64,000 nucleotides of DNA, taken from contig CAMVDU010000001.1 of NCBI GenBank assembly GCA_947166345.1, positions 11,260 to 75,259 of the forward strand. Direction: 5' to 3'. This DNA comes from an uncultured Prevotellaceae bacterium. Its GTDB lineage: Bacteria; Bacteroidota; Bacteroidia; Bacteroidales; Bacteroidaceae. The translations under genes and the position numbers were made by a program. This document shows positions 1-64,000 of the stretch, piece after piece. Every line of letters begins with the position of its first letter. Within the stretch, counting starts at the first letter, position 1. A model generated the notes under the pieces. It was given only the letters and a program-made list of their open reading frames with translations, was not told the origin of the DNA and did not search any database.

Positions 1-1
1 A

Positions 2-343
2 ACCCTCGAGAAGCACGGCGCATTGCCTGAGAATATTCATGTGAAGACGGTGCCAGGCTCGTTCGAACTCATCTACGGCGCACGTCAGATGACTCTCAAC
101 GATGGCTATGATGCAGTCATTGTTCTTGGCAGCGTCATTCGCGGCGAAACCCCACACTTCGACTACATCTGTGAGGGCGTCACAGCAGGCATAGCACGCT
201 TGAATGCTACCAGTAGTGTTCCTGTGGTCTATGGACTGCTGACGACCAACGACCTGCAACAGGCTAAGGACCGTGCAGGTGGCAGGTTGGGCAACAAGGG
301 TGACGAGTGTGCTGTTGTAGCAATAAAAATGGCGAAGTTCTAA
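2..343 (+). CDS. ribH: 6,7-dimethyl-8-ribityllumazine synthase (5' partial)
   Basis: [21 protein letters not shown] and GNKG motifs; frame open from window start. Confidence 0.95.
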
Positions 344-360
344 CCGACTTCGCCTTTTTT
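331..360 (+). terminator. Intrinsic terminator-like hairpin overlapping the ribH stop
   Basis: ggcgaagt...acttcgcc stem followed by T6. Confidence 0.55.
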
Positions 361-408
361 AACTCCTAAACTCCTAAACTCCTAAACTTCTTCACTCCTA
401 AACTCCTA
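361..408. repeat. 8-bp tandem repeat (aactccta) x6, degenerate
   Basis: aactccta x3, aacttctt, cactccta, aactccta. Confidence 0.9.
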
Positions 409-413
409 AAACA

Positions 414-1163
414 ATGAAACTGATATCCTGGAACGTCAACGGACTGAGGGCTTGCGAAGGCAAGGGCTTCAGCGATATTTTCCGCGAACTTGATGCTGAC
501 TTCTTCTGCCTGCAGGAAACGAAGATGCAGCAGGGACAGCTTGACCTGCAGTTCCCTGGCTACGAGTCCTACTGGAACTATGCCGAGAAGAAAGGCTATA
601 GTGGTACGGCCATCTTTACGAAGCACAAGCCACTTAATGTGACCTATGGCATCGGCATCGACCTGCATGATCATGAGGGCCGTGTGGTAACGCTCGAGAT
701 GGACGACTTCTTCCTTGTGTGCTGCTACACGCCCAATTCGCAGGACGGTCTCAAGCGTCTGGAATACCGCATGTCGTGGGAAGACGCGTTTCGTAAGTAC
801 CTGATGCGTCTCGATCAGCAGAAGCCCGTCATCCTCTGTGGCGATCTCAATGTGGCCCACGAGGAGATAGACCTGAAGAACCCCAAGAGCAACCGCATGA
901 ATGCAGGATTCACTGACGAGGAACGCGAGAAGTTCAGCGATCTGCTGGCCTGTGGCTTCACCGACACCTTCCGCTGGAAATATCCTCAGCAGGTCACCTA
1001 TTCGTGGTGGTCCTACCGTTTCCAGGCCCGTCAGAAGAACGCAGGCTGGCGTATTGACTACTTCGTGGTGAGCAACCGCCTGCAACAGCGCGTTGTGGAC
1101 TCGACGATTCATACTGAAATTTATGGCAGCGACCACTGCCCGGTGGAACTGGTTTTGAGTTAG
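414..1163 (+). CDS. xth: Exodeoxyribonuclease III / AP endonuclease
   Basis: ISWNVNGLRA, LQETK, GDLNVAH, GWRIDY, SDHCP motifs. Confidence 0.95.
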   Translation: MKLISWNVNGLRACEGKGFSDIFRELDADFFCLQETKMQQGQLDLQFPGYESYWNYAEKKGYSGTAIFTKHKPLNVTYGIGIDLHDHEGRVVTLEMDDFFLVCCYTPNSQDGLKRLEYRMSWEDAFRKYLMRLDQQKPVILCGDLNVAHEEIDLKNPKSNRMNAGFTDEEREKFSDLLACGFTDTFRWKYPQQVTYSWWSYRFQARQKNAGWRIDYFVVSNRLQQRVVDSTIHTEIYGSDHCPVELVLS

Positions 1164-1166
1164 GCG

Positions 1167-2501
1167 ATGAACAACTACAGTAAAACCTTCCTCTATTTCA
1201 TCTGTGCCGTATCGGCAATGGGTGGACTGCTGTTTGGCTACGACTGGGTGGTCATCGGTGGCGCAAAACCGTTCTATGAAGCGTATTTCGGCATTGCTGG
1301 GTCTCCCTTGATGCAGAGCGTGGCCATGACAACAGCCCTGATAGGTTGTCTGGCAGGAGCGATGATAGCTGGTGCTTTGGCTGACCGCTATGGCAGAAAG
1401 CCATTGCTGATGCTGTCGGCTGTGCTGTTCACGGTGTCTGCTGTGGCTACGGGTGCTTTCAACGACTTCATCATGTTTAATGTGGCCCGTTTCATTGGCG
1501 GCATCGGCATTGGCGTGGCATCAGCTCTGGCACCCATGTATATCGCTGAGGTGAGTCCTGCTGAGATTCGCGGGCGTATGGTGTCGCTGAACCAGATGAC
1601 CATCGTTCTGGGTATCCTTGGTGCCCAGATTGTAAACATGCTGTTGGCAAGAGACACAAGTGTGGCAGAGAATATGTCGTGGAACGTAGCATGGGGCTGG
1701 CGCTGGATGTTCTGGGCCGAGACAGTGCCTGCAGCGCTGTTCCTCGTGATGAGCTTCTTTATACCGGAGTCGCCTGTCTATCTAAAAGCCCACCCAAGCC
1801 CTCCCAAAGGGAGGGATGTTGAGTCACCAAAAAGGACTACATCAACAAGTAACCAAACATCCCCTCCTTTGGAGGGGCTTGGGGAGGCTCGGTATCGCCG
1901 TGTCCTTTTGTTAGGCCTCGTCATTGCCGTCTTCCAGCAATGGTGCGGCACGAACGTTATCTTCAACTATGCCCAAGAGATATTCGTGGGTGCTGGCTTC
2001 GATGTCGATGGCATGTTCATCAATATTGTGATAACAGGCATTGCCAACGTTGTCTTTACCTTTGTTGCCCTCTATACCATTGAGAAGTGGGGTCGTCGTA
2101 CGCTGATGTTGATTGGCGCCGGCGGTCTGGGACTCATCTACCTGACGTTGGGCACGTGCTACTTCTTTGAGGTGAAGGGCATTGTGATGGTGGCACTTGT
2201 GGTGTTGGCCATCTCTGTCTATGCGATGACGCTGGCGCCTGTCACTTGGACGTTGCTGGCCGAGATATTCCCCAATCGTATTCGCGGCGTTGCGATGGCT
2301 GTGTGTACGTTTGCCCTGTGGGTAGGCTGTTGCACGCTCACCTTCTCGTTCCCTCCCATGAATGCAGCCCTGGGCAGCAGCGGTTCGTTCTGGATTTACA
2401 GCGGCATCTGCATCTGTGCCTTCATCTTCCTTTGGAACCGTTGTCCTGAAACGAAGGGAAAGAGCCTGGAGGAGTTGGAGAAAGAATTGATTAAGTCCTA
2501 A
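1167..2501 (+). CDS. MFS sugar porter (XylE-like)
   Basis: GGLLFGYD, DRYGRK, PESP, FQQWCG, PETKGKSLEE signatures; about 12 hydrophobic segments. Confidence 0.92.
   Translation: MNNYSKTFLYFICAVSAMGGLLFGYDWVVIGGAKPFYEAYFGIAGSPLMQSVAMTTALIGCLAGAMIAGALADRYGRKPLLMLSAVLFTVSAVATGAFNDFIMFNVARFIGGIGIGVASALAPMYIAEVSPAEIRGRMVSLNQMTIVLGILGAQIVNMLLARDTSVAENMSWNVAWGWRWMFWAETVPAALFLVMSFFIPESPVYLKAHPSPPKGRDVESPKRTTSTSNQTSPPLEGLGEARYRRVLLLGLVIAVFQQWCGTNVIFNYAQEIFVGAGFDVDGMFINIVITGIANVVFTFVALYTIEKWGRRTLMLIGAGGLGLIYLTLGTCYFFEVKGIVMVALVVLAISVYAMTLAPVTWTLLAEIFPNRIRGVAMAVCTFALWVGCCTLTFSFPPMNAALGSSGSFWIYSGICICAFIFLWNRCPETKGKSLEELEKELIKS
1787..1889. repeat. REP-like inverted doublet located in-frame within the sugar porter
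   Basis: 34-bp arms 1787-1820 and 1856-1889 are inverted (6 mismatches); each arm is itself a 7-bp hairpin. Confidence 0.85.
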
Positions 2502-2564
2502 TAACGATATTACATGATAACGATATAACGTTATAACGTAATAACGAAAAAACGAAACAACGAT
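2501..2564. repeat. 8-bp tandem repeat (ataacgaN) x8, degenerate
   Basis: ataacgat, attacatg, ataacgat, ataacgtt, ataacgta, ataacgaa, aaaacgaa, acaacgat. Confidence 0.85.
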
Positions 2565-2567
2565 AAT

Positions 2568-5500
2568 ATGTCAGTAAAAGCCTGGAGAGAAATTGTTACC
2601 ATCCCGACCTATGAGATTGGAAAGGCCGAGAAGAACCCCATCTTCCTTGAGAAACGTGTGTATCAGGGGTCGAGTGGGGTGGTGTATCCTTATCCCGTTA
2701 TTGAGTCGATAGCCAACGAGCCCACGCCCCGCGAGTGGAAGGTGGTCTTTCTGGAGAACGAGTATATCAAGGTGATGGTGATGCCCGAACTGGGTGGACG
2801 TATCCAGATGGCGTACGACAAGATTAAGCAGCGTCACTTTGTTTATTATAATCACGTCATCAAACCGGCCCTTGTGGGACTGACCGGCCCTTGGATCAGT
2901 GGTGGTATCGAGTTCAACTGGCCCCAGCACCATCGCCCCTCAACCTATCTGCCTGTTGACTGCGACATCGTGGAGAACCAAGACGGTAGTGTGACGGTAT
3001 GGGTGAACGAGATGGAGCGTATGTTCCATCAGAAGGGTATGGCAGGCTTTACGCTTCGTCCTGGTTGTGCCTATCTGGAGATACAGGGTCGCGTCAGCAA
3101 TCGTACGCCGCTTCCTCAGACGTTCCTGTGGTGGGCCAATCCTGCTGTGGAGGTCAACGATGCCTACCAGAGTGTCTTCCCCCCCGATGTGAACGCTGTC
3201 TTTGACCACGGAAAACGTGCCGTGTCCAGTTTCCCCATTGCTACGGGTACCTATTACAAGATGGACTACTCGGCAGGTGTGGATATCTCGAACTACAGGA
3301 ATATCCCTGTGCCCACCAGTTATATGGCTGTCAACTCGAAATACAACTTCGAGGGCGGCTACGAGAACGATACCCACGGTGGTATGCTCCATGTGGCCAG
3401 TCACCACTTCTCGCCAGGCAAAAAACAATGGACCTGGGGTAACGGCGACTTCGGACGTGCGTGGGACCGCAATCTCACCGACAACGCCACTGTGTCCGAC
3501 GGTTTGCCCGTTGGCTCTATCCGCACAGGCTTCCGTCCCTATATTGAGTTAATGGCTGGCGTCTATACCGAGAACCAGCCCGACTTCACCTGGCTGATGC
3601 CCTATGAGGAGAAACAGTTCACGCAGTATTTCATGCCATATCGCGAGATAGGCATCGTGAAACAGGCAAGCAAGGATTTCATCCTCAACATCTATAGTGT
3701 GGAAGACGGCTCTGTCGTCTTCAAAGTGCTGGCCACGTCGAAACAGGAGGCAAGGATTGTGTTGAAGAACAAGAATGGTGAGGTGCTCTACGACAAACAA
3801 CACATGCTGAGCCCTGAAACCGTACTTACAGAGACAGTAGTGTGTCCTGCAGTCTCGCTGCAGGATCTGACATTGTCCATCACTAATGCTAACCATATCT
3901 CTCACTTGTCATCTCTCATCTGGGAAGCAGAGCCCGACGAGATCCGTCCCATCCCCGATGCTGCGGAGGCAGCCCTGTCGCCCGAGGATACGAAGACCAA
4001 CGACCAGCTTTATCTCACTGGTCTGCACTTGGAACAGTACCGTCATGCTACGTGGAGTGCCCTCGACTACTACGAGGAGGCCTTGCGTCGTGATCCCAAT
4101 GATGTGCGCTGTCTGAACCAGACGGGACTATGGTATCTGCGTCGTGGACGCTTCGATAAGGCAGAGACGTATCTCAGAAAGGCCGTGAAGATATGGCAGA
4201 AACGTAATCCTAATCCTTACGATGGTGAGGCCATCTTCAACCTCGCCCTCGCCCTGAAATACCAAGGGCGTATGGATGAGGCTTACGGCCTCTTCTGGAA
4301 GGCTACGTGGAACAAAGCATGGGCCGATGCCGGCTACTTTGAGGCGGCTCGCATCAGTACCTCACAAGGTCGCTATGAGGATGCACTCGACGAGTTGAAC
4401 CGCTGTCTCACCTTCAATCATTGTCATCATCAGGCGCGTGCGTTGAAGGCTGCTGTGATGAGATATATGTCTGAAACCCAGGATGTAAGATTTGATTTTA
4501 TCAAGGAAAGCTTATATCTCGACTACTTCAATTTTGGCTGCCTCTACGAGCTGTACCTGCTGACCCGTGATCATATGGAACTCAGCCGTCTGAAGACCCT
4601 GCTTCGTAAGAGTTGCCACAACTACGACGAACTGGCACTCGACTACGCAGCGGCAGGTTTGCACGATGATGCTCGTGCCATTTGGTATACCGCCATCAGC
4701 GAGGGTGCTGTGAGTCCCATGACCTATTATTATTTGGGAGATTATAAGCAGGCAGAGGAACAACCTGCGGATTATTGTTTCCCCAATCGTCTGGAGGCTG
4801 TCGTCGCTTTGGAGAAGGCAAAGCAATACGCAGCCAATCATTGTCAATTATCCATTGTCAATTGTCAATTCAGTAAAGCACCTTACTATCTGGGATGCCT
4901 CTACTACGACAAGCGTCAGTACGACCTCGCCATCGAGAACTGGGAACTGTCGGCAAAACTCGATCCTCAGTTCCCCACCGTATGGCGCAACCTGGCGTTG
5001 GCCCGTTTCAACAAGCAGCATAAGCCTGACGAGGCGGTGGCATATATGGAGCGTGCCTTCCATCTGGACGAGACCGACGCCCGTGTGCTGATGGAGTTGG
5101 ATCAGCTCTATAAGCGCCTGCAAAGGCCTCATGCCGAACGACTGGCTTTCTTGCAGCAATATCCCCAACTGATAGCGCAGCGCGACGACCTCGTCCTTGA
5201 GGAGATCACCCTGCTGAATCACTTGGGTCGCTATGAAGAGGCGATGCACAAGCTCGATGCCCATCAGTTCCATCCGTGGGAAGGTGGCGAAGGTAAGGTC
5301 AGCGGACAGTACCAGATTTGCCGCATGGAACTCGCCAAGCAGATATTAGTTCATAATTCTTACACGCAGCCCAACTGTGAACTATGGACTATGAACTCTG
5401 AACTGAAAAGAGCCCACCGGCTTCTTGAGGAGTGTCTCGTCTTCCCGCCACATCTCGGCGAGGGCAAACTCTTTGGTGCTCAGGATAATGACTTCCTTTA

Positions 5501-5936
5501 TTTCCTTGGACGCTACGAGGAGGGAACAGTAGGTCCTACCGAGCCCGCTGCTGCCATGTATTATAACGATGCGAAGCCCGACAAGATCTTCTATGCTGCC
5601 CTGTGCTATCGCAAACTGGGACAGGAGGATAAGGCCCGTGGCCTGTTATATAAGCTGGTGAACTACGGTAAGCAGCACCTCTTCGATCATGTCACCATGG
5701 ACTATTTCGCCGTGTCGTTGCCCGACCTGCTGATATGGGATGGCGATCTGGACCAACAAAACCGCATCCACTGTCTCTATATGCTTGCCCTCGGCTATTA
5801 TGGCCTGGGCGACAAGGCGCATGCAGAGCGCTATCTCAAGGAACTGGAGCGTGAGGATATCAATCATTTTGGCGCAAAGGCGCTACGCTCGCTGATGAAA
5901 ATGACAGAACTAACCAATAAGCAGAAACGAACATGA
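2568..5936 (+). CDS. DUF5107-type N-terminal domain plus tetratricopeptide-repeat protein
   Basis: LENEY..V.VMPELGGRI, WISGGIEFNWPQHHRP and WWANPAV motifs; C-terminal TPR-like helices; no signal peptide. Confidence 0.8.
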   Translation: MSVKAWREIVTIPTYEIGKAEKNPIFLEKRVYQGSSGVVYPYPVIESIANEPTPREWKVVFLENEYIKVMVMPELGGRIQMAYDKIKQRHFVYYNHVIKPALVGLTGPWISGGIEFNWPQHHRPSTYLPVDCDIVENQDGSVTVWVNEMERMFHQKGMAGFTLRPGCAYLEIQGRVSNRTPLPQTFLWWANPAVEVNDAYQSVFPPDVNAVFDHGKRAVSSFPIATGTYYKMDYSAGVDISNYRNIPVPTSYMAVNSKYNFEGGYENDTHGGMLHVASHHFSPGKKQWTWGNGDFGRAWDRNLTDNATVSDGLPVGSIRTGFRPYIELMAGVYTENQPDFTWLMPYEEKQFTQYFMPYREIGIVKQASKDFILNIYSVEDGSVVFKVLATSKQEARIVLKNKNGEVLYDKQHMLSPETVLTETVVCPAVSLQDLTLSITNANHISHLSSLIWEAEPDEIRPIPDAAEAALSPEDTKTNDQLYLTGLHLEQYRHATWSALDYYEEALRRDPNDVRCLNQTGLWYLRRGRFDKAETYLRKAVKIWQKRNPNPYDGEAIFNLALALKYQGRMDEAYGLFWKATWNKAWADAGYFEAARISTSQGRYEDALDELNRCLTFNHCHHQARALKAAVMRYMSETQDVRFDFIKESLYLDYFNFGCLYELYLLTRDHMELSRLKTLLRKSCHNYDELALDYAAAGLHDDARAIWYTAISEGAVSPMTYYYLGDYKQAEEQPADYCFPNRLEAVVALEKAKQYAANHCQLSIVNCQFSKAPYYLGCLYYDKRQYDLAIENWELSAKLDPQFPTVWRNLALARFNKQHKPDEAVAYMERAFHLDETDARVLMELDQLYKRLQRPHAERLAFLQQYPQLIAQRDDLVLEEITLLNHLGRYEEAMHKLDAHQFHPWEGGEGKVSGQYQICRMELAKQILVHNSYTQPNCELWTMNSELKRAHRLLEECLVFPPHLGEGKLFGAQDNDFLYFLGRYEEGTVGPTEPAAAMYYNDAKPDKIFYAALCYRKLGQEDKARGLLYKLVNYGKQHLFDHVTMDYFAVSLPDLLIWDGDLDQQNRIHCLYMLALGYYGLGDKAHAERYLKELEREDINHFGAKALRSLMKMTELTNKQKRT

Positions 5937-7996
5937 AGAGGAATCTCCTTTTGCTTATCATGCTGAGTGCATGCTGTGCCCTCGGTATGCAGGCGACGGA
6001 ACTGGGAAAAGAGGTGACATGGGACCGGTATAGCCTGATGATGGACGGCAGGCGCGTCTGTCCCGTGATGGGCGAGATTCACTATTCGCGCATACCTGCC
6101 GACGAGTGGCAGGAGGAGGTGAGAAAGATGAAAGAGGGTGGGGTGACAATCATTGCCACCTACGTATTTTGGAACCATGTGGAGGAGGAAGAGGGCATCT
6201 TCCGCTGGGACGGCCAGCGCAACCTGCGGGGCTTCCTGGAGATATGCAAGGAGGAAGAGATGCCTGTCATCTTGCGCATGGGTCCGTTCTGTCATGGTGA
6301 GGTGCGCAATGGCGGCATTCCCGACTGGATGTTTGAGAAGGGATGCAAGATGCGTGACCGCAACCCCGTGTTCCTGGGCTATGCAGAAAAGCTATACCGT
6401 CAGATCTTTACCCAGGTGCAAGGCCTTCAGTGGAAAAACGGCGGACCTGTCATGGCGGCTCAGTTTGACAATGAGTATCGGGGACGCGGTGAGTATCTGA
6501 TGGACCTGAAACGCTTGGCCCAGAAGATTGGCTTCGACCTGCCGTTCTATACGCGCACCGGCTGGCCCGAACTGGCAACGCCCGTGCCCTTCGGCGAGAT
6601 GCTGCCCCTCTATGGCGACTATGCCGATGGCTTCTGGGACCGTACGACGGGCGAGACTGACGGTAACTACTACAAGGCATTTAACTTCAAGGCCTTCCGC
6701 TCGTCAACAGCGATTGCCACTGAACAGATCAACTATCAACAGTCTCCCCTCCCTTTGGAGGGGAAGGGGGAGGCAGTCTATCCTTACTTTACTTGTGAGC
6801 TGGGCGGAGGTATGATGCAGGCCTATCATCGTCGTCCGTATGTCTATGCCGAGGATGCCTATTCGATGGCATTGGTGAAACTGGGTTCGGGTTCGAACCT
6901 GCTGGGCTATTATATGTATCACGGTGGTACCAACCCTGAAGGCAAGACCTATCTGAACGAGAACCAGCGCACCAAGGGCACTAACTACAACGACATGCCC
7001 GTGAAGAACTACGACTTCCAGGCACCCTTGGGCGAGTTTGGACAGAGGAACGCGCATTACTATATGTTGCGCCCCCTGCACCTTTTTATGCAGGATTGGG
7101 GCGAGACACTGGCCGAGATGGAAGCATCGTTCCCTGCACCGCAGGACATTCAGAAAGGTGATGACTCACATCTGCGCTGGGCAATCAGAAGTGAAAAGGG
7201 AAAAGTGAATAGTGAAAAATTTGCTGCCGCCTTTATTTTTATCAATAACTACGAGCGTCTGCAGAACCTTTCTGCGAAGAAAGATGTGCAGTTGGAGGCC
7301 TGTGGCGTCACCCTGCCCAAACTGACTATCCCTGCTGGTTGCATGGCCATCTTCCCCGTGAATGTGGATGGCATCAAGTATGCTACGGCTCAACTGGTGG
7401 CCAAGCGCGACGGCAAGATCTATCTGATGCAGGTACCAGGCATCGCCACCACCATCAGTATGCAGAATGGTAAGGTGCTGAAGAACGTGAAACCTCGTGG
7501 TACAGAAAAACCTGTCTATGGTAATCTCTATCTGTTGACGAAGCAGGAGGCTGAGCATCTCTTTTTAAGTGAAAAAGCCGCTGCAGGAACGTCTGAGGTT
7601 GCTTTTGAGAAGGTACGTGAGGCGGGACCGTTGCGTGATATCACCAAGGGTGCCCAGCGTGTGGCTGAGGAACCCTCTGACGAGGACTATGAGGAGGCTG
7701 CTGTCTATCGTATCAAGGTGTCAGAGGCTGAAGAGGGTCGGTCGAAGCGTCTGCTGCGTATAGACTATCAGGGCGATTGTGCCCGTCTTTATGCCAACGG
7801 ACAACTGGTGGCCGACCATTTCCAATATGGTCGTCCGTTTCTCTATGGTTTGTGGCGACTGCCTGAGGACTGCAAGGAACTGGAGCTGCGCATCCTGCCC
7901 CTGCAGAAGGATGCACCCGTCTATCTGCCACGTGAGGCCGACAAGACTGTGGGTGAAGGTGTGAAGCGTATTGAAATAACAAACGAAGGATTATGA
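5933..7996 (+). CDS. GH35 beta-galactosidase family protein
   Basis: GEIHYSRIP, TYVFWNHVE, GPFCHGE, QFDNEY, YYMYHGGTNP; signal peptide. Confidence 0.9.
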   Translation: MKRNLLLLIMLSACCALGMQATELGKEVTWDRYSLMMDGRRVCPVMGEIHYSRIPADEWQEEVRKMKEGGVTIIATYVFWNHVEEEEGIFRWDGQRNLRGFLEICKEEEMPVILRMGPFCHGEVRNGGIPDWMFEKGCKMRDRNPVFLGYAEKLYRQIFTQVQGLQWKNGGPVMAAQFDNEYRGRGEYLMDLKRLAQKIGFDLPFYTRTGWPELATPVPFGEMLPLYGDYADGFWDRTTGETDGNYYKAFNFKAFRSSTAIATEQINYQQSPLPLEGKGEAVYPYFTCELGGGMMQAYHRRPYVYAEDAYSMALVKLGSGSNLLGYYMYHGGTNPEGKTYLNENQRTKGTNYNDMPVKNYDFQAPLGEFGQRNAHYYMLRPLHLFMQDWGETLAEMEASFPAPQDIQKGDDSHLRWAIRSEKGKVNSEKFAAAFIFINNYERLQNLSAKKDVQLEACGVTLPKLTIPAGCMAIFPVNVDGIKYATAQLVAKRDGKIYLMQVPGIATTISMQNGKVLKNVKPRGTEKPVYGNLYLLTKQEAEHLFLSEKAAAGTSEVAFEKVREAGPLRDITKGAQRVAEEPSDEDYEEAAVYRIKVSEAEEGRSKRLLRIDYQGDCARLYANGQLVADHFQYGRPFLYGLWRLPEDCKELELRILPLQKDAPVYLPREADKTVGEGVKRIEITNEGL

Positions 7997-10938
7997 GACG
8001 TGTTTTGAGATTGGCTATTGGCTTTTGGCTATTGGCTATTGGCAGCGTGGCTGCGCAGCAGGTTATCGACCTCTCGGGGGCCTGGGACTTTGCCGTTGGC
8101 GACTCTACGAGTTACAACGACTACGTCATGTTGCCTGGCTCTATGCTGACCAATGACAAGGGGCGCCCCGTTGATTTGGAGACGCAGTGGACAGGGTCGC
8201 TCTACGACTCGTCCTATTACTTCAATCCTGATATGGCTGTCTATCGTCAGGCCGGCAACATGAAGTTTCCGTTCTTCCTGACACCCAAGAAACACTACGT
8301 GGGTAGTGCATGGTATCGCCGTTCGGTCTATTTACCAAAAGACTGGAAAGGAGAACGCATCTTCTTGTTCCTGGAGCGGCCCCATATTGAGACAACTGTC
8401 TTTGTGAATGGTAAGGAGGTGGGTCACCAGATGTCGCTCTCCACACCTCATCAATATGATGTGACGAAATATCTGAAGGCTGGTCAGCGCAATACGATTG
8501 CCATCAAGGTCTATAATGGTATAGAGAATGTGTGCGTGGGACAAGACTCTCACAGCGTCACCGACCAGACACAGGGCAACTGGAACGGCATCGTAGGACG
8601 CATGGAACTGCAGGCCCGCCCTAAGAAAGTCAATATCCGACAGGTGCGCATCTATCCCGACCTGACCCAGCAGAAAGCGCGTGTGGTGGTTGATGTGGAG
8701 AATAATGCCAACCGCTATCTGGCTGAATGGCACCTAATGCAGATCACAGAGTACGGTGTGGTTTGCGAGATACGCGAGATAGGCAAACAGGGTGAGCGGC
8801 TCATCAGCACTTCGCCTTTCTTCGAACTGGATGGCAGGAGTCATATAGAGTTGGACATGAAAGCTGACGACCTGAAGCCGTGGAACGAGTTTGCGCCCAA
8901 CCTCTATAGGCTCACCGTCTATGCCGGTGACGATGTTTATGAGACCACCTTTGGCATGCGCGACATCAAGGTGCAGGGACGCCAGCTGATACTGAACGGT
9001 GTGCCCCTCTTCCTGCGTGGTACGGTGGAGAACTGCTGCTTCCCCTTGACAGGTTATCCGCCCACTGACGAAGAAGAGTGGCTGCGCATCTTCCGCAAGT
9101 GTAAGGACTATGGCATCAACCACGTGCGCTTCCACAGCTACTGTCCGCCAGAGGCTGCCTTCAACGCTGCCGACATCATGGGCATCTACCTGCAGCCAGA
9201 GGGACCGTCGTGGCCTAACCATGGGGTGAAACTGCGTCGGGGTATGGCTATCGACCAGTATCTTCTGGACGAGTCGAAACGTATCATCGACACCTATGGC
9301 AACCATCCGTCGTTCCTGATGATGGCATCGGGCAACGAGCCTGCCGGCGACTGGGTGAGCTATACGAACGACTGGGTGAAAGAGATGCACCAGTATGACT
9401 CTACGAAAATCTATTGTGGTGCTTCCGTCGGTGGCGGTTGGGCCTGGGACAACGGCTCCGAGTATCATGTGAAGGGTGGGGCACGTGGTCTTAACTGGGA
9501 CAAGAAAGCCCCGTCGAGTGATGATGACTACTATAGCGGCATTGAGTTCCCCCGCAATTTCAAACCGACTGAAACTAATCATACCTCTCAGCTCTCAACT
9601 CTCAATTCTCAGTTGAAAAACACCTCGCCTATCATCGCCCATGAGCAGGGCCAGTGGTGTGCCTTCCCAGACCTGAAAGAGACCGAGCAATATACGGGTG
9701 TCTACAAAGCCGAGAACTTCGACATCTTCCGCGACCTGTTGGCAAAGAACGGTATGGCATCGCAGGCCGAGAACTTCCTGATGGCCAGCGGTAAGCTGCA
9801 GACGCTCTGCTATAAGTACGAGATAGAGCGCAACCTGCGTACGAAGGACTATGCTGGCTTCCAACTGCTGGGACTCAACGACTACAGCGGTCAGGGCACG
9901 GCTTTGGTGGGAGCGCTGAACGTCTTCTGGCGCGAGAAGGGCTATGTCAACGCCCGTCAGTGGCGCGAGTTCTGCAGTCCCTTCGTTGTATTGGCACGTT
10001 TCCCTAAGTTTGTCTATACCAACAACGAGACCTTGGAAGTGCCCCTCGAGATGATGAATGCCTATGTAAAGAATGTAGACAGTGTTTCAGTCAGTTATCA
10101 GCTCTTTACTGACGAGGGCGTCCTAATAGCACTCGATACACTGTCGGTTCCTTCGCTGAAGGTGGGAAAGAACAATGCCCTTGGCACCGTGCGTCAGCCC
10201 CTGAACAGTCTGACCGTTCCTACGAAGGTGACCCTTGCTGTGAACTTTGCCAATCTGTTTGGCAATCACTGGGAGTTCTGGGTCTATCCCGATTCTGTTG
10301 ATGGTCAGGTGGAACAGTTGGACGAGAAAGACCTCTATATCGCTGATTCGCTTGATTCAAAGGCACTGAAGGTGCTTGCCGATGGCGGCAAGGTACTGTT
10401 GACGGCAGCCGGCAAGGTTACCCTGGGCAGCGATGTGAAACAGTCGTATCTGCCTGTGTTCTGGAACACATCGTGGTTCAAGATGCGTCCGCCCCACACC
10501 ACAGGAGCCTATATCGACAAAAAGCATCCGCTGTTCAAGTACGACTTCCCCACCGACTCATGGTCGAACATTAACTGGTGGGAGCTGCTCAACAAGGCAC
10601 AGGTGATGAACCTCATGGAACTGCCCCTCGACTACCAGTCGCCCATCCAGCCTATCGATACGTGGCACATCAGTCGTAAGCTGGGTATGCTCGTTGAGGC
10701 TAAGGTGCTGAATGGTAAACTGCTGATGACGACAATGGACATCACCAGCCGTCTCGACCAGCGTGTCGTAGCACGACAGATGCGTCAGGCCATCCTGCGA
10801 TACATGCAGAGCGAAGACTTCAATCCCTCCATCACCCTTAGTCCTGAAGTCATTACCGACTTCTTCACCCGTCAGGCTCCACCAGTAAACATGTTTACCA
10901 AGGACTCACCCGACGAATTGAAGCCAAAACTCAAATAA
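7993..10938 (+). CDS. GH2 glycoside hydrolase
   Basis: Sugar-binding N-terminal domain (WYRR, WNGI.G), FGMR, NHVRFHSYCPP, NHPS..M.ASGNE; signal peptide. Confidence 0.88.
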   Translation: MRRVLRLAIGFWLLAIGSVAAQQVIDLSGAWDFAVGDSTSYNDYVMLPGSMLTNDKGRPVDLETQWTGSLYDSSYYFNPDMAVYRQAGNMKFPFFLTPKKHYVGSAWYRRSVYLPKDWKGERIFLFLERPHIETTVFVNGKEVGHQMSLSTPHQYDVTKYLKAGQRNTIAIKVYNGIENVCVGQDSHSVTDQTQGNWNGIVGRMELQARPKKVNIRQVRIYPDLTQQKARVVVDVENNANRYLAEWHLMQITEYGVVCEIREIGKQGERLISTSPFFELDGRSHIELDMKADDLKPWNEFAPNLYRLTVYAGDDVYETTFGMRDIKVQGRQLILNGVPLFLRGTVENCCFPLTGYPPTDEEEWLRIFRKCKDYGINHVRFHSYCPPEAAFNAADIMGIYLQPEGPSWPNHGVKLRRGMAIDQYLLDESKRIIDTYGNHPSFLMMASGNEPAGDWVSYTNDWVKEMHQYDSTKIYCGASVGGGWAWDNGSEYHVKGGARGLNWDKKAPSSDDDYYSGIEFPRNFKPTETNHTSQLSTLNSQLKNTSPIIAHEQGQWCAFPDLKETEQYTGVYKAENFDIFRDLLAKNGMASQAENFLMASGKLQTLCYKYEIERNLRTKDYAGFQLLGLNDYSGQGTALVGALNVFWREKGYVNARQWREFCSPFVVLARFPKFVYTNNETLEVPLEMMNAYVKNVDSVSVSYQLFTDEGVLIALDTLSVPSLKVGKNNALGTVRQPLNSLTVPTKVTLAVNFANLFGNHWEFWVYPDSVDGQVEQLDEKDLYIADSLDSKALKVLADGGKVLLTAAGKVTLGSDVKQSYLPVFWNTSWFKMRPPHTTGAYIDKKHPLFKYDFPTDSWSNINWWELLNKAQVMNLMELPLDYQSPIQPIDTWHISRKLGMLVEAKVLNGKLLMTTMDITSRLDQRVVARQMRQAILRYMQSEDFNPSITLSPEVITDFFTRQAPPVNMFTKDSPDELKPKLK

Positions 10939-10944
10939 AATAAT

Positions 10945-10971
10945 AAAAGGAACGCAAGAAGCGTTCCTTTT
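10945..10971. terminator. Bidirectional intrinsic terminator
   Basis: aaaaggaacgc-aagaa-gcgttcctttt between convergent genes. Confidence 0.85.
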
Positions 10972-10992
10972 GTTGTGTGAAAAGAATGTCTT

Positions 10993-11400
10993 TTAGTAGG
11001 TCATGCGGGGCTCAAGTTCCTTGGCCTGGTCAATCATCTTCTGAACCTCGCTGACGGCAGGTACACGGTTGCAGATATTCTTCTGTTCGTTTACCTCGAC
11101 TAGTTTCGGTTGCAGATTTTCTGCCACGCGATGACGGAACTCCTTCACAGTGTCCACACCGGCAGCCTCGAGTAACTCGGCAAACTGTGGGCCAACGCCG
11201 TTGATACGGAACAGGTCTGCATGGTTCGTCCATTTTAGGATAAGCTTTTCAGAGATGCCAGTAGCCTCTGCCAGTTCCTTGCGACCCTTGGGCGCTGCAC
11301 ACTTGTCGAGCAGTTCGCTCACCTTGTTGATTCCTACTGCAACGAGCTTCTCAGCGTAAACCTCGCCTACACCTTCAATGTCAATAATCTTGTAATCCAT
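10993..11400 (-). CDS. DUF4332-type helix-hairpin-helix protein
   Basis: IEGVG and RINGVG HhH motifs, LLEAAGVDTV; start taken at MDYKII. Confidence 0.8.
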   Translation of the reverse strand: MDYKIIDIEGVGEVYAEKLVAVGINKVSELLDKCAAPKGRKELAEATGISEKLILKWTNHADLFRINGVGPQFAELLEAAGVDTVKEFRHRVAENLQPKLVEVNEQKNICNRVPAVSEVQKMIDQAKELEPRMTY

Positions 11401-11446
11401 AGCAATTTGGTTTTTAGAATGGTTAATAAAAGGTCTAATGTGCTGG

Positions 11447-11540
11447 CAAAGGTACGAATAAACGAGCACAATGCCAAATAAAAAAGCAAATTTTTATTTA
11501 ATTGTCGAGTGAAAGTACCTTAGGCGAAGCCAGAGGTACG
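11447..11540. mobile_element. Small MITE/REP-like element carrying a minus-strand -7/-33 promoter
   Basis: Similar to 63609-63722; caaaggta at the left, cagaggta at the right, terminal hairpin containing GCGAAGC. Confidence 0.6.
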
Positions 11541-11602
11541 AAAAACCTTGAAAAATACAAAGAAAAAACAATATTTTTTTTGTTTTTATGGAAAACAATG
11601 CG

Positions 11603-11610
11603 TATTTTTG
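11603..11610 (+). promoter_or_regulatory. Bacteroidetes -7 box (TAnnTTTG) for ald
   Basis: TATTTTTG ending 33 nt upstream of the ATG. Confidence 0.6.
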
Positions 11611-11643
11611 CAACGTCAATGTTTAACCAAAAATTTGATGATT

Positions 11644-12753
11644 ATGAAAGTAGGAATTCCCAAGGAGATTAAGAACAACGAGAACAGGGTTGGCATGACC
11701 CCGTCGGGCGTTGCCGAGTTAGTGCGTAGAGGTCATCAGGTGCTAGTCCAGAAAACGGCAGGCGAGGGTAGTGGCTTCGCTGATGCCGACTACGAGAAAG
11801 TAGGAGCCAAGATGTTGCCTACTATTGAGGATGTCTATGCACAGGCCGACATGATTGTCAAGGTGAAGGAGCCTATTGCTCCAGAATACCCGTTGGTCAG
11901 AAAAGGTCAGGTGTTGTTCACCTATTTCCACTTTGCCTGCGAAGAGGAACTCACACAGGCCATGCTTAAGAGTGGTGCTGTCTGCATTGCTTACGAGACG
12001 GTGGAGCGCGATGACCGTTCCCTGCCGCTACTGATACCCATGAGTGAGGTGGCAGGACGCATGGCAGCACAGAACGGTGCCTACTATCTGCAAAAGACCA
12101 AGGGCGGCAAGGGTAAACTGATGGCAGGTGTGCCTGGCGTGAAACCAGCCCGTGTACTGGTGCTTGGAGGTGGAACGGTGGGCGAGGCTGCCGCACGCAT
12201 TGCCGCTGGTATGGGTGCCGAGGTCACCATCACTGACGTCTCGTTGCCTCGACTAAAGCAGTTGGCAGCAGAGATGCCTGCCAATGTCCACACACTCTAT
12301 TCCTCTGAGCACAACATCCGTCAAGAGCTGCCTTCTACCGACGTGGTCATCGGGTCTGTACTTATTCCTGGTGATGCTGCTCCTAAACTCATTACCGAGG
12401 ATATGCTGAAACTCATGGAGAAGGGTACTGTGCTCGTTGATGTGGCCATCGACCAGGGTGGCTGTTTCGAGACCTCCCATCCCACAACTCACAGTGAACC
12501 CGTCTATGAGGTCGATGGCATTGTCCACTATGCCGTAGCCAATATTCCTGGAGCTGTACCCAATACCTCCACCATCGCACTCACTAATGCTACCCTGCGC
12601 TATGCAATAGCCCTTGCCGACAAAGGATGGCGTGAGGCCTGTCGCGATGACCGTTCGTTGGCCCGAGGTGTTAATATGGTGGATGGCAAGTGTACCTACG
12701 AGGCAGTGGCCAAGGTCTGGGGCCTCGACTATACACCACTGTCACTCACGTAG
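11644..12753 (+). CDS. ald: Alanine dehydrogenase
   Basis: MKVGIPKEIKNNENRV, KVKEP, PMSEVAGR, DVAIDQGGC, ANIPGAV. Confidence 0.96.
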   Translation: MKVGIPKEIKNNENRVGMTPSGVAELVRRGHQVLVQKTAGEGSGFADADYEKVGAKMLPTIEDVYAQADMIVKVKEPIAPEYPLVRKGQVLFTYFHFACEEELTQAMLKSGAVCIAYETVERDDRSLPLLIPMSEVAGRMAAQNGAYYLQKTKGGKGKLMAGVPGVKPARVLVLGGGTVGEAAARIAAGMGAEVTITDVSLPRLKQLAAEMPANVHTLYSSEHNIRQELPSTDVVIGSVLIPGDAAPKLITEDMLKLMEKGTVLVDVAIDQGGCFETSHPTTHSEPVYEVDGIVHYAVANIPGAVPNTSTIALTNATLRYAIALADKGWREACRDDRSLARGVNMVDGKCTYEAVAKVWGLDYTPLSLT

Positions 12754-12781
12754 GGCGATTAGGATAAAAAGTAATAATTTC

Positions 12782-14473
12782 TTATTTCTTCAGATAATTT
12801 GCCAAGGGCAGGCCAGTGGCTTTCAGCCCTTTGGCAAAGCTTTGGGCGTTCATGCGGGCACCAAGCTTGGAGGCGTGGGTGTGGTCTTTCTTGAAATAGA
12901 CACCAGCCTTCTCCTTGATCTTGGCAACCTTGGCCTTGGCTTTCTCCTTGTCCTTAGGCAAACGCTTCACGCTGAACTTCTTATCGAGGAAATCGGCAGA
13001 GATGTTGTGCATGTCGATGAAGGCTACGCCAGTCTCCTCCACCACCTCACGATACCATTTGCCGTAGGTGTCGTCACGACGTTCTATCTTACCGCCAGGC
13101 CATTCGTTGCGTGGTGTCAGCGAGACGAGGATGGGTGTGGCGCCCTTCTCGCGACAGTCGTCAATCATCTTCTTCAGGTACCATCCAAAGCTGTAAACCA
13201 CCTCGTAGGTGTCGTTGTCGAGATGATAGACGTGGAGTGTGTCCTGTGTGCCAGGGATGACACCACGGGCCTTCGCATCGGTGATGGGGCAGATGTCGTT
13301 GTGTCCAAACTGAATGGTGACGAAGTCACCCGGTTGTAGGGCGTTATAGACGGCATCCCACAGGCCTTCGCGGATAAACGAGCGTGTCGAACGGCCGGCA
13401 CGGGCTGCATTCACCAATTGTATCTTGCTCTCGTCAAAGACGGTAGCTGCTTGCGAAGCCCAGCCCCACATGCCGTCGTCGTCCTTGTCGGCGTTCTTCA
13501 CCGTCGAGTCGCCCGTAAACCAGAGTACGGGCTTTCCGCTGAGGCGATTCACATTCCAAATGGTCTTTTGGGGAATCGGCATGAATTTCATGAGCGCCTT
13601 CAACTGCGGGTCGTGACTCTGCACAATACCTAGATAGGCGCTATAGGCGTTCAACTCAGCACCGAACTTTGACGTGTGGATTTTGTCACCCAGGAAGTGA
13701 TAGTCCACCTTCCAGCGACTGAACGAGTCGAGTTCCTTGCCACTAATCTCGTTGAGGTCGATGAAGGGCACATCCTCCTCGGCAGCAACGGCACGTGCCC
13801 ATTCTGTCTGGGGCTTGCGTATGATCTTCCCTTGGTCATCATAGGCGTTGCGAGGCGTCAGCGACATCAGAATGGTATGGGCCCCTTTCTGGCGAGCCTC
13901 ATGGATGTATCTGCGTAGGTAGTTGCCATAGCTGTAGACTGTGTCCTGCTGCTGTGTGCGCTGGTTGAAGCCTACGTAGCAGGTGTCGGGGTCGATGCCA
14001 GGGATGACGGCACGCGCCCTCTTAGCATCGAAGAACTCGCCATTATCATTATGTCCTATCGATACGATGACCCAGTCACCTGGCTTCAGGGCTTCGCGGA
14101 TGGCTGGCCACAGGTCTGTATAGAAAGTGCGGGTGGACATGCCCCCCAGGGCCTGGTTCTCGACAGAAATCTTGTTGGCATCAAAATAATTGGGGAAGAA
14201 ATAGCCCCAGCCCCACTGACCGTTATTACCATTGCCCAATGTGCCGTTGCGCATCGTCGAATTGCCGACGAGGAACAACACGGGGTTCGTGCCCTTGCGC
14301 GTAGAGCCAGGTGCCGGGCGCGACATCAGTGCCTTGGCAATGGAGTCGGGTGTGTTGTCCACCACCTTGTTCACATCTTCGATGGGATCGGGCAGGTTGT
14401 CAAAGACTTGAGCCCTTGCAGGGCTTGATGACAGTTGATAGATGATAAATGATAATGCCAGTAGTCGTTTCAT
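12782..14473 (-). CDS. Tandem SGNH/GDSL rhamnogalacturonan acetylesterase-like protein (CE12)
   Basis: Two domains with GNST/GDST, GHND and DxxH (DKIH, DHTH); signal peptide MKRLLAL. Confidence 0.85.
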   Translation of the reverse strand: MKRLLALSFIIYQLSSSPARAQVFDNLPDPIEDVNKVVDNTPDSIAKALMSRPAPGSTRKGTNPVLFLVGNSTMRNGTLGNGNNGQWGWGYFFPNYFDANKISVENQALGGMSTRTFYTDLWPAIREALKPGDWVIVSIGHNDNGEFFDAKRARAVIPGIDPDTCYVGFNQRTQQQDTVYSYGNYLRRYIHEARQKGAHTILMSLTPRNAYDDQGKIIRKPQTEWARAVAAEEDVPFIDLNEISGKELDSFSRWKVDYHFLGDKIHTSKFGAELNAYSAYLGIVQSHDPQLKALMKFMPIPQKTIWNVNRLSGKPVLWFTGDSTVKNADKDDDGMWGWASQAATVFDESKIQLVNAARAGRSTRSFIREGLWDAVYNALQPGDFVTIQFGHNDICPITDAKARGVIPGTQDTLHVYHLDNDTYEVVYSFGWYLKKMIDDCREKGATPILVSLTPRNEWPGGKIERRDDTYGKWYREVVEETGVAFIDMHNISADFLDKKFSVKRLPKDKEKAKAKVAKIKEKAGVYFKKDHTHASKLGARMNAQSFAKGLKATGLPLANYLKK

Positions 14474-14506
14474 TGTTGTTTTTACTATTTTAATGGTGTT
14501 CGGATG

Positions 14507-14596
14507 CAAAGTTACAACTATTTTTTGTAAAACACGTCAAGATTATGTAATATAGTTGTGTTTTTTTTGTTTTTTAATTGGTTCTTTGTATCTTTG
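14507..14596. promoter_or_regulatory. Divergent -7 boxes
   Basis: TAACTTTG on the minus strand (14507-14514) and TATCTTTG on the plus strand (14589-14596). Confidence 0.65.
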
Positions 14597-14623
14597 CACC
14601 ATCGTTTATAACATTTCTGGATT

Positions 14624-15784
14624 ATGAAAAGAATAGTTGTCTTACTATTGAGTGTCCTTATTGGTTCCAGCGCATGGGCAAACATTGTTATGAGCAATTC
14701 TGAGGTGAGCCAATACTGGCGCAGTAAGTCTATCAAGGTCACAGACGGTGGGGCTACACCTGATGTGATGACGCTACTGAAGGCTTTCCATCAGACACTT
14801 CCCACTTGGGTGGTCGGCGAGGTGATGAAGCAGGAGGCCCAGCCTGCCAAGGGTACCCGCTTTGACGGTAACTCCTCCACCTACGAGGAAGAGGAGGGGC
14901 TCTTGGACATTATCATCGACAGACGTAACGGCTATGTGGGTTATCTGTCACCAACGGATGTTGACCAGGTGACGGCTTGTGTGTGGCGCAAGAACAACGG
15001 ACATCGTATCTTCGCTGTTAGCCTGTACGAACAGCACGACCCTGTGCAGAACCTGCTGTGCTGGTATGACTACGATCCGCAGACACAGACGTTGACACCT
15101 TCAAAGAGTCCTATCGACTCCTATCAGAAGCCTTTCGAGAGGATGGAGTTCAGTTGGACGCTTCCTAGGAAAGGCACCGACTTTATCATCCACGAATATT
15201 ACTTTTTCCCAGATACCGACTTTACGCAGGTCTATAGTTGGGATGGCGAGACGTTCCATCGTTCGAAGACGCTGATTGATGATTTCTGTTTTCAGTACTT
15301 CGGTGAGGGCGACTGGATAAAGGCCGGCACACAGGGCTTTACACAGTATGCCCTCGTGGACATTGACCACAGCGGCAGTCCAGCGCTCTGTCTGAAGAAT
15401 AATGATAATTGGATTGTGGTGAACGAGTTCCGTGGTAAGATGCAGACTGTCACTGTCTGCGACGAGGCTACCATGCTGGAGAGTATGTATCACGTTGTTC
15501 CTGAGGCAGGCAAACCCTGGACGGAGAAGGATGTGGTGGTCTATACCAGCGATTTTGAACACGTACATTATTATGTCGTCCTACAAAATGGTAGCATTGG
15601 TTACATCATTACTTCTGAGCCCAACTATGATGAAGAGGAGGGTAGGGTCACGGAGTACGCGTCACACAAGAATGGTTATGGCGCAAAGGACGAGAGCATA
15701 GACATCATCCACGCCGACAGGGGCGAGGACATTTTCATCAAGCCACAGTGGAAACCGTTCTCTTTTATTGAAAGGGAGGAATAA
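14624..15784 (+). CDS. Secreted hypothetical protein
   Basis: 386-aa ORF with signal peptide MKRIVVLLLSVLIGSSAWA; no family recognised. Confidence 0.75.
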   Translation: MKRIVVLLLSVLIGSSAWANIVMSNSEVSQYWRSKSIKVTDGGATPDVMTLLKAFHQTLPTWVVGEVMKQEAQPAKGTRFDGNSSTYEEEEGLLDIIIDRRNGYVGYLSPTDVDQVTACVWRKNNGHRIFAVSLYEQHDPVQNLLCWYDYDPQTQTLTPSKSPIDSYQKPFERMEFSWTLPRKGTDFIIHEYYFFPDTDFTQVYSWDGETFHRSKTLIDDFCFQYFGEGDWIKAGTQGFTQYALVDIDHSGSPALCLKNNDNWIVVNEFRGKMQTVTVCDEATMLESMYHVVPEAGKPWTEKDVVVYTSDFEHVHYYVVLQNGSIGYIITSEPNYDEEEGRVTEYASHKNGYGAKDESIDIIHADRGEDIFIKPQWKPFSFIEREE

Positions 15785-15805
15785 TCTTTAAAAACACGAT
15801 AGACT

Positions 15806-17203
15806 ATGAAACGACTGACAATCATGATTCTTGTGTGTCTGCTGGTAGCTGCAGGGGCACAGGCACAGACTACGAAGCAAGAGATTACTGTCAGCACTAC
15901 CCAAGAGTTCATTGAAGCGCTGGGTAGTGACCGCACCGTCATCATTAAGGACGGTTGTACACTAAACCTGTCGGATGAGTTAGACAACGAGCAATTGTTC
16001 CATCGCATGGGTTACCTATGGCGGAACGACTACTACTCCGAACGTGATGTCGCTGCCGATACGAAGGTCAGCTGCGATCGCTTCGACGGTCGTCAGCTTG
16101 ATCTGGTTGGCGTCAACAACCTCACCATCCGAGGTGCTGGTAAGAACTGCCATATCGTCGTCAACCCGCGCTACGCCAATGTCATCAACCTCTATCGTTG
16201 CCGTAATATCCGTCTGGAACGTCTCACCATGGGACATACAGAGGAGGGCTACTGCGAGGGAGGTGTCATCTATGCTGAGAATAGTCAGAATATCACCGTT
16301 GCCAACTGCGATCTCTACGGCTGCGGCACCTATGGACTGGAGGCCTGGACGTGTAAGAAGATAGCGATGGAAAGCACCGTTATCCATGACTGCTCCTACG
16401 GTATCATGCAGCTTTTAGGCGTTGAGGACGCTACGTTCACAGACTGTGACTTCGTGCGTTGCCGTGAGTTCGACCTTGTAGGCGTGAGGAGCGACAGCAA
16501 GAACATTCTCTTCAAACGTTGCCGTTTTGCCCAGAATAAGGGACAGCTGTTCAGTCTTGGCGGCCCCATCCGTGTGGAGAGCTGCGAGATTCATCATCCC
16601 GAGGCATACGATCTGGGCGACGTGAACAGCAGTAACTTCGGCTATGCCGACCAGAATACCACCTTCTACCGTGATGATAATCCTATTCAGGAGCGTGCCA
16701 TTGGTCCTGCATACAAAGTTAAGCCACAGCAGGGACCTTCTTTGAAAGATCAGATTGCCGACATCCGCGCTCACTATGCTAAAGTGAAGGAGACGCAGAA
16801 ATACAAGCGCGAGGCCGAACTGCCACTCGACGAGACTGTTGTCACCAGTAACTACATGGCTGCAGGAGCAGGTCCTGTCAAGGAGGTTACCACCTATTAT
16901 TATAATGGTGACTTCGATGAAGAGGTGGGAAGTGACGTGTTCAAGGTCTATTTCATTGTGCGTAAGGTTAATTTCGGTTCTACTGACATCTACGAGGAGT
17001 TCCTGTTCGATGAGAAGGGCGATATGGTGTTCTTCTTCGAGAAGTCTGGTGCCAATGAGATTCGCTACTATTGGTCTGACAACGCTCTCATCAAACAAGA
17101 CCTGAAGGGCGATAGTGACTATCTGACGGGTGAGATGGTGTCCATGCGCATGGCAGCAGCTCTGGTAGGTGCTTTCGACATGCTTATGAACCGTGAGTTC
17201 TGA
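15806..17203 (+). CDS. Secreted right-handed parallel beta-helix protein
   Basis: Signal peptide; NITVANCDLYGCGTYG and IHDCSYG beta-helix repeats. Confidence 0.75.
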   Translation: MKRLTIMILVCLLVAAGAQAQTTKQEITVSTTQEFIEALGSDRTVIIKDGCTLNLSDELDNEQLFHRMGYLWRNDYYSERDVAADTKVSCDRFDGRQLDLVGVNNLTIRGAGKNCHIVVNPRYANVINLYRCRNIRLERLTMGHTEEGYCEGGVIYAENSQNITVANCDLYGCGTYGLEAWTCKKIAMESTVIHDCSYGIMQLLGVEDATFTDCDFVRCREFDLVGVRSDSKNILFKRCRFAQNKGQLFSLGGPIRVESCEIHHPEAYDLGDVNSSNFGYADQNTTFYRDDNPIQERAIGPAYKVKPQQGPSLKDQIADIRAHYAKVKETQKYKREAELPLDETVVTSNYMAAGAGPVKEVTTYYYNGDFDEEVGSDVFKVYFIVRKVNFGSTDIYEEFLFDEKGDMVFFFEKSGANEIRYYWSDNALIKQDLKGDSDYLTGEMVSMRMAAALVGAFDMLMNREF

Positions 17204-17225
17204 TTCCGTTGAAAAGAGATGGTAT

Positions 17226-17270
17226 TGCACAAAACAGCCAATGTGTGCGCAAATTGGCTGTTTTTGTGCA
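17226..17270 (+). terminator. Long inverted repeat, probable terminator
   Basis: tgcacaaaacagccaat / attggctgtttttgtgca. Confidence 0.6.
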
Positions 17271-17299
17271 TTTTATTTGGCTGTGTGCGTAAAAAGTCG

Positions 17300-17307
17300 T
17301 ACCTTTG
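17300..17307 (+). promoter_or_regulatory. -7 box for the etf operon
   Basis: TACCTTTG with TTTG 20 nt upstream (17276-17279). Confidence 0.7.
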
Positions 17308-17430
17308 CGGTCGATTTTGAAAAAAACGACCGCGAGAACAGGCTTCGCCTCAGCAAAGAGCTCGCTCTTTGCATTCGGCTTGCACTGTCCTTGCACCCGT
17401 TTTAAAACGAAAATACTTTATTTTTATATT

Positions 17431-18303
17431 ATGGCTTTAAAAATCGTTGTGCTGGCCAAGCAAGTGCCAGACACCAGAAATGTGGGTAAGGATGCCATGA
17501 CCGCAGAAGGCACCGTGAACCGTGCTGCCCTGCCCGCCATCTTCAATCCAGAAGATTTGAATGCCCTGGAGCAGGCCCTTCGCCTGAAGGAGCAGAACCC
17601 AGGCTCAACAGTAGGAATCCTCACGATGGGTCCTCCACGTGCAGGTGAGATTATCCGTCAGGGACTTTATCGTGGCGCTGATACAGGTTGGTTGCTTACC
17701 GACCGTCTCTTCGCTGGTGCCGATACCCTCGCTACATCTTATGCGCTGGCTACTGCCATCAAGAAGATTGGCGATGTTGACATCGTAATCGGTGGTCGTC
17801 AGGCTATCGACGGTGATACCGCTCAGGTTGGTCCTCAGGTGGCTCAGAAGCTGGGCCTCAATCAGGTTACTTACGCCGAGGAGGTACTCAGCGTTAAGGA
17901 TGGTAAGGCTACTATCAAGCGTGTGATCGACGGTGGTGTTGAGACCGTAGAGGCTCCTCTGCCTGTTGTAATCACCGTTAACGGAAGCGCTGCTCCTTGT
18001 CGCCCCCAGAATGCTAAGCTGGTGATGAAGTACAAGCGCGCTACCTGTCCTATGGAGCGTCCTGCCGAGGGTACTGCCTACGACTATCTGTACGACGAGC
18101 GCCCTGAGCTCACACTGAACCAGTGGAGCGTGGCCGACGTGGATGGCGATGTAAACCAGTGCGGTTTGAGTGGCTCACCTACCAAGGTTAAGGCCATCAA
18201 GAACATCGTGTTCCAGGCTAAGGAGTCGAAGACTTTGACGGCTTCTGATGCTGATATCGAGGGAATGATCAAAGAATTGTTGGAAGAGAAAATCATTGGC
18301 TGA
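17431..18303 (+). CDS. etfB: Electron transfer flavoprotein beta subunit
   Basis: KQVPDT, FAGADTLATS, QAIDGDTAQVG; start taken at MALKIVV. Confidence 0.95.
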   Translation: MALKIVVLAKQVPDTRNVGKDAMTAEGTVNRAALPAIFNPEDLNALEQALRLKEQNPGSTVGILTMGPPRAGEIIRQGLYRGADTGWLLTDRLFAGADTLATSYALATAIKKIGDVDIVIGGRQAIDGDTAQVGPQVAQKLGLNQVTYAEEVLSVKDGKATIKRVIDGGVETVEAPLPVVITVNGSAAPCRPQNAKLVMKYKRATCPMERPAEGTAYDYLYDERPELTLNQWSVADVDGDVNQCGLSGSPTKVKAIKNIVFQAKESKTLTASDADIEGMIKELLEEKIIG

Positions 18304-18313
18304 TTTATAAAGA

Positions 18314-18372
18314 AGACAACTGTAACAACATAGACAACATATAAAAAGTTGTTTTAGTTGTCCAAGTTGTCG
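18314..18372. repeat. Three 9-bp units followed by three inverted 9-bp units
   Basis: agacaactg/taacaacat/agacaacat then aagttgttt/tagttgtcc/aagttgtcg. Confidence 0.75.
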
Positions 18373-18389
18373 TTAATAAAAGAAACAAT

Positions 18390-19412
18390 ATGAACAACGT
18401 ATTTGTATATTGTGAAATAGAAGGTACTCAGGTACAGGAAGTATCTCAGGAGTTGCTGACCAAGGGTCGCAAGCTCGCCAATGAACTGAACGTAGAGCTG
18501 CACGCCGTTGTTGCCGGTACCGGTATTTCTGGTAAGGTTGAGGATCAGATTCTGCCTTACGGTGTTGATAAGCTGTTTGTTTTCGACGCTAAGGACCTGT
18601 TCCCTTACACCTCAGCTCCCCACACTGATATTCTGGTTAACCTCTTCAAGGAGGAGCAGCCACAGATCTGCCTGATGGGTGCTACCGTTATCGGTCGCGA
18701 CCTCGGTCCACGTGTATCGTCATCTCTGACCTCTGGTCTGACTGCCGACTGCACAGAGCTGGAGATTGGTCCTTTCGAGGATAAGAAGAACAACAAGACA
18801 TACGAGAACCTGCTTTATCAGATTCGTCCTGCTTTCGGTGGTAACATCGTAGCTACCATCGTTAACCCCGACCACCGTCCACAGATGGCTACTGTACGCT
18901 CTGGCGTGATGCAGAAGGCTCTGTACGAGGGTGAGTGCAAGAAGGAGGTTGTTTACCCGGAGGTAAGCAAGTATGTTAGCCCTGAGGCTTTCGTAGTAAA
19001 GGTTCTCGATCACCACGTTGAGGCTGCTAAGCACAACCTGAAGGGTGCACCTATCGTTGTAGCCGGTGGTTACGGTATGGGCTGCAAGGAGAACTTCGAC
19101 CAGCTGTTCGAGTTGGCAAAGGTTCTGCATGGTGAGGTTGGTGGTAGCCGTGCTGCTGTTGATGCTGGCTGGTTGGATCACGACCGTCAGATTGGTCAGA
19201 CAGGTGTTACCGTTCACCCCAAGGTATATATTGCCTGCGGTATCTCTGGACAGATTCAGCACATCGCTGGTATGCAGGATTCTGGTATCATTATCTCTGT
19301 TAACAGCGATCCCGATGCTCCTATCAACAAGATTGCCGACTACGTCATCGTTGGCACCGTTGAGGAGGTTGTCCCCAAGTTGATCAAGTACTACAGGCAG
19401 AACTCAAAGTAA
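18390..19412 (+). CDS. etfA: Electron transfer flavoprotein alpha subunit
   Basis: GLTADCT, RPAFGGN, SRAAVDAGW, QIGQTG, GISGQIQH. Confidence 0.95.
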   Translation: MNNVFVYCEIEGTQVQEVSQELLTKGRKLANELNVELHAVVAGTGISGKVEDQILPYGVDKLFVFDAKDLFPYTSAPHTDILVNLFKEEQPQICLMGATVIGRDLGPRVSSSLTSGLTADCTELEIGPFEDKKNNKTYENLLYQIRPAFGGNIVATIVNPDHRPQMATVRSGVMQKALYEGECKKEVVYPEVSKYVSPEAFVVKVLDHHVEAAKHNLKGAPIVVAGGYGMGCKENFDQLFELAKVLHGEVGGSRAAVDAGWLDHDRQIGQTGVTVHPKVYIACGISGQIQHIAGMQDSGIIISVNSDPDAPINKIADYVIVGTVEEVVPKLIKYYRQNSK

Positions 19413-19413
19413 G

Positions 19414-19599
19414 ATGAAAGCTTTAGATTATTTCCTCATTATCTGCACCATCGTGCTGCTCGGAATCTCTTATTATCTGATGACGATCGACCAGCATGCA
19501 GCTTCTGGAATAGTGAATATCGCTGCTTATGCTTGCGGTGTCGCTGTTGGTGCACGAATTGGAGGTAGAATATATAAGAAGAATCAAGAAAACAAATAA
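19414..19599 (+). CDS. Small two-TM membrane protein
   Basis: 61 aa with two hydrophobic segments; fills the gap between etfA and acd exactly. Confidence 0.6.
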   Translation: MKALDYFLIICTIVLLGISYYLMTIDQHAASGIVNIAAYACGVAVGARIGGRIYKKNQENK

Positions 19600-19605
19600 G
19601 GAATT

Positions 19606-21336
19606 ATGGCAAACTATTATAGCGATCATCCTGAGATCGGGTTCTACTTGAACCACCCCCTGATGGCTCGTATCGTTGAGCTGAAGGAAAAAGGCTTTGC
19701 TGATGCAAAGGAATATGACTACGCTCCCGTTGACCTGGGCGATGCCATCGAGAACTACAAGCAGATTCTCGACATCACCGGCGACGTGGCTGCCAATATC
19801 ATCGAGCCAAACTCTGAGAGCGTTGACCTCGAAGGTCCACACCTCGAGAATGGTCGTATGATCTACGCCTCTAAGACTTACGAGAACCTCGACGCCACCC
19901 GTAAGGCTGGTCTGTGGGGTGTATCAATGCCTCGCCGTTACGGCGGTCTGAACCTGCCTAACGCCATCTTCTCCATGCTGAGCGAGATGATTTCGGCTGC
20001 TGATGCCGGTTTCCAGAACATCTGGAGCCTGCAGAGCTGTATCGACACTCTGTACGAGTTCGGTTCAGAGGAGCAGCGCCAGAAGTACATCCCACGCGTT
20101 TGCGCTGGTGAGGGTATGAGTATGGACCTGACCGAGCCTGATGCTGGTTCCGACCTGCAGCGCGTCATGCTGAAGGCCACCTTCGACGAGAAGGAGAACT
20201 GCTGGCGCCTGAACGGTGTGAAGCGCTTCATCACCAACGGTGATAGCGACATCCACCTCGTGCTGGCTCGTTCTGAGGAGGGCACTAAGGACGGACGTGG
20301 TCTGTCTATGTTCATCTACGACAAGCGCCAGGGCGGTGTTGACGTACGTCACATCGAGCATAAGCTGGGTATCCACGGCTCACCTACCTGTGAGCTCACC
20401 TATAAGAACGCTAAGGCCGAGCTCTGCGGTAGCACACGTCTGGGTCTGATTAAGTACGTGATGGCTCTGATGAACGGTGCCCGTCTGGGTATCGCCGCAC
20501 AGAGTGTAGGTGTTGAGCAGGAGGCTTACAACGAGGGTCTGGCTTACGCTAAGGAGCGTCAGCAGTTCGGTGATAAGATCATCAACTTCCCTGCTGTTTA
20601 CGATATGCTCTCTCGCATGAAGGCTAAGCTCGATGCTGGTCGTTCACTGCTGTACGAGACAGCCGCTTACGTTGATATCTACAAGTGCTTGGAGGATATC
20701 GAGCGCGACCGCAAGCTCACTCCCGAGGAGAAGCAGGAGCTCAAGAAGTACCAGCGCCTGGCCGATGCCTTCACACCACTGGCCAAGGGTATGAACTCTG
20801 AGTACGCCAACCAGAACGCTTACGATGCTATCAGCATCCACGGTGGTTCAGGTTTCATCATGGAGTACAAGAGCCAGCGTCTGTTCCGCGACGCACGTAT
20901 CTTCTCTATCTACGAGGGTACCACACAGTTGCAGGTGGTAGCCGCTATCCGCTACATCACCAACGGCACTATGCTCAACAACATCAAGGAGATGCTGGCA
21001 GGTCTCGAGGTTAGCGATAGCCTGAAGAACCTGAAGGCACGCGTAGAGAAGCTCGTTCCTGTTTACGAGGAGGCACTTAACAATGTTAAGGCCCTTGAGA
21101 ATCAGGACGCTCAGGACTTCCTGGCTCGCCGTCTGTACGACATGACAGCCGAGATCGTTATGTCACTCCTGATCCTGCGCGACGCCACAAAGGCTCCTGA
21201 GCTCTTCGAGAAGAGTGCCAACGTATACGTTCGCATGGCCGAGGAAAACGTGCTTGGTAAGAGCGCATACATCAAGGCATTCCAGGTAGAGGACCTTGCA
21301 AGTTTTAAGGCTGCTGAGGAAGAAACTGAGGCTTAA
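19606..21336 (+). CDS. Acyl-CoA dehydrogenase family protein
   Basis: LTEPDAGSD, NGVKRFIT, KLGIHGSPT, IHGGSG, IYEGTTQLQ. Confidence 0.95.
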   Translation: MANYYSDHPEIGFYLNHPLMARIVELKEKGFADAKEYDYAPVDLGDAIENYKQILDITGDVAANIIEPNSESVDLEGPHLENGRMIYASKTYENLDATRKAGLWGVSMPRRYGGLNLPNAIFSMLSEMISAADAGFQNIWSLQSCIDTLYEFGSEEQRQKYIPRVCAGEGMSMDLTEPDAGSDLQRVMLKATFDEKENCWRLNGVKRFITNGDSDIHLVLARSEEGTKDGRGLSMFIYDKRQGGVDVRHIEHKLGIHGSPTCELTYKNAKAELCGSTRLGLIKYVMALMNGARLGIAAQSVGVEQEAYNEGLAYAKERQQFGDKIINFPAVYDMLSRMKAKLDAGRSLLYETAAYVDIYKCLEDIERDRKLTPEEKQELKKYQRLADAFTPLAKGMNSEYANQNAYDAISIHGGSGFIMEYKSQRLFRDARIFSIYEGTTQLQVVAAIRYITNGTMLNNIKEMLAGLEVSDSLKNLKARVEKLVPVYEEALNNVKALENQDAQDFLARRLYDMTAEIVMSLLILRDATKAPELFEKSANVYVRMAEENVLGKSAYIKAFQVEDLASFKAAEEETEA

Positions 21337-21407
21337 GGCTGCGAGTAAGTGAGTGAAATGGAAGCTTGTTTTCATTTCCGAACGTAAGCAGGCTCGAACG
21401 AAGTTCA

Positions 21408-21890
21408 ATGATGACGGAAATAGAATTAGACGAGCGCGTACAGCGCGCAGTCGATAATTTCATGGCCGGATATGGCTGCTGCCAAAGTGTGGTGGCAGCC
21501 TTTTCCGACCTTTATGGTTTAGATGAGACGATGGCCAAGCGCATTGCTGCTGGCTTTGGCGGTGGGGTAGGTCGTATGCGCATGATGTGCGGTGCCGTCT
21601 CTGGTATCGTGATGCTTGTTGGTCTCGACTGCGGACAGACGGAGGGCTCAGACCGCGAGGGCAAGTCGGCCTGCTACAAGGTTGTGCAGGATCTTCTTGC
21701 CAAGTCGAAGGAGGAGAACGGCAGCCTGATCTGTGCAGAGATACTGGGTATCAAAGGCCATGAGAAAGCCAAGAATAGCTATGTGGCCTCGCCGCGTACG
21801 GCAGAGTACTACAAGACGCGTCCCTGTGCAGCCAAAGTAGAGAGTGCCGCTCGTATCTTTGCCGATTATCTGAAAGAACGATATTCGTAA
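21408..21890 (+). CDS. C_GCAxxG_C_C family redox protein
   Basis: GYGCCQSV, GFGGGVG..CGAVSG, GSLIC, PC. Confidence 0.85.
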   Translation: MMTEIELDERVQRAVDNFMAGYGCCQSVVAAFSDLYGLDETMAKRIAAGFGGGVGRMRMMCGAVSGIVMLVGLDCGQTEGSDREGKSACYKVVQDLLAKSKEENGSLICAEILGIKGHEKAKNSYVASPRTAEYYKTRPCAAKVESAARIFADYLKERYS

Positions 21891-21952
21891 CTTATCCTCT
21901 AAAGAAATCTTAATTTCTTTATCCAACTGGTGTGTAATTGGATTTTTTTGTG

Positions 21953-21960
21953 TAAGTTTG
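21953..21960 (+). promoter_or_regulatory. -7 box for the GH43 gene
   Basis: TAAGTTTG. Confidence 0.6.
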
Positions 21961-21988
21961 CAAGCTGAAACGAAGACTATTACAAAAT

Positions 21989-23731
21989 ATGAAGAAGAAA
22001 CTAATCCTATCAGTTGCCCTCCTGGGGGCTTGTGTCAACATGAGTGCACAGACACTGGCTACCGACTTTAAGGGTTCTGGTTACAACAATCCCATCAGTT
22101 CTAACATCTTTTGTGCTGACCCCACGGGCCTGGAGTACAACGGACGTCTGTATGTCTATGGCTCGAACGATCACCAGGAGTTTGTGGCCAACGGTAAGAA
22201 AGGCAATAACACCTACGGCAACATCAAATCGATTGTGGTGTTCTCCACCGATGATATGGTGAACTGGACGTTCCATGGCACCATCGATACGAAGAAGATC
22301 TGTGCAGGATGGACGCCGAGCGCATGGTACAAAGGCTATGGTGTGTCGTGGGCTCCGTCCGTGACGTGGCGTCATAATGCGGAAACTGACGAGGACGAGT
22401 TCTTTCTTTATTTCTGTAACTCGAGTCATGGCGTCGGTGTGCTGAAGGCCAACTCGCCTGTGGGACCTTTTAAATCGCCCAATAAGGAGCTGATGATTCA
22501 TTACGACACGCCAGGTGCCAATGCGCAAGGTACCAATGCCAATTTCGATCCGGGTGTGACTATCGACGACAACGGTGTGGGCTGGATTGCCTTTGGTGGC
22601 CTTGGTCCCAGTACGATAATGCCTGAGGCTGCCCGTATTGTGAGGCTGAAGCCTTCGATGACCGAGGTGGACACTACGGCTGTCAAGATTCACGCTCCCT
22701 ACCACTTCGAGGCCAACGAGTTGAACGTCATTGGTGGTAAGTATGTCTATACCTACTGCTCGAACTGGGAGTCTCGTGATGGTTGGAACACCTACAAGAG
22801 TCAGCACGGCATCACAGCCAGCGCCCCTGGCGGTGGCACTATGTGCTATATGGTTAGCGACAATCCTCTTGATCCCGACTCTTGGGTATATAGAGACTAT
22901 TACGGTCCTGGCGTTGGTGGCAACAACCACTCGCACTTGCAGAAGTTCCAGGGCAACTACTATCACCTCTACCACAACCACGGTGATATTCTGTTGAATG
23001 CCATGAAAAACGCGGGAGAGGCTGATCAAAGTGCTGGCGACTACCGTTCTATCTGTGTGAACCAGACCACTGTGACCGAATCGACGGCAACCATCAATCG
23101 CGTGACACAGAACCGTGAGGGTGCCAGTCAGATTAAGAAGCTGAATCCCTACGAATGGCAGGAGGCCGAGACGATGGCCAGCTGCCGCGGTGTGGGCTAT
23201 GAGGACTATGTTAACATCAAGAAGAACGGAAGAGTAAGCTCTCTGGGCAACGATGCCTCCATTAACATGCTGGTGAAGATGAAGGCTGGCTCGTGGATCA
23301 ATGTCCGTGGTGTCAACTATGGAACGACTGGCGCCTCACAGTTCACACTCCGTGCCAAGGGTACAGGTAAGATGGAGTTGCGCAACGGTACCAGCGACCG
23401 TACCATAATAGCCACCATCGAGTTCTCTTCGACATCGACAGACGTGGAAGAGCAGACCTTCGATATTCCTGAAGGCAAACTGAAGGGCGAGAAGTCCAAC
23501 CTCTATCTGGCTGTCACTGAGGCCACCGACTTCTATGTTGATGCCTGGAAGTTTACTGATGGTGCCGCTTCAGGCATCCAGGAAGTTGCCAACGGTCTGC
23601 AGCCAACGGCTGATAGTCAGCGTTACGACATTTCTGGTCGTAAGCTGTCCGACGCCCAGCAGCATCGTGGCATCACCATCGAGCAATATACCGACGAGAA
23701 TGGCGTGAAACACTATCGCAAGAAGTTCTGA
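21989..23731 (+). CDS. GH43 (XynD-like arabinofuranosidase) with CBM6-like module and T9SS-type tail
   Basis: ADP, WAP, FDP, FEA, NNH motifs; LNPY..QEAET; YDISGRK C-terminal tail. Confidence 0.85.
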   Translation: MKKKLILSVALLGACVNMSAQTLATDFKGSGYNNPISSNIFCADPTGLEYNGRLYVYGSNDHQEFVANGKKGNNTYGNIKSIVVFSTDDMVNWTFHGTIDTKKICAGWTPSAWYKGYGVSWAPSVTWRHNAETDEDEFFLYFCNSSHGVGVLKANSPVGPFKSPNKELMIHYDTPGANAQGTNANFDPGVTIDDNGVGWIAFGGLGPSTIMPEAARIVRLKPSMTEVDTTAVKIHAPYHFEANELNVIGGKYVYTYCSNWESRDGWNTYKSQHGITASAPGGGTMCYMVSDNPLDPDSWVYRDYYGPGVGGNNHSHLQKFQGNYYHLYHNHGDILLNAMKNAGEADQSAGDYRSICVNQTTVTESTATINRVTQNREGASQIKKLNPYEWQEAETMASCRGVGYEDYVNIKKNGRVSSLGNDASINMLVKMKAGSWINVRGVNYGTTGASQFTLRAKGTGKMELRNGTSDRTIIATIEFSSTSTDVEEQTFDIPEGKLKGEKSNLYLAVTEATDFYVDAWKFTDGAASGIQEVANGLQPTADSQRYDISGRKLSDAQQHRGITIEQYTDENGVKHYRKKF

Positions 23732-23736
23732 TAAGC

Positions 23737-24312
23737 ATGAAACAGAAAACAGTCATCGCCGTCTTCGCCTCGGGTAGCGGGTCCAACTGCGAGAATCTGA
23801 TTACCTATTTCAAGGATTCTGAAAGCGTCGATATAGCCCTTGTGGTGAGCAACAAACCTAATGCCTACGTGTTGGAGCGTGCCCGTCGTCTGGGTGTGCC
23901 TACGGAGATTGTGCCCAAGGCGATGCTGAACGATGCTTCTCAGCTGATGCCCCTGTTGCAGCGCTATGGCATCGACTTCATCGTGCTGGCAGGTTTCCTG
24001 CCGCTCATTCCCGACTTCCTCATCGAGGCCTTCCCCCGTCGAATTGTCAACATCCATCCTTCGCTGTTGCCGAAGTATGGTGGCAAGGGCATGTGGGGAC
24101 ACCATGTCCACGAGGCTGTGAAGGCTGCCGGCGACACGGAGACGGGCATGACCGTCCATTGGGTGACGCCCGTCTGTGACGGTGGTGGCATTATTGCACA
24201 GTACCGTGTGGCGCTCTCGCCCGACGATACGGTTGACGACATCATCGAGAAAGAACATCAGCTGGAGATGAAGTACTATCCCAAAGTGATTGAGCAAGTG
24301 CTTGCTGAATAA
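23737..24312 (+). CDS. purN: Phosphoribosylglycinamide formyltransferase
   Basis: ASGSGSN, NIHPSLLPKYGG, G.TVH.V...D.G. Confidence 0.93.
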   Translation: MKQKTVIAVFASGSGSNCENLITYFKDSESVDIALVVSNKPNAYVLERARRLGVPTEIVPKAMLNDASQLMPLLQRYGIDFIVLAGFLPLIPDFLIEAFPRRIVNIHPSLLPKYGGKGMWGHHVHEAVKAAGDTETGMTVHWVTPVCDGGGIIAQYRVALSPDDTVDDIIEKEHQLEMKYYPKVIEQVLAE

Positions 24313-24331
24313 ATAAAAGTAAAAGGATGAT

Positions 24332-25957
24332 ATGAGAAAAGTGTTGATGTGGGGGGCACTTGCCTGCGCAGGCATGGTGAATGCTGCCGACGGCGTTCCC
24401 ACAAATGCTGGCGAGACGTGTACGTTTGTTGAGGGCGTACGCTATTCCCAACTGGTCATCAACGCCCGCATCAACGACTTCAAGGCCAACACCAAGGTTG
24501 CTGGCTTCGGCACTTACGACAGTCAGGGCAACCGGCTTGCAGCGCCTCAGTCCTCTTCCTCCACACTCGACTATGTGCCTGGCCTGGTGGCCAAGGCCAT
24601 CATCGAGGCTGTCGATTACTACAAGGACAGCGAGACCATCGATGTGGCTCCCTGGTACTATGCCGTGCAGTCGTATGCCAACCGTTGCGACATCACCTCC
24701 AATGGCAAGAACGGCAAGAGCTTCGACGACCTGAATGCCGTGAAGCTCTATTTCGTACTGTCGCAACTGGCTGCCAGCGGACGTTTTGCCGACAGTCCCT
24801 CTTACTCCAATGCAACGACCATTCAAAAGGCGGGCCAGCGCTTTGCCGATGCCCTGAGGGGTATTGCCCAGGCCAACAGCAACTACGTCATCAAGGCATC
24901 GACGTTGCAGGGGGCGGCAGGCGGCTGGTGGCATAAGTCGTCCTATACCAATCAGATGTGGTGCGACGGTCAGTATATGGGACCTGCCCTGTTGGCACAG
25001 CTCATCAACGCGTACAACGACTATACCCCTATCTCTGACGATGATTGGGCGCTACTCATTAAGCAGTTCACTATTTCGTGGCATTACCTGTGGGACGATG
25101 AGGCCCAACTGCTTTATCACGCCTTCACCGCCGACCCTGGTGGCAGCGCTGCCTCAAAGTGGGCTGGTGTCTCGGCTACGCCAGGTGCCGAGGTCTATCA
25201 CTCGGCAGAATACTGGGGACGTGCTGCTGCCTGGTATTTCCTCGCCCTCGTCGATGTGCTCGAGCAGCTGGAGCTGGCTGGCATGAAAGATACGGAACAC
25301 TATCAGACCCTTCGCGGCTATCTGCAGCTGCTGGCAGCAGGCATTGCTGCCCGTCAGGACGATGCCACAGGCTGCTGGTACCAGTTGCTGGCTCATGACG
25401 GCACCTTCGTGGCCGACAGCTACGACCAGAGCTACAGATACACCTCGTCGCCCGTTGCCAACTATCTTGAGGCCTCCTGCTCGGCCATCTTCATCGCTGC
25501 CTATCTGAAGGGTATGCGACTGGGACTCTACGACACGGACTATACCGATCTTGCTACTAAAGCCTATCGCGGCTTTGTGGAGCATTTCATGGTGTCCGAC
25601 GGCAATGGCGGTGTCCACCTCGTCTATAGCTGTCGTTCGGCAGGTCTTGGCGGCAGCAACTACCGTGACGGCTCTGCTGCCTACTACCTGATGGGTAAGG
25701 ACACCCAGCCAACAGGTCTGGCCTCCTCCGATTTCTATACCGAGGGAAAGGTGCTGGGTGGTTTCATTCTTGCCGCTACTGAGTATGAGCGTCTTTCTGA
25801 CCAGACTGCTACGGACATCACCCCCTCTGTACATTATTATAATAAAGGAGAAAACCGAAATGATAAGGTCTATGACCTTCAGGGCCGCCCGATGACTGAT
25901 AGCCCCAAGTCCAAAGGGCCTTACCTCCTAAACGGAAAGAAACTCTTAAACCCATAA
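24332..25957 (+). CDS. GH105 unsaturated rhamnogalacturonyl hydrolase-like protein with T9SS-type tail
   Basis: WHK...QMWCDGQYM, YWGRAAAW, NYLEASCS; YDLQGR tail. Confidence 0.85.
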   Translation: MRKVLMWGALACAGMVNAADGVPTNAGETCTFVEGVRYSQLVINARINDFKANTKVAGFGTYDSQGNRLAAPQSSSSTLDYVPGLVAKAIIEAVDYYKDSETIDVAPWYYAVQSYANRCDITSNGKNGKSFDDLNAVKLYFVLSQLAASGRFADSPSYSNATTIQKAGQRFADALRGIAQANSNYVIKASTLQGAAGGWWHKSSYTNQMWCDGQYMGPALLAQLINAYNDYTPISDDDWALLIKQFTISWHYLWDDEAQLLYHAFTADPGGSAASKWAGVSATPGAEVYHSAEYWGRAAAWYFLALVDVLEQLELAGMKDTEHYQTLRGYLQLLAAGIAARQDDATGCWYQLLAHDGTFVADSYDQSYRYTSSPVANYLEASCSAIFIAAYLKGMRLGLYDTDYTDLATKAYRGFVEHFMVSDGNGGVHLVYSCRSAGLGGSNYRDGSAAYYLMGKDTQPTGLASSDFYTEGKVLGGFILAATEYERLSDQTATDITPSVHYYNKGENRNDKVYDLQGRPMTDSPKSKGPYLLNGKKLLNP

Positions 25958-26060
25958 ACTCCTATACTCCTAAACTCCCAAACTCCTAAACTCATCAACT
26001 CATCAACTTATCAACTCAAAAACTCAAAAACTCATCAACTCAAAAACTCATCAACTCCAA
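25941..26060. repeat. 8-bp tandem array x15 (aactccta drifting to aactcatc/aactcaaa)
   Basis: Unbroken 8-nt register that begins inside the GH105 3' end. Confidence 0.92.
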
Positions 26061-26065
26061 ATAAT

Positions 26066-27466
26066 ATGCTTGAACTAGTGAACAATGTGAACGACGTGCT
26101 GTGGGCCTACTGCCTCATTCCTGCGCTGGTAGCTTGTGGGCTGTGGTTCACGTGGCGCACCCGCTTTGTGCAGTTCCGTATGGTAGGCGAGATGTTCCGT
26201 CTGCTGCGCGACTCCTCGTCCAAACCTAAGGGTATGGGCAGGCACATCTCCTCGTTCCAGGCCTTCACCGTCTCGCTGGCATCGCGTGTGGGTACGGGCA
26301 ACCTCGCAGGCGTGGCTACGGCCATTGCCGTGGGTGGTCCTGGTGCCGTGTTCTGGATGTGGGTCATGGCGCTCTTCGGTTCTGCCTCTGCCTTCGTCGA
26401 GAGTACGCTGGGTCAGCTGTTCAAGCAACCCCACAGCGACTCCTTCATCGGTGGTCCGGCCTACTATATCCGTCACGGTCTGCATTGCCGTTGGATGGCC
26501 ATCCTCTTTGCCGTGCTCATCACCATCTCGTTTGGTCTTGCCAACAACTCCGTACAGGCCAACACCATCTGTGGGGCTATGGAGGGAGCCTTCGGATGGA
26601 ACGCCCAGATGGTGGGAGTGGTGATCACCCTGACCACGCTGGTCATCGTCTTTGGTGGCATCCAGCGTATCGCCCGTGTCAGTAGCGTGCTGGTGCCCAT
26701 CATGGCGCTGGGCTATTTCCTGCTGGCTGTGGTGGTCATCGTTACCAATATCAGCGCAGTGCCCCGTGTGTTCCAGGTCATCGTCGAGAGTGCCTTTGGC
26801 CTGCGTCCTGCCGCTGGTGGCATGTTGGGTGCTGCCATCATGAACGGTGTCAAGCGAGGTCTCTTCAGTAACGAGGCAGGCGAGGGTAGTGCCCCCAATG
26901 TGGCGGCTACGGCCACCGTCTCGCATCCTGTCAAACAGGGACTCATCCAGGCGCTGGGCGTCTTCACCGATACGCTGGTGGTCTGCTCGTGTACCGCTTT
27001 CATCATCCTCATCAGCGGACTCTACGACAACCCCGACCTCAACGGCATAGCCCTCACCCAGTCGGCCCTCCAGTCGGAGGTGGGCTCCTGGGGTCCAACC
27101 TTCATTGCCGTCGCCATCTTCCTCTTTGCCTTCTCGTCCATTATCGGCAACTACTATTACGGTGAGGCCAACATGCGGTTTATGACGAAGAGCCGTGTGG
27201 CGATGACCATCTACCGTCTGATGTCGGGAGGTGTCTTCGTGATGGTTGGTGCCATGATGACCCTCGATGCTGCCTGGAGCTTCATCGACTTCTTCATGCC
27301 CCTGCTCACGGCCTGCAACCTCGTGGCCATCCTCCTCTTGGGCAAGTACGCCTTCCGTCTGCTTGACGACTACCGCTCTCAGCGTCGTCAGGGCATCAAG
27401 CATCCTACCTTCCATCGCAGTCAGCTGCCCGAGATTGAGCACGATCTTGCATGCTGGGAAGATTAA
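26066..27466 (+). CDS. Alanine/glycine:cation symporter (AGCS family)
   Basis: SRVGTGNLAGVA, GGPGAVFWMW, GGPAYY, FSNEAGEGSAP. Confidence 0.93.
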   Translation: MLELVNNVNDVLWAYCLIPALVACGLWFTWRTRFVQFRMVGEMFRLLRDSSSKPKGMGRHISSFQAFTVSLASRVGTGNLAGVATAIAVGGPGAVFWMWVMALFGSASAFVESTLGQLFKQPHSDSFIGGPAYYIRHGLHCRWMAILFAVLITISFGLANNSVQANTICGAMEGAFGWNAQMVGVVITLTTLVIVFGGIQRIARVSSVLVPIMALGYFLLAVVVIVTNISAVPRVFQVIVESAFGLRPAAGGMLGAAIMNGVKRGLFSNEAGEGSAPNVAATATVSHPVKQGLIQALGVFTDTLVVCSCTAFIILISGLYDNPDLNGIALTQSALQSEVGSWGPTFIAVAIFLFAFSSIIGNYYYGEANMRFMTKSRVAMTIYRLMSGGVFVMVGAMMTLDAAWSFIDFFMPLLTACNLVAILLLGKYAFRLLDDYRSQRRQGIKHPTFHRSQLPEIEHDLACWED

Positions 27467-27495
27467 AGATTAAACATTAAAGATTAAAAATTAAA
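27461..27495. repeat. 7-bp tandem repeat (gattaaa) x5
   Basis: gattaaa gattaaa cattaaa gattaaa aattaaa; includes the stop codon of the upstream gene. Confidence 0.9.
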
Positions 27496-27497
27496 TA

Positions 27498-29228
27498 ATG
27501 AAGAGAACCGTTTTGTCCCTCACCTTGCTTGCAGCCATTTCGGTCATGCCGATGGCAGCACAGGAAGGTCCCACCATGGGCTGGAGCTCGTGGAACACTT
27601 TTGGCGTGAACATCAGCGAGAACATTATCAAACAGACAGCCGACGCTATGGTGTCGAAAGGATTACTCGACGCAGGCTATGACCATGTAAACATCGATGA
27701 CGGCTACTTTGGCGGACGCGATGCCGAGACGGGACAGCTGAAGATTCATCCCACCCGTTTCCCCAACGGCATGCAGCCTGTGGTTGACCATATCCACTCC
27801 CTGGGACTGAAGGCCGGCATCTATAGCGACGGTGGCCACAATACCTGCGGCAGCAAGTTCAACGGCGACACCATCGGTAGGGGCGTGGGACTCTATGGCC
27901 ACGACCAGCAGGACTGCGACCTCTTCTTTAAGGAACTGGGTTTCGACTTCATCAAGGTCGATTTCTGCGGTGGCTCCTACTATCATAACGATGATCACCT
28001 GGTGCTCAACGAGAAGGAACGCTATACCGCCATTGCGCAGGCCATCAAGAATACGGGTCGCACCGATGTGCGCATGAACATCTGCCGATGGGCCTATCCG
28101 GGCACCTGGGCTGACCAGGCCGGCTTCTCGTGGCGTACCACGGGCGACATCAACGCCAGCTGGGGTTCGGTGAAAGGCATCATTGCCGAGAACCTCTATA
28201 TGAGTGCCTACTGCAGCAAGGGTCATTACAACGATATGGATATGCTCGAGGTGGGACGTTCGCTCACTACCGAGGAAGACAAGACCCACTTCGGCATGTG
28301 GTGTATCATGAACTCACCCCTGCTCATCGGTTGTGACGTCAGCAGGATCAACGACACCGCCCTCAGCCTCCTGAAGAACAGGCACCTCATCGCGCTCAAC
28401 CAGGACACCCTCTACCAGCAGGCCTATCTCGCAGCCAAGAAAAACGACTGCTACCTCCTCGTCAAGGACCTTGACACCCTCTACGGCAAGAAGCGTGCCT
28501 TTGCCGTGTACAATCCCAACGACGTACAGAAGACTGTCGATGTCAGCTACAAGGACATCGACCTGGCAGGCACCGTGAAGCTCTTCAACGTGTTCACAGG
28601 CAGATACCTCAGCAAAGTGTATCCCGATGCCTACTCCTGTACCGTTCCTGCCCATGGCGTACGCATCTTCGTGGCTGAGGCCGAGCAACGACTGGAGCGC
28701 ACCCGCTACGAGGCTGAGACTGGCTACAGCAAAGCCTATTCTGAGATTACGGGCAATGTCTGCCAATACGAGGAGGCATCCTACTGCTCGGGCGGCTACA
28801 AGGCCGGCTGGCTCGGTGGCAGTAGCGACAACCACCTCGAGTGGCGCAACGTCCATAGTCAGGATGGTGGCAACTACAAGCTCACCATTGCCTACATCTG
28901 CGGAGAGTCGCGCTCCATCAGTATCTATGTCAACGGCAAGAAGGCGAAGACCCTCAGCTTCAACTCAGGCGGCTGGAGCACTGTGGCAACAAAGACCCTC
29001 GACATCACCCTCAATCCAGGCGACAACACCATCCGTCTGGTGAACACCAGCAGCTGGATGCCCGACATCGACTATATCGACGTCATTCCTGTGGAGCCCA
29101 CCGCCCTTCACGACGTGAAGGCCACCACGTCCCACGACCCCCACACCTACGACCTGCAGGGCCGCGTGGTCAACGGTCATCATGCCCACGGCATCGTCGT
29201 CAGCAATCATCGCAAAGTCATCAAGTAA
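27498..29228 (+). CDS. GH27 alpha-galactosidase family with CBM35-like module and T9SS-type tail
   Basis: PTMGWSSWN, NIDDGY, FIKVDFC, WRTTGDI, YNDMDML, YEAE; YDLQGR tail. Confidence 0.9.
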   Translation: MKRTVLSLTLLAAISVMPMAAQEGPTMGWSSWNTFGVNISENIIKQTADAMVSKGLLDAGYDHVNIDDGYFGGRDAETGQLKIHPTRFPNGMQPVVDHIHSLGLKAGIYSDGGHNTCGSKFNGDTIGRGVGLYGHDQQDCDLFFKELGFDFIKVDFCGGSYYHNDDHLVLNEKERYTAIAQAIKNTGRTDVRMNICRWAYPGTWADQAGFSWRTTGDINASWGSVKGIIAENLYMSAYCSKGHYNDMDMLEVGRSLTTEEDKTHFGMWCIMNSPLLIGCDVSRINDTALSLLKNRHLIALNQDTLYQQAYLAAKKNDCYLLVKDLDTLYGKKRAFAVYNPNDVQKTVDVSYKDIDLAGTVKLFNVFTGRYLSKVYPDAYSCTVPAHGVRIFVAEAEQRLERTRYEAETGYSKAYSEITGNVCQYEEASYCSGGYKAGWLGGSSDNHLEWRNVHSQDGGNYKLTIAYICGESRSISIYVNGKKAKTLSFNSGGWSTVATKTLDITLNPGDNTIRLVNTSSWMPDIDYIDVIPVEPTALHDVKATTSHDPHTYDLQGRVVNGHHAHGIVVSNHRKVIK

Positions 29229-29229
29229 G

Positions 29230-29296
29230 AATCAATGGGGACTGGAACAATGATACTACGCTTCAGCGTGGATCAGGGTTCCTGTCCCCAGTGATT
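29230..29296. repeat. REP-like inverted repeat at the island boundary
   Basis: aatcaatggggactggaac / gttcctgtccccagtgatt (19 bp, 2 mismatches). Confidence 0.75.
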
Positions 29297-29386
29297 TGGA
29301 TTCTTACGCGAGTTAATAGTGTCAGGCACCTGTACCTATGCGATCCAAAGAGAGTTGCACCACAATGCAACTCTCTTCTTTGATGA

Positions 29387-29575
29387 TTACAGATCTTCTT
29401 CCTCCTCTTCCCAAAGGTCTCGATGACGGCGCGAAGCGGGATCTTTATTTCCTTCCTCATCTACGCCACCATAACCGATACCCTTATCGCTCGATATGTC
29501 TTGTGAACCACAGACCATCATAGTCATCTTTATCTCTATCGCCTTGTAAGAAGGCTGCATATATACCTTTTTCAT
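29387..29575 (-). CDS. 62-aa peptide with MKKxYxxP N-terminus and acidic tail
   Basis: ATGA overlap with the upstream gene; MKKVYMQPSYKAIEIKMTMMVCGS...LWEEEEEDL. Confidence 0.7.
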   Translation of the reverse strand: MKKVYMQPSYKAIEIKMTMMVCGSQDISSDKGIGYGGVDEEGNKDPASRRHRDLWEEEEEDL

Positions 29576-30783
29576 TTTATGACCTCCTTTCTTCCATTTA
29601 TAATGTACAGGCCCTTTACAGGCTTCAGCACTTTGCGTCCCTGCAAGTCGTAAAAACACCCATTATCCAACTTATTCAACGTCTTGATGCCATTGACCTC
29701 TTCGTCACTGAAGTTAATGCTGATGCGTGTATTAGCAGCTTCCACCTCTGTCAGCACATCAAGTAGCACGAAGTAAGCACGGAACGCCTTCATTTTGGTA
29801 AGTCCCTTGGAATACCAAAACTTGTTACTACTCAAAAACAAAGCATATTCTTCTAACTTTGTTTGCGCATGATACGTACCATAGAAGCCACCATATACTA
29901 CCCTACGACGGCCCGTCAGGCCATTATCCACCTCTACCATAGCATCGTCCTCCAATGGTTCAATATTCACATTGTCAACAGTGAATTCCGTTATAGGTGA
30001 CGACACCTTTATAATATAAGGATGGTTAGCCTCTATCTCCGTTGCATCCTCAAATGAAATGCTTAAGCCCACCACATTATCGTCATCATCGTAGGTTGAC
30101 TCTGTATCATAGAAGTTTCCCAACTGTACATCATCACCAAACGTAGCTTTCACCTGTGCTTCCGTCATTGAGAACGGCAGGCAGATGGTACTCCACTCGT
30201 TGGCATTGATGGTGCGGATAACTTTAATATTGATATTGGTAGCAGCCTCTGGAATGGTGGTTGAAGCTTCATCAAGTATAGTTCGCGTTTCTGCTGGCAT
30301 ACCAATGTTAATAGAAAAGTTGATATTATCAAAGAAAGTTGTATGTATACCATCTTTGTTGCCAAACTGAATATTTTCTAAAGAAGCCTGAAAGCATGTT
30401 CCTACTTCATATTCCGAGGTTGCTTCAATAGGGATAGAGATTAGCAGTCCGCCTATGCCTGATATGGGAGAAGATTCCAACGACAATGCAACATAGTTGT
30501 CTAAACCCTCTGAATAGTTTGATGTAATGGTATAACTCTCATCATGACAAGTTCCTGCGGTAAACTGAGAGTTTCCTTTAGCATTCTTTACTGTTATTAC
30601 TTCGTTGGGTAATCGTAGTGAGAACTGCCAGCCACTATACTGGTCAGAAGCATCAAACTGATAATTGACAATAATTGTTCCTTGTCCTCCTTTAGGTATG
30701 ACAACACTCTCTACTGTTAGATTATCGGCATATATAGTGCCAACACCCATCAGTATCAATAAAGATAATAGTTTATTTCTCAT
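29572..30783 (-). CDS. Secreted protein: cohesin-like domain, beta-rich domain, T9SS-type C-terminal tail
   Basis: Signal peptide; WQFSLRLP and PISG.GGLLISIPI cohesin-like pattern; WSTICLPF and FRAYF; YDLQGRKV...GLYIINGRK. Confidence 0.75.
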   Translation of the reverse strand: MRNKLLSLLILMGVGTIYADNLTVESVVIPKGGQGTIIVNYQFDASDQYSGWQFSLRLPNEVITVKNAKGNSQFTAGTCHDESYTITSNYSEGLDNYVALSLESSPISGIGGLLISIPIEATSEYEVGTCFQASLENIQFGNKDGIHTTFFDNINFSINIGMPAETRTILDEASTTIPEAATNINIKVIRTINANEWSTICLPFSMTEAQVKATFGDDVQLGNFYDTESTYDDDDNVVGLSISFEDATEIEANHPYIIKVSSPITEFTVDNVNIEPLEDDAMVEVDNGLTGRRRVVYGGFYGTYHAQTKLEEYALFLSSNKFWYSKGLTKMKAFRAYFVLLDVLTEVEAANTRISINFSDEEVNGIKTLNKLDNGCFYDLQGRKVLKPVKGLYIINGRKEVIK

Positions 30784-30796
30784 TATTATTGGTGTT

Positions 30797-32662
30797 TTAG
30801 TTTAAAATCATATTGATAACAGCGATGGCATCAGTAACATTGACAATACCATCCTGATTAACGTCTGCAGCTCCCTCAATAAATACAGCAGGAGTGTTTT
30901 TTAACACATGGTTCACTATGCCGATAGCATCAGTAACGTTGATGATGCCGTCATTGTTTACGTCGCCTAACATATAGTCCTTCACAGTCAGTTCCGAAGA
31001 TGACTCAGCAGGGTTCAAAGTCTCATAGGTGTCAGTCGTCATATAAACATCTTCTATCATGATGTCGTAAGTACCCAACTCAACATCAGATGCAATGTTA
31101 AGACGTATATTCATGATTGATCCTTCAGTTCCCGTAATAGGATTACCGTCAAGAGAGAATAGTACGAAGAGATAGCTGTTTTCCTCGTCCGGGTCTTTCT
31201 TGCCCATGATTGTCATTCCCTCCGTTCGTTCGGTGGTAGAGGTAACTAACATATCATTCCTTTCAGCAACTGTAACCCCATTTGGCAAAGTTAGCTTAAA
31301 TTGAAGTCCTTCAACAGTTTCAGTATTCTTGAGATAAATGGGAAGATTTGCCTGTGAATTGAATCTTGCAGGAATATCTCCAGTAGATATAGGACTGCTT
31401 TCTACTATTTGAGAGAAATTGTTCCAAGGCTTCAATGCTTCATAGCGCTCTTTGGTTCCAGCTGGGACATAAAGAACAGCATCATTGGGTATGCCTTCGA
31501 AACTGTCCTCCGCAATATCTATTACAGCAGGATTACGCCATTCTACAAAAACAGATTTTAAAAAATCACAATTAGCAAAAGCTGCACTTCCTATTCTTGT
31601 TATAAAACCAGGAAGACATAAGGTTTCTATCTTTGTGCCATCAAAAACGGAATTTCTTATACTATTCAGTGAATATGTATTGTCTTTGTCTGATACATTA
31701 GATGGTATCACCAATGAAATTACCTCTGATTTTGAAGATATTAGGCCATCCACCAATGACACTAAAGAAACATTCATATTTTCGACATCAGAGATTTCAA
31801 ATTCCATCTGTTCTACCCCATTTCCCATTAAAAATGTGAAATAGAAACGTTCTCCAATTGTTGGAGAAATAACATTGATGTTTTGGAAAGAGGACCTCCA
31901 ATTTATAGAATTCTCATATGTCTTTTTCATACCATTAACAACATACAGAGTTGCATTAGTTGCTATACCTGAAAAACAATCGGAATAAGAAAGACCTGTA
32001 ATATCCGTCATATAAGAATATACTGTTTCCAATGATTTACAATTGCGGAAAGCTGCATTTCCAAAATTAATTTTGTTTGCCATAAAAGAAACAGTGTTAA
32101 GTGATATACACCCCTCAAACGAACTGTTACCCAATGAAACTGTATTTTCAGGCAAGACAAGCGACTTTAATTTTTCACACCCTTTAAATGCTCCTGCGCC
32201 TATTGAAGAAACATTATTTAAATTCAAATTATCCAAAGCAACACATCCTTCAAATGTTGAAGTATATATACTCTTAACTTGATTAGGAAAATTAATTGTA
32301 GTAAGTGATGTGCAGCCATAAAAAGCTCTTTCTCCTATTTTACTGATTGTTGAAGGCAAATTTATTGAAGTTAAGCTTGTAGAATTCTTAAAAGCATCAT
32401 TAGCAATACTCCCTACGGCATAATAATAACCATTTCTTATCACTTTTTCTGGAATTGACACATCTCCAGAACCATGTGAAACAATAAATCCATTGTCCAG
32501 TCCTACTTTAACAACTCCTTGTGCATATGAAGTAGAACTAAAGACTACAACGTCTTGTGTTATAGTATAACAAATACCATTGTAATAAAAACGATCTCCT
32601 ACAGCCCCCTTTATAAGAGATGGGATTAGGATGAATGTTAATAATATAATATACTTTTTCAT
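30797..32662 (-). CDS. BspA-type LRR protein with cohesin-like domain and C-terminal dockerin
   Basis: I...AF.GC..L LRR_5 repeats; GLQFKLTLP..GNPITGTEGSIMNI; GDVNNDGIINVTD...ADVNQDGIVNVTD. Confidence 0.85.
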   Translation of the reverse strand: MKKYIILLTFILIPSLIKGAVGDRFYYNGICYTITQDVVVFSSTSYAQGVVKVGLDNGFIVSHGSGDVSIPEKVIRNGYYYAVGSIANDAFKNSTSLTSINLPSTISKIGERAFYGCTSLTTINFPNQVKSIYTSTFEGCVALDNLNLNNVSSIGAGAFKGCEKLKSLVLPENTVSLGNSSFEGCISLNTVSFMANKINFGNAAFRNCKSLETVYSYMTDITGLSYSDCFSGIATNATLYVVNGMKKTYENSINWRSSFQNINVISPTIGERFYFTFLMGNGVEQMEFEISDVENMNVSLVSLVDGLISSKSEVISLVIPSNVSDKDNTYSLNSIRNSVFDGTKIETLCLPGFITRIGSAAFANCDFLKSVFVEWRNPAVIDIAEDSFEGIPNDAVLYVPAGTKERYEALKPWNNFSQIVESSPISTGDIPARFNSQANLPIYLKNTETVEGLQFKLTLPNGVTVAERNDMLVTSTTERTEGMTIMGKKDPDEENSYLFVLFSLDGNPITGTEGSIMNIRLNIASDVELGTYDIMIEDVYMTTDTYETLNPAESSSELTVKDYMLGDVNNDGIINVTDAIGIVNHVLKNTPAVFIEGAADVNQDGIVNVTDAIAVINMILN

Positions 32663-32663
32663 A

Positions 32664-35600
32664 TCACTCCTTGTTTAAGTATTTCGCAATAATTATAATA
32701 ATGTCTGTAATGTCGATTTTATTATCATTATTTACATCTGCCCAATAGTCATAAAAGTCTTGTGGAGTATCCTTTATAATGTGTTTTGCAGTTTTACATG
32801 CATCTTCTTCATTTATTCTTTTATCACCATTAACATCCCCATCCTGAATACTGGTATCTGCAAAAAAAACAGATAACGTCATGTTTTCTTCTGGCTCTTC
32901 AATAAAGAGCTTGCCATTTTCCTGTTGCGAAGTGACATTCTCATCATTCAGTTTAATCTTCTTTACTATATAACCTTCATTTGGTGTGAAGTTTACATAA
33001 AAAGACTTGTAAGGCGTGAAGAACACATCATCTGTTTTATCTGTTATGTTTGTATCATAGCAACTGACAGTACCGCCGCTATTCGCCTTTATCGACATGA
33101 TACCCGCTTCTTTCAAATTGGAAAATTCATCCCATCCAGCTTGATAATATTTCGTTGCTGTTCCAATAGGACAATACAAGAAACAATCTGACGGTTTTCC
33201 AGTGAAGACTTTTTGTATGGTTATTGGTTCATCCCAATGTACTACAACTCTTTGAAGACCTGAACAACCATCAAATGCGCCCGTCTTAACAGATGTAATG
33301 GAACTTGGTAAGTCGATTTTGGCCAGCGAAAAACAACCATAAAAGGCACCTGCGTTAATTTCATTAAGTGTTGACGGGAAATTGATTGTTTCCATCTTCG
33401 AGCATTCACTAAAGGCATTCTCTCCTATGACGGTAAGATTTGATGGCAGGGTTATAGAAGCAAGTTCGCGACAGTTGTTAAAGGCATTCTCTCCTATGGT
33501 CGTAAGCGTAGAAGGCAGTGAGATGGATGTCAAGATAGAACAGCCTTGGAATGCATTATTACCAATAGCCTTAATTCCTTTTGGGATTATAACAGAGGAA
33601 AGTGACTGACAATTTAGAAATAGATAATTTCTTATAATATCAACTGTTTGGGGAATATCAACATTATTCACTTCCTCTCCATTGATGTATAGTTTGGGGG
33701 AGTACTTCATCGGACCTCCATCGTTAAACGGTAGTTTGCACCAAGTAGCAATGTCTGACACATAGACTTCCAAAATGCTATTCGTAAAAATATTGCCAAT
33801 GGAATCTACATTACCTTCAATGGTTATTTTCTGCAAAGCAGTACCAAAAGCACCATCTTCAATTTTTTCTACACCTGCTTCAAGTACAACTTCTGATAAA
33901 CAGGAATTCAAAAATGCATCTGAGCCAATAGTCACACCTTCGCCTATATTAGTTTTTACAATTTGCGTTCCCTGAAAAGCATTTCTACCTACTGAAGAGT
34001 TAGGAGTGACATCCAGATTGCTAAGTCTGTAACAATTAGCAAAAGCATACTCGCCAAAATTAATCGCCCCCGTATATGTTATGCCATCTATTCCTGTATT
34101 GGAAAAAGCATTATTGCCTATAGTAGTGCAGGAGGTTGGAAGTTGAATGTTGCCTGTCAATCGTGGGCAGTTGGCAAACTCTTCATCATGTATTGTTGTG
34201 AGTGTCAACGGCAGTTTGATATTGACAAGTTTGGGAATACTTTGGAATAGACCTGCGGGAATCTCTTCTATTTGCATCTCGGTCAAATCAAGATAATAAA
34301 GATTATCCATGCCATTGATTACTGCAATGTCATCATTATTTATGATGCCTTTTAATTTCAGCTTGTAGACATCACGATTTTGGAGGTCTTGTGCTAACAG
34401 TCTGCTATATAATGTTCCTGCAGTTCTGACATTTATCGAAATAACATCGTCAGAAGTATCAATAATCAATGCACCTGGCCATCGTTGACGATATTCTTTT
34501 CCCTTACCTGTTTGAACAAAAATAGCCGCATCTGCAAAAGGATATGATCCAGAAGGTGGAGTTATGCCATTGCAATAAACATACTTTAATGAATTTCCTG
34601 CAAAAGCCCCATCCCCAATAAACTCAACAGATGCCGGTATATCTATTTCTTTTAATTCGTTGGACGCAAAAGCTCCTTCACCAATAAACTCAACAGATGC
34701 TGGTATATTTATTTCTTTTAATTCGTTGGATGCGAAAGCTCCACTCTCTATACGTGTCAGCCCATTGGGGATATTCACTTTCTCCAATATGTTATTGCCA
34801 AAAGCACCAGTTCCAATGCTTTCAACACTTTCAGGTATAGTAAGTTCCTTCTGGCTTAACACATAATACGAATTGGAACCCATGTTTGAGTTGAAAGCAT
34901 TTTCTCCAATAGCCTTAAGCTTTGATGGTAATGATACTACATTTAAAAACTTCATGTTTGAGAACATATAGTCTGCAATTTCTGTAACATTCGGCCCAAA
35001 AGTAATTTTCGCCATCCATCCGAACGTAGTAGAGTAACCTGAAAAAAAAGAATCAGCTCCATCGCAATTAAAAGGAAGACAATTTCCGGTACCGTCAGGA
35101 CTTTCTGGAAACACAATATTTCTTCCCATGTGAATCGTACTAAGACTGCAATCGGCAAACTGTCCACGATATTTCGGTCCTCCACCGTAAAAATCTGCAT
35201 CGTAATATAATTCACTAACTTTATAACTATATGAACATTCCAATTCATTCTCACTATCATCTATTATCAGTTTCGACAATTTGCGACACCAAGTAAATGC
35301 GTCTACTCCTATTTTCTTACAGTTTTTGGGGATATTTATCTCTTCAAGGTTTAAGCATTCACTAAATGCACTTCCGCCTATGGAATCGAGGCCCTCTGGT
35401 AGTTGAATCTTTTTTAGACCCATGTGACATAATTGGAAAGCACGTGGCGGTATGTATCTTACCTGACTTGGTATGTTTACAGATTCAAGTTTTACACATG
35501 AGTTAAATGCATCGGCACCTATAGTACGGATTGTTTCGGGCAAAGTAATAGAGTGTACTAAATTGGTTTTTCTAAAAGCATTTTGAGAAACGCCAACAAC

Positions 35601-36206
35601 TGTATATTCCTCCCCTAAATACGTGATTGTACTGGGTACAACAATATTTTCCCACCATTCATAAGTAGGATTTTTCCACCAATCATCTCCTATTGGAGGA
35701 AAAGATATAGCAGCTTCTTTTTCATCAACATTATTTCCCAAAATCGCTTCTTTGCTAAACTTGTCCAATGTAAACAACAAATGCAACTCAGGATCAGTAT
35801 AATAGATTGTCGCATCTTCCTCATAACCTTCATCGCCGATGTTCTCACCATCTTCAGTGACGTCAACAATCCAACTTTTAATTTTAGCAACACCTGGGAC
35901 ATAGCTTCCTACATTAGGGTCATAGTATGATTCCCAATAAGTACATTTTACGGTTGCAACACCTACTTTTCGGCCTATAACCGTGATCTTGGCTTCAGTA
36001 GTGCCAGGAGCTAATGCCACATTGTCGTTGGTTTCCTGCCATGCAGCTATTAAATCATTTAAGTTACAGTTGTAATCAACGCCCCGAGTCAGTGACAAAG
36101 TGATAGACTCTCCAACTCTGACACTTACCTCACCAACGGCAGCTGAAGTCGGGCTCAAATAGAATCCACCCAGGCACACAATTAACATTAACAATTTCCG
36201 TTTCAT
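32664..36206 (-). CDS. Large BspA-type LRR protein with C-terminal dockerin
   Basis: Signal peptide; many LRR_5 repeats; GDVNGDKRINEED...ADVNNDNKIDITD at the C-terminus. Confidence 0.88.
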   Translation of the reverse strand: MKRKLLMLIVCLGGFYLSPTSAAVGEVSVRVGESITLSLTRGVDYNCNLNDLIAAWQETNDNVALAPGTTEAKITVIGRKVGVATVKCTYWESYYDPNVGSYVPGVAKIKSWIVDVTEDGENIGDEGYEEDATIYYTDPELHLLFTLDKFSKEAILGNNVDEKEAAISFPPIGDDWWKNPTYEWWENIVVPSTITYLGEEYTVVGVSQNAFRKTNLVHSITLPETIRTIGADAFNSCVKLESVNIPSQVRYIPPRAFQLCHMGLKKIQLPEGLDSIGGSAFSECLNLEEINIPKNCKKIGVDAFTWCRKLSKLIIDDSENELECSYSYKVSELYYDADFYGGGPKYRGQFADCSLSTIHMGRNIVFPESPDGTGNCLPFNCDGADSFFSGYSTTFGWMAKITFGPNVTEIADYMFSNMKFLNVVSLPSKLKAIGENAFNSNMGSNSYYVLSQKELTIPESVESIGTGAFGNNILEKVNIPNGLTRIESGAFASNELKEINIPASVEFIGEGAFASNELKEIDIPASVEFIGDGAFAGNSLKYVYCNGITPPSGSYPFADAAIFVQTGKGKEYRQRWPGALIIDTSDDVISINVRTAGTLYSRLLAQDLQNRDVYKLKLKGIINNDDIAVINGMDNLYYLDLTEMQIEEIPAGLFQSIPKLVNIKLPLTLTTIHDEEFANCPRLTGNIQLPTSCTTIGNNAFSNTGIDGITYTGAINFGEYAFANCYRLSNLDVTPNSSVGRNAFQGTQIVKTNIGEGVTIGSDAFLNSCLSEVVLEAGVEKIEDGAFGTALQKITIEGNVDSIGNIFTNSILEVYVSDIATWCKLPFNDGGPMKYSPKLYINGEEVNNVDIPQTVDIIRNYLFLNCQSLSSVIIPKGIKAIGNNAFQGCSILTSISLPSTLTTIGENAFNNCRELASITLPSNLTVIGENAFSECSKMETINFPSTLNEINAGAFYGCFSLAKIDLPSSITSVKTGAFDGCSGLQRVVVHWDEPITIQKVFTGKPSDCFLYCPIGTATKYYQAGWDEFSNLKEAGIMSIKANSGGTVSCYDTNITDKTDDVFFTPYKSFYVNFTPNEGYIVKKIKLNDENVTSQQENGKLFIEEPEENMTLSVFFADTSIQDGDVNGDKRINEEDACKTAKHIIKDTPQDFYDYWADVNNDNKIDITDIIIIIAKYLNKE

Positions 36207-36242
36207 ACATTATTGCTTTTGTGATTTAACATCGCAAAAAGA

Positions 36243-36437
36243 GTGTGAGCCTACTTGACATTCTCTGTCGATAGGTTCTGGAATACCTGTAGTAATAAGA
36301 ATGAAATGACAGCTCACACCTGCTGGCATATATGTGAACTGTCCCCTATATAAATAAGGTACACGTATATATACGCAACAGGAAGAACAGCCTTCAAACT
36401 TGTCCCTTACTACAGTGAATTTTCCAGATTCATCGAC
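36243..36437 (-). ncRNA. Putative structured 5' leader RNA upstream of the LRR-dockerin operon
   Basis: Four perfect long-range complementary pairs (6-9 bp), one of which crosses the other three; lies between a -7 box and the ATG. Confidence 0.6.
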
Positions 36438-36493
36438 GGAACAAAGCTTTTAGCTTTCCTCTATGTTATCGCCCTTTTCTCTGAACGACGCGA

Positions 36494-36501
36494 CAAAGAT
36501 A
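36494..36501 (-). promoter_or_regulatory. -7 box for the LRR-dockerin operon
   Basis: TATCTTTG on the minus strand, about 290 nt upstream of ATG 36206. Confidence 0.65.
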
Positions 36502-36893
36502 AGAATTAATTATGAAAGTTCCAAACTTTTTCCTTTTTTTTTTACGATAGTAAGTGTTTCTTTTCTTCGCATCCACATCTTTAGCACCAGTTTTCCGAAA
36601 AAAAGAGCTAGGATAGTGATTATTCTGAACAAAACGAAATAAAACGGGAAAAATTAGATGCTTACAGAAAAAGATTTTAATCTTCACGGTTTGATATGGT
36701 ACGTTATTCACGCGCGCGTGAGAATTTTGTGAAATTTGCTACCACGCTACCACAGGCCACCTGAAATGCCCTGTATATAGGCAAATATGGTGCGGTGGTA
36801 GATACTGAAAATGTGGTAGCAATGCCACCACTTTGACATGTTTTGCGCAAAAAATTGGGTAGAAACGAGGATTTTTCATGTCTTGTGATCCAA

Positions 36894-37150
36894 AAAGTGC
36901 GTCACTTTCTGGGAGAGAATGACGCAGTTTCTTCGAGAGAGTGACGCACTTTCTCAGGGCAAGTGACGCAGAAGGCACCCCTTTGACTAAAGTCAAACGA
37001 CCTTTTGACTTAAGTCACGAGATCTTTTGACTTAAGTCGAAAACCTTTTTGACTTAAGTCACGCGGTAGGAAAGTGCGTCTGTTTGTGTTGAGAAGTGTG
37101 TCTTGCTGTGTTGGAAAGTGCATTCGTTTGAGTTGAAGAGCACACAAACA
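36894..37150. repeat. 22-bp periodic array (~12 units) with palindromic cores
   Basis: 4x AGTGACGCAC-like, 4x TTTGACTTAAGTC-like, 3-4x AAAGTGYG-like, at 22-bp spacing. Confidence 0.85.
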
Positions 37151-37176
37151 AAAAAGGAAGCCCTCGTGGACTTCCT
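37150..37176 (-). terminator. Intrinsic terminator after the TA pair
   Basis: Minus strand: aggaagtcc-acga-gggcttcct followed by a T-run. Confidence 0.65.
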
Positions 37177-37177
37177 C

Positions 37178-37570
37178 CTATGACTTTTTCAACTGTTCAA
37201 TAAAATAACAAATGGCTTTCTTTAACGGAGATATCTCGTTCGTGATAATCCATAGGATTTGTGAAGCATCCACATCAAAATAATGATGTGCAATGATGTC
37301 TCTCAAACCCTTTACATTTTTCCATGGAATAGACGGATACGTCGGCAGGAGAACGCCATCGGTGGTTTTATCCAGATTCTTTAGACTTTCGCCGATCGCA
37401 ATGAGAAGCATGCACGTTGCATCCAATAACACCATACCAGATGATGAACATAGGAAATCATCAACAGAGTGAATGTCCTTCGTCCGTTCTTCGAGTTTCT
37501 CGATGGCTGAAAGTATGTCTTCGAGAATATCTAATGCGATGCTTTTGGTTTCAGAAGACAAAGATTCCAT
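37178..37570 (-). CDS. HepT-like (DUF86/HEPN) RNase toxin
   Basis: IGE..K, IPW..VKGLRDIIAHHY (RX4HXY). Confidence 0.88.
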   Translation of the reverse strand: MESLSSETKSIALDILEDILSAIEKLEERTKDIHSVDDFLCSSSGMVLLDATCMLLIAIGESLKNLDKTTDGVLLPTYPSIPWKNVKGLRDIIAHHYFDVDASQILWIITNEISPLKKAICYFIEQLKKS

Positions 37571-37844
37571 CCTTTAAAATGCGCTTTTTTAAACGAGGAT
37601 TCAGGTTCTGGTGGTTGCGGACGATATCAACGGACGTTCCCGTCTCTTTCTCCAGAAATTCTTTAGCATCCATCAGAAGAAACGGATTTGGAGTTTCAGT
37701 ATCAACAAATAAATCAATGTCGCTACCTGCTTTTTGTTCACCTCTTGCCGTTGAGCCAAAAAGAGACAAAGACGTTATGCCATACTTCTCTTTAAGTATG
37801 TTCATATATCTTTTCAACAGTGCGATGCTTTGGTCTTTTGTCAT
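37551..37844 (-). CDS. MNT nucleotidyltransferase antitoxin
   Basis: LFGSTARGEQKAGSDIDL (GSX10DXD); overlaps the toxin gene; -7 box at 37865-37872. Confidence 0.88.
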   Translation of the reverse strand: MTKDQSIALLKRYMNILKEKYGITSLSLFGSTARGEQKAGSDIDLFVDTETPNPFLLMDAKEFLEKETGTSVDIVRNHQNLNPRLKKRILKDGIFVF

Positions 37845-37977
37845 ATCCGTATTCTTTATCGCTGCAAAGATAAGTAATATTTATCAAAGCTCCAAACTTT
37901 CTCCTACATTTTTACGAAAGGACATGTTTTCTTCATATCCACCTTTATGTTTTTTTGAGAATCATGGACAACTGATT

Positions 37978-39162
37978 TTACTTGAAGATCTTCTGGGCAA
38001 AGAGGGTGAGGTAGATGCGCCAGTTGCGCCAGATGTGGCCGCCGTCGTTTTCGTAGTACTCGTAGGGATAGTGGTGAAGGTCAAGGTACTGGCGCAGGTC
38101 GGTGTTCATCTGCATGAGGAAGTCGTCCTTGCCGATGGCTATCCAGAAGAGCTTGGGACGGGAGTCGAAGAGGCGCTGCATCTGCCCGTCGTAGTCGTCG
38201 TCGAGCTTGGAATGGGGCGTGCTGGGCACAATCTCGCGCGGCATGCGGCAGGCGGCTGACTGCAGGCCGTAGTAGTCGAAGAGCTGGGGATAGAGGCGCG
38301 CGATGCCGAAGGTGTGGCCGCCTCCCATGGAAAGGCCTGTGACGGCACGGGCTGAGCGCTTGCGGATGGTCTTGTAGTGGCTGTCCACGAAGGTGACAAT
38401 GTCCAGGAAGCTTTCTTCCATCGAGGCCTTGGCACCACGCTGGTTGAAGGCGTTGCCATCAGGGGTGTACATGCCCTCGTGCCACCAGCCTGGGGCGGCG
38501 TTGCAGGTGGGATTGCCGTTGGGCATCACCACGATCATAGGCACGCAACGGCCTTCGGCGATGAGGTTGTCCATGATCTGCGAGGCGCGTCCCAGGTCGC
38601 CCCAGGCCGTCTCGTCGCCTCCGTGACCGTGTAGCAGGTACATGACGGGGAAACGCTTCTTGCCGTCGTAGGCAGCAGGCAGATAGACGGTCATGCGACG
38701 TTGCTGACCCAGCGTGGGACTGTCGTACCACACGCGGCTGAGGGTGCCGTGGGGCACGTCGTTCACAGCGTAGAGGTGGCCCTTGTCGCTGGCATCGTGG
38801 CTGACGATGAAGATGTTGCTGAGCGTGGAGATGTCGCGGTTGACGTAGCTGTTGGCAGGGTCGATGATGCGCTGACCGTCAACGCTGAAGCTGTAGGAGT
38901 AGAGCTCAGGACGCAGCGGGGCCGTGGTTACTGTCCACACGCCGTTGTCCTGACGGGTCATGTCGAGGCGCTGGTTGCGAATCTCCTCGAAGTCGCCGTT
39001 CACGCTGACGTTCTGTGCCGTCGGGTCGTAGAAGTTGAAGGTCACGGTGCCGTCGGCATGGACGACGGGCGACTGCACACGGGGGCGCTGTCCCAGCTGC
39101 TGCTGGGCAATGCCGGCTGCTGCGAAGAGGCAGCAAACGATAAGTACTAGTTGTCTTTTCAT
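37978..39162 (-). CDS. Secreted esterase (CE1-like) with N-terminal Ig/CBM48-like domain
   Basis: YLLHGHGGDE, GLSMGG nucleophile elbow, GGHIW; signal peptide. Confidence 0.88.
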   Translation of the reverse strand: MKRQLVLIVCCLFAAAGIAQQQLGQRPRVQSPVVHADGTVTFNFYDPTAQNVSVNGDFEEIRNQRLDMTRQDNGVWTVTTAPLRPELYSYSFSVDGQRIIDPANSYVNRDISTLSNIFIVSHDASDKGHLYAVNDVPHGTLSRVWYDSPTLGQQRRMTVYLPAAYDGKKRFPVMYLLHGHGGDETAWGDLGRASQIMDNLIAEGRCVPMIVVMPNGNPTCNAAPGWWHEGMYTPDGNAFNQRGAKASMEESFLDIVTFVDSHYKTIRKRSARAVTGLSMGGGHTFGIARLYPQLFDYYGLQSAACRMPREIVPSTPHSKLDDDYDGQMQRLFDSRPKLFWIAIGKDDFLMQMNTDLRQYLDLHHYPYEYYENDGGHIWRNWRIYLTLFAQKIFK

Positions 39163-39177
39163 ATTGGTTCCTTTTTT

Positions 39178-39855
39178 TTATTCTGTGCCAAGCTTTCGGG
39201 CACCCATCTTCTCAAGGGGCTTCTTGGCCAGGCGCGTCCACTTCTCCACAGGCGGTGTGTCTTCCGAGAAGTTCGACTTCTTGACCTGTCGCTTCCATGT
39301 CAGGTAGTTTTCGCTGTGCAACGTCACGTCGCCTGTGTTGCGCTGAATGCTTTCATCCTCCTTGCCTATCAGGTAGAAGTCGCCATCCTGGAAACGGTAG
39401 GTATAGCGGTCAATGTGCGTGAAATAGCTGCCCGCACTACAATCGGGCTGTATGGAGATGATCAGCGCACCACGCTGGGTAATCTCAAAATTGATGTTGA
39501 TGGTGCAGTTCTCGTTGTCAGGATCGTCGGCAGGCAACAGCATGCCATACTGCTTCCACTTCTGCAGACGACCGTCGGACGTGCCGAAATAGACAGCGAA
39601 GATGGGCTGGTTGTAGTTGTACTCATAGCCGTCGGAGCGCTTCACGATATGCTCTTTGTCGTTGGACTTCATCATCAGGACCACATCCGTAATGCCGTCC
39701 TTGTTCAGGTCGCCCCGCTCCTCATAGTGCATCCAACCCTTGGGAACGATGTCGTGAACACTCATGCCTACCTGTTTCAGACCCTGTGCATGAACGGTTC
39801 CAGCGGCGCAAACGAACAGGGCCACCGCTGCCAGTCTTTTCATTGCTTTCATCAT
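39178..39855 (-). CDS. Secreted hypothetical protein
   Basis: Signal peptide; GDLNKDGITD loop; YRFQDGDFYLIG. Confidence 0.7.
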   Translation of the reverse strand: MMKAMKRLAAVALFVCAAGTVHAQGLKQVGMSVHDIVPKGWMHYEERGDLNKDGITDVVLMMKSNDKEHIVKRSDGYEYNYNQPIFAVYFGTSDGRLQKWKQYGMLLPADDPDNENCTININFEITQRGALIISIQPDCSAGSYFTHIDRYTYRFQDGDFYLIGKEDESIQRNTGDVTLHSENYLTWKRQVKKSNFSEDTPPVEKWTRLAKKPLEKMGARKLGTE

Positions 39856-39891
39856 AGTGTCTTTAGTTATTGTTGGGGATAAAAACGGGAA

Positions 39892-42165
39892 TCAGGTTTC
39901 GAGCAGGGTGTCGAGCGATGCCTGCTCGCCCACAATCCAGATGATGTCGCCCTCCAGGAACTGACGGTTGGGACGGAAGGGAGAGAGGTTCTCCTTGCCT
40001 TCCTCCAGACCCACGACCATGCAGTTGTAGCGGCTGCGCAGACCACTCTCCTCGAGGGTCTTGCCGATGAAGGGACTGTCGGCACCGATAATCATCTGGC
40101 GCAGTTTCATCTCGCGTTTCTCAAGATTGACATCTTCGACCATCAGCTCCTGCTGAAGGGCTGCAGCCAGCTTGCCCAGCTGTTCATCGCTGCCGATAAC
40201 CTGCAGACGGTCGAAGGGGAAGAGCTGGTCATCGCCCGAGGGAATGTTGAGACGGTTGCCACCACGCAGGATGCTGCTGACATGGACACCATACTTGCGA
40301 CCCAGGTTCAGTTGCTTGAGCGTCTGACCCATCCACGCCGAGTTGGCAGGAATGTCGAAATCGGCAATATGGATATCGCGGTCGAGGAGCTTGCCTTCGT
40401 AGAGCGGACGGCGCTTGCCGTGCACCTGTGCCTCGATGTCGCGCGAACGCAGGTTGTTGATGAACAGGCGTTCGAGCAGGATGCTGCGGCGCTTGATGCC
40501 GCGCGACTGGACGATGAGCACCACGGCGATAACACCCACGGTGATGACGATGGCAGGCGCAAAGTGGAGCAGGTGCTGACAGACGTAGAACACGTAGGTG
40601 ACACCAATGAAGCCTCGTATCAGGACGGTGGCCATCAGCGGCGGACGGTTGCGGTTGCTCTCTGCCCACAGGGCCTTCCACTCCTCGCTGTGGTTCTTCT
40701 TCATAATCATGGCCCGCAGGAAGGGGGCAATGAAGAGGATGGTGAGCAGGCCTATGATGAGCTTCGCTATGGACAATGGATAATTGAGAATGGACAGTTG
40801 GACGGGTACCAACTTCTCAGCCAGTGGCAGAGCGAAGACGAACATCACAGTAATGATGGCTGTCGAGAGGATGCTGTAGACAATGGTGTTGACAACCATC
40901 TGCTTGAGCAGCTGTTTCCATTTGCCACGCTTGGTGGTGTCAGGATGGCTCATCGACAGGTGGTTGAGCGAACGGATGATGCGCGAGGGCAGTCGGTGCT
41001 CAAGGGCATTGTAGGCAGGCGTTGCCAGGCGTATCATGTAAGGCGTGAGGAAGGTGGTGATCACCGATACAGCCACCACCACAGGATAGAGGAAGTCGCT
41101 GATGACGCCCAGGGACAGACCCAAGGAGGCGATGATGAACGAGAACTCACCAATCTGCGCCATTGAGAAGCCGCAGCGCATGGCCGACTTCAGCGACTCG
41201 CCGCCCAGCATGAACGAGAACGAGCCCACGGTGCTCTGTCCGACGATGATGGTCAGGATGAGTGCCAGGATGGGCAGGGCATAATCGACGATGATCTGAG
41301 GATCGACGAGCATACCCACCGACACGAAGAAGATGGCGCCAAAGAGGTTTTTCACAGGCTCTACCAGCTTCTCGATGCGCTCGGCCTCGATGGTCTCGGC
41401 CAGGATGCTGCCCATGATGAAAGCACCAAAGGCAGAAGAGAAACCTACCTTCGTGGAGAAGACTGCCATAGCACAGCAGAGTCCCAGCGACACGATGAGC
41501 AGCACCTCGGCATTGATGAGGCGGCGCACCCTGCGCAGGAACAGAGGGATGGCGAAGATGCCCACCACGAGCCACAACACCAGGAAGAACACGATCTTCA
41601 CGATGGAACCAAGCATCTGACCACTATCGGTACCGTTGCCGCTGGCAATGGCACTCAGCATCACCATCATGACAATGGCAAGGATGTCCTCGAGGATGAG
41701 GACGCTCATCACCAGACCCGTGAACTGCTGTTGTCGCAGGCCCAGATCGTCGAACGCCTTATATATAATAGTGGTGGACGACATGGCCAGCATACCGCCC
41801 AGGAAGATGCAGTCCATCTTGGACCAGCCGAAGGCCTGGCCCACGATGAAGCCCAGCGTGGCCATCGCCGTAATGATGCAGATAACACTGATGATGGGCG
41901 AGGCGCCCATCTTCAGTATTTTCTTGAAAGAGAAGTCGAGTCCCAACGAGAACAGCAGGAACATCACGCCGATGTCGGCCCACAGGTGGACGTTGGACAT
42001 GTCGGTGACGCTTGCCGTATAGGGCATGTGGGGACTGACCAGGAAGCCCGCAACGATGTAGCCCAGCACCAGCGGCTGCTTCAGCTGCTTGAAGATGAGG
42101 GTTACAATGCCGGCGACCATCAGGATGAGCGCCAGGTCGGAAATCATTGCAGGTAGTTCTGACAT
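39892..42165 (-). CDS. CPA2 cation:proton antiporter with C-terminal RCK_C domains
   Basis: LGYIVAG, SSTTII, ILEDI, FFVSVG, QIGEFSFI; two GQTL/GKTL RCK_C repeats. Confidence 0.92.
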   Translation of the reverse strand: MSELPAMISDLALILMVAGIVTLIFKQLKQPLVLGYIVAGFLVSPHMPYTASVTDMSNVHLWADIGVMFLLFSLGLDFSFKKILKMGASPIISVICIITAMATLGFIVGQAFGWSKMDCIFLGGMLAMSSTTIIYKAFDDLGLRQQQFTGLVMSVLILEDILAIVMMVMLSAIASGNGTDSGQMLGSIVKIVFFLVLWLVVGIFAIPLFLRRVRRLINAEVLLIVSLGLCCAMAVFSTKVGFSSAFGAFIMGSILAETIEAERIEKLVEPVKNLFGAIFFVSVGMLVDPQIIVDYALPILALILTIIVGQSTVGSFSFMLGGESLKSAMRCGFSMAQIGEFSFIIASLGLSLGVISDFLYPVVVAVSVITTFLTPYMIRLATPAYNALEHRLPSRIIRSLNHLSMSHPDTTKRGKWKQLLKQMVVNTIVYSILSTAIITVMFVFALPLAEKLVPVQLSILNYPLSIAKLIIGLLTILFIAPFLRAMIMKKNHSEEWKALWAESNRNRPPLMATVLIRGFIGVTYVFYVCQHLLHFAPAIVITVGVIAVVLIVQSRGIKRRSILLERLFINNLRSRDIEAQVHGKRRPLYEGKLLDRDIHIADFDIPANSAWMGQTLKQLNLGRKYGVHVSSILRGGNRLNIPSGDDQLFPFDRLQVIGSDEQLGKLAAALQQELMVEDVNLEKREMKLRQMIIGADSPFIGKTLEESGLRSRYNCMVVGLEEGKENLSPFRPNRQFLEGDIIWIVGEQASLDTLLET

Positions 42166-42176
42166 GTTGTTTTTGC

Positions 42177-43754
42177 TTACTTGCTTACTTCGTTTTCTTC
42201 ACGCATGTCGATAAACTGGCGCTTGGAGTCGTAGAACTCGTACTGCAGGAAGGCCAGCTTCTGACTGGGAACGATGCGTACGCCCAGGCCGTACTTCATC
42301 TGCCAGCGGCGCTTCAGGGAGATGACACCCTGATTGATGAAGGCGGCGACGTAGGGATGGACATGCAACGTGAAACGACGGATGCCTATCTTGTTGACCA
42401 GACGGTCGATCTTGCTTTCCAGCTGGTCGGTGAAGAGGATGCTCGACTTGATCTTGCCTGTGCCGTGACAGGTGGGGCAACTCTCTTCAACGGCTACGTC
42501 CATAGCGGGACGCACACGCTGGCGCGTGATCTGCATAAGTCCGAACTTGCTGAGGGGCAGGATGTTGTGACGGGCACGGTCTTTCTTCATGTTCTCGCAC
42601 ATGCGCTCATAGAGCAGCTGGCGGTCTTCGGCCAGGTTCATGTCGATGAAATCGACGACAATGATTCCACCCATGTCACGCAGACGCAACTGGCGTGCCA
42701 ACTCGTCGGCAGCACCCAGGTTGGTCTCCAGGGCATTGGCTTCCTGTCCGTTTTCTTTCTTAATGCGCGTACCACTGTTGACATCTACCACATGCATGGC
42801 CTCTGTATGCTCGATGATGAGGTAGGCACCCCGTTTGTAGTTGACGGTGCGGCCAAAGCCAGACTTCAGCTGTTTGGTCACGTCGAAATTGTCAAAGATG
42901 GGAACGGTGCCCTTGTAGAGTTTCACGATGTCGGCCTTCTCAGGGGCAATCATACTGACATAGTCGTGAATCTGACTGAAAATCTCGGGATCGTTCACAT
43001 GGATACCGTCATAGGTGGGGTTGAAAAGGTCGCGCAGGAGTGCTACGGCACGTGTCTGCTCCTCGAATACCAGTTGGGGACGCTCGGTGGTCTTCTGAAC
43101 CTTGGTGATAGCGTCGTCCCATCGTTTCATCAGCAGTTTCAGCTCAGCGTCCAACTCGGCAGCACGCTTGCCCTCGGCAACCGTACGAACGATAACGCCG
43201 AAGTTCTTGGGCTTCATGCTTTGTACCAACTGCTTCAAGCGGCTACGCTCCTCACCGCGTTTGATCTTGCTTGAAACAGAAACCTTGTCGCCGAAGGGGA
43301 TGAGCACCATGTAGCGTCCAGCAAAGCTGAGGTCACAGCTGAGACGGGGACCCTTGGTGTTGATGGGCTCCTTGACAACCTGAACCATGATCTCCTGACC
43401 CACCTTCAGCACGTTCTGGATGCTTCCGTCCTTGGGAAGGTCGGGTAGGATAGAGGCTTTCTGGATGGGGTAGAGCTTCTTGCGGTCGCTGGCTACCTGC
43501 TTGAGGTACTTCTCGTAAGAGCTGAATTGCAGACCCAGATCAAGATAGTGAAGGAAAGCGTCTTTCTCGCTTCCTACGTCCACGAAGCAAGCGTTGAGTC
43601 CTGGCATGAGCTTGCGCACCTTGCCGATGTAGATGTTGCCAACGGCGAACGAGGCCTCGCGAGGCTCGTTCTGATATTCCACCAGGTTCTTGTCTTCCAA
43701 GAGCGCGATGGATATCTCTTTTGGCTGCACATCAATGATAACTTCGCTTGTCAT
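42177..43754 (-). CDS. rng: Rne/Rng family ribonuclease
   Basis: S1 domain (VGNIY.GKV), DVNSG, LRLRDMGGIIVVDFIDM, CPTC.GTG. Confidence 0.93.
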   Translation of the reverse strand: MTSEVIIDVQPKEISIALLEDKNLVEYQNEPREASFAVGNIYIGKVRKLMPGLNACFVDVGSEKDAFLHYLDLGLQFSSYEKYLKQVASDRKKLYPIQKASILPDLPKDGSIQNVLKVGQEIMVQVVKEPINTKGPRLSCDLSFAGRYMVLIPFGDKVSVSSKIKRGEERSRLKQLVQSMKPKNFGVIVRTVAEGKRAAELDAELKLLMKRWDDAITKVQKTTERPQLVFEEQTRAVALLRDLFNPTYDGIHVNDPEIFSQIHDYVSMIAPEKADIVKLYKGTVPIFDNFDVTKQLKSGFGRTVNYKRGAYLIIEHTEAMHVVDVNSGTRIKKENGQEANALETNLGAADELARQLRLRDMGGIIVVDFIDMNLAEDRQLLYERMCENMKKDRARHNILPLSKFGLMQITRQRVRPAMDVAVEESCPTCHGTGKIKSSILFTDQLESKIDRLVNKIGIRRFTLHVHPYVAAFINQGVISLKRRWQMKYGLGVRIVPSQKLAFLQYEFYDSKRQFIDMREENEVSK

Positions 43755-43759
43755 TTTTT

Positions 43760-43815
43760 TTAATGCTTAATTCTTAATGCTTAATTGTCAATTGTCAATT
43801 GTGAATTGTCAATTG
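43760..43815. repeat. 7-bp tandem array x8 (ttaatgc drifting to tcaattg)
   Basis: Unbroken 7-nt register. Confidence 0.9.
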
Positions 43816-43821
43816 TTTAAC

Positions 43822-43867
43822 AAAAAGGGTGCACCGAGCATAATGCGTATGCTTCAGTACACTCCTT
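43822..43867 (-). terminator. Hairpin plus T-tract downstream of the bS22 gene
   Basis: Minus strand: gtgtactgaagcata / tatgctcggtgcac then ccttttt. Confidence 0.55.
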
Positions 43868-43890
43868 CCATTTCTTCGTGTAATAAGTGC

Positions 43891-43980
43891 TTACTTGCTC
43901 TTATGACGATTCTTGCGCAGTCTCTTCTTGCGCTTGTGAGTAGCCATCTTGTGGCCCTTCTTTTTCTTTCCGTTTGGCAT
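43891..43980 (-). CDS. Small basic ribosomal protein bS22-like (AURKAIP1/COX24-type), missing from the ORF track
   Basis: MPNGKKKKGHKMATHKRKKRLRKNRHKSK*. Confidence 0.85.
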   Translation of the reverse strand: MPNGKKKKGHKMATHKRKKRLRKNRHKSK

Positions 43981-44035
43981 AGTTGTAGAATAATTTTGAT
44001 ATATGATTATTTATTTGTATGTTTTGCAGGCAACG

Positions 44036-44314
44036 TTACTCACCCATGCGCTCGATGAAGCTCTTGGCAGGCTTGAAGGCAGGAAGATCGTGAGCGTCGA
44101 TAACCAGAGTGGTGTTCTTGGAGATGTTGCGAGCGGTCTTCTTGGCACGATGCTTTACGATGAAGCTGCCGAAACCACGCAGGTAAACATTCTCCTTGTT
44201 GTCTGCCAGACTGTTACGAATCTCCTCCATGAAAGCCTCTACTACAATGGCTGTCTCACGCTTGCCTACACCAGTCTGCTGGGCAATAGTATTGACTATG
44301 TCTTGTTTAGTCAT
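44036..44314 (-). CDS. HU/IHF family DNA-binding protein
   Basis: MTKQDIV, VYLRGFGSF, ARNI, PAFKPAK; -7 box at 44365-44372. Confidence 0.93.
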   Translation of the reverse strand: MTKQDIVNTIAQQTGVGKRETAIVVEAFMEEIRNSLADNKENVYLRGFGSFIVKHRAKKTARNISKNTTLVIDAHDLPAFKPAKSFIERMGE

Positions 44315-44433
44315 TTTTATGTTCTCCTTTTAATGTTTATTAATACTTTTTCGTTTTCGGACTGCAAAGATACTCATTTTCAACGATATATGAAAATGTT
44401 TTCGCTTTTTTTTGAAAAAAAACCGCGATTATC

Positions 44434-45141
44434 CTACATCTGCTGCTCAAAATAGGCCGTCAACTCCTGTCGGGCGTCGTCATTTTGCGGATTCAGGTCG
44501 CGAATGATGCATCCTTTCTCAAGGAGGGCGATGCGTGTGGAGATATCGACGGTATGCTGCAGGTTGTGGCTACTGATGAGGATGGTGGCCTGGGTGTCGC
44601 GGGCATAGTCGGTGATGAGTCGTTTCAGCAGGTTCTGGCTTGTGGGGTCCAGAAAGTTGAATGGCTCGTCGAGGATGACCAGACGGGGCTGACGTATCAG
44701 GGCAGAGATGATGCCAACCTTCTGCTTGTTGCCTGCAGAGAGGTTGCGTATCAATTTCTTCTGTCCGAACACTTCGCCTCCAGAGAAATGCTCGTAGGCC
44801 TGCAGTCTCTGGTCTATCTCCTTCTGGGGGATGCCGCTGATCTTGCCCAGGAACGAGAAATACTCTTCAGGCGTCAGATAGTCGATGAGGAATCCTTCGT
44901 CGATATAGGCACCCGTGAACTGCTTCCAGTCTTCAGAGGTGGCAGGGTTGATGTCTCCGCTGATGGTGATCTCTCCGTTATCGGGCTTCAGCAGGTCGAG
45001 AATCATACGGAACAGGGTTGTCTTGCCAGCTCCGTTGTTGCCTACCAGTCCCAGCACTTCGCCGTCGTTCACCGTGAACGATGGGATGTTGCAGGCGACG
45101 GTTTCACCAAACTGCTTCTTGAGGTTGTCGATCTTAATCAT
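44434..45141 (-). CDS. ABC transporter ATP-binding protein
   Basis: GNNGAGKTT, LSAGNKQK, ILDEP, SSH. Confidence 0.9.
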   Translation of the reverse strand: MIKIDNLKKQFGETVACNIPSFTVNDGEVLGLVGNNGAGKTTLFRMILDLLKPDNGEITISGDINPATSEDWKQFTGAYIDEGFLIDYLTPEEYFSFLGKISGIPQKEIDQRLQAYEHFSGGEVFGQKKLIRNLSAGNKQKVGIISALIRQPRLVILDEPFNFLDPTSQNLLKRLITDYARDTQATILISSHNLQHTVDISTRIALLEKGCIIRDLNPQNDDARQELTAYFEQQM

Positions 45142-45148
45142 GGCTTTT

Positions 45149-45172
45149 TTCGTTATTACGTTATAACGTTAT
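45149..45172. repeat. 8-bp repeat, reverse complement of the ataacg family at 2501
   Basis: ttcgttat tacgttat aacgttat. Confidence 0.7.
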
Positions 45173-45188
45173 TACGGGCTAACGACAA

Positions 45189-48100
45189 TTATACCAAACC
45201 CTTTCCGTGACACTGTTTGAACTTCTTGCCGCTACCGCAGGGGCAGGGATCGTTGCGACCAGGCATCTTGTCCTTAATAAGAGGTGTGCGAGGCTGCTGG
45301 GCGCGTGTGTCCTGACGTGCTGCTGCCTGCTGGTTACGGTCAACCATCTGCTCCTCGTTGACATTCTGCTTGTTCTCTGTGTACTGCTGACGATTGGTGT
45401 GCTCCTCTGGGGCAGCCTCACGCACCTGATTGTTCTGCAGTTCAGGAATGGCGGCACGTGTCAGGATGCTTACCGTGCGGTTGTTCATCTCGTTGATCAT
45501 GTTGTCCCACACCTTAGCACTCTCCAACTTGAAGATTAGGAGCGGGTCTTTCTGCTCGTAGCTGGCATTCTGTACGGAGTGCTTCAGCTCATCGAGCTCG
45601 CGCAGGTTCTCCTTCCAGGCGTCGTCAATGATATGCAACAGTATCTGCTTCTCAAAGTCCTTGACCACTGACTTGCACTGGGTGTCGTAGGCTTCCTTGA
45701 GGTTGCAGGCGATGTTATAAGTGCGACGGCCGTCGGTGATGGGCACCATGATACGTTCGTACATGTGTCCCTGCTCTTCATAGACACGCTGGATAACGGG
45801 CCAGGCCACCTCGCAGATGTGCTCTGTGCGACGGTTGAAGTTGGCCAAGGCCTGCTGGAATGCGCTCTCGGCCAGCACCTCAGGATTCTCTTTCGAGAAC
45901 TGCTCCTCAGTGAAGGGCACTTCCATCGCAAACAGACGGATAAACTCTTCCTTGCAGCCTTGATAGTCGTTGCGCTCGATGATGGTAGAGATACGGTCCC
46001 AGATGGTGTTGGCGATATCCATACCGATACGCTCACCCATGAGGGCGTGACGACGCTTCTCATAGACAACGGTACGCTGCTTGTTCATCACGTCATCATA
46101 CTCCAACAGACGCTTACGGATGCCGAAGTGGTTCTCCTCGACCTTCTTCTGGGCACGCTCAATCTGCTTGGTGATCATCGAACTCTCAATGAGGTCGCCT
46201 TCCTTGAAGCCCAGACGGTCCATGATAGAGGCAATACGCTCACTACCGAACAGACGCATCAGCTTGTCTTCAAGACTGACAAAGAAGACAGAAGAGCCTG
46301 GGTCACCCTGACGTCCAGAACGGCCTCGCAGCTGACGGTCTACACGACGGCTCTCATGGCGCTCGGTACCGATAATGGCGAGACCGCCAGCGGCCTTCAC
46401 CTCAGGCGATAGCTTGATATCGGTACCACGACCAGCCATGTTGGTGGCGATGGTAACGGCTCCCAGTCCGTTGGTTGACTGACCGGCCAGAGCCACAATG
46501 TCGGCCTCCTTCTGGTGCAGTTTGGCATTCAGAACTTGATGGGGAATACCCTCGCGCTTGCCAGTCTCAGGATCTACATACATGTCGAGCATGCGTGACA
46601 GTAGCTCAGAGATTTCAACGGAGGTAGTACCAATCAGCGTAGGACGACCTGCTTTGCGCATCTTCACCACTTCTTCGATGACAGCACGATACTTCTCGCG
46701 CTGGGTCTTATAGACGCGGTCCTCCATATCCTTACGGATAACGGGTTTGTTGGTGGGAATCTCCACGACATCGAGCTTGTAGATGTTCCAGAACTCACCA
46801 GCCTCGGTAGAAGCGGTACCCGTCATACCTGCCAGCTTGTGGTACATGCGGAAATAGTTCTGCAGGGTGATGGTGGCAAAGGTCTGGGTGGCAGCTTCCA
46901 CCTTCACGTGCTCCTTAGCTTCGACAGCCTGGTGCAGGCCGTCGCTCCAACGGCGACCTTCCATGATACGTCCTGTCTGCTCATCGACAATCTTCACCTC
47001 TCCGTCGATAACGACATATTCGTCATCTTTATTGAACATGGTGTAGGCTTTGAGCAACTGCTGCAGGGTGTGCACACGCTCGCTCTGCACGGCATAGTGG
47101 CTCATCAGCTCGTCTTTCTTCGTGACGCGCTCCTCGTCAGAGAGTCCTACCTCAGCCTCAAGTGCTGACAGCTGGGCTGCAATATCGGGCAGCACGAAGA
47201 GCTCGGCATCGTTCACCTGGTTAGCCAGCCAAGCCGTACCCTTATCGGTGAGGTCGCAGGAGTTCAGTTTCTCATCGACGACGAAGTAGAGGGGCTCAAC
47301 AGCTTCGGGCATACGACGGTTGTTGTTCTCCATGTAGTGCTCTTCGGTCTTGAGCATGCCTGCCTTGATACCTTCTTCCGAGAGGTACTTGATGAGTGGC
47401 TTGTTCTTGGGTAATGACTTATGGGAACGGTAGAGCGACAGGAATCCTTGTTCCAGGAGTTCCTTGTTGTCGGTATTCATACCTTCGGTAATCTTCTGCT
47501 TGGCATCGGCCAGATACTGTGTGGCAAGCTGACGCTGTACACCCACGAGTTTCTCGACCAATGGCTGATACTCCTCGAACATCTGTACCTCACCCTTGGG
47601 AACAGGACCGCTGATGATCAGAGGCGTACGGGCATCGTCAATCAACACGGAGTCAACCTCATCGACGATAGCATAGTTATGGGCTCGCTGTACCAGGTCG
47701 GCAGGCGAGATAGCCATATTGTCTCGCAGATAGTCAAAACCAAACTCATTGTTGGTACCAAAGGTGATATCGGCCTGATAAGCCTTGCGGCGAGCCTCAG
47801 AGTTGGGCTGGTGCTTGTCGATACAATCGACGCTGAGTCCATGGAACATGTAAAGCGGTCCCATCCACTCGGAGTCACGCTTGGCCAGATAATCGTTGAC
47901 GGTAACCACATGTACACCGTTGCCAGTCAGCGCATTCAGGAACACGGGGAGGGTGGCTACAAGGGTCTTACCTTCACCAGTAGCCATCTCGGCAATCTTT
48001 CCCTGATGGAGTACCACACCACCAAAGAGCTGCACGTCATAGTGGACCATCTCCCATTTCAGGTCGTTGCCGCCTGCTGTCCAGTGGTTGTGATAGATGG

Positions 48101-48560
48101 CTTTGTCACCGTCAATGGTGATAAAGTCCTTACGGGGATCAGCTGCCAGCTCGCGGTCGAAGTCGTTGGCAGTAACGATGGTCTCCTCGTTCTGGGCAAA
48201 GCGACGGGCTGTATCCTTCACGATGGCATAGACCTCGGGCATCACTTGGTTAAGGGCTTTCTCATACACCTCAAGTGCATCTTTCTCCAACTTGTCTATC
48301 TGGGCAAAGATGTCGGCACGCTCGTCAATGGGGGTCTGTTCGATGGTACCCTTCAGCCGCTCAATCTCTTCTTTCTGCTTGGTGGCAGCTGCCTGTACCT
48401 GCTGGCGCAGCTCCTGGGTACGAGCGCGCAGGGCATCGTTGTCAAGTGCCTCAACGCTAGGTGATACTTGCTTCACCTGCTCTACGAATGGCTGTATGAG
48501 TTTCATGTCGCGCGATGACTTATCGCCGAACAATGACTTTAGAATCTTGTTGATATTCAT
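45189..48560 (-). CDS. secA: Preprotein translocase subunit SecA
   Basis: [34 protein letters not shown]-terminal [13 protein letters not shown]; -7 box at 48641-48648. Confidence 0.98.
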
Positions 48561-48674
48561 CTTATGTATTTATAATTTACTGATTTGCAATTCAATCTAT
48601 TCATTTACGCGTTCCGAACGGAATATCGGAAAAACGGGTGCAAAGGTACGAAAATAATTCCGTACTTCGCGCTG

Positions 48675-48698
48675 CCTTTTTACTTTTTTACCTTTTTA
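48675..48698. repeat. 8-bp repeat (ccttttta) x3
   Basis: ccttttta ctttttta ccttttta. Confidence 0.6.
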
Positions 48699-48700
48699 TG

Positions 48701-50281
48701 TTAAAAAAGTGGCTCTGAAGAGCATGCATTGGGTGCGCGGATGCGAATACAGCGCGCTATAGTTGGTGCAATGCGGTCGGTGGTAACGGGAACCTGAATA
48801 CGTTCAGATTCAATGCCGTTGCCATAGAAAATAATAGGGAATGGCGTGAATGAAGCGCGTGACAATTCAACCTGCTGCCCATTCTCGTCAAGGATCTGCC
48901 AACCTGGAGCGACCTCGATAAACAAGTCGCCGCTATGTTCCGGGCTGAAACCGTTGCGTATCTTCTGCAACTGTTGGTTCTGGCTGGTGATGAGCTGTAG
49001 GGAGGTATAGACATTCCTGACCCCTGACATCATGACCAGAATCTCCTGAGCACGATTAGTGGCATCGGTAATGCTGACTTTCTTGTTTTCCAACAGCTTG
49101 TGGTTCAGGAAAATCTGATTGCCAAAGGTCGATTCGATATAAATGCCCTGTCCCCAAATTGCTCCCAGATACATGTTCAGCAGATTTGAGGTACGCTCCA
49201 TCTGGAAGACACCAGAGGGAATACGGTATTTCTGATAGTCGGTAGATTCGATGTCGCTGTAGCCTGTACTAGTCAATATATACAACACACGGTCTTTCCC
49301 AATGTGCTCGTCAAGATAGTCCATCAGACGAGCTATCTCGTTGTCCAGACGTACATAGGTGTCTTCAAGCTCGGTCTGACATTCTGTCACAGTGCGATGG
49401 TCGAACGTACCAGCATAATAGGTTAGCGAGAGTAAGTCGGTAACAGCGTCGTTACCCATACCGTTGGCATAGACACATTGCTGTGCCATATCAGTCACAT
49501 CCTTATTCACTAGTCCGCTGGTCTTGTAGAGCGTGTAGCGTTCAGGACCCGAGAATCTGTGCTTGAAGGAACGTGAGTCGTTCCCGTACATGAAGTAGCT
49601 GAGGTTGCCTACCTTCATGTCGCACGGCTCCCATGTGGTGTTGTCAGTCCTTGAATCGGCAGGATGCATACTGTTGTATGCACCAATCCAAGCGGGCAGG
49701 GACGATGAATAGTAGGAAGTCGAGCACCAGTTGCCTCTGATATCGTCAATCCATGTGGCAGCATTGGCTGCATGACCAGCGGCAAGAATGGCTGCGTCGC
49801 GGTAAGGGGCAATGGAATAGACGTGTGCCTTACCACCAGTGACAACCTTCAGCTCGTCGCCAATGGTCGATGTAGAGAGAGCTGCCGCCGAAGAGGTGTC
49901 GTCTGTCAGAAGTCCAGGGAATGCAGAATCGTCAACACAAAAGACGGGCCGCAGTGTCTTACGGTTTAGCCATAGCTTACCCGTTATATTATTATAATAA
50001 GGTGTAACACCTGTAGCAATGGATGCGATAGCCGAAGCACGGTCAATGGGTGAGAATGGGTAGGAGGCATTGGCATAGACGCGTCCTCCGTCAAGCAGCC
50101 GCTTAAAGCCTTTGTCAGAATAGAGTGGGGCAAAAGCTTCCAGATAATCGCTGCGTAACTGGTCGATGGTGATGCTTACCACCAGTCGTGGCGCACCTTT
50201 TGACTGTACATACTGTGCCCAACTCTCGCTGTTGAAACCGAGAATGGCTAATAGGGTGATATAAAGATACTTATTTCTCAT
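48701..50281 (-). CDS. PafA-like alkaline phosphatase family protein, probably catalytically degenerate
   Basis: PRLVVSITIDQLRSDYL, GFKRL, STIGDELK; metal and nucleophile motifs appear altered. Confidence 0.8.
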   Translation of the reverse strand: MRNKYLYITLLAILGFNSESWAQYVQSKGAPRLVVSITIDQLRSDYLEAFAPLYSDKGFKRLLDGGRVYANASYPFSPIDRASAIASIATGVTPYYNNITGKLWLNRKTLRPVFCVDDSAFPGLLTDDTSSAAALSTSTIGDELKVVTGGKAHVYSIAPYRDAAILAAGHAANAATWIDDIRGNWCSTSYYSSSLPAWIGAYNSMHPADSRTDNTTWEPCDMKVGNLSYFMYGNDSRSFKHRFSGPERYTLYKTSGLVNKDVTDMAQQCVYANGMGNDAVTDLLSLTYYAGTFDHRTVTECQTELEDTYVRLDNEIARLMDYLDEHIGKDRVLYILTSTGYSDIESTDYQKYRIPSGVFQMERTSNLLNMYLGAIWGQGIYIESTFGNQIFLNHKLLENKKVSITDATNRAQEILVMMSGVRNVYTSLQLITSQNQQLQKIRNGFSPEHSGDLFIEVAPGWQILDENGQQVELSRASFTPFPIIFYGNGIESERIQVPVTTDRIAPTIARCIRIRAPNACSSEPLF

Positions 50282-51449
50282 GCCGATGTCTCCAATATCT
50301 TAACAGCAAACATAGTGCCAAAATGTACATACCCTCTGCATAGTCCTGCCACAGGCCTCCAATCAGGAAAAGGATGGTTGCGCATAGGCTGATAACGAAC
50401 CAGCGCGTCTTCTTTCCTCGAAAGACTTGGGGAATAAAGAATAACGACAGAGGGTTGAGTATCAGAATCTGCAGATTGGTGCTGGTTGCGGGGTGCTCTG
50501 AGAAAAACATCACGAAGACGATGCATCCGGCCAGACCTGTCAGCAACATTAACGTCACGTCAAACCATCGTAGGCATGTCTTCTTACGCTGCTCATACAC
50601 GAACACGCCGAGGGAAATGATGAGCAAGATGATGAAGCAGACGAGGGGTGACAACGGAAAACCTGTACTCACAGGCTGGTCGCCCAGAGGATTCCAAATG
50701 ATGGTCTCCTTTACAAGCGGACGTTTTTCTCCGTTGCGAACAACGAAAGCGCGATTAAAGTCGTATGCCAAGTTGCGGGGCAGGAACTGTTGTTCACGCT
50801 GGTCAATCTTAAAGTCAGCTTTCACGCCTATCAACAAGTCACTGCCAAAGGCGGCCCAGGGATTGTCTGCAGTGTGTTCGTGCAGCAGTTTACGATAGGT
50901 GTCTCCCCGTTTTGCAGGCTGCCCTTCATAGGTAATACTGCCATCCAGATGCTTTTCGATGATATCCCTGGCGTTCGATGTGCAATTGTTGTAGAAGATG
51001 TTATACCTATAAACGCAGTTCTCTGGCTGTGCGTTCAAAAAGAGTGCCTTGATGATGCGGTCTTTTTCTTCTGGCGTCAGGTCAAGAACCTGTTCGGACA
51101 CTTGACATTTCCATCTCTCGTATTCTTTGCAGAAGGCGTTGAAGGAACAGACGCCGAGTTCATAATCTGTCTTCCCAAAGATAAAGCGAAGAACGAAATA
51201 CGGCTTGTTGTAGTCAAAGACACCATAGTTGAATACGTAGTCCACATCATTACGAAGATCACGGTAATGGATGGCAGAGTGACCATAGAGACTGTAAACC
51301 TCGTCGTGGGGAGAACACGTAATCAGACCAATCTCGACGCTGTCCATCGGGTTGGGGGTATGCTGTGCCTTGACTGGTGTTATCCCTTCCAGCCAAAAGC
51401 ATAAAAATAGTAGGCAATGAATCCTAAAAATGTTTTTTAATTGTTTCAC
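50271..51449 (-). CDS. lnb: DUF4105 membrane protein, probable Lnb lipoprotein N-acyltransferase
   Basis: LYGHSAI, FNYGVFD, YNNCT in the periplasmic part; C-terminal TM helices; GTG start. Confidence 0.72.
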   Translation of the reverse strand: MKQLKNIFRIHCLLFLCFWLEGITPVKAQHTPNPMDSVEIGLITCSPHDEVYSLYGHSAIHYRDLRNDVDYVFNYGVFDYNKPYFVLRFIFGKTDYELGVCSFNAFCKEYERWKCQVSEQVLDLTPEEKDRIIKALFLNAQPENCVYRYNIFYNNCTSNARDIIEKHLDGSITYEGQPAKRGDTYRKLLHEHTADNPWAAFGSDLLIGVKADFKIDQREQQFLPRNLAYDFNRAFVVRNGEKRPLVKETIIWNPLGDQPVSTGFPLSPLVCFIILLIISLGVFVYEQRKKTCLRWFDVTLMLLTGLAGCIVFVMFFSEHPATSTNLQILILNPLSLFFIPQVFRGKKTRWFVISLCATILFLIGGLWQDYAEGMYILALCLLLRYWRHRHEK

Positions 51450-51453
51450 GATG

Positions 51454-51514
51454 CAAAATTAAGCTATATTTTTCACTTTCGGTGCATTTAGTTCGATTTT
51501 TTTTAATAATTTTG
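51454..51514. promoter_or_regulatory. Back-to-back -7 boxes giving very short leaders
   Basis: TAATTTTG on the minus strand (51454-51461) and plus strand (51507-51514). Confidence 0.7.
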
Positions 51515-51522
51515 CACGCTGA

Positions 51523-52818
51523 ATGAAATACAGAAGCATGAAGAAATGTATTATTGGCAGCGTTTTGGCCTCTATGATGGCTGTTACTGCCTTTTCGCAG
51601 AGTGGCACGAACTCACCATACAGCCAGTATGGTTTAGGTATATTGTCAGATCAGTCACAGAGCTTTAGCCGCGGCATGAATGGCGTGGGTTTGGGTCTGC
51701 GCAAGGGTAATGTAGTGAATACCTTGAATCCTGCCTCATACTCGGCTGTGGACTCTTTGACGATGATGTTCGATGTGGCTCTGTCGGGTCAGATCTCTAA
51801 TTTCAAGGAAGGTGCTAAGCGCATCAATGCCAAGAATGCCGACTTTGAATATGCGGTAGGTCTGTTTCGCTTGATGCCGCACGTAGGTGTCAGTTTTGGC
51901 GTTCTGCCTTATTCAAATGTCGGTTACCAGTATTCCTCAACGCGTTCATTAGAGAATTCAAGCATTACGATGACAGACACTTATAGTGGTGATGGAGGTG
52001 CCCATCAGGTCTTCGTGGGTGCAGGCTGGCGCATTTTCAAACCATTGTCAATAGGTTTCAATGCAGCCTATCTGTGGGGTAGCTTTTCACGTGGTTTCAC
52101 CTCTGTGGGTAGCGAGAGTCAGGTGCTGACTGTTTCCAAGATCTATTCCGTAGATGTCAGCTCCTATAAGCTTGACGCAGGTCTGCAATGGCAACAGCCT
52201 ATCTCCAAGAAAGACGAACTGGTGTTGGGCCTGACCTTTGGCTTGGGACACAAGTTGGGTGCTGATCCGTTGTGTGTCATCAATACTACCGATGCCTCGA
52301 CAAGTGTCAGTCGTTCAGACACACTCCATGCAGGCAATGCTCTTGAACTGCCGATGAGCTATGGCGTTGGTCTCTCATGGATTCATGGTAACAAATTCTT
52401 TGTGGGTGCTGACGTAACCGTGCAGAAGTGGGGTAGCGTGAGCTATCCTGGTGAAGTGGACGACAAGTATGTCGGGCGTACTGACTTGATGAAAGACAGT
52501 TACAAGGCTACGCTGGGTGCCGATTATGTGCCAAACCCCGTTAGTCGTCGTTTCCTGCATCGTGTGCACTATAAGGTTGGAGCCGGCTATGCTACACCTT
52601 ATTATAAAATAAATGGGAAGGACGGTCCTAAGGAGTTGAGTCTCAGTGCGGGTTTTGGCATACCTCTTCAAAATGCCTATAACAACCGTTCGCAACTCAA
52701 TGTCAGTGCTCAGTGGGTTCGCTCTTCTGCAAAGGATATGATTACGGACAATACATTCCGTATCACGGTAGGTCTGACTTTCAACGAGCGATGGTTCGCG
52801 AAGTGGAAGATCGACTAA
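51523..52818 (+). CDS. Outer-membrane beta-barrel protein (FadL/PorV-like)
   Basis: Signal peptide; NSPYSQYGLG, NPAS, PYS.VGY, terminal FNERWF. Confidence 0.8.
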   Translation: MKYRSMKKCIIGSVLASMMAVTAFSQSGTNSPYSQYGLGILSDQSQSFSRGMNGVGLGLRKGNVVNTLNPASYSAVDSLTMMFDVALSGQISNFKEGAKRINAKNADFEYAVGLFRLMPHVGVSFGVLPYSNVGYQYSSTRSLENSSITMTDTYSGDGGAHQVFVGAGWRIFKPLSIGFNAAYLWGSFSRGFTSVGSESQVLTVSKIYSVDVSSYKLDAGLQWQQPISKKDELVLGLTFGLGHKLGADPLCVINTTDASTSVSRSDTLHAGNALELPMSYGVGLSWIHGNKFFVGADVTVQKWGSVSYPGEVDDKYVGRTDLMKDSYKATLGADYVPNPVSRRFLHRVHYKVGAGYATPYYKINGKDGPKELSLSAGFGIPLQNAYNNRSQLNVSAQWVRSSAKDMITDNTFRITVGLTFNERWFAKWKID

Positions 52819-52834
52819 TCTTGAATTTTTTGTT

Positions 52835-53461
52835 TTGAGATTTGAGAATCATAGTAGATATCTTTTCGGGGTGGGCTTTGCGTTCACCCTGATGCTGTTG
52901 TTGTGGGCATGTGATGAGGCCAAGGAACATACGGCGCCTGCAATTTATCCCAAAGACTCAGTCTCCATGATGACTTCCTACGGTGTCAACACCATGATTT
53001 CCGATTCGGGAGTGATGAAATACCGTATTGTTACAGAACAGTGGGATGTCAACACCGTTCGCCAACCCTCGCGATGGGAGTTTATGAAAGGCATCTTCTT
53101 CGAGCAGTATGATGAGGAGATGCGCATGCAGGCCTATATTCAGGCCGATTCAGCATGGTATTATGATCAGCAACGCCTGTGGAAATTACGTGGACGCGTC
53201 TTTATTCGTAAAGCTGACAGTGCGCTGCTTTACAGTAGTGATGAACTTTTTTGGGATGGTATTAAACATCAGTTCTATTCACATGCCTTTTCGCGTATCG
53301 TGACCCCAGAGCGTACGATGGAAGGTACCTATTTCGAAAGCAATGAGGAAATGACTCACTATATGGTTTCCAATTCACAAGGATCATTCCGAGCTGAAGA
53401 TATGTTGGGCGAACCAAAGGAAGGTCAGGACTCTCTACAAGTCAAAATGATACAGCAATAA
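52835..53461 (+). CDS. lptC: LPS export protein LptC (start uncertain)
   Basis: N-terminal anchor ending in AC; ISDSG, IQADSA.Y, LW.LRG.V, L.W. Confidence 0.75.
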   Translation: MRFENHSRYLFGVGFAFTLMLLLWACDEAKEHTAPAIYPKDSVSMMTSYGVNTMISDSGVMKYRIVTEQWDVNTVRQPSRWEFMKGIFFEQYDEEMRMQAYIQADSAWYYDQQRLWKLRGRVFIRKADSALLYSSDELFWDGIKHQFYSHAFSRIVTPERTMEGTYFESNEEMTHYMVSNSQGSFRAEDMLGEPKEGQDSLQVKMIQQ

Positions 53462-53467
53462 AGACTC

Positions 53468-54739
53468 ATGGGCGCATTAATCATAGGATTGGTTATATCA
53501 ATGATCTTCTCAGCCTTCTTCTCAGGTATGGAGATCGCTTTTGTTTCCAGCAACCGTCTGTTGGCAGAAATGGAACGTGACAAGAACGGCCCTTCGCAGC
53601 GTGCTATGGCCTTGTTCTACAGGCATCCCAACAATTTCGTCTCAACGATGCTGGTTGGAAACAACATTGCGTTGGTGGTCTATGGTATTCTGTTTGCCAA
53701 GATCTTTGATATGACGTTGTTCGCATCGTTTAATGACGGTACACGAGTACTGGCCGATACGCTTCTTTCAACGCTGGTTGTTCTTTTTACGGGCGAGTTT
53801 TTGCCAAAGACCATATTTAAGGCCAACCCCAATGGTATGCTTACTTTCTTTGCCATTCCAGCATGGCTGTGCTATGTGGTCTTATGGCCTGTTGCCCGTT
53901 TTGCCACACTCCTTTCCAAAGGTCTGCTCAGACTCCTTGGTGTCCGTATGGAGAAAGATAATGGCGAGAAAGCCTTCACCCGTGTGGATCTTGACTATTT
54001 GGTGCAATCTAGCATCGATAATGCACGTAACGATGATGAGATTGAAGAGGAAGTGAGGATATTCCAGAATGCACTCGAGTTTTCAGAGACGAAGGTTCGT
54101 GACTGTATGATACCACGTACCGAGATTGATGCTGTGGAAGATACCTGTGACATTGAAGAACTGAAACAGAAATTCATTGAGAGTGGTCATTCCAAGATTG
54201 TTGTCTATCATGATGATATTGACCATATTGTGGGCTATATCCATTCGTCGGAGATGTTCCGCAATCCTGCTGATTGGCGCCAGAGGCTTCGCCAGATAAC
54301 CTTCGTCCCAGAGACGATGGCTGCCAGCAAAATGATGCAGACGCTGTTGGCACAGAAGAAATCGCTGGGTGTGGTGGTCGATGAGTTTGGTGGTACCAGT
54401 GGTCTTGTTTCTCTTGAGGACATCGTAGAGGAGATCTTCGGTGATATTGAGGATGAGCACGATTCCAATCACTATGTGGCCAAACGTCTGGACGATGGCG
54501 ATTACTTGTTGTCTGCCCGATTGGAGATAGAAAAGGTTAACGAGTTGTTTGATTTAGACTTGCCTGAGAGTGATGACTATATGACGGTAGGCGGATTGAT
54601 ACTCCATGTCTATCAAAGTTTCCCGAAACTTAACGAAGTGGTGAAAATCGAAGACCGCTTTGAATTTAAAATTATGAAGAATACGGCGACAAAAATCGAA
54701 CTTGTTCGCCTCCATTTAGTGGCTGAGGAAGGAAAATAA
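53468..54739 (+). CDS. HlyC/CorC (CNNM-CBS) family protein
   Basis: SAFFSGMEIA, GEFLPK, M.PR, VVDEFGGTSG..SLEDIVEEIFGDI.DEHD. Confidence 0.92.
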   Translation: MGALIIGLVISMIFSAFFSGMEIAFVSSNRLLAEMERDKNGPSQRAMALFYRHPNNFVSTMLVGNNIALVVYGILFAKIFDMTLFASFNDGTRVLADTLLSTLVVLFTGEFLPKTIFKANPNGMLTFFAIPAWLCYVVLWPVARFATLLSKGLLRLLGVRMEKDNGEKAFTRVDLDYLVQSSIDNARNDDEIEEEVRIFQNALEFSETKVRDCMIPRTEIDAVEDTCDIEELKQKFIESGHSKIVVYHDDIDHIVGYIHSSEMFRNPADWRQRLRQITFVPETMAASKMMQTLLAQKKSLGVVVDEFGGTSGLVSLEDIVEEIFGDIEDEHDSNHYVAKRLDDGDYLLSARLEIEKVNELFDLDLPESDDYMTVGGLILHVYQSFPKLNEVVKIEDRFEFKIMKNTATKIELVRLHLVAEEGK

Positions 54740-54853
54740 GGGCATAAATGACAAATTTTTATAAAAAAGTGTCGTTATGTCGCTCAAAATTCGTAACTTT
54801 GTCGGCTGAATTGAAAAAAGCAACAAAATTAAAAACAAAAAATAATAACAAAA

Positions 54854-57121
54854 ATGGCAGCAATTGGTAAAATCAGAAGCTGGGGACCTTGGCTTGTAGG
54901 TATCATAGCCTTGGCCCTGTTTGGATTCATTGCCGGCGATATGTGGCGCTCTTGTGAGACAACGAGCAACATGAATCGCCAGCAGGCAGGTGAGGTTCTG
55001 GGAGAAAAACTCAATATCCAGGACTATAACACAATGGTTGATACCTATCAGGAGAGTTCTAAGCTTATCAAGGAGATTATGGAACTCCAGCAAGCCCCCG
55101 TCGCTAAGTACATCGTTGAAAATCTGAGCAACGAGGATCTTGATGGCTTGCGTGATATGGTTTGGGAGTATTATGTACAGGGTATTGTCATCGGTGAAGA
55201 GGCAGAAAAGCTGGGTCTTATGGTTACTGACAAGGAACTGGCCGATGTTCTTCAGAAGGGAACCAATCCCGTGCTAAACACATACATGCTTCAATACCGT
55301 TATCTTAACCCGCAGACGAATCGCGTAGAATCTGCACCTGTATTCGCCGACCAGACTGGTCGTTTTGACTATCAGCAGGTGAAGCAGCTTTCTGATGCTT
55401 TGAAGAAGGAGGGCGAGAAGAACGCTCAGATTAAAGACCTCGCTGTTCGTTTTGATAAGTATTGGCAGGCTGTAGAAACTGAGTTGAAGCAGCAGCTGCT
55501 CACTCAAAAGTATTATTCTCTGCTCTCTGCTTGTATGCAGTCTAACACCGTTTCGGCTAAGGCTGCCTTCGATGGCACTCAGACGCAGAGCCGTGTGGCT
55601 TTGGCTTTCTATCCTTACGCTGCTGTTAACGACAACGACGTGAAGGTGTCTGACGCTGACTTGAAGAAGAAGTACGAAGAGGAGAAGGATAACTTCCAGA
55701 TCTTTACTGAGATGCGTGATGTGAAGTACGTTACTTATCAAGTAGTGCCTTCTCAGGCCGATAAGGACCGTATGACTGCTGCAATCAACGTTGCTGCAGA
55801 GCAGTTGAAGAAGGATACTCTGAAGGTAGAAGATATCGTTCGTCGTAACCAGTCGCTGGTGAACTACAACGGTATGCCTGTCACCGCTACGACGCTTGAG
55901 AATCTGATGCAGGGCTTTGGTGCTGTTGTTGATTCTTTGGAGATTGGCGAGGTGAGCCCCGTGTTCGAAACTGTTATCAATAAGAAGCGTGATCGCGAGG
56001 AGCGTGTCAAGACTGCTTATGCTGTAGTGAAGTTGATGGATGCTCCCGTTGTTGTTGACTCTGTGGAGATTCGTGCTATTGCTTTACCCGAACAGACTGC
56101 TGACAGCGTTCTGCAGGTGATACGTGGTGGTCAGGATATGGATTCTGTATCAATGAGTCTTTATAACCGTCCTACTCAAAAGGAATGGCTGACGATGGAT
56201 GCTATGTTTGGACAGCAGATGACTGCCGACTTCAAGGCCTATTGGGACGAGATGATGTCGCTGCGCAGTGGTGATCTGAAGATCATCGCACATCCTCAGA
56301 ATCCCGAGGCTCGTCTTGTTGTGGAGTGCACTGACTCTAAGTCTGCTAAAAAGCTCTACGATGTTGCTATCATCATCCGCGAGCTGGATGCTTCTAACGA
56401 GACCTATAACAACGAGTACAACCGTTTCAGCCGTTTCGTAGCTAATAACCAGTCAGCTGACAAGCTCGAGAAGAATGCGGCTGCCAATAACTATACGGTT
56501 GCAAACGCAAGCGGATTGACTACTGCTTCGAATAACATTGCTGGTATCTCCGGTACTCATCCCGCTGTCAAGTGGGCATTCGAGACCGCTAAGGAGGGAC
56601 AGGTGTCTCAGGCATTCGAGCGTTGCGGCAATAACGATGTGTTCGTGGCAGTGGCACTGAAGAAGGTTCATCCCGTTGGCACTCTCGACTTCGAGTCTGT
56701 CAAAGAACAGTTGCGTGCCGAAGTACTCCTCGACAAGAAGTATGAATTGATTACCAAACGCCTCAGTGGTGTTCGCAGCGTAGCTGATGCACAGGCCAAG
56801 GATCAGGCTGTTCAGTTGGATACTGTTCCTGGTATCAAGTTCACTGAGCCAGCAACCCTTCCCAACTTTGGTGCTTATGAGCCAGCTCTCAGTGGTGCTG
56901 TAGCAGCTACTGCCGATGGCGCTTTCTGCAAGAAACCTGTCAAGGGTAATGCTGGCGTCTACGTGTTCCAGGTGATGGAGCGTACGGTGGCTCCTGGTGA
57001 GTTTAACGATGCTGTCCAGCAGAGAATGCAGCGTTCTATGACGCGTCGTTTGGCAGGTCTCGCTTACGGGGAACTGCGCAACAAAGCAAATGTTATTGAC
57101 AATCGTTATCTATTCAGATAA
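54854..57121 (+). CDS. PpiD/SurA N-terminal-domain periplasmic chaperone
   Basis: MAAIGKIRS plus TM anchor, AEKLGL.VTD.E, terminal IDNRYLF; -7 box at 54794-54801. Confidence 0.8.
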   Translation: MAAIGKIRSWGPWLVGIIALALFGFIAGDMWRSCETTSNMNRQQAGEVLGEKLNIQDYNTMVDTYQESSKLIKEIMELQQAPVAKYIVENLSNEDLDGLRDMVWEYYVQGIVIGEEAEKLGLMVTDKELADVLQKGTNPVLNTYMLQYRYLNPQTNRVESAPVFADQTGRFDYQQVKQLSDALKKEGEKNAQIKDLAVRFDKYWQAVETELKQQLLTQKYYSLLSACMQSNTVSAKAAFDGTQTQSRVALAFYPYAAVNDNDVKVSDADLKKKYEEEKDNFQIFTEMRDVKYVTYQVVPSQADKDRMTAAINVAAEQLKKDTLKVEDIVRRNQSLVNYNGMPVTATTLENLMQGFGAVVDSLEIGEVSPVFETVINKKRDREERVKTAYAVVKLMDAPVVVDSVEIRAIALPEQTADSVLQVIRGGQDMDSVSMSLYNRPTQKEWLTMDAMFGQQMTADFKAYWDEMMSLRSGDLKIIAHPQNPEARLVVECTDSKSAKKLYDVAIIIRELDASNETYNNEYNRFSRFVANNQSADKLEKNAAANNYTVANASGLTTASNNIAGISGTHPAVKWAFETAKEGQVSQAFERCGNNDVFVAVALKKVHPVGTLDFESVKEQLRAEVLLDKKYELITKRLSGVRSVADAQAKDQAVQLDTVPGIKFTEPATLPNFGAYEPALSGAVAATADGAFCKKPVKGNAGVYVFQVMERTVAPGEFNDAVQQRMQRSMTRRLAGLAYGELRNKANVIDNRYLFR

Positions 57122-57143
57122 ACAATACGAAGACGCTACACTC

Positions 57144-57187
57144 ATCCCCCGTTCATTCTTCATCAGATTGAGTGGGGGATTTTTTTA
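57144..57187 (+). terminator. Possible intrinsic terminator
   Basis: atccccc...gggggat followed by a T-run. Confidence 0.5.
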
Positions 57188-57208
57188 ACGGATAAAAAGA
57201 ACAAGAAG

Positions 57209-58339
57209 ATGACGCTATATCCAAAAATGATTATGGATGCCCTTGCTACGGTGACGTATGCGGGTACCAAGAAGAACCTTGTGGAGAGTGGGATGGTGGC
57301 TGATACACCGTCCATCAACGGCATGAAAGTAAAGGTTGTCCTGCTTTTCCCTCGTGATACCGACCCGTTTCTGAAATCGACAGTCAAAGCAGCTGAGGCA
57401 GCTATCAAGTACCACTACCAGCAACTGGCGGCCAATAGCGAAAAACCAACAGCTGATATCGAGGTGGAGATTGAGACAGAGTTTAAGTCGAAACCCCGTC
57501 CTGAGATAGAGAAATTGTTGCCAGGCGTGAAGAACATCATTGCTGTCAGTTCAGGTAAGGGTGGGGTTGGTAAGTCAACCGTATCGGCTAATCTCGCTAT
57601 CTCGCTGGCTCGACTGGGCTATAAGGTGGGTTTGCTCGATACCGATATCTTCGGCCCTTCGATGCCAAAGATGTTCAATTGCGAGGATGCCCGTCCCTAT
57701 GCTGTCAATATTGATGGACGCGATCTCATAGAGCCCATCGAACAGTATGGCGTGAAGCTTCTCTCAATAGGTTTCTTCGTTAATCCCGATACTGCTACCC
57801 TTTGGCGTGGTGGTATGGCAACGAATGCCTTGAAGCAACTTATTGCTGATGCTAACTGGGGCGAACTGGACTATTTCATCCTCGATACCCCTCCTGGAAC
57901 CAGCGATATTCATCTGACACTCCTTCAGACACTCAGTATCACGGGTGCTGTTATCGTTTCCACGCCACAGCAGGTGGCCTTAGCCGATGCCCGCAAAGGT
58001 ATCGACATGTATCGCAATGACAAAGTCAACGTGCCCATCCTTGGATTGGTGGAGAATATGGCTTGGTTCACACCAGCCGAACTTCCTGAGAATAAATACT
58101 ATATCTTTGGAAAGGAAGGCTGTAAGCAGCTGGCCGAGGAGATGGGTTTGCCGCTGTTGGCTCAGATTCCGCTGGTTCAGAGTATCTGCGAGAGTGGAGA
58201 TGCTGGTGCACCTGCAGCCACTAAGGTTGACACGATGACAGGACAGGCTTTCCTGAATCTGGCGCAGGCTGTGGTTACTGTCGTGAACCGTCGTAACAAA
58301 GAACTGCCTAAGACGAAGATTGTCGGTATGAAATCTTAG
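57209..58339 (+). CDS. mrp: Mrp/NBP35 (ApbC) Fe-S carrier ATPase
   Basis: SGKGGVGKST, D.DIFGPS, WRG, DTPPGTSD, ENM. Confidence 0.93.
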   Translation: MTLYPKMIMDALATVTYAGTKKNLVESGMVADTPSINGMKVKVVLLFPRDTDPFLKSTVKAAEAAIKYHYQQLAANSEKPTADIEVEIETEFKSKPRPEIEKLLPGVKNIIAVSSGKGGVGKSTVSANLAISLARLGYKVGLLDTDIFGPSMPKMFNCEDARPYAVNIDGRDLIEPIEQYGVKLLSIGFFVNPDTATLWRGGMATNALKQLIADANWGELDYFILDTPPGTSDIHLTLLQTLSITGAVIVSTPQQVALADARKGIDMYRNDKVNVPILGLVENMAWFTPAELPENKYYIFGKEGCKQLAEEMGLPLLAQIPLVQSICESGDAGAPAATKVDTMTGQAFLNLAQAVVTVVNRRNKELPKTKIVGMKS

Positions 58340-59310
58340 ACGAGAAACGATCCGACAACAAAGACAGTTGCTGTCAGCAACAACATAAGAACTTCAGCCG
58401 TACGATTCACCCGTACGGCTTTTTTCATGTCGTCTGTAGTCAACTGACGTGGATTGGTGCCGATGAACGGTTTGTCGAAGAGTTGTCCAAAGTATTCGTG
58501 AGGACCACCGAACCTGCAATCAAGGATACCAGCCAGCGATGCCTCTGGATAGCCACTGTTGGGACTGGCGTGATTCCGTCCGTTAGCACGGACGAAATGG
58601 AAGATGGACGATTGATGATTGGCAATGGCATGAGGCAGAATCATCAGCAGTGCAGTCAGTCGGGCAGGAATATAGTTGAAGACATCATCCTGACGGGCAG
58701 CCACGCAGCCGAAGTCACGGTAACGCTCTGTGCGATAGCCTAGCATCGAGTCGAGTGTGTTCACCATCTTATAGGCCAGCATGCCGGCAGGCCCTAAGAG
58801 CAACAGCCAGAAGAGTGGGGCGATGACACCGTCGCTCAGGTTCTCGGCCAACGTCTCCAACGCAGCTGTGCGCACCTCTTGTGCCGACAGCGCTTTGGTG
58901 TCGCGTCCCACGATGCGAGCCACCTGCTGGCGTCCTTCTTCCAGTGAACGATCCAGGGCCACAAAAACATCCCTGACCTCGTGTATCAGTGTCGTTCCTG
59001 CCAGACAGTAGAAGATGATAATGCTGGAGAGGAGAACGTAGAGTATGACGTTGACAGATGCAAGGAGGCGCAGTATGAAAAATGTCAAAAAGAATACTAA
59101 TAGGACCAGACCAATAGCCAGGATGCCGCCTTTCAGTTTTCGGTGCTTGCCGTGATTGAGTCGTTTTTCGCCCCATGCAATCATCTTTCCGAAATACACA
59201 ACAGGATGGGGCAGCCATGAGGGGTCGCCCAACAGCAGGTCGAGGAGCCAGCCTGCCAACAAAGCAATAGGCAGGGCATAGGCTGATATGTCAAAGAGAT
59301 ATTCCAACAT
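58336..59310 (-). CDS. cbiB: Adenosylcobinamide-phosphate synthase
   Basis: GDP...HPV, IVGRDT, ENLSDG.IAP, NTLDSM.GY, SPNSG.PEA. Confidence 0.93.
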   Translation of the reverse strand: MLEYLFDISAYALPIALLAGWLLDLLLGDPSWLPHPVVYFGKMIAWGEKRLNHGKHRKLKGGILAIGLVLLVFFLTFFILRLLASVNVILYVLLSSIIIFYCLAGTTLIHEVRDVFVALDRSLEEGRQQVARIVGRDTKALSAQEVRTAALETLAENLSDGVIAPLFWLLLLGPAGMLAYKMVNTLDSMLGYRTERYRDFGCVAARQDDVFNYIPARLTALLMILPHAIANHQSSIFHFVRANGRNHASPNSGYPEASLAGILDCRFGGPHEYFGQLFDKPFIGTNPRQLTTDDMKKAVRVNRTAEVLMLLLTATVFVVGSFLV

Positions 59311-60262
59311 AATGACTGACAGCATCTATTAAAGCATCGTTCTCTTCAGGCAGTTGTGCCGCTATGCGGAAGAAATGGTTGTTCAGCCCTTTATAGTTTG
59401 AGGCATCGCGTATCAGCATACCATACTCACGTGCTAAGTGGTCCTTCAGCTCTGTTGCCGTATGTCGTTCAATGCTGCAAAGCATATAGTTCGTGTCAGT
59501 AGGTAGCACAGAGACGCCCTCAATCTCATTCATCTTGCGATACAGGCGTTGGGCCTCATTCAAATCAGGCTTCACCATCAGTTCGTCGTGTTTTAGGAGG
59601 AATAGTGCTGCCTCAATAGCCAGTGCGTTGACCGACCAGGGTTTCAGGAACTTCCGCAGTTGACTGATATGAGGGGGTGCTGCCGTGATATACCCCAGTC
59701 GCAAGCCGGGTACGGCATACGTCTTGGTCATAGAATGCAGCTGCATGATATTCCCCTCGTTGATGGCCTCCTTTGGCGACATCATCTTTTGGCTGGTGCA
59801 GTTCTCGTATGCCTGGTCGATGATGAGTATCTCGTAGCCTCCTGACTGCTGACGGATCTGGTCCAGCGTGCGTGTCTCACCTGTAGGGTTGTTCGGATTG
59901 CAAACCCATGTCAGGTGTCCGCTGCCCTGTTGCATTCCATACATCCTGCAAGCATCCTCGTATTCGCTGAATGTGGGGTGCAGGATGTTGTAGGGTAGGG
60001 CGGCATAGGCCTGAGCGATGAGATAGATGGCATCTGTCGTTCCATTGGTGACGAGGACGCAGTCTTCCTCGATGCCATACTTCCTGGCAATAGCTCGTTC
60101 CAGCGTCCAAGGCTCAGGCTCGGGGTAGTTGGCAATGGTGTCAAAATGCGCCATCAGATGCTTCTTCAGTGCCGAGTGGTCAGCATGCTGACAGATATTC
60201 GAACTGAAATTGATTCGAATATCCTGATAGTCGTATATGTCGTCACCGTGTCCGAAAAGCAT
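59291..60262 (-). CDS. cobD: Threonine-phosphate decarboxylase (PLP class I/II)
   Basis: GHG.D, CNPNNPTG, SMTKTYAVPGLRLGY; located in a cob operon. Confidence 0.85.
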   Translation of the reverse strand: MLFGHGDDIYDYQDIRINFSSNICQHADHSALKKHLMAHFDTIANYPEPEPWTLERAIARKYGIEEDCVLVTNGTTDAIYLIAQAYAALPYNILHPTFSEYEDACRMYGMQQGSGHLTWVCNPNNPTGETRTLDQIRQQSGGYEILIIDQAYENCTSQKMMSPKEAINEGNIMQLHSMTKTYAVPGLRLGYITAAPPHISQLRKFLKPWSVNALAIEAALFLLKHDELMVKPDLNEAQRLYRKMNEIEGVSVLPTDTNYMLCSIERHTATELKDHLAREYGMLIRDASNYKGLNNHFFRIAAQLPEENDALIDAVSHYVGISL

Positions 60263-60266
60263 TATA

Positions 60267-60336
60267 GATTAAACATTAAAGATTAAATAATAAATATCAA
60301 TTCTCAATTCTCAACTCTCAATTCTCAATTCTCAAG
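60267..60336. repeat. 7-bp tandem array x10 (gattaaa drifting to tctcaat) that includes the cobQ stop
   Basis: Unbroken 7-nt register; cobQ TGA at 60325-60327. Confidence 0.9.
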
Positions 60337-61857
60337 AATACTATACAGTTTAGCAATATCAACGTGTTGTCTGACGTGGTCTGCCAACAGGTCGTATTGC
60401 CGTTCCTTGAACGCCTGATAGTCGAACGGCTCTTTTCCTTCTGCCATCTTGTCGGCAAAGGGTGTCAACAGACTATCTACTATCTGAGGGTTGTCCAAAA
60501 CACCGTGGATATAGGTGCCCATACAGCGCTCATTCACCCAATAACCATCCTCGTGTCCATCATCCAGAATGGCAAAAGGCTGTTGGGGGGCATTGCCGAA
60601 AGGCTCTGTGCGTCCCATGTGTATCTCGTAGCCTTTGCCAGTTACCCCTTCACCCAAGGAAGAAGCCCTGAACGCAACCTGACGTGTGCGCTTCTCGCCG
60701 CTCATCGAGGTTGTGACTGGCAGCAGTCCCAGTCCTGGCAGACGTTCTGTCTCTCCCTCCACATGATGAGGGTCACACACCTCGATGCCCATCATCTGGT
60801 ATCCTCCACAGATGCCAAGCACCGTTACCCCCTGTCGATGCGCCTTGATGATAGCCTGTGCCACACCGTTGCGCCTTAGCTCGTACAGATCGTCGATGGT
60901 CGATTTTGATCCAGGTAGTATGATGATGTCGGCCTTGCCAATCTCTTCCACATTGTTCGTATAATACAAATGTACGCGCGCGTCGTGTTCCAAAGCATCG
61001 AAGTCGGTGTAGTTGGACAGATGGCGCAGCATGATGACAGCCACATTGACGCGTCCACGTTCCGCACGCTTAGCTTTCTGGGTCAAAGAGACGCTGTCCT
61101 CCTCCTCAATATGGATGTCTTTGAAGTAGGGAACGACCCCCAGTACAGGTACACCACAGATGTCCTCCAGCATCTTCCGTCCTTCGTCGAATAGTCGCAG
61201 GTCGCCGCGGAACTTATTGATAATGATGCCTTTAATGAGCTTACGGTCCTCCTCTGTCTGAAGGGCAATGCTCCCATAGACCGAGGCAAAGACGCCGCCT
61301 CTGTCAATATCACCCACAAGGATGACGTCGGCACCCGCATGACGTGCCATCGGCAGGTTCACCAAATCGTGGTTGCGCAGGTTTATCTCTGAGATACTGC
61401 CTGCACCCTCCATCACAATGGGATTATAGCGGGCAGCCAGTCGGTCGAAAGCATCGCACACCTCTTTCCTGAAGTCCAGATGACTTTGGGTGCTGGGCAT
61501 GTCCTGATGATCTCTGTCTCTCCAGAAGTCGTACGCATCACGATTGCCGATAGGCTTGCCGTTGAGCACCACCTGCGAGGTGTGGTCGCTCTGCGGTTTC
61601 AACAGCAGCGGGTTCATGTCGGTATGACAGGGAATGCCCGCAGCCTCGGCCTGTACAGCCTGTGCCCGTCCAATCTCCAGTCCTTCGGGTGTGGCATACG
61701 AGTTGAGTGCCATGTTCTGTGCCTTGAAGGGTGCAGGATGGTAGCCGTCCTGCAGGAAGATGCGACAGAGTGCTGTTGCCAGCACGCTCTTGCCGACATC
61801 GCTGCCCGTTCCGGCTAACATGAGAGGATGAAGTATTTTTTTGTTTTCTATTACCAT
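60325..61857 (-). CDS. cobQ: Cobyric acid synthase
   Basis: GTGSDVGKS, PFKAQNMALNS, EGAGS, DIDRGG, GICGGYQM, GTYIHG. Confidence 0.95.
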   Translation of the reverse strand: MVIENKKILHPLMLAGTGSDVGKSVLATALCRIFLQDGYHPAPFKAQNMALNSYATPEGLEIGRAQAVQAEAAGIPCHTDMNPLLLKPQSDHTSQVVLNGKPIGNRDAYDFWRDRDHQDMPSTQSHLDFRKEVCDAFDRLAARYNPIVMEGAGSISEINLRNHDLVNLPMARHAGADVILVGDIDRGGVFASVYGSIALQTEEDRKLIKGIIINKFRGDLRLFDEGRKMLEDICGVPVLGVVPYFKDIHIEEEDSVSLTQKAKRAERGRVNVAVIMLRHLSNYTDFDALEHDARVHLYYTNNVEEIGKADIIILPGSKSTIDDLYELRRNGVAQAIIKAHRQGVTVLGICGGYQMMGIEVCDPHHVEGETERLPGLGLLPVTTSMSGEKRTRQVAFRASSLGEGVTGKGYEIHMGRTEPFGNAPQQPFAILDDGHEDGYWVNERCMGTYIHGVLDNPQIVDSLLTPFADKMAEGKEPFDYQAFKERQYDLLADHVRQHVDIAKLYSILEN

Positions 61858-61958
61858 AAAACTATTGTCCGATAACTCCACAGGCTGAAAGCCTGTTCGC
61901 TCGAGCTTTGCTCGCTTTTACAAAGCGTAGCGACTAAAAGAACTCCCAATAACTCCCA

Positions 61959-62417
61959 TTAATTAATGCTCATTGCGAACAAGTAATCGCTCAGGCGGTT
62001 CATCATGCGCAGGATGCTCGGATCAAGGGGATGCGAGCGGTGTAGCGTCCACAGCCTGCGTTCTACGGTGCGTGCCTGGGCACGTGTCACGTGGACGATG
62101 CCCTTCGGAACGACAAACCCTGTTGCTCCGTTGTCCCTCACCTGATCTATGGCGGCTTCCATGCGTGCTGTCAGCTCGTCACAGTGTAGCTGTCGCAGAT
62201 TCGCCTGCCCGTCGGGTGTGGCAATGTGGCTCATCACTACCATCAGCTCCCTCTGCACGTCGTCAATGAGGGCATCCTCAGGCAGCAGTCCCAGTAGCGA
62301 GTTCAGCATGTCCAGCTGCCCGTTCACCTCTATGCGCAGGTCGTCTTTGGGCACTCTGACACCTCCGCGCAGGCTCGTCTCGCCGCCATCTCCGGTTTTA
62401 GTGTAAATCTGTTTCAT
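61959..62417 (-). CDS. PduO-type ATP:cob(I)alamin adenosyltransferase
   Basis: IYTKTGDGGET, R...R.VER, NRLSDYLF. Confidence 0.88.
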   Translation of the reverse strand: MKQIYTKTGDGGETSLRGGVRVPKDDLRIEVNGQLDMLNSLLGLLPEDALIDDVQRELMVVMSHIATPDGQANLRQLHCDELTARMEAAIDQVRDNGATGFVVPKGIVHVTRAQARTVERRLWTLHRSHPLDPSILRMMNRLSDYLFAMSIN

Positions 62418-62973
62418 AATAGGGATACAAATGGGTATAGCTGGCTAATACATTCTTATATTTGAACACAGGCGTGCTGACGGGCTCGCCCTTGGCGTTA
62501 TAGACCTGACACACAGAAGCGGGTACCTCTCCCAGGAACTGCGTATAGTGGAACTCGTGTCCGCGATACTCCCTTCCGTCAAGTACGAAACGACGGTAGC
62601 CCAGTGACAGCTTACGGTCAGTCTGTCGCGCCGTGATGGAGTAGGGCAGCACGCCACACATCGGGAAACGGCCCTCGTCGGTGACTATCTCCTTGCACAG
62701 ATACATCATACCGCCGCATTCTGCCTGAATCTTCCCGCCTCGTTCGGCATAGTCCCTGATAGCCTGCCGACAGGCCTCGTTGCCAACGAGTGCCTCCAGA
62801 TGCTTTTCGGGGTAGCCGCCAGGCAGATAGAGCAGCCCCACACCTTCAAATGCGGGCACCTCCGTCTCGGGGTCGAAGAAGCGTACCTCTCCGAAACCGT
62901 CTATCGTCTCTTGGTATAGGAACGAGAACGACTCGTCGTTGCGTGCAATCAGAGTTGTAAGAGTGCTTCCCAT
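62398..62973 (-). CDS. cbiA: Cobyrinate a,c-diamide synthase, glutaminase (C-terminal) half
   Basis: ARNDESFSFLY, LPGGYPE, AECGGMMYL, GHEFHY, ASYTHLY; in-frame ATG at 62973. Confidence 0.8.
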   Translation of the reverse strand: MGSTLTTLIARNDESFSFLYQETIDGFGEVRFFDPETEVPAFEGVGLLYLPGGYPEKHLEALVGNEACRQAIRDYAERGGKIQAECGGMMYLCKEIVTDEGRFPMCGVLPYSITARQTDRKLSLGYRRFVLDGREYRGHEFHYTQFLGEVPASVCQVYNAKGEPVSTPVFKYKNVLASYTHLYPYYETDLH

Positions 62974-63602
62974 CTCACGTTGTTTTCTATGAGTGAAACC
63001 AATTGCCTGTGCTCGGGCTGTTGACTGAAGTCCAGTCCCAGATACCTCGACTGCTGTTCCAGCGCCTTGCTCTTGGGAAGATAGCCGAAACAAGCCAGTC
63101 GCAGGTCGTCGCACACCTCCTTCAGCATGTCGTAATGGCGTGCCGACCCCACCTGGTTGAAGATGACGCCGGCTATGCGCACATCAGGACTGAAATGCAT
63201 GAAACCCTGAAGCAGCGGTGCCATCGAGTAGGCCGCACTGCGGGCGTTGACCACCAGCACCACTGGCAGCTGCAGCACCTTTGCAATCTCGGCAGATGAG
63301 CCGCGGTCGCGGTCATAGCCGTCAAACAGACCCATCATGCCCTCCACCACGCAGATGTCGGCATCTTCGCCATAGTGTGCATAGAGCTGTCTGACGTGCT
63401 CAGGCGTTGCCATGAACGTGTCGAGGTTGATGGAGGGTCGGCCGCATACCGCCTCGTGGAATTTCGTGTCAATGTAGTCGGGACCGCACTTAAACGGCTG
63501 CACCCTATAGCCTTTGGCGCTAAAGAGCGCCATCAGTCCACGGGCAATGGTTGTCTTGCCCGATCCACTCATGGGTGCCGCTATCAGGAATTCAGCTTTC
63601 AT
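62949..63602 (-). CDS. cbiA: Cobyrinate a,c-diamide synthase, ATPase (N-terminal) half
   Basis: SGSGKTT, PFKCGPDYID, VEGMMGLFDG, GVIFN.VGS..H, SRYLGL; stops after WEALLQL. Confidence 0.85.
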   Translation of the reverse strand: MKAEFLIAAPMSGSGKTTIARGLMALFSAKGYRVQPFKCGPDYIDTKFHEAVCGRPSINLDTFMATPEHVRQLYAHYGEDADICVVEGMMGLFDGYDRDRGSSAEIAKVLQLPVVLVVNARSAAYSMAPLLQGFMHFSPDVRIAGVIFNQVGSARHYDMLKEVCDDLRLACFGYLPKSKALEQQSRYLGLDFSQQPEHRQLVSLIENNVRWEALLQL

Positions 63603-63608
63603 ACAGTG

Positions 63609-63722
63609 CAAAGGTACGAATAAGCGAGCAAAAAACCAAAAGAATTTTGAGTTTTTTCGAGCGAGAGTACCTTCGACGTCAGTCAAAGGTATGAAGGTAC
63701 CCTTGACATCGGTCAAAGGTAC
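63609..63722. mobile_element. Small promoter-carrying element, second copy, with doubled terminal hairpin
   Basis: Similar to 11447-11540; three caaaggta boxes at 63609, 63684 and 63714. Confidence 0.6.
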
Positions 63723-63787
63723 AATTAATTTTGTGAACGACAAAAGAAAAATATCTATTTTTGTTTCCCTGTTTCAACTTTTATTAG

Positions 63788-63795
63788 TACCTTTG
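63788..63795 (+). promoter_or_regulatory. -7 box for fba
   Basis: TACCTTTG. Confidence 0.65.
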
Positions 63796-63848
63796 CGGTC
63801 GTAAACTCAATAAATGGTAATTTGTATATTTATAAATTCTAAATTGTT

Positions 63849-64000
63849 ATGGTAAACTACAAAGATTTGGGTCTCGTGAATACCCGCGAGATGTTTAAGA
63901 GAGCAGTAGCCGGTGGCTATGCTATCCCCGCTTTCAACTTCAACACTATGGAGCAGATGCAGGCCATCGTTCAGGCTGCTGTTGAGACAAAGTCGCCTGT
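63849..64000 (+). CDS. fba: Class II fructose-bisphosphate aldolase (3' partial)
   Basis: MVNYKDLGLVNTREMFKRAVAGGYAIPAFNFNTMEQMQAIVQAAVETKSP. Confidence 0.9.
   Translation, partial: MVNYKDLGLVNTREMFKRAVAGGYAIPAFNFNTMEQMQAIVQAAVETKSP

What the first reader, a model, noticed from the sequence alone, without database searches (positions are those of the whole stretch)
3894..58630. Period-7 micro-repeats sit in-frame in many unrelated proteins
Seen: 4-5 unit heptamer tracts within intact ORFs. DUF5107/TPR: 3894-3921 (ctcatct), 4837-4871 (tcaattg, NHCQLSIVNCQF), 5373-5407 (aactatg). GH35: 7190-7217 (agtgaaa). GH2: 8011-8045 (ttggcta) and 9580-9614 (ctcaact). CE12: 14427-14454. GH43: 23587-23621 (degenerate). 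CPA2: 40769-40796 (atggaca). Mrp: 57430-57457. CbiB: 58596-58630. Related units occur intergenically (43760, 60295). The period is constant while the sequence differs, and 7 is not a multiple of 3, so these are not codon repeats. Known analogues are cyanobacterial heptamer STRRs and Rickettsia palindromic elements in genes. Inference: a period-specific repeat-seeding process is adding loops to the proteome. No candidate enzyme is visible in this window.
Basis: partly seen in the sequence, partly recalled or inferred. Interest (0 to 1): 0.8.

Follow-up and report, generated by a model that had tools for sequence, protein, structure and literature searches.

The report
Cassette repeat arms inside Prevotella proteins
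About one gene in fifteen of this rumen Prevotella-type bacterium carries a roughly 30-base run of 7-base repeats in frame; many match the ends of small four-helix-bundle gene cassettes and are likely copied from them, surviving as extra loops or as the oily core of predicted signal peptides.

Summary
Real and genome-wide. All 11 tracts are at the stated places (3 degenerate). Period-7 tracts in coding DNA number 134, against 1.0 (codon shuffles) and 6.4 (synonymous shuffles); 101 of 1552 genes carry one. Orthologs show five clear 8-14-residue insertions, one ambiguous site, two partial and two near-equal-length replacements, so 'adding loops' is half the story. Relatives carry different heptamers at the same sites.

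The likely source lies outside the window. Four PF05635 four-helix-bundle genes sit between inverted 4-unit heptamer arms. In-gene tracts share those arms' units (45% exact, control 6%) and their inner linker on the same side (18 of 121, against 1 on the outer side). In three cassettes an arm forms the next gene's N-terminus. Selection filters the rest: stop-free strand, loops, hydrophobic orientation at N-termini (18 of 25). No strain-level length change was seen, and no reverse transcriptase or Y1 transposase was found (82% complete genome). How arms are copied is inferred, not shown. The scan noted such cassettes and in-frame tracts before in other genomes; my literature searches found no paper linking them.

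The parts
3883..3921 (+). Degenerate CTCATCT tract with linker-like flank in DUF5107/TPR gene (2568-5936), residues 443-452, beta-hairpin turn
   Evidence: (clean 27-nt gap in L090 against L089/L082/window). Same length as 23 of 41 orthologs, so ambiguous. Unit identical to the arm of cassette L321.
4828..4871 (+). Linker plus TCAATTG tract in DUF5107/TPR, residues 757-768, loop between TPR helices; +10 aa, replaces about 6 host residues
   Evidence: 39 of 41 orthologs shorter. L044 and L045 carry other units at this site; one clade rejected, AU p=0.0015.
5347..5407 (+). Collapsed dyad: 2-unit left-arm remnant (5347-5359), linker (5364-5372) and AACTATG tract (5373-5407), residues 936-947; +14 aa
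   Evidence: cassette L319 has the same units and linker; 39 of 41 shorter; 932-938 pLDDT <50; one RNA-library contig bridges it without a gap.
7189..7231 (+). AGTGAAA left arm plus inner linker in GH35 gene (5933-7996), residues 420-429; +8 aa
   Evidence: 60 of 72 shorter; linker matches cassette G000 C8:63458; 28-50 contigs per run share this piece and break off at 7189.
8010..8045 (+). TTGGCTA tract forming the hydrophobic core of the predicted GH2 signal peptide (gene 7993-10938); replacement of similar length
   Evidence: (orthologs carry other units or none). No cassette with this unit found.
9575..9614 (+). Linker plus CTCAACT tract in GH2, residues 530-541; +14 aa
   Evidence: inner flank matches cassette L349, score 12; 27 of 33 shorter. 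L086 and L089-L091 carry other units here.
14427..14454 (-). TTATCAT tract in the predicted signal peptide of the GDSL/CE12 gene (12782-14509)
   Evidence: Only the strain-level copy L068 was available, so indel status is untested.
23587..23621 (+). Degenerate AGCCAAC tract in the C-terminal tail linker of the CBM6-bearing glycosidase (21989-23731); net +2 aa, a replacement
   Evidence: 8 of 10 orthologs 2 aa shorter; none has a tract.
40769..40796 (-). TGTCCAT/TATCCAT tract in the CPA2 antiporter gene (39892-42165), residues 457-466; net +5 aa
   Evidence: 24 of 24 orthologs shorter, none with a tract.
57430..57457 (+). Degenerate AGCCAAT tract in Mrp/NBP35 (57209-58339), residues 74-83; +10 aa
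   Evidence: 27 of 29 shorter; 76 of 80 further orthologs at least 8 aa shorter. L021 has a different period-7 insert here.
58596..58630 (-). Mixed heptamer tract in CbiB (58336-59325), residues 232-244; net +4 aa
   Evidence: 3 of 15 orthologs carry a TCACTTT tract at the same site; one clade not rejected, p=0.29.
43760..43816 (.). Two abutting heptamer arrays just upstream of the RNase E/G start
   Evidence: TTAATGC is also the arm unit of cassette G000 C55:2643.
60260..60335 (.). Two arrays of different units filling the cobQ stop to aminotransferase start junction
27459..27504 (+).

Best explanation
The tracts are in-frame runs of about four heptamers, many with a fixed inner linker, that match the inverted terminal arms of small four-helix-bundle (PF05635/TIGR02436) gene cassettes in this genome and are likely copies or leftovers of those arms. 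SHOWN: cassettes sit at gene junctions with arms touching stop and start codons; in three cases an arm is the next gene's N-terminus; gene-less in-frame double arms keep letters of a cassette's interior; single arms inside genes keep the linker on the cassette-inner side. INFERRED: a cassette that lands and loses its middle leaves a double or single arm. Arm-plus-linker modules are then probably pasted into further sites by host break repair or template switching, which replaces 0-25 host bases and leaves no target duplication, and filled sites spread between species by short-patch recombination. SHOWN as pattern, inferred as cause: purifying selection keeps only copies that are in frame, stop-free and in tolerant places, polar-reading copies in loops and hydrophobic-reading copies in predicted signal peptides. 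They are stable passengers, not on/off switches. Odds: about 0.75 that arms are the source, about 0.45 that host recombination alone does the copying.
For: All 6 full-length four-helix genes of G000 have repeat arrays on both sides by eye, and 4 have inverted heptamer arms. These fold into 37-41-pair terminal stems. Across the genus, 52 of 78 such loci have matching inverted arms, 30 of period 7. Units: 45% of 121 CDS tracts equal an arm unit of another genome's cassette, against 2.4% of random 7-mers and 6.4% of letter-shuffled units. Linker: the inner flank resembles a cassette inner flank in 18 of 121, the outer flank in 1 of 121, random CDS in 0.7%; a hand-made motif gives 20 of 125 against 0. 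Dyads C33:3088 and C53:4135 share 14-15-point matches with the interior of cassette C26. Arm as N-terminus: C26 (RadC-like gene, label recalled), L121, L313. Of 90 edge tracts, 56 overlap a stop and 34 a start. The same arm-plus-linker occurs in two genes of one contig (L089). Selection: 485 against 60 tracts per Mb (intergenic against CDS); 75 against 16 use the stop-free strand; 25 of 122 start in the first 30 aa against 7.9 expected; 18 of 25 N-terminal against 7 of 97 internal peptides are hydrophobic. Co-occurrence over 151 genomes: rho 0.51 per Mb; 74 of 104 gene-bearing against 9 of 47 other genomes are repeat-rich. Mosaic identity among L089, L090 and L082.
Against: About 85% of CDS tracts show no detectable linker. 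The AGCCAA family (3 of the 11 window tracts) has no cassette among 30 period-7 cassettes or near 19 loci examined. G018 and G034 hold 109 and 160 pattern matches without a four-helix hit, and 9 genomes with 3 or more genes have 0-2 matches; the pattern covers only some families and kin are not independent. No full cassette was seen inside a gene in the loci searched. Some inverted arm pairs enclose 160-500 bases of host coding sequence, which insertion-then-deletion cannot make. Independent origin at a hot spot was supported at only 1 of 3 sites tested. No mobilising enzyme was identified. 40 of the 78 cassette loci were hand-picked from repeat-rich relatives.
Confidence: 0.6

Rival explanations
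1. RNA route: RNase III would cut the cassette stem out of the operon mRNA as it does for 23S rRNA intervening sequences, the four-helix protein would bind the arm RNA as an Avd-like cofactor, and a reverse transcriptase acting in trans would write arm cDNA into new sites.
For: In Coxiella the PF05635-type ORF lies in a 28-bp stem with 3-4 heptamers and RNase III cuts at the first repeat (PMC4990558, passages). Cassette stems here are 37-41 pairs. Replacement without target duplication and a fixed module length fit templated synthesis. The likeness of PF05635 proteins to the DGR protein Avd is recalled, not tested.
Against: No RVT_1 match in G000 (82% complete). No adenine-biased variation was looked for or noticed. 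One RNA-library contig crosses tract 5373 intact (DNA may be in that library).
Confidence: 0.15
2. The repeats are primary and the gene is a passenger: an unknown process spreads heptamer modules, and four-helix genes merely ended up between pairs of them.
For: Repeat-rich genomes without a four-helix hit (G018, G034); a unit family with no cassette; tracts outnumber cassettes about 80 to 1 (315 against 4); 35 of 100 intergenic tracts lie beside a TAnnTTTG promoter-like box against 7.7% background.
Against: In-gene dyads carry letters of the cassette interior. Four-helix genes are the only recurring cargo between inverted heptamer pairs in G000. 52 of 78 loci have self-matched arms.
Confidence: 0.12
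3. Generic polymerase slippage that favours 7-base units amplifies local heptamers in place (the hypothesis of Mrazek 2007 as cited in PMC4692102).
For: Heptamer excess is known in many bacteria, with four units as the commonest size in Xanthomonas (PMC4692102, passages). The empty Mrp site holds a 7-base match to the unit family. Slippage could homogenise units once an arm is present.
Against: One-sided shared linker; 20 families hold 71% of tracts; the empty DUF5107 site in L090 has no seed unit; shared module ends across dozens of contigs; no length change among strains.
Confidence: 0.1
4. Phase-variable contingency loci: gain or loss of a 7-base unit switches the genes on and off.
For: A unit change of 7 bases would shift the frame; many host genes are polysaccharide-degrading enzymes.
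Against: Tracts are short and imperfect (median 32 bases). A strain at 98.6% identity over 16.8 kb has unchanged tracts. Listed contigs from 4 studies span 6 of the 7 tracts in 2500-15000 without gaps in them (contigs hide rare variants). Housekeeping genes such as mrp carry them too.
Confidence: 0.03

Closest known systems
ORF-bearing 23S rRNA intervening sequences (S23p, PF05635), e.g. Coxiella burnetii IVS (PMC4990558; abstract and 12 passages seen)
   Same: Same protein family; ORF enclosed in a long terminal stem; 3-4 tandem heptamers in the arm next to the ORF.
   Different: Here the cassettes lie between protein-coding genes, not in rRNA, and hundreds of gene-less arms are scattered, many inside proteins. 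RNase III cleavage was not tested here.
Rickettsia palindromic elements (as reviewed in PMC10969869; passages seen)
   Same: Repeat DNA inserted in frame into many unrelated genes and apparently tolerated by the fold.
   Different: RPEs are about 150-bp palindromes with a conserved peptide, 44 insertions as first reported. These are about 30-base tandem heptamers of some 20 main families, in about 100 genes, often replacing host bases, read in either orientation.
Heptameric long simple sequence repeats and cyanobacterial STRR (Mrazek 2007 and Calothrix repeats, seen only as cited in PMC4692102; originals not held)
   Same: Period-7 excess, about four units, imperfect copies, occasional inverted pairs.
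   Different: Described as mainly intergenic and unexplained or slippage-born. Here 40% lie inside ORFs and carry a linker tied to a cassette gene.
REPIN/RAYT system (PMC3116915; abstract and outline seen)
   Same: Architecture: a gene flanked by repeats, gene-less inverted doublets, decayed singlets.
   Different: REPs are short palindromes, extragenic, moved by a Y1 transposase. No PF01797 match in G000, and the cargo here has no known catalytic activity.
Small dispersed repeats (SDR) of Nostoc (Elhai 2008; not held, seen only as a citation in PMC4390886; content recalled)
   Same: Very small repeats that enter genes without a known enzyme (recalled).
   Different: Not tandem heptamer arms; no link to PF05635 genes known to me.

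Membership tests
S23p-bearing intervening sequence (for the source cassettes) | PF05635 ORF | tested here: met
   4 of 4 tested exceed the Pfam cut-off; PDB 2RLD match E 1.6e-28.
S23p-bearing intervening sequence (for the source cassettes) | Complementary termini forming a long stem | tested here: met
   37-41 of the first 45 bases pair with the last 50 in 4 of 4 heptamer cassettes (prediction).
S23p-bearing intervening sequence (for the source cassettes) | Located in 23S rRNA | tested here: not met
   The 6 full-length copies lie between protein-coding genes.
S23p-bearing intervening sequence (for the source cassettes) | Excised by RNase III | not testable with these tools
   Only assembled RNA contigs of low cover were available, and only the window was laid.
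Heptameric long SSR / STRR | Genome-wide period-7 excess, about four imperfect units | tested here: met
Heptameric long SSR / STRR | Local amplification with unrelated flanks | tested here: not met
   Shared one-sided linker in 18 of 121 CDS tracts against 1 outer; the remaining tracts are undecided.
Phase-variable SSR | Unit-number variation between strains with frameshifts | tested here: not met
   (contigs only; rare variants invisible).
RPE / intragenic MITE | In-frame residence in unrelated genes, absent from orthologs | tested here: met
RPE / intragenic MITE | About 100-150-bp palindrome or terminal inverted repeats with target-site duplication | tested here: not met
   Most are single 30-base arms; 15 of 115 CDS tracts have an inverted partner within 1 kb against 7 direct; no duplication visible in the DNA alignments (orthologs only 70-90% alike).
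REPIN/RAYT | Associated Y1 (HUH) transposase | tested here: not met
   No PF01797 match in G000, 82% complete.
Diversity-generating retroelement | Reverse transcriptase with template and variable repeats | tested here: not met
   No PF00078 match in G000, 82% complete; template/variable repeats not searched.

The most novel reading that the evidence does not exclude
PF05635 cassettes are an unrecognised mobile element class whose RNA stem is processed and retro-copied with the four-helix pentamer as cofactor. Their heptamer arms act as a genome-wide peptide-writing source that has supplied loops to about 100 proteins and the hydrophobic cores of about 18 signal peptides in this one genome, and this explains the long-standing heptamer excess in bacteria.
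Probability: 0.15. Interest if true: 0.92.

Novelty: new variant of a known kind. Interest (0 to 1): 0.66.

Why it matters
It ties three unexplained things together in a testable way: the heptamer bias of long bacterial repeats, the function-less S23p/four-helix family, and selfish DNA inside proteins. The scale (6.5% of genes) and the sorting by orientation are striking: in the AGCCAA family 7 of 8 N-terminal copies read hydrophobic and 8 of 9 internal copies read polar. Repeat DNA thus appears to be co-opted as secretion signals in fibre-degrading rumen bacteria. Practically, the hot spots map insertion-tolerant sites in CAZymes, and the tracts can mislead start-site calls and alignments.

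Tried and rejected
Enzyme search in G000: RVT_1 and Y1_Tnp gave nothing; the genome is 82% complete, so absence is not shown. A scan for other cargo between inverted arrays of period 7-13 gave 28 pairs, with no recurring cargo except four-helix genes. Inverted partners for the window tracts within 2 kb were no better than direct ones (14-16 of 24), apart from the remnant at 5347. The AGCCAA family had no four-helix gene in 19 loci from 3 genomes. One-clade tests were inconclusive for CbiB (p 0.29) and GH2 site 530 (p 0.21). The test of the RNase G-CPA2 junction failed because that gene order is not kept in 24 relatives. RNA runs held only 6-18% of words; one contig bridged one tract, and uncovered parts say nothing. 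The AlphaFold model is unreliable for residues 89-360. The reversed-pattern control is not independent, because some units read backwards are rotations of themselves. Unit sharing within a locus was only modestly above that between loci (5.8% against 1.8% identical). Mrazek 2007 and Elhai 2008 are not held. Nine paper searches found no paper linking four-helix cassettes to in-gene heptamer tracts or describing these in Prevotella; subscription journals are mostly not covered and no supplements were read. No complex prediction was run, since no protein-protein binding is claimed.
Full report
Setting. The window is G000:C1:11260-75259 of a 2.28-Mb, 61-contig assembly, 82% complete, 50% GC. The closest titled relatives of its Mrp protein are uncultured Prevotella (91%), and near-identical DNA occurs in sheep and cattle gut metagenomes. 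Genes were called mechanically as the longest non-overlapping ORFs, so gene counts and starts are approximate.

Observation. All 11 tracts are present in open frames. Eight pass a fixed lag-7 test and three (3894, 23587, 57430) are degenerate. In the genome, period 7 gives 347 clusters against 8-25 for periods 4, 5, 10, 11 and 13. In 1351 ORFs of at least 200 aa it gives 134, against 1.0 after codon shuffling and 6.4 after synonymous shuffling. A segment finder gave 315 tracts: 125 inside ORFs, 90 across a start or stop, 100 intergenic, mostly 4-5 units. 101 of 1552 ORFs of at least 150 aa carry one. Twenty of 84 unit families hold 71% of them.

Indel test. Orthologs came from genus searches (the best 29, 29, 15, 24 and 11 loci) and 80 metagenome loci. 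Net length against the commonest ortholog: DUF5107 site 757 +10 (39 of 41 shorter), site 936 +14 (39 of 41), GH35 +8 (60 of 72), GH2 site 530 +14 (27 of 33), Mrp +10 (27 of 29; also 76 of 80), CPA2 +5, CbiB +4, tail linker at 23587 +2. DUF5107 site 443 equals 23 of 41 orthologs in length, but is a clean 27-base insertion relative to L090. The GH2 signal region is replaced at similar length, and the CE12 site could not be tested. At site 757 about 20 host bases give way to about 50 new ones, with no target duplication visible. On the AlphaFold model of DUF5107/TPR (mean pLDDT 62.7; C-terminal part good), the tracts lie in a hairpin turn, whose second strand the tract partly forms, and in two inter-helix loops.

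Hot spots. 12 of 43 DUF5107, 35 of 74 GH35 and 14 of 35 GH2 sequences carry period-7 or -8 tracts, clustered at a few sites and with different units; 3 of 15 CbiB orthologs have another unit at the window's site. One origin was rejected at DUF5107 site 757 (AU p 0.0015) but not at CbiB or GH2 530 (p 0.29, 0.21). Identity between L089, L090 and L082 swings between 52% and 100% along the gene, so recombination also moves filled sites. An unrelated hairpin repeat appears in the same loops, which marks them as tolerant sinks.

Source. G000 has seven TIGR02436 matches, six full length; the four tested are PF05635. Four lie between inverted 4-unit heptamer arms and two between longer-period arrays. 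The heptamer cassettes fold into 37-41-pair stems. Among 78 such loci in the genus (6 own, 29 top hits, 40 hand-picked from relatives, 3 incidental), 59 have arrays on both sides, 52 match as inverted pairs and 30 are period 7. Five lines tie in-gene tracts to these arms. (a) Units: 45% of 121 CDS tracts equal an arm unit from another genome, against 2.4% and 6.4% in two controls. (b) Linker and polarity: 18 of 121 inner flanks resemble a cassette inner flank, 1 of 121 outer flanks, 0.7% of random CDS. The motif (20 of 125 against 0) was written after I had seen some flanks and is less independent. In the window the linker is plain at 7218-7231 and 9575-9583 and visible by eye before 4837 and 5373; a two-unit left-arm remnant stands at 5347. 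(c) Gene-less in-frame dyads at C33:3088 and C53:4135 carry letters of the interior of cassette C26. (d) The right arm forms the N-terminus of the next gene in C26, L121 and L313; two further automatic flags I rejected. (e) Over 151 genomes, four-helix count and a pattern for some unit families correlate (rho 0.51 per Mb; 74 of 104 against 9 of 47; 13 genomes with only weak hits counted as lacking). In four metagenomes, 28-50 contigs each share piece 7189-7231 and break off at its outer end.

Against. Most CDS tracts have no detectable linker. The AGCCAA family has no cassette so far. Two genomes are repeat-rich without the gene. No whole cassette was found inside a gene. Some inverted pairs enclose 160-500 host coding bases, so arms must also arrive singly. 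No reverse transcriptase or Y1 transposase was found.

Selection and stability. Density is 485 per Mb between genes and 60 in genes. Where only one orientation is free of stop codons, 75 tracts use it and 16 the other. 25 of 122 begin in the first 30 residues against 7.9 expected. 18 of those 25 encode hydrophobic peptides against 7 of 97 internal ones, and the AGCCAA family reads hydrophobic in 7 of 8 N-terminal and polar in 8 of 9 internal copies. Calling these signal peptides rests on their basic-hydrophobic-cleavage pattern; no predictor was run. A strain at 98.6% over 16.8 kb keeps all seven tracts unchanged. Listed contigs from four studies span six of seven without gaps in them, and one RNA-library contig crosses 5373 intact. 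Translation itself was not shown.

Mechanism. I commit to this: cassettes settle at gene junctions, decay to double or single arms, and arm-plus-linker modules are pasted elsewhere by host repair or template switching and spread by recombination, with selection as the filter (0.6). Rivals: an RNase III and reverse-transcriptase route (0.15), repeats first with the gene as passenger (0.12), plain slippage (0.10), phase variation (0.03).

Comparison. It works like Rickettsia palindromic elements in outcome (PMC10969869, passages) and like REPIN/RAYT in layout (PMC3116915, abstract), but fails the defining tests of both. The source cassette has the build of the Coxiella 23S rRNA intervening sequence, which has 3-4 heptamers in a 28-bp stem cut by RNase III (PMC4990558, passages), but is not in rRNA. 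Heptamer excess is known and unexplained (PMC4692102, passages). Nine searches found no paper joining these. The scan's earlier notes describe the cassettes and single in-frame tracts in other genomes and none for this genome. I had searched for the four-helix genes from recall before reading them, and tested the claims here.

Verdict. A real, genome-wide feature and a new variant of known kinds; the source is well supported and the copying step is open. Interest 0.66.

Noticed in passing
G000 intergenic tracts, e.g. C4:43709, C12:34124, C36:836: 35 of 100 intergenic tracts lie within 25 bases of a TAnnTTTG box (Bacteroidetes -7 promoter consensus, recalled), 12 between two back-to-back boxes; background 7.7% and 0.4%. 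Heptamer arms seem to fill promoter spacers.
   Followed up: partly
window 361-410, 2500-2568, 25940-26057: Period-8 arrays at gene junctions; the genome has 121-126 such tracts, and many cassettes have 8-base arms.
   Followed up: partly
G000:C1:118643-118972 (L148): A GxxExxY gene (TIGR04256) flanked by inverted arrays of a longer composite unit.
   Followed up: partly
G000:C8:60544-62762: Two adjacent small genes, each bracketed by inverted 8-base arrays; one resembles an HU-like DNA-binding protein (label by eye, not tested).
   Followed up: no
   Followed up: no
DUF5107 orthologs L050, L053, L087, L089, L093, L112: A second repeat class, apparently a short C-rich/G-rich hairpin judged from its proline-serine-glycine peptides, sits in the same loops as the heptamer tracts.
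   Followed up: no
G000 C20:18583, C29:167, C34:5060; C23:12241, C33:1392, C49:4350: Larger dispersed repeats (50-85 shared flanking bases) that contain an arm plus linker; possible MITE-like carriers of arms.
   Followed up: partly
L039, L043, L044 (DUF5107 residues 375 and 438); GH35 orthologs, residues 545 and 600: Complementary left and right arms about 160-190 bases apart enclose ordinary host coding sequence; unexplained.
   Followed up: partly
G000 C9:40922, C11:58498, C11:53945, C20:26914; window 23587: Tracts recur in the linker just before the conserved C-terminal tail of large secreted proteins.
   Followed up: no
window 36903-37061 and 34600-34743: 22-base tandem arrays in an intergenic stretch, and a 66-base coding repeat.
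   Followed up: no
L042 (G134), L065 (G106), G112: DUF5107/TPR orthologs with one internal stop each; no four-helix gene in L042 or L065.
   Followed up: partly

Follow-up and report, generated by a model that had tools for sequence, protein, structure and literature searches.

A likely cohesin-dockerin chain of LRR proteins with a putative T9SS-exported anchor in an uncultured Prevotellaceae bacterium

Three proteins encoded by one operon of an uncultured Prevotellaceae bacterium probably form a Ca2+-dependent chain on the cell surface, in the order P1-P2-P3 and held there by P3. The operon lies in a window of 64,000 nucleotides, the whole stretch of DNA analysed, and all positions refer to it. 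Dockerins of rumen Bacteroidota have been known for years with no partner assigned to them, and cohesins of the kind found here escape standard profiles. The cohesins of this chain likely point to the partners of those unexplained gut Bacteroidota dockerins.

Organization of the operon

The operon comprises four genes:
32664-36206, minus strand: P1 gene, intact ORF of 1180 aa
30797-32662, minus strand: P2 gene, intact ORF of 621 aa
29572-30783, minus strand: P3 gene, intact ORF of 403 aa
29387-29575, minus strand: fourth gene, ORF for a 62-aa MKKxYxxP-type peptide

Gaps of 1 nt (P1/P2) and 13 nt (P2/P3) separate the first three, which are intact in frame and, as the preliminary description had it, tightly packed and co-oriented. 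The peptide gene overlaps the P3 stop by 4 nt, and it goes with the beta domain, not with the cohesin. This gene, a 5' hairpin and the missing T9SS tails of P1 and P2 were absent from that description. The operon sits in a low-GC inserted block.

The domains that concern us are:
32673-32852, minus strand: P1 dockerin, aa 1119-1178; first repeat apparently decayed (EE), second IT
30974-31399, minus strand: P2 cohesin, aa 422-563, from profile and predicted fold
30800-30979, minus strand: P2 dockerin, aa 562-621, symmetric VT/VT
30295-30729, minus strand: P3 cohesin, aa 19-163, from profile and predicted fold
29704-30288, minus strand: P3 beta-rich domain, aa 166-360, of no described family; common before CTDs in Prevotella
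29575-29703, minus strand: P3 short T9SS CTD, with motifs N/GI, YDLQGR, GLYI and a basic end

P1 has a signal peptide, BspA-type LRR blocks (Pfam LRR_5, 430 bits) and a C-terminal dockerin (Dockerin_1, PF00404, 28.6 bits against a cut-off of 22.9), with neither cohesin nor T9SS tail. P2 has a signal peptide, LRR blocks (141 bits), a cohesin and, joined to it without a linker, a dockerin (42.8 bits, same cut-off), again without a T9SS tail. Both end at most two residues past the dockerin, with no CTD of their own. P3 consists of a signal peptide (called by heuristic), cohesin, beta domain and short T9SS CTD. These three layouts had been proposed previously, and are borne out by the Pfam matches, the cohesin profile, the predicted-fold matches and the CTD motifs. 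P1 is likely the tip unit, P2, which has cohesin and dockerin on one chain as an adaptor scaffoldin does, is likely the adaptor, and P3 the likely anchor and carrier. Adhesion and protein binding are family properties of BspA-type LRR proteins, and the LRR arrays are likely binding units for host, feed or microbial ligands.

The cohesin and dockerin domains

A profile HMM search confirmed Dockerin_1 and LRR_5, left Cohesin below threshold and gave no match for the CTD. The Pfam Cohesin model (PF00963) scored 18.6 bits on P2, under its cut-off of 24.1, and did not match P3, in which no Pfam domain rose above cut-off. It matched 31 of 55 members of the cohesin family at E <= 0.05. The P2 and P3 domains are homologous to each other (E = 1e-4), and a 55-member profile that includes both, built partly from genomes afterwards counted with it, matches solved cohesins with a best E of 5e-10. 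The AF2 model of the P2 Coh-Doc region has a pLDDT of 94, and every Foldseek match listed for it is a cohesin, the best at E 4e-9 and with TM by target reaching 0.82. The model of P3 residues 1-145 aligns with the type I cohesin 5nrk over 134 residues (Z 15.6, rmsd 2.0), and 20 cohesin entries rank before the first other fold. Both predicted models thereby agree with the nine-strand jelly-roll beta-sandwich of solved cohesins. Identity to solved cohesins is 9-19%. The earlier cohesin calls are thus upheld by profile search and predicted folds, not by Pfam, and these indicate that both domains are cohesins of predicted type I fold that Pfam misses.

The dockerin profile matches solved dockerins with a best E of 2.5e-15. 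P1 and P2 each have the two Ca-binding loop-helix repeats of a type I dockerin, as had been claimed, with PF00404 above cut-off in both. The repeats are symmetric in P2 and not in P1; symmetry, which allows dual binding, is not required of every dockerin according to the available text of PMC12484212. The residues reported at positions 10/11, EE/IT in P1 and VT/VT in P2, are correct. The asymmetry of P1 looks like decay of its first repeat, because in most P1 relatives the dockerin reads VT/VT and lies near that of P2; one relative (P0260) bears a P2-type dockerin. EE/IT as a separate specificity class is rejected for the same reason.

In this genome (82% complete) P1 and P2 contain the only dockerins above cut-off, both on LRR proteins, and P2 and P3 the only cohesins found. 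Neither a multi-cohesin primary scaffoldin nor a dockerin-bearing cellulase or CAZyme was found in it, although relatives do have multi-cohesin proteins. Since no other clear dockerin or cohesin was found in the genome, the four-gene operon offers a minimal system for pairing and for possible CTD-less T9SS export.

The C-terminal region of P3

The P3 tail gave no CTD match in Pfam and NCBIfam. At E <= 0.01 it matches 25 other ORFs of the same genome, in almost every case at the C-terminus, and its motifs agree with those of published short Prevotella CTDs. With the short-CTD cargo of Prevotella intermedia in the available text of PMC11969387 it shares the GI of the cleavage site, motif B (Y..G with a basic residue), motif D (GxY-I) and the basic motif E. 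It measures 39 aa from the GI motif, 4 aa below the 43-55 aa published; that text describes no cohesin, dockerin or CTD-less partner. The genome encodes SprA, and a PorU-type sortase twice; SprA occurs in 119 of 121 genomes, so its co-occurrence carries no information. For the beta domain nothing fell below E 0.27 among PDB sequences, no family was shared in Pfam, and the Atlas neighbours of a relative used as query (P0131) were all unnamed. Fold searches with P3 were filled by matches to its cohesin part.

Occurrence in other genomes

These cohesins were found in 47 of the 121 genomes sampled from the genus and in 12 of 200 across the order. The same four-gene operon occurs at two other loci (L225 and L332), where the full-length relatives of P1 stand at 38% and 37%, and the same architecture at three more (L082, L227 and L298). 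Some relatives of P1, P2 and P3 have longest contigs of equal length (32584, for example), which may point to further copies beyond those counted here. In a sample enriched for such genes, a dockerin gene lies directly upstream of 45 of 51 cohesin-CTD genes. Where the next gene is visible, the three-gene order is found in 6 of 19 adaptor-plus-anchor operons, the other 13 having no third dockerin gene. The proposed gene order does recur, but as a minority form of a wider Doc/Coh-CTD grammar.

Fused forms of the type X-Doc-Coh-CTD follow the same grammar. For 28 of the 31 dockerins in CTD-bearing chains a cohesin was detected in the interval that leads to the CTD, and the other three have a cohesin-sized gap there. 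Proteins consisting solely of Coh-Doc exist. All 27 genomes with at least three dockerins also have a cohesin. Five of the 23 genomes with a dockerin match and no cohesin match were looked at; six of their eight dockerin matches are proteins of ~1300 aa with a cohesin-sized domain after the dockerin (a weak profile match in one of the six, E 0.088), and the other two resemble false matches to TonB-dependent receptors.

The dockerin occupies the same place as the CTD. Of 128 terminal dockerins, 11 come straight after the beta domain; a dockerin ends 17 of 18 P1 relatives, and none of these relatives ends in a CTD. By heuristic, dockerin-terminal proteins have a signal peptide in 104 of 121 cases and a lipobox in one of 121, compared with 84 and three of 100 CTD proteins. 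Six of the 18 P1 relatives have a C10 peptidase domain, so that the earlier phrase of LRR units in place of enzymes is too narrow for the P1 slot.

Pairing of dockerins and cohesins

Dockerin similarity follows that of the downstream anchor cohesin with a Mantel r of 0.60 (n = 36 operons), or 0.55 given the beta domain, while the correlation with the beta domain given the cohesin is 0.02; such tests assume independence of genes that are related and linked, and therefore overstate the coupling. The correlation of the dockerin with the downstream anchor cohesin also exceeds that with the cohesin next to it on the same chain (0.60 against 0.41, n = 23). Gene order, fused forms and this co-segregation support the proposed pairing, and the P2 dockerin very likely binds the P3 cohesin.

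The pairing of P1 with P2 is best approached through L332. Its P1-type dockerin and P2-type cohesin are 50% and 56% identical to those of the present operon. Its P2 dockerin is of AQ type, and its anchor cohesin is 22% identical to that of P3 and 55-59% identical to the anchors of three other AQ operons. This suggests an adaptor with cohesin and dockerin of different specificity, in which the dockerin/anchor pair would have been swapped and the P1-dockerin/P2-cohesin pair kept, as a tiered chain predicts. Across seven three-gene operons the P1-to-P2 tier is not significant (r = 0.37, p = 0.17; P1 dockerin to anchor, r = 0.16, p = 0.29), and it rests on this one event. In a complex model the P1 dockerin is placed on the canonical face of the P2 cohesin, with strands 3/5/6/8 against dockerin helix 3. 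The model of P1 Doc on P2 Coh-Doc scored 0.82 and the best control 0.00 (a mark reached by 116 of 157 solved pairs and by 2 of 215 mismatched ones), and runs share at least 98% of contacts with partner pLDDT of at least 89; the prediction indicates likeness to a textbook pair and a free P2 face, nothing more. The swap and the model make binding of the P1 dockerin to the P2 cohesin likely, as had been proposed; they do not establish exclusive tiers in this copy.

The P2 cohesin might instead support its dockerin structurally, as the X module does in X-dockerin pairs, or be an adhesin fold, with P1 and P2 competing for P3 in two tiers. The compact Coh-Doc model (pTM 0.79) with no linker would suit this, as would the loss of face residues in some cohesins before a dockerin (L004, L181, L182) and the 13 operons that lack a third dockerin gene. 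Yet the P2 face retains the strand-3 G/Q, and P2-family docking faces are more conserved than the opposite faces (67% against 51%, n = 30). L332 keeps a P1-type dockerin beside a P2-type cohesin despite its AQ-type anchor, and the model, as a likeness, puts P1 on the P2 face. We consider the two-tier arrangement improbable.

All the modules might alternatively belong to a single specificity class, giving pilus-like LRR fibres of variable length with P3 as anchor, P2 joined head to tail, and P1 as cap or on P3. The dockerins of the P1 family and of P2 fall into a single VT/IT class, and the two dockerins of one operon can be alike (similarity 0.90 in L081, 0.64 in L225 and 0.77 in L227). The docking faces of the P2 and P3 cohesins are 33% alike compared with 16% for the rest of the domains, in the top 4-5% of background by identity and 8-10% by BLOSUM, which argues for shared specificity. 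At L006, L137, L138 and L154 the cohesin that precedes the dockerin has 80-100% of its face residues in common with the cohesin downstream. The free P2 face and the Coh-Doc-only proteins fit as well, and the available text of PMC12484212 describes R. flavefaciens ScaH as a variable-length spacer. Against this, P2-family cohesins keep a similar face while their own dockerins switch type (VT, IA, IG, AQ, IF), so self-binding is not generally kept, and the two L332 dockerins differ strongly (similarity 0.24). The pilus-like arrangement is rather unlikely. In this copy the tiers need not be exclusive: with both dockerins of one class strict tiering is unproven, and P1 may bind P3 or P2 form polymers.

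Export and assembly

From established T9SS biology, Sec and then SprA would carry P3 out, and PorU would cut its CTD and link P3 to surface polysaccharide. Genomics suggests that the P2 dockerin would plug into the P3 cohesin and the P1 dockerin into that of P2. Since P1 and P2 have signal peptides with neither CTD nor lipobox, they may join P3 while still in the periplasm and be exported with it, for which we judge the chances even. Lipoprotein anchoring of P1-P3 is rejected, as the heuristic found no lipobox. We found no report in the literature of CTD-less cargo riding the T9SS.

P1 and P2 could otherwise cross the outer membrane alone, through a signal in dockerin or tail, in vesicles or by lysis, and be caught by surface P3; capture by cohesins of other cells would also be possible. 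In dockerin-rich genomes many dockerin genes have no cohesin gene nearby, and dockerins outnumber cohesins (41 against 10 in G104). Of 51 dockerin tails of 12-40 aa, 21 end in a D/E-P-Q/E/D motif; when tails of dockerins after beta domains were compared with a peptide profile, the top five scores were such tails, none significant. However, P1 and P2 have no tail with this motif, dockerins are helical in contrast to the beta-strand CTD read by PorV (available text of PMC11969387), and tight operons fit assembly before export. Docking outside the cell is accordingly the less probable course.

The complex might also stay in the periplasm, or the dockerins be role-less relics of gene shuffling, as the decayed first repeat of P1 and the low-GC block could hint. 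The intact frames, conserved operon, conserved Ca-loop residues, P3 CTD and dockerin-cohesin co-segregation make this very improbable.

A more tentative extension of joint export is that the dockerin acts as a second, non-covalent T9SS address, the chain being preassembled and pulled through SprA, with P3-(P2)n-P1 fibres whose tips are swapped by recombination. The tips would be LRR adhesins or proteases, exchanged among interchangeable plug-socket types. If CTD-less export is real, it would add a piggyback route to the T9SS and account for the secreted proteins without a tail, dozens per genome, of some Prevotella. The VT, AQ and IA classes would be new plug-socket types for surface display in Gram-negative gut bacteria.

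Comparison with known systems

Our literature search turned up orphan dockerins in Bacteroidota and a single analogue at annotation level, in Cloacimonadota, and nothing closer; the main review of modules outside cellulosomes (Peer et al. 2009) may list Bacteroides cohesins. The cohesin fold and two-loop dockerin are those of Ruminococcus flavefaciens, where ScaC and ScaH sit on sortase-anchored ScaE, and of Acetivibrio/Clostridium cellulosomes, and in those too a single Coh-Doc adaptor stands between dockerin cargo and cell-bound cohesin. In contrast to these, the present host is Gram-negative, the anchor is a T9SS CTD rather than a sortase motif or SLH, the locus has no multi-cohesin scaffoldin, CBM or cellulase, and the cargo has an outer membrane to cross without a signal of its own. 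The non-cellulosomal cohesin-dockerin pairs of Clostridium perfringens (NagJ) and Archaeoglobus fulgidus, which the structural searches also matched (2jh2, 2vo8, 2xdh), likewise involve no cellulases, but their modules are enzyme-borne or archaeal, with no outer membrane or T9SS.

The orphan dockerins of rumen Bacteroidota are likewise type I-like and on Prevotella proteins, including a C10 peptidase-dockerin; the available texts name no partner or anchor, and in one the role 'is not defined yet' (PMC6487960, PMC7480376, PMC6071333). LRR_5-dockerin proteins are secreted by a Ruminococcus too, in the portion available of PMC7480376, and the accessible part of another survey detects cohesins in Firmicutes bins only (PMC9177762). 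The Cloacimonadota analogue is the cellulosome-like structure proposed from sequence only for Ca. Stygibacter, also a diderm, with terminal dockerins on signal-peptide proteins, a cohesin protein with a surface-attachment CTD, and non-cellulase cargo (PMC8542988). It differs in having a single scaffoldin of 3,755 aa with several cohesins, along with CBMs and enzymes. The present system has an adaptor and a small anchor with one cohesin, linked in an operon, as well as fused forms and dockerin types that follow their anchors; the available text of that account does not raise the question of export.

The leader of the operon

Two features lie upstream of P1:
36494-36501, minus strand: promoter-like -7 box, from sequence; 54-nt context repeated near a toxin-antitoxin pair
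36215-36460, minus strand: long hairpin in the 5' leader, fold z -5.7

Scans for sigma-70 promoters and terminators gave nothing above shuffled sequences, and an Rfam search of 28000-38500 (E <= 1), which takes in the hairpin, gave no match. We take the box to resemble the Bacteroidota-type -7 consensus TAnnTTTG; a second copy of the surrounding 54 nt, 80% identical, lies upstream of the toxin-antitoxin pair next to the operon. The hairpin has matches, some of them short only, in 21 of 120 other genomes, and double changes are present in 20 of its 58 pairs among 18 copies. It is conserved but not specific to the P1-P2-P3 operon.

An operon of low GC content

The preliminary description claimed three co-oriented genes, and we confirm these as intact open reading frames (ORFs) on the minus strand, separated by 1 nt (P1-P2) and 13 nt (P2-P3). 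A small gene follows them.

32664-36206, minus strand: P1, intact ORF; signal peptide, BspA-type LRR and dockerin
30797-32662, minus strand: P2, intact ORF; LRR-cohesin-dockerin, the likely adaptor
29572-30783, minus strand: P3, intact ORF; cohesin, beta domain and short T9SS C-terminal domain (CTD), the likely anchor
29387-29575, minus strand: 62-aa peptide gene with an MKKxYxxP start, overlapping the stop of P3

The operon block has a GC content of 35-40% vs 52-58% on both flanks (2-kb windows); it is flanked on one side by an alpha-galactosidase gene and on the other by a nucleotidyltransferase/HepT pair. Genome-wide (2.28 Mb, 82% complete), only the dockerins of P1 and P2 exceed the cut-off; one further, partial match falls below it. 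The operon is real and conserved, and is predicted to work like an adaptor-anchor scaffoldin chain; that its dockerins are relics is very improbable. The P1-P2-P3 system is not a cellulosome.

P2 and P3 contain cohesins

An HMM search, proposed earlier as a check, bore out LRR_5 and Dockerin_1 in both P1 and P2, but Pfam Cohesin scored 18.6 bits on P2, below the cut-off, and no Pfam family matched P3. The cohesins of P2 and P3 are real. The two domains are homologous to each other (E = 1e-4), and a profile (A3) built from 55 domains of this kind ranks cohesins first among solved structures; Pfam Cohesin matches 31 of the 55 at E ≤ 0.05. With an AF2 model of P2 residues 422-621 (pLDDT 94, pTM 0.79), all the Foldseek matches listed were cohesins. 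The predicted fold of the first domain of P3 best matches 5nrk, and 20 cohesin entries (Z = 11.4-15.6) outrank other folds (Z = 10.6 and lower). Cohesin calls first made from patterns are thus upheld by the profile (best E = 5e-10) and the folds (Z = 15.6 for P3).

A search with P3 gave 2433 relatives at E ≤ 0.001, and none of the 120 listed has a Pfam label. P3 relatives come from MAGs of Prevotellaceae, several of them labelled as rumen. Of 121 genomes sampled from the genus, Dockerin_1 matches 68 (59 over the cut-off, with up to 48 scored per genome) and the cohesin profile 47. Dockerins are present in 45 of those 47, and a cohesin in 27/27 genomes with at least three dockerins, a co-occurrence that is not fully independent because the cohesin profile was built partly from the same genomes. 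Cohesins were found in 12 of 200 other genomes across the order.

Genome G550 encodes many-cohesin proteins on contigs C25 and C18, with nine cohesin matches in one 2467-aa frame; single frames hold four cohesins and a dockerin at locus L107, and eight cohesins at L292. These are scaffoldin-like relatives. At L353-L358, from genomes without any match to the cohesin profile, proteins of ~1300 aa end in a dockerin followed by a divergent domain the size of a cohesin; no CTD was detected in them. Judged by eye, dockerin-rich genomes each seem to have a single dominant dockerin type, named by the residues at positions 10/11: MA in G003, VA/VG/VS in G104 and IT in G144.

Conservation of gene and domain order

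Loci were drawn around the best dockerin matches, the listed matches of dockerin-rich genomes (150 of 469) and cohesins, a non-random sample in which 171 distinct dockerins (47 genomes or records) comprise 128 that are C-terminal, 31 in CTD-ending chains and 12 internal. A cohesin was detected between dockerin and CTD in 28 of these 31 chains and a gap of 116-121 aa in the other three; a direct dockerin-CTD junction occurs in 0/31. Eleven terminal dockerins directly follow the beta domain that precedes the CTD in other proteins. Where there was room upstream, 45 of 51 cohesin-CTD genes are preceded by a dockerin gene, which itself contains a cohesin in 24 of the 45. Among 19 such pairs in which the next gene is visible, six have a third gene, ending in a dockerin. 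Minimal cohesin-CTD and cohesin-dockerin proteins also exist (~200-250 aa). Seven loci were found by P3 alone; six have a cohesin, and in each of these a dockerin lies either upstream or within the chain (by Pfam in five, by motif only in L003); L007 has the beta domain only. The survey of gene order in other genomes recovered the exact operon at L225 and L332, whose P1 relatives, at 38% and 37%, are full-length.

In 17 of the 18 P1 relatives a dockerin is the last domain and there is neither a cohesin nor a CTD; the remaining one appears cut short. Six of the 18 carry Peptidase_C10 and Inhibitor_I69, the catalytic-motif pattern being found in two of the six, so the tip slot also accepts proteases, and the proposal of LRR units in place of enzymes is not general. 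Adhesion is a family property of BspA-type LRR proteins.

A 43-77-aa peptide gene with the MKKxYxxP start, a pattern taken partly from the P3-found loci, stands behind 40 of 47 genes whose product ends in beta domain-CTD, 0/26 cohesin-CTD genes lacking that beta domain and 3/32 other CTD genes. Tails behind beta-dockerin proteins weakly resemble the core of this peptide. The peptide might serve the undescribed beta domain as a ligand or as a complementing strand. Among dockerin tails of 12-40 aa, 21 of 51 have a D/E-P-Q/E/D ending after a basic stretch. In fused forms an Ala/Pro/Arg-rich linker joins dockerin to cohesin, and is possibly a cleavable clasp. Such tails or clasp-like linkers occur at L004, L005, L081, L160, L181, L182, L225 and others.

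Probable pairing of dockerins with cohesins

Across 36 operons dockerin similarity tracks that of the anchor cohesin (r = 0.60, or 0.55 given the beta domain; dockerin against beta domain given the cohesin, 0.02), and in 23 operons it tracks the anchor cohesin better than the own-chain cohesin (0.60 vs 0.41), all these correlations being inflated by linkage and kinship. The relationship over the 36 operons supports the proposed docking of P2 on P3.

L332 keeps a P1-type dockerin (50% to ours) and a P2-type cohesin (56%). Its P2 dockerin is AQ-type, and its anchor cohesin is 22% identical to that of P3 and 55-59% to the anchors of three other AQ operons. In P2-family cohesins the docking face is kept similar while their own dockerins vary (face 67% vs opposite face 51%, n = 30), and some cohesins in the P2-type position lack the conserved face. 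A complex model of the P1 dockerin with P2 scored 0.82 (best control 0.00), with at least 98% contact agreement across runs and partner pLDDT of at least 89; the score mark is reached by 116/157 solved and 2/215 mismatched pairs. The dockerin sits on cohesin strands 3/5/6/8, with P1 I50/T51 in contact. Because like complexes are already solved, the model speaks for likeness and for a docking face that is not blocked; it is no evidence of binding or preference.

The swap at L332 and the model favor docking of P1 on P2, but not an exclusive tier, since upstream dockerin against adaptor cohesin gave no significant correlation in seven operons (r = 0.37, p = 0.17). A chain of two tiers only is distinctly unlikely. 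A single specificity class, with P2 forming a polymer, is less improbable, though we do not favor it. Most P1 relatives have VT/VT dockerins, as in P2, so that EE in P1 would be decay of one repeat, and the docking faces of P2 and P3 share 33% identity compared with 16% elsewhere in the domains, which argues against exclusive tiers.

Prevotella dockerins are already known (PMC6487960, PMC7480376, PMC6071333), one of these papers calling their role 'not defined yet'. The nearest analogue is Ca. Stygibacter, for which a CTD-bearing scaffoldin is inferred (PMC8542988). Pairing of Prevotella dockerins with CTD-bearing cohesins was not found in the mostly open-access literature searched.

Predicted export and anchoring

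The P3 tail (39 aa) carries the motif set described for short CTDs of Prevotella (PMC11969387, section 3.5) and is slightly below the 43-55 aa given in that paper. It resembles 25 other ORFs of the genome (E ≤ 0.01), which also encodes SprA and two PorU-type sortases. The sortase genes are in tandem (G000:C30:13640-19586, in the bacterium's own genome). P1 and P2 both terminate at the dockerin. By heuristic call P1, P2 and P3 each have a type I-like signal peptide, and no lipobox was found in any of them.

Short-CTD cargo of P. intermedia is exported by SprA, cleaved by PorU and attached to surface polysaccharide (PMC11969387). P3 is likely to follow the same path, with P2 probably docking on P3 and P1 on P2. 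T9SS transports folded proteins and requires the CTD, according to PMC9251779, so that P1 and P2 would most simply assemble with P3 in the periplasm and be exported together with it; this is about as likely as not. Hitchhiking export of partner proteins occurs in Tat, and P1 and P2 would leave the cell in that style. No report of CTD-less T9SS cargo was found in the mostly open-access literature searched. Independent export of P1 and P2 with capture outside the cell, which is compatible with the chain, is a less probable alternative to co-export. With this operon, both the partner of Bacteroidota dockerins and piggyback export through the T9SS can be put to a direct test.

Surrounding sequences

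The nucleotidyltransferase and HepT-like RNase pair (37178-37844, minus strand) shares the low-GC block, and its upstream promoter region matches that of the operon (80% identity over 54 nt). Between the operon and this toxin-antitoxin pair lie three sets of partly palindromic repeats with a 22-nt period (36890-37140), which may be a mobile element's protein-binding array. At 36215-36460 (minus strand) lies a long imperfect hairpin that matched no Rfam family, with compensatory changes at 20 of 58 pairs among 18 copies. It is present in 21 of 120 other genomes, 5' of unrelated genes, some LRR, and is a candidate cis-regulatory RNA or site of cassette recombination.
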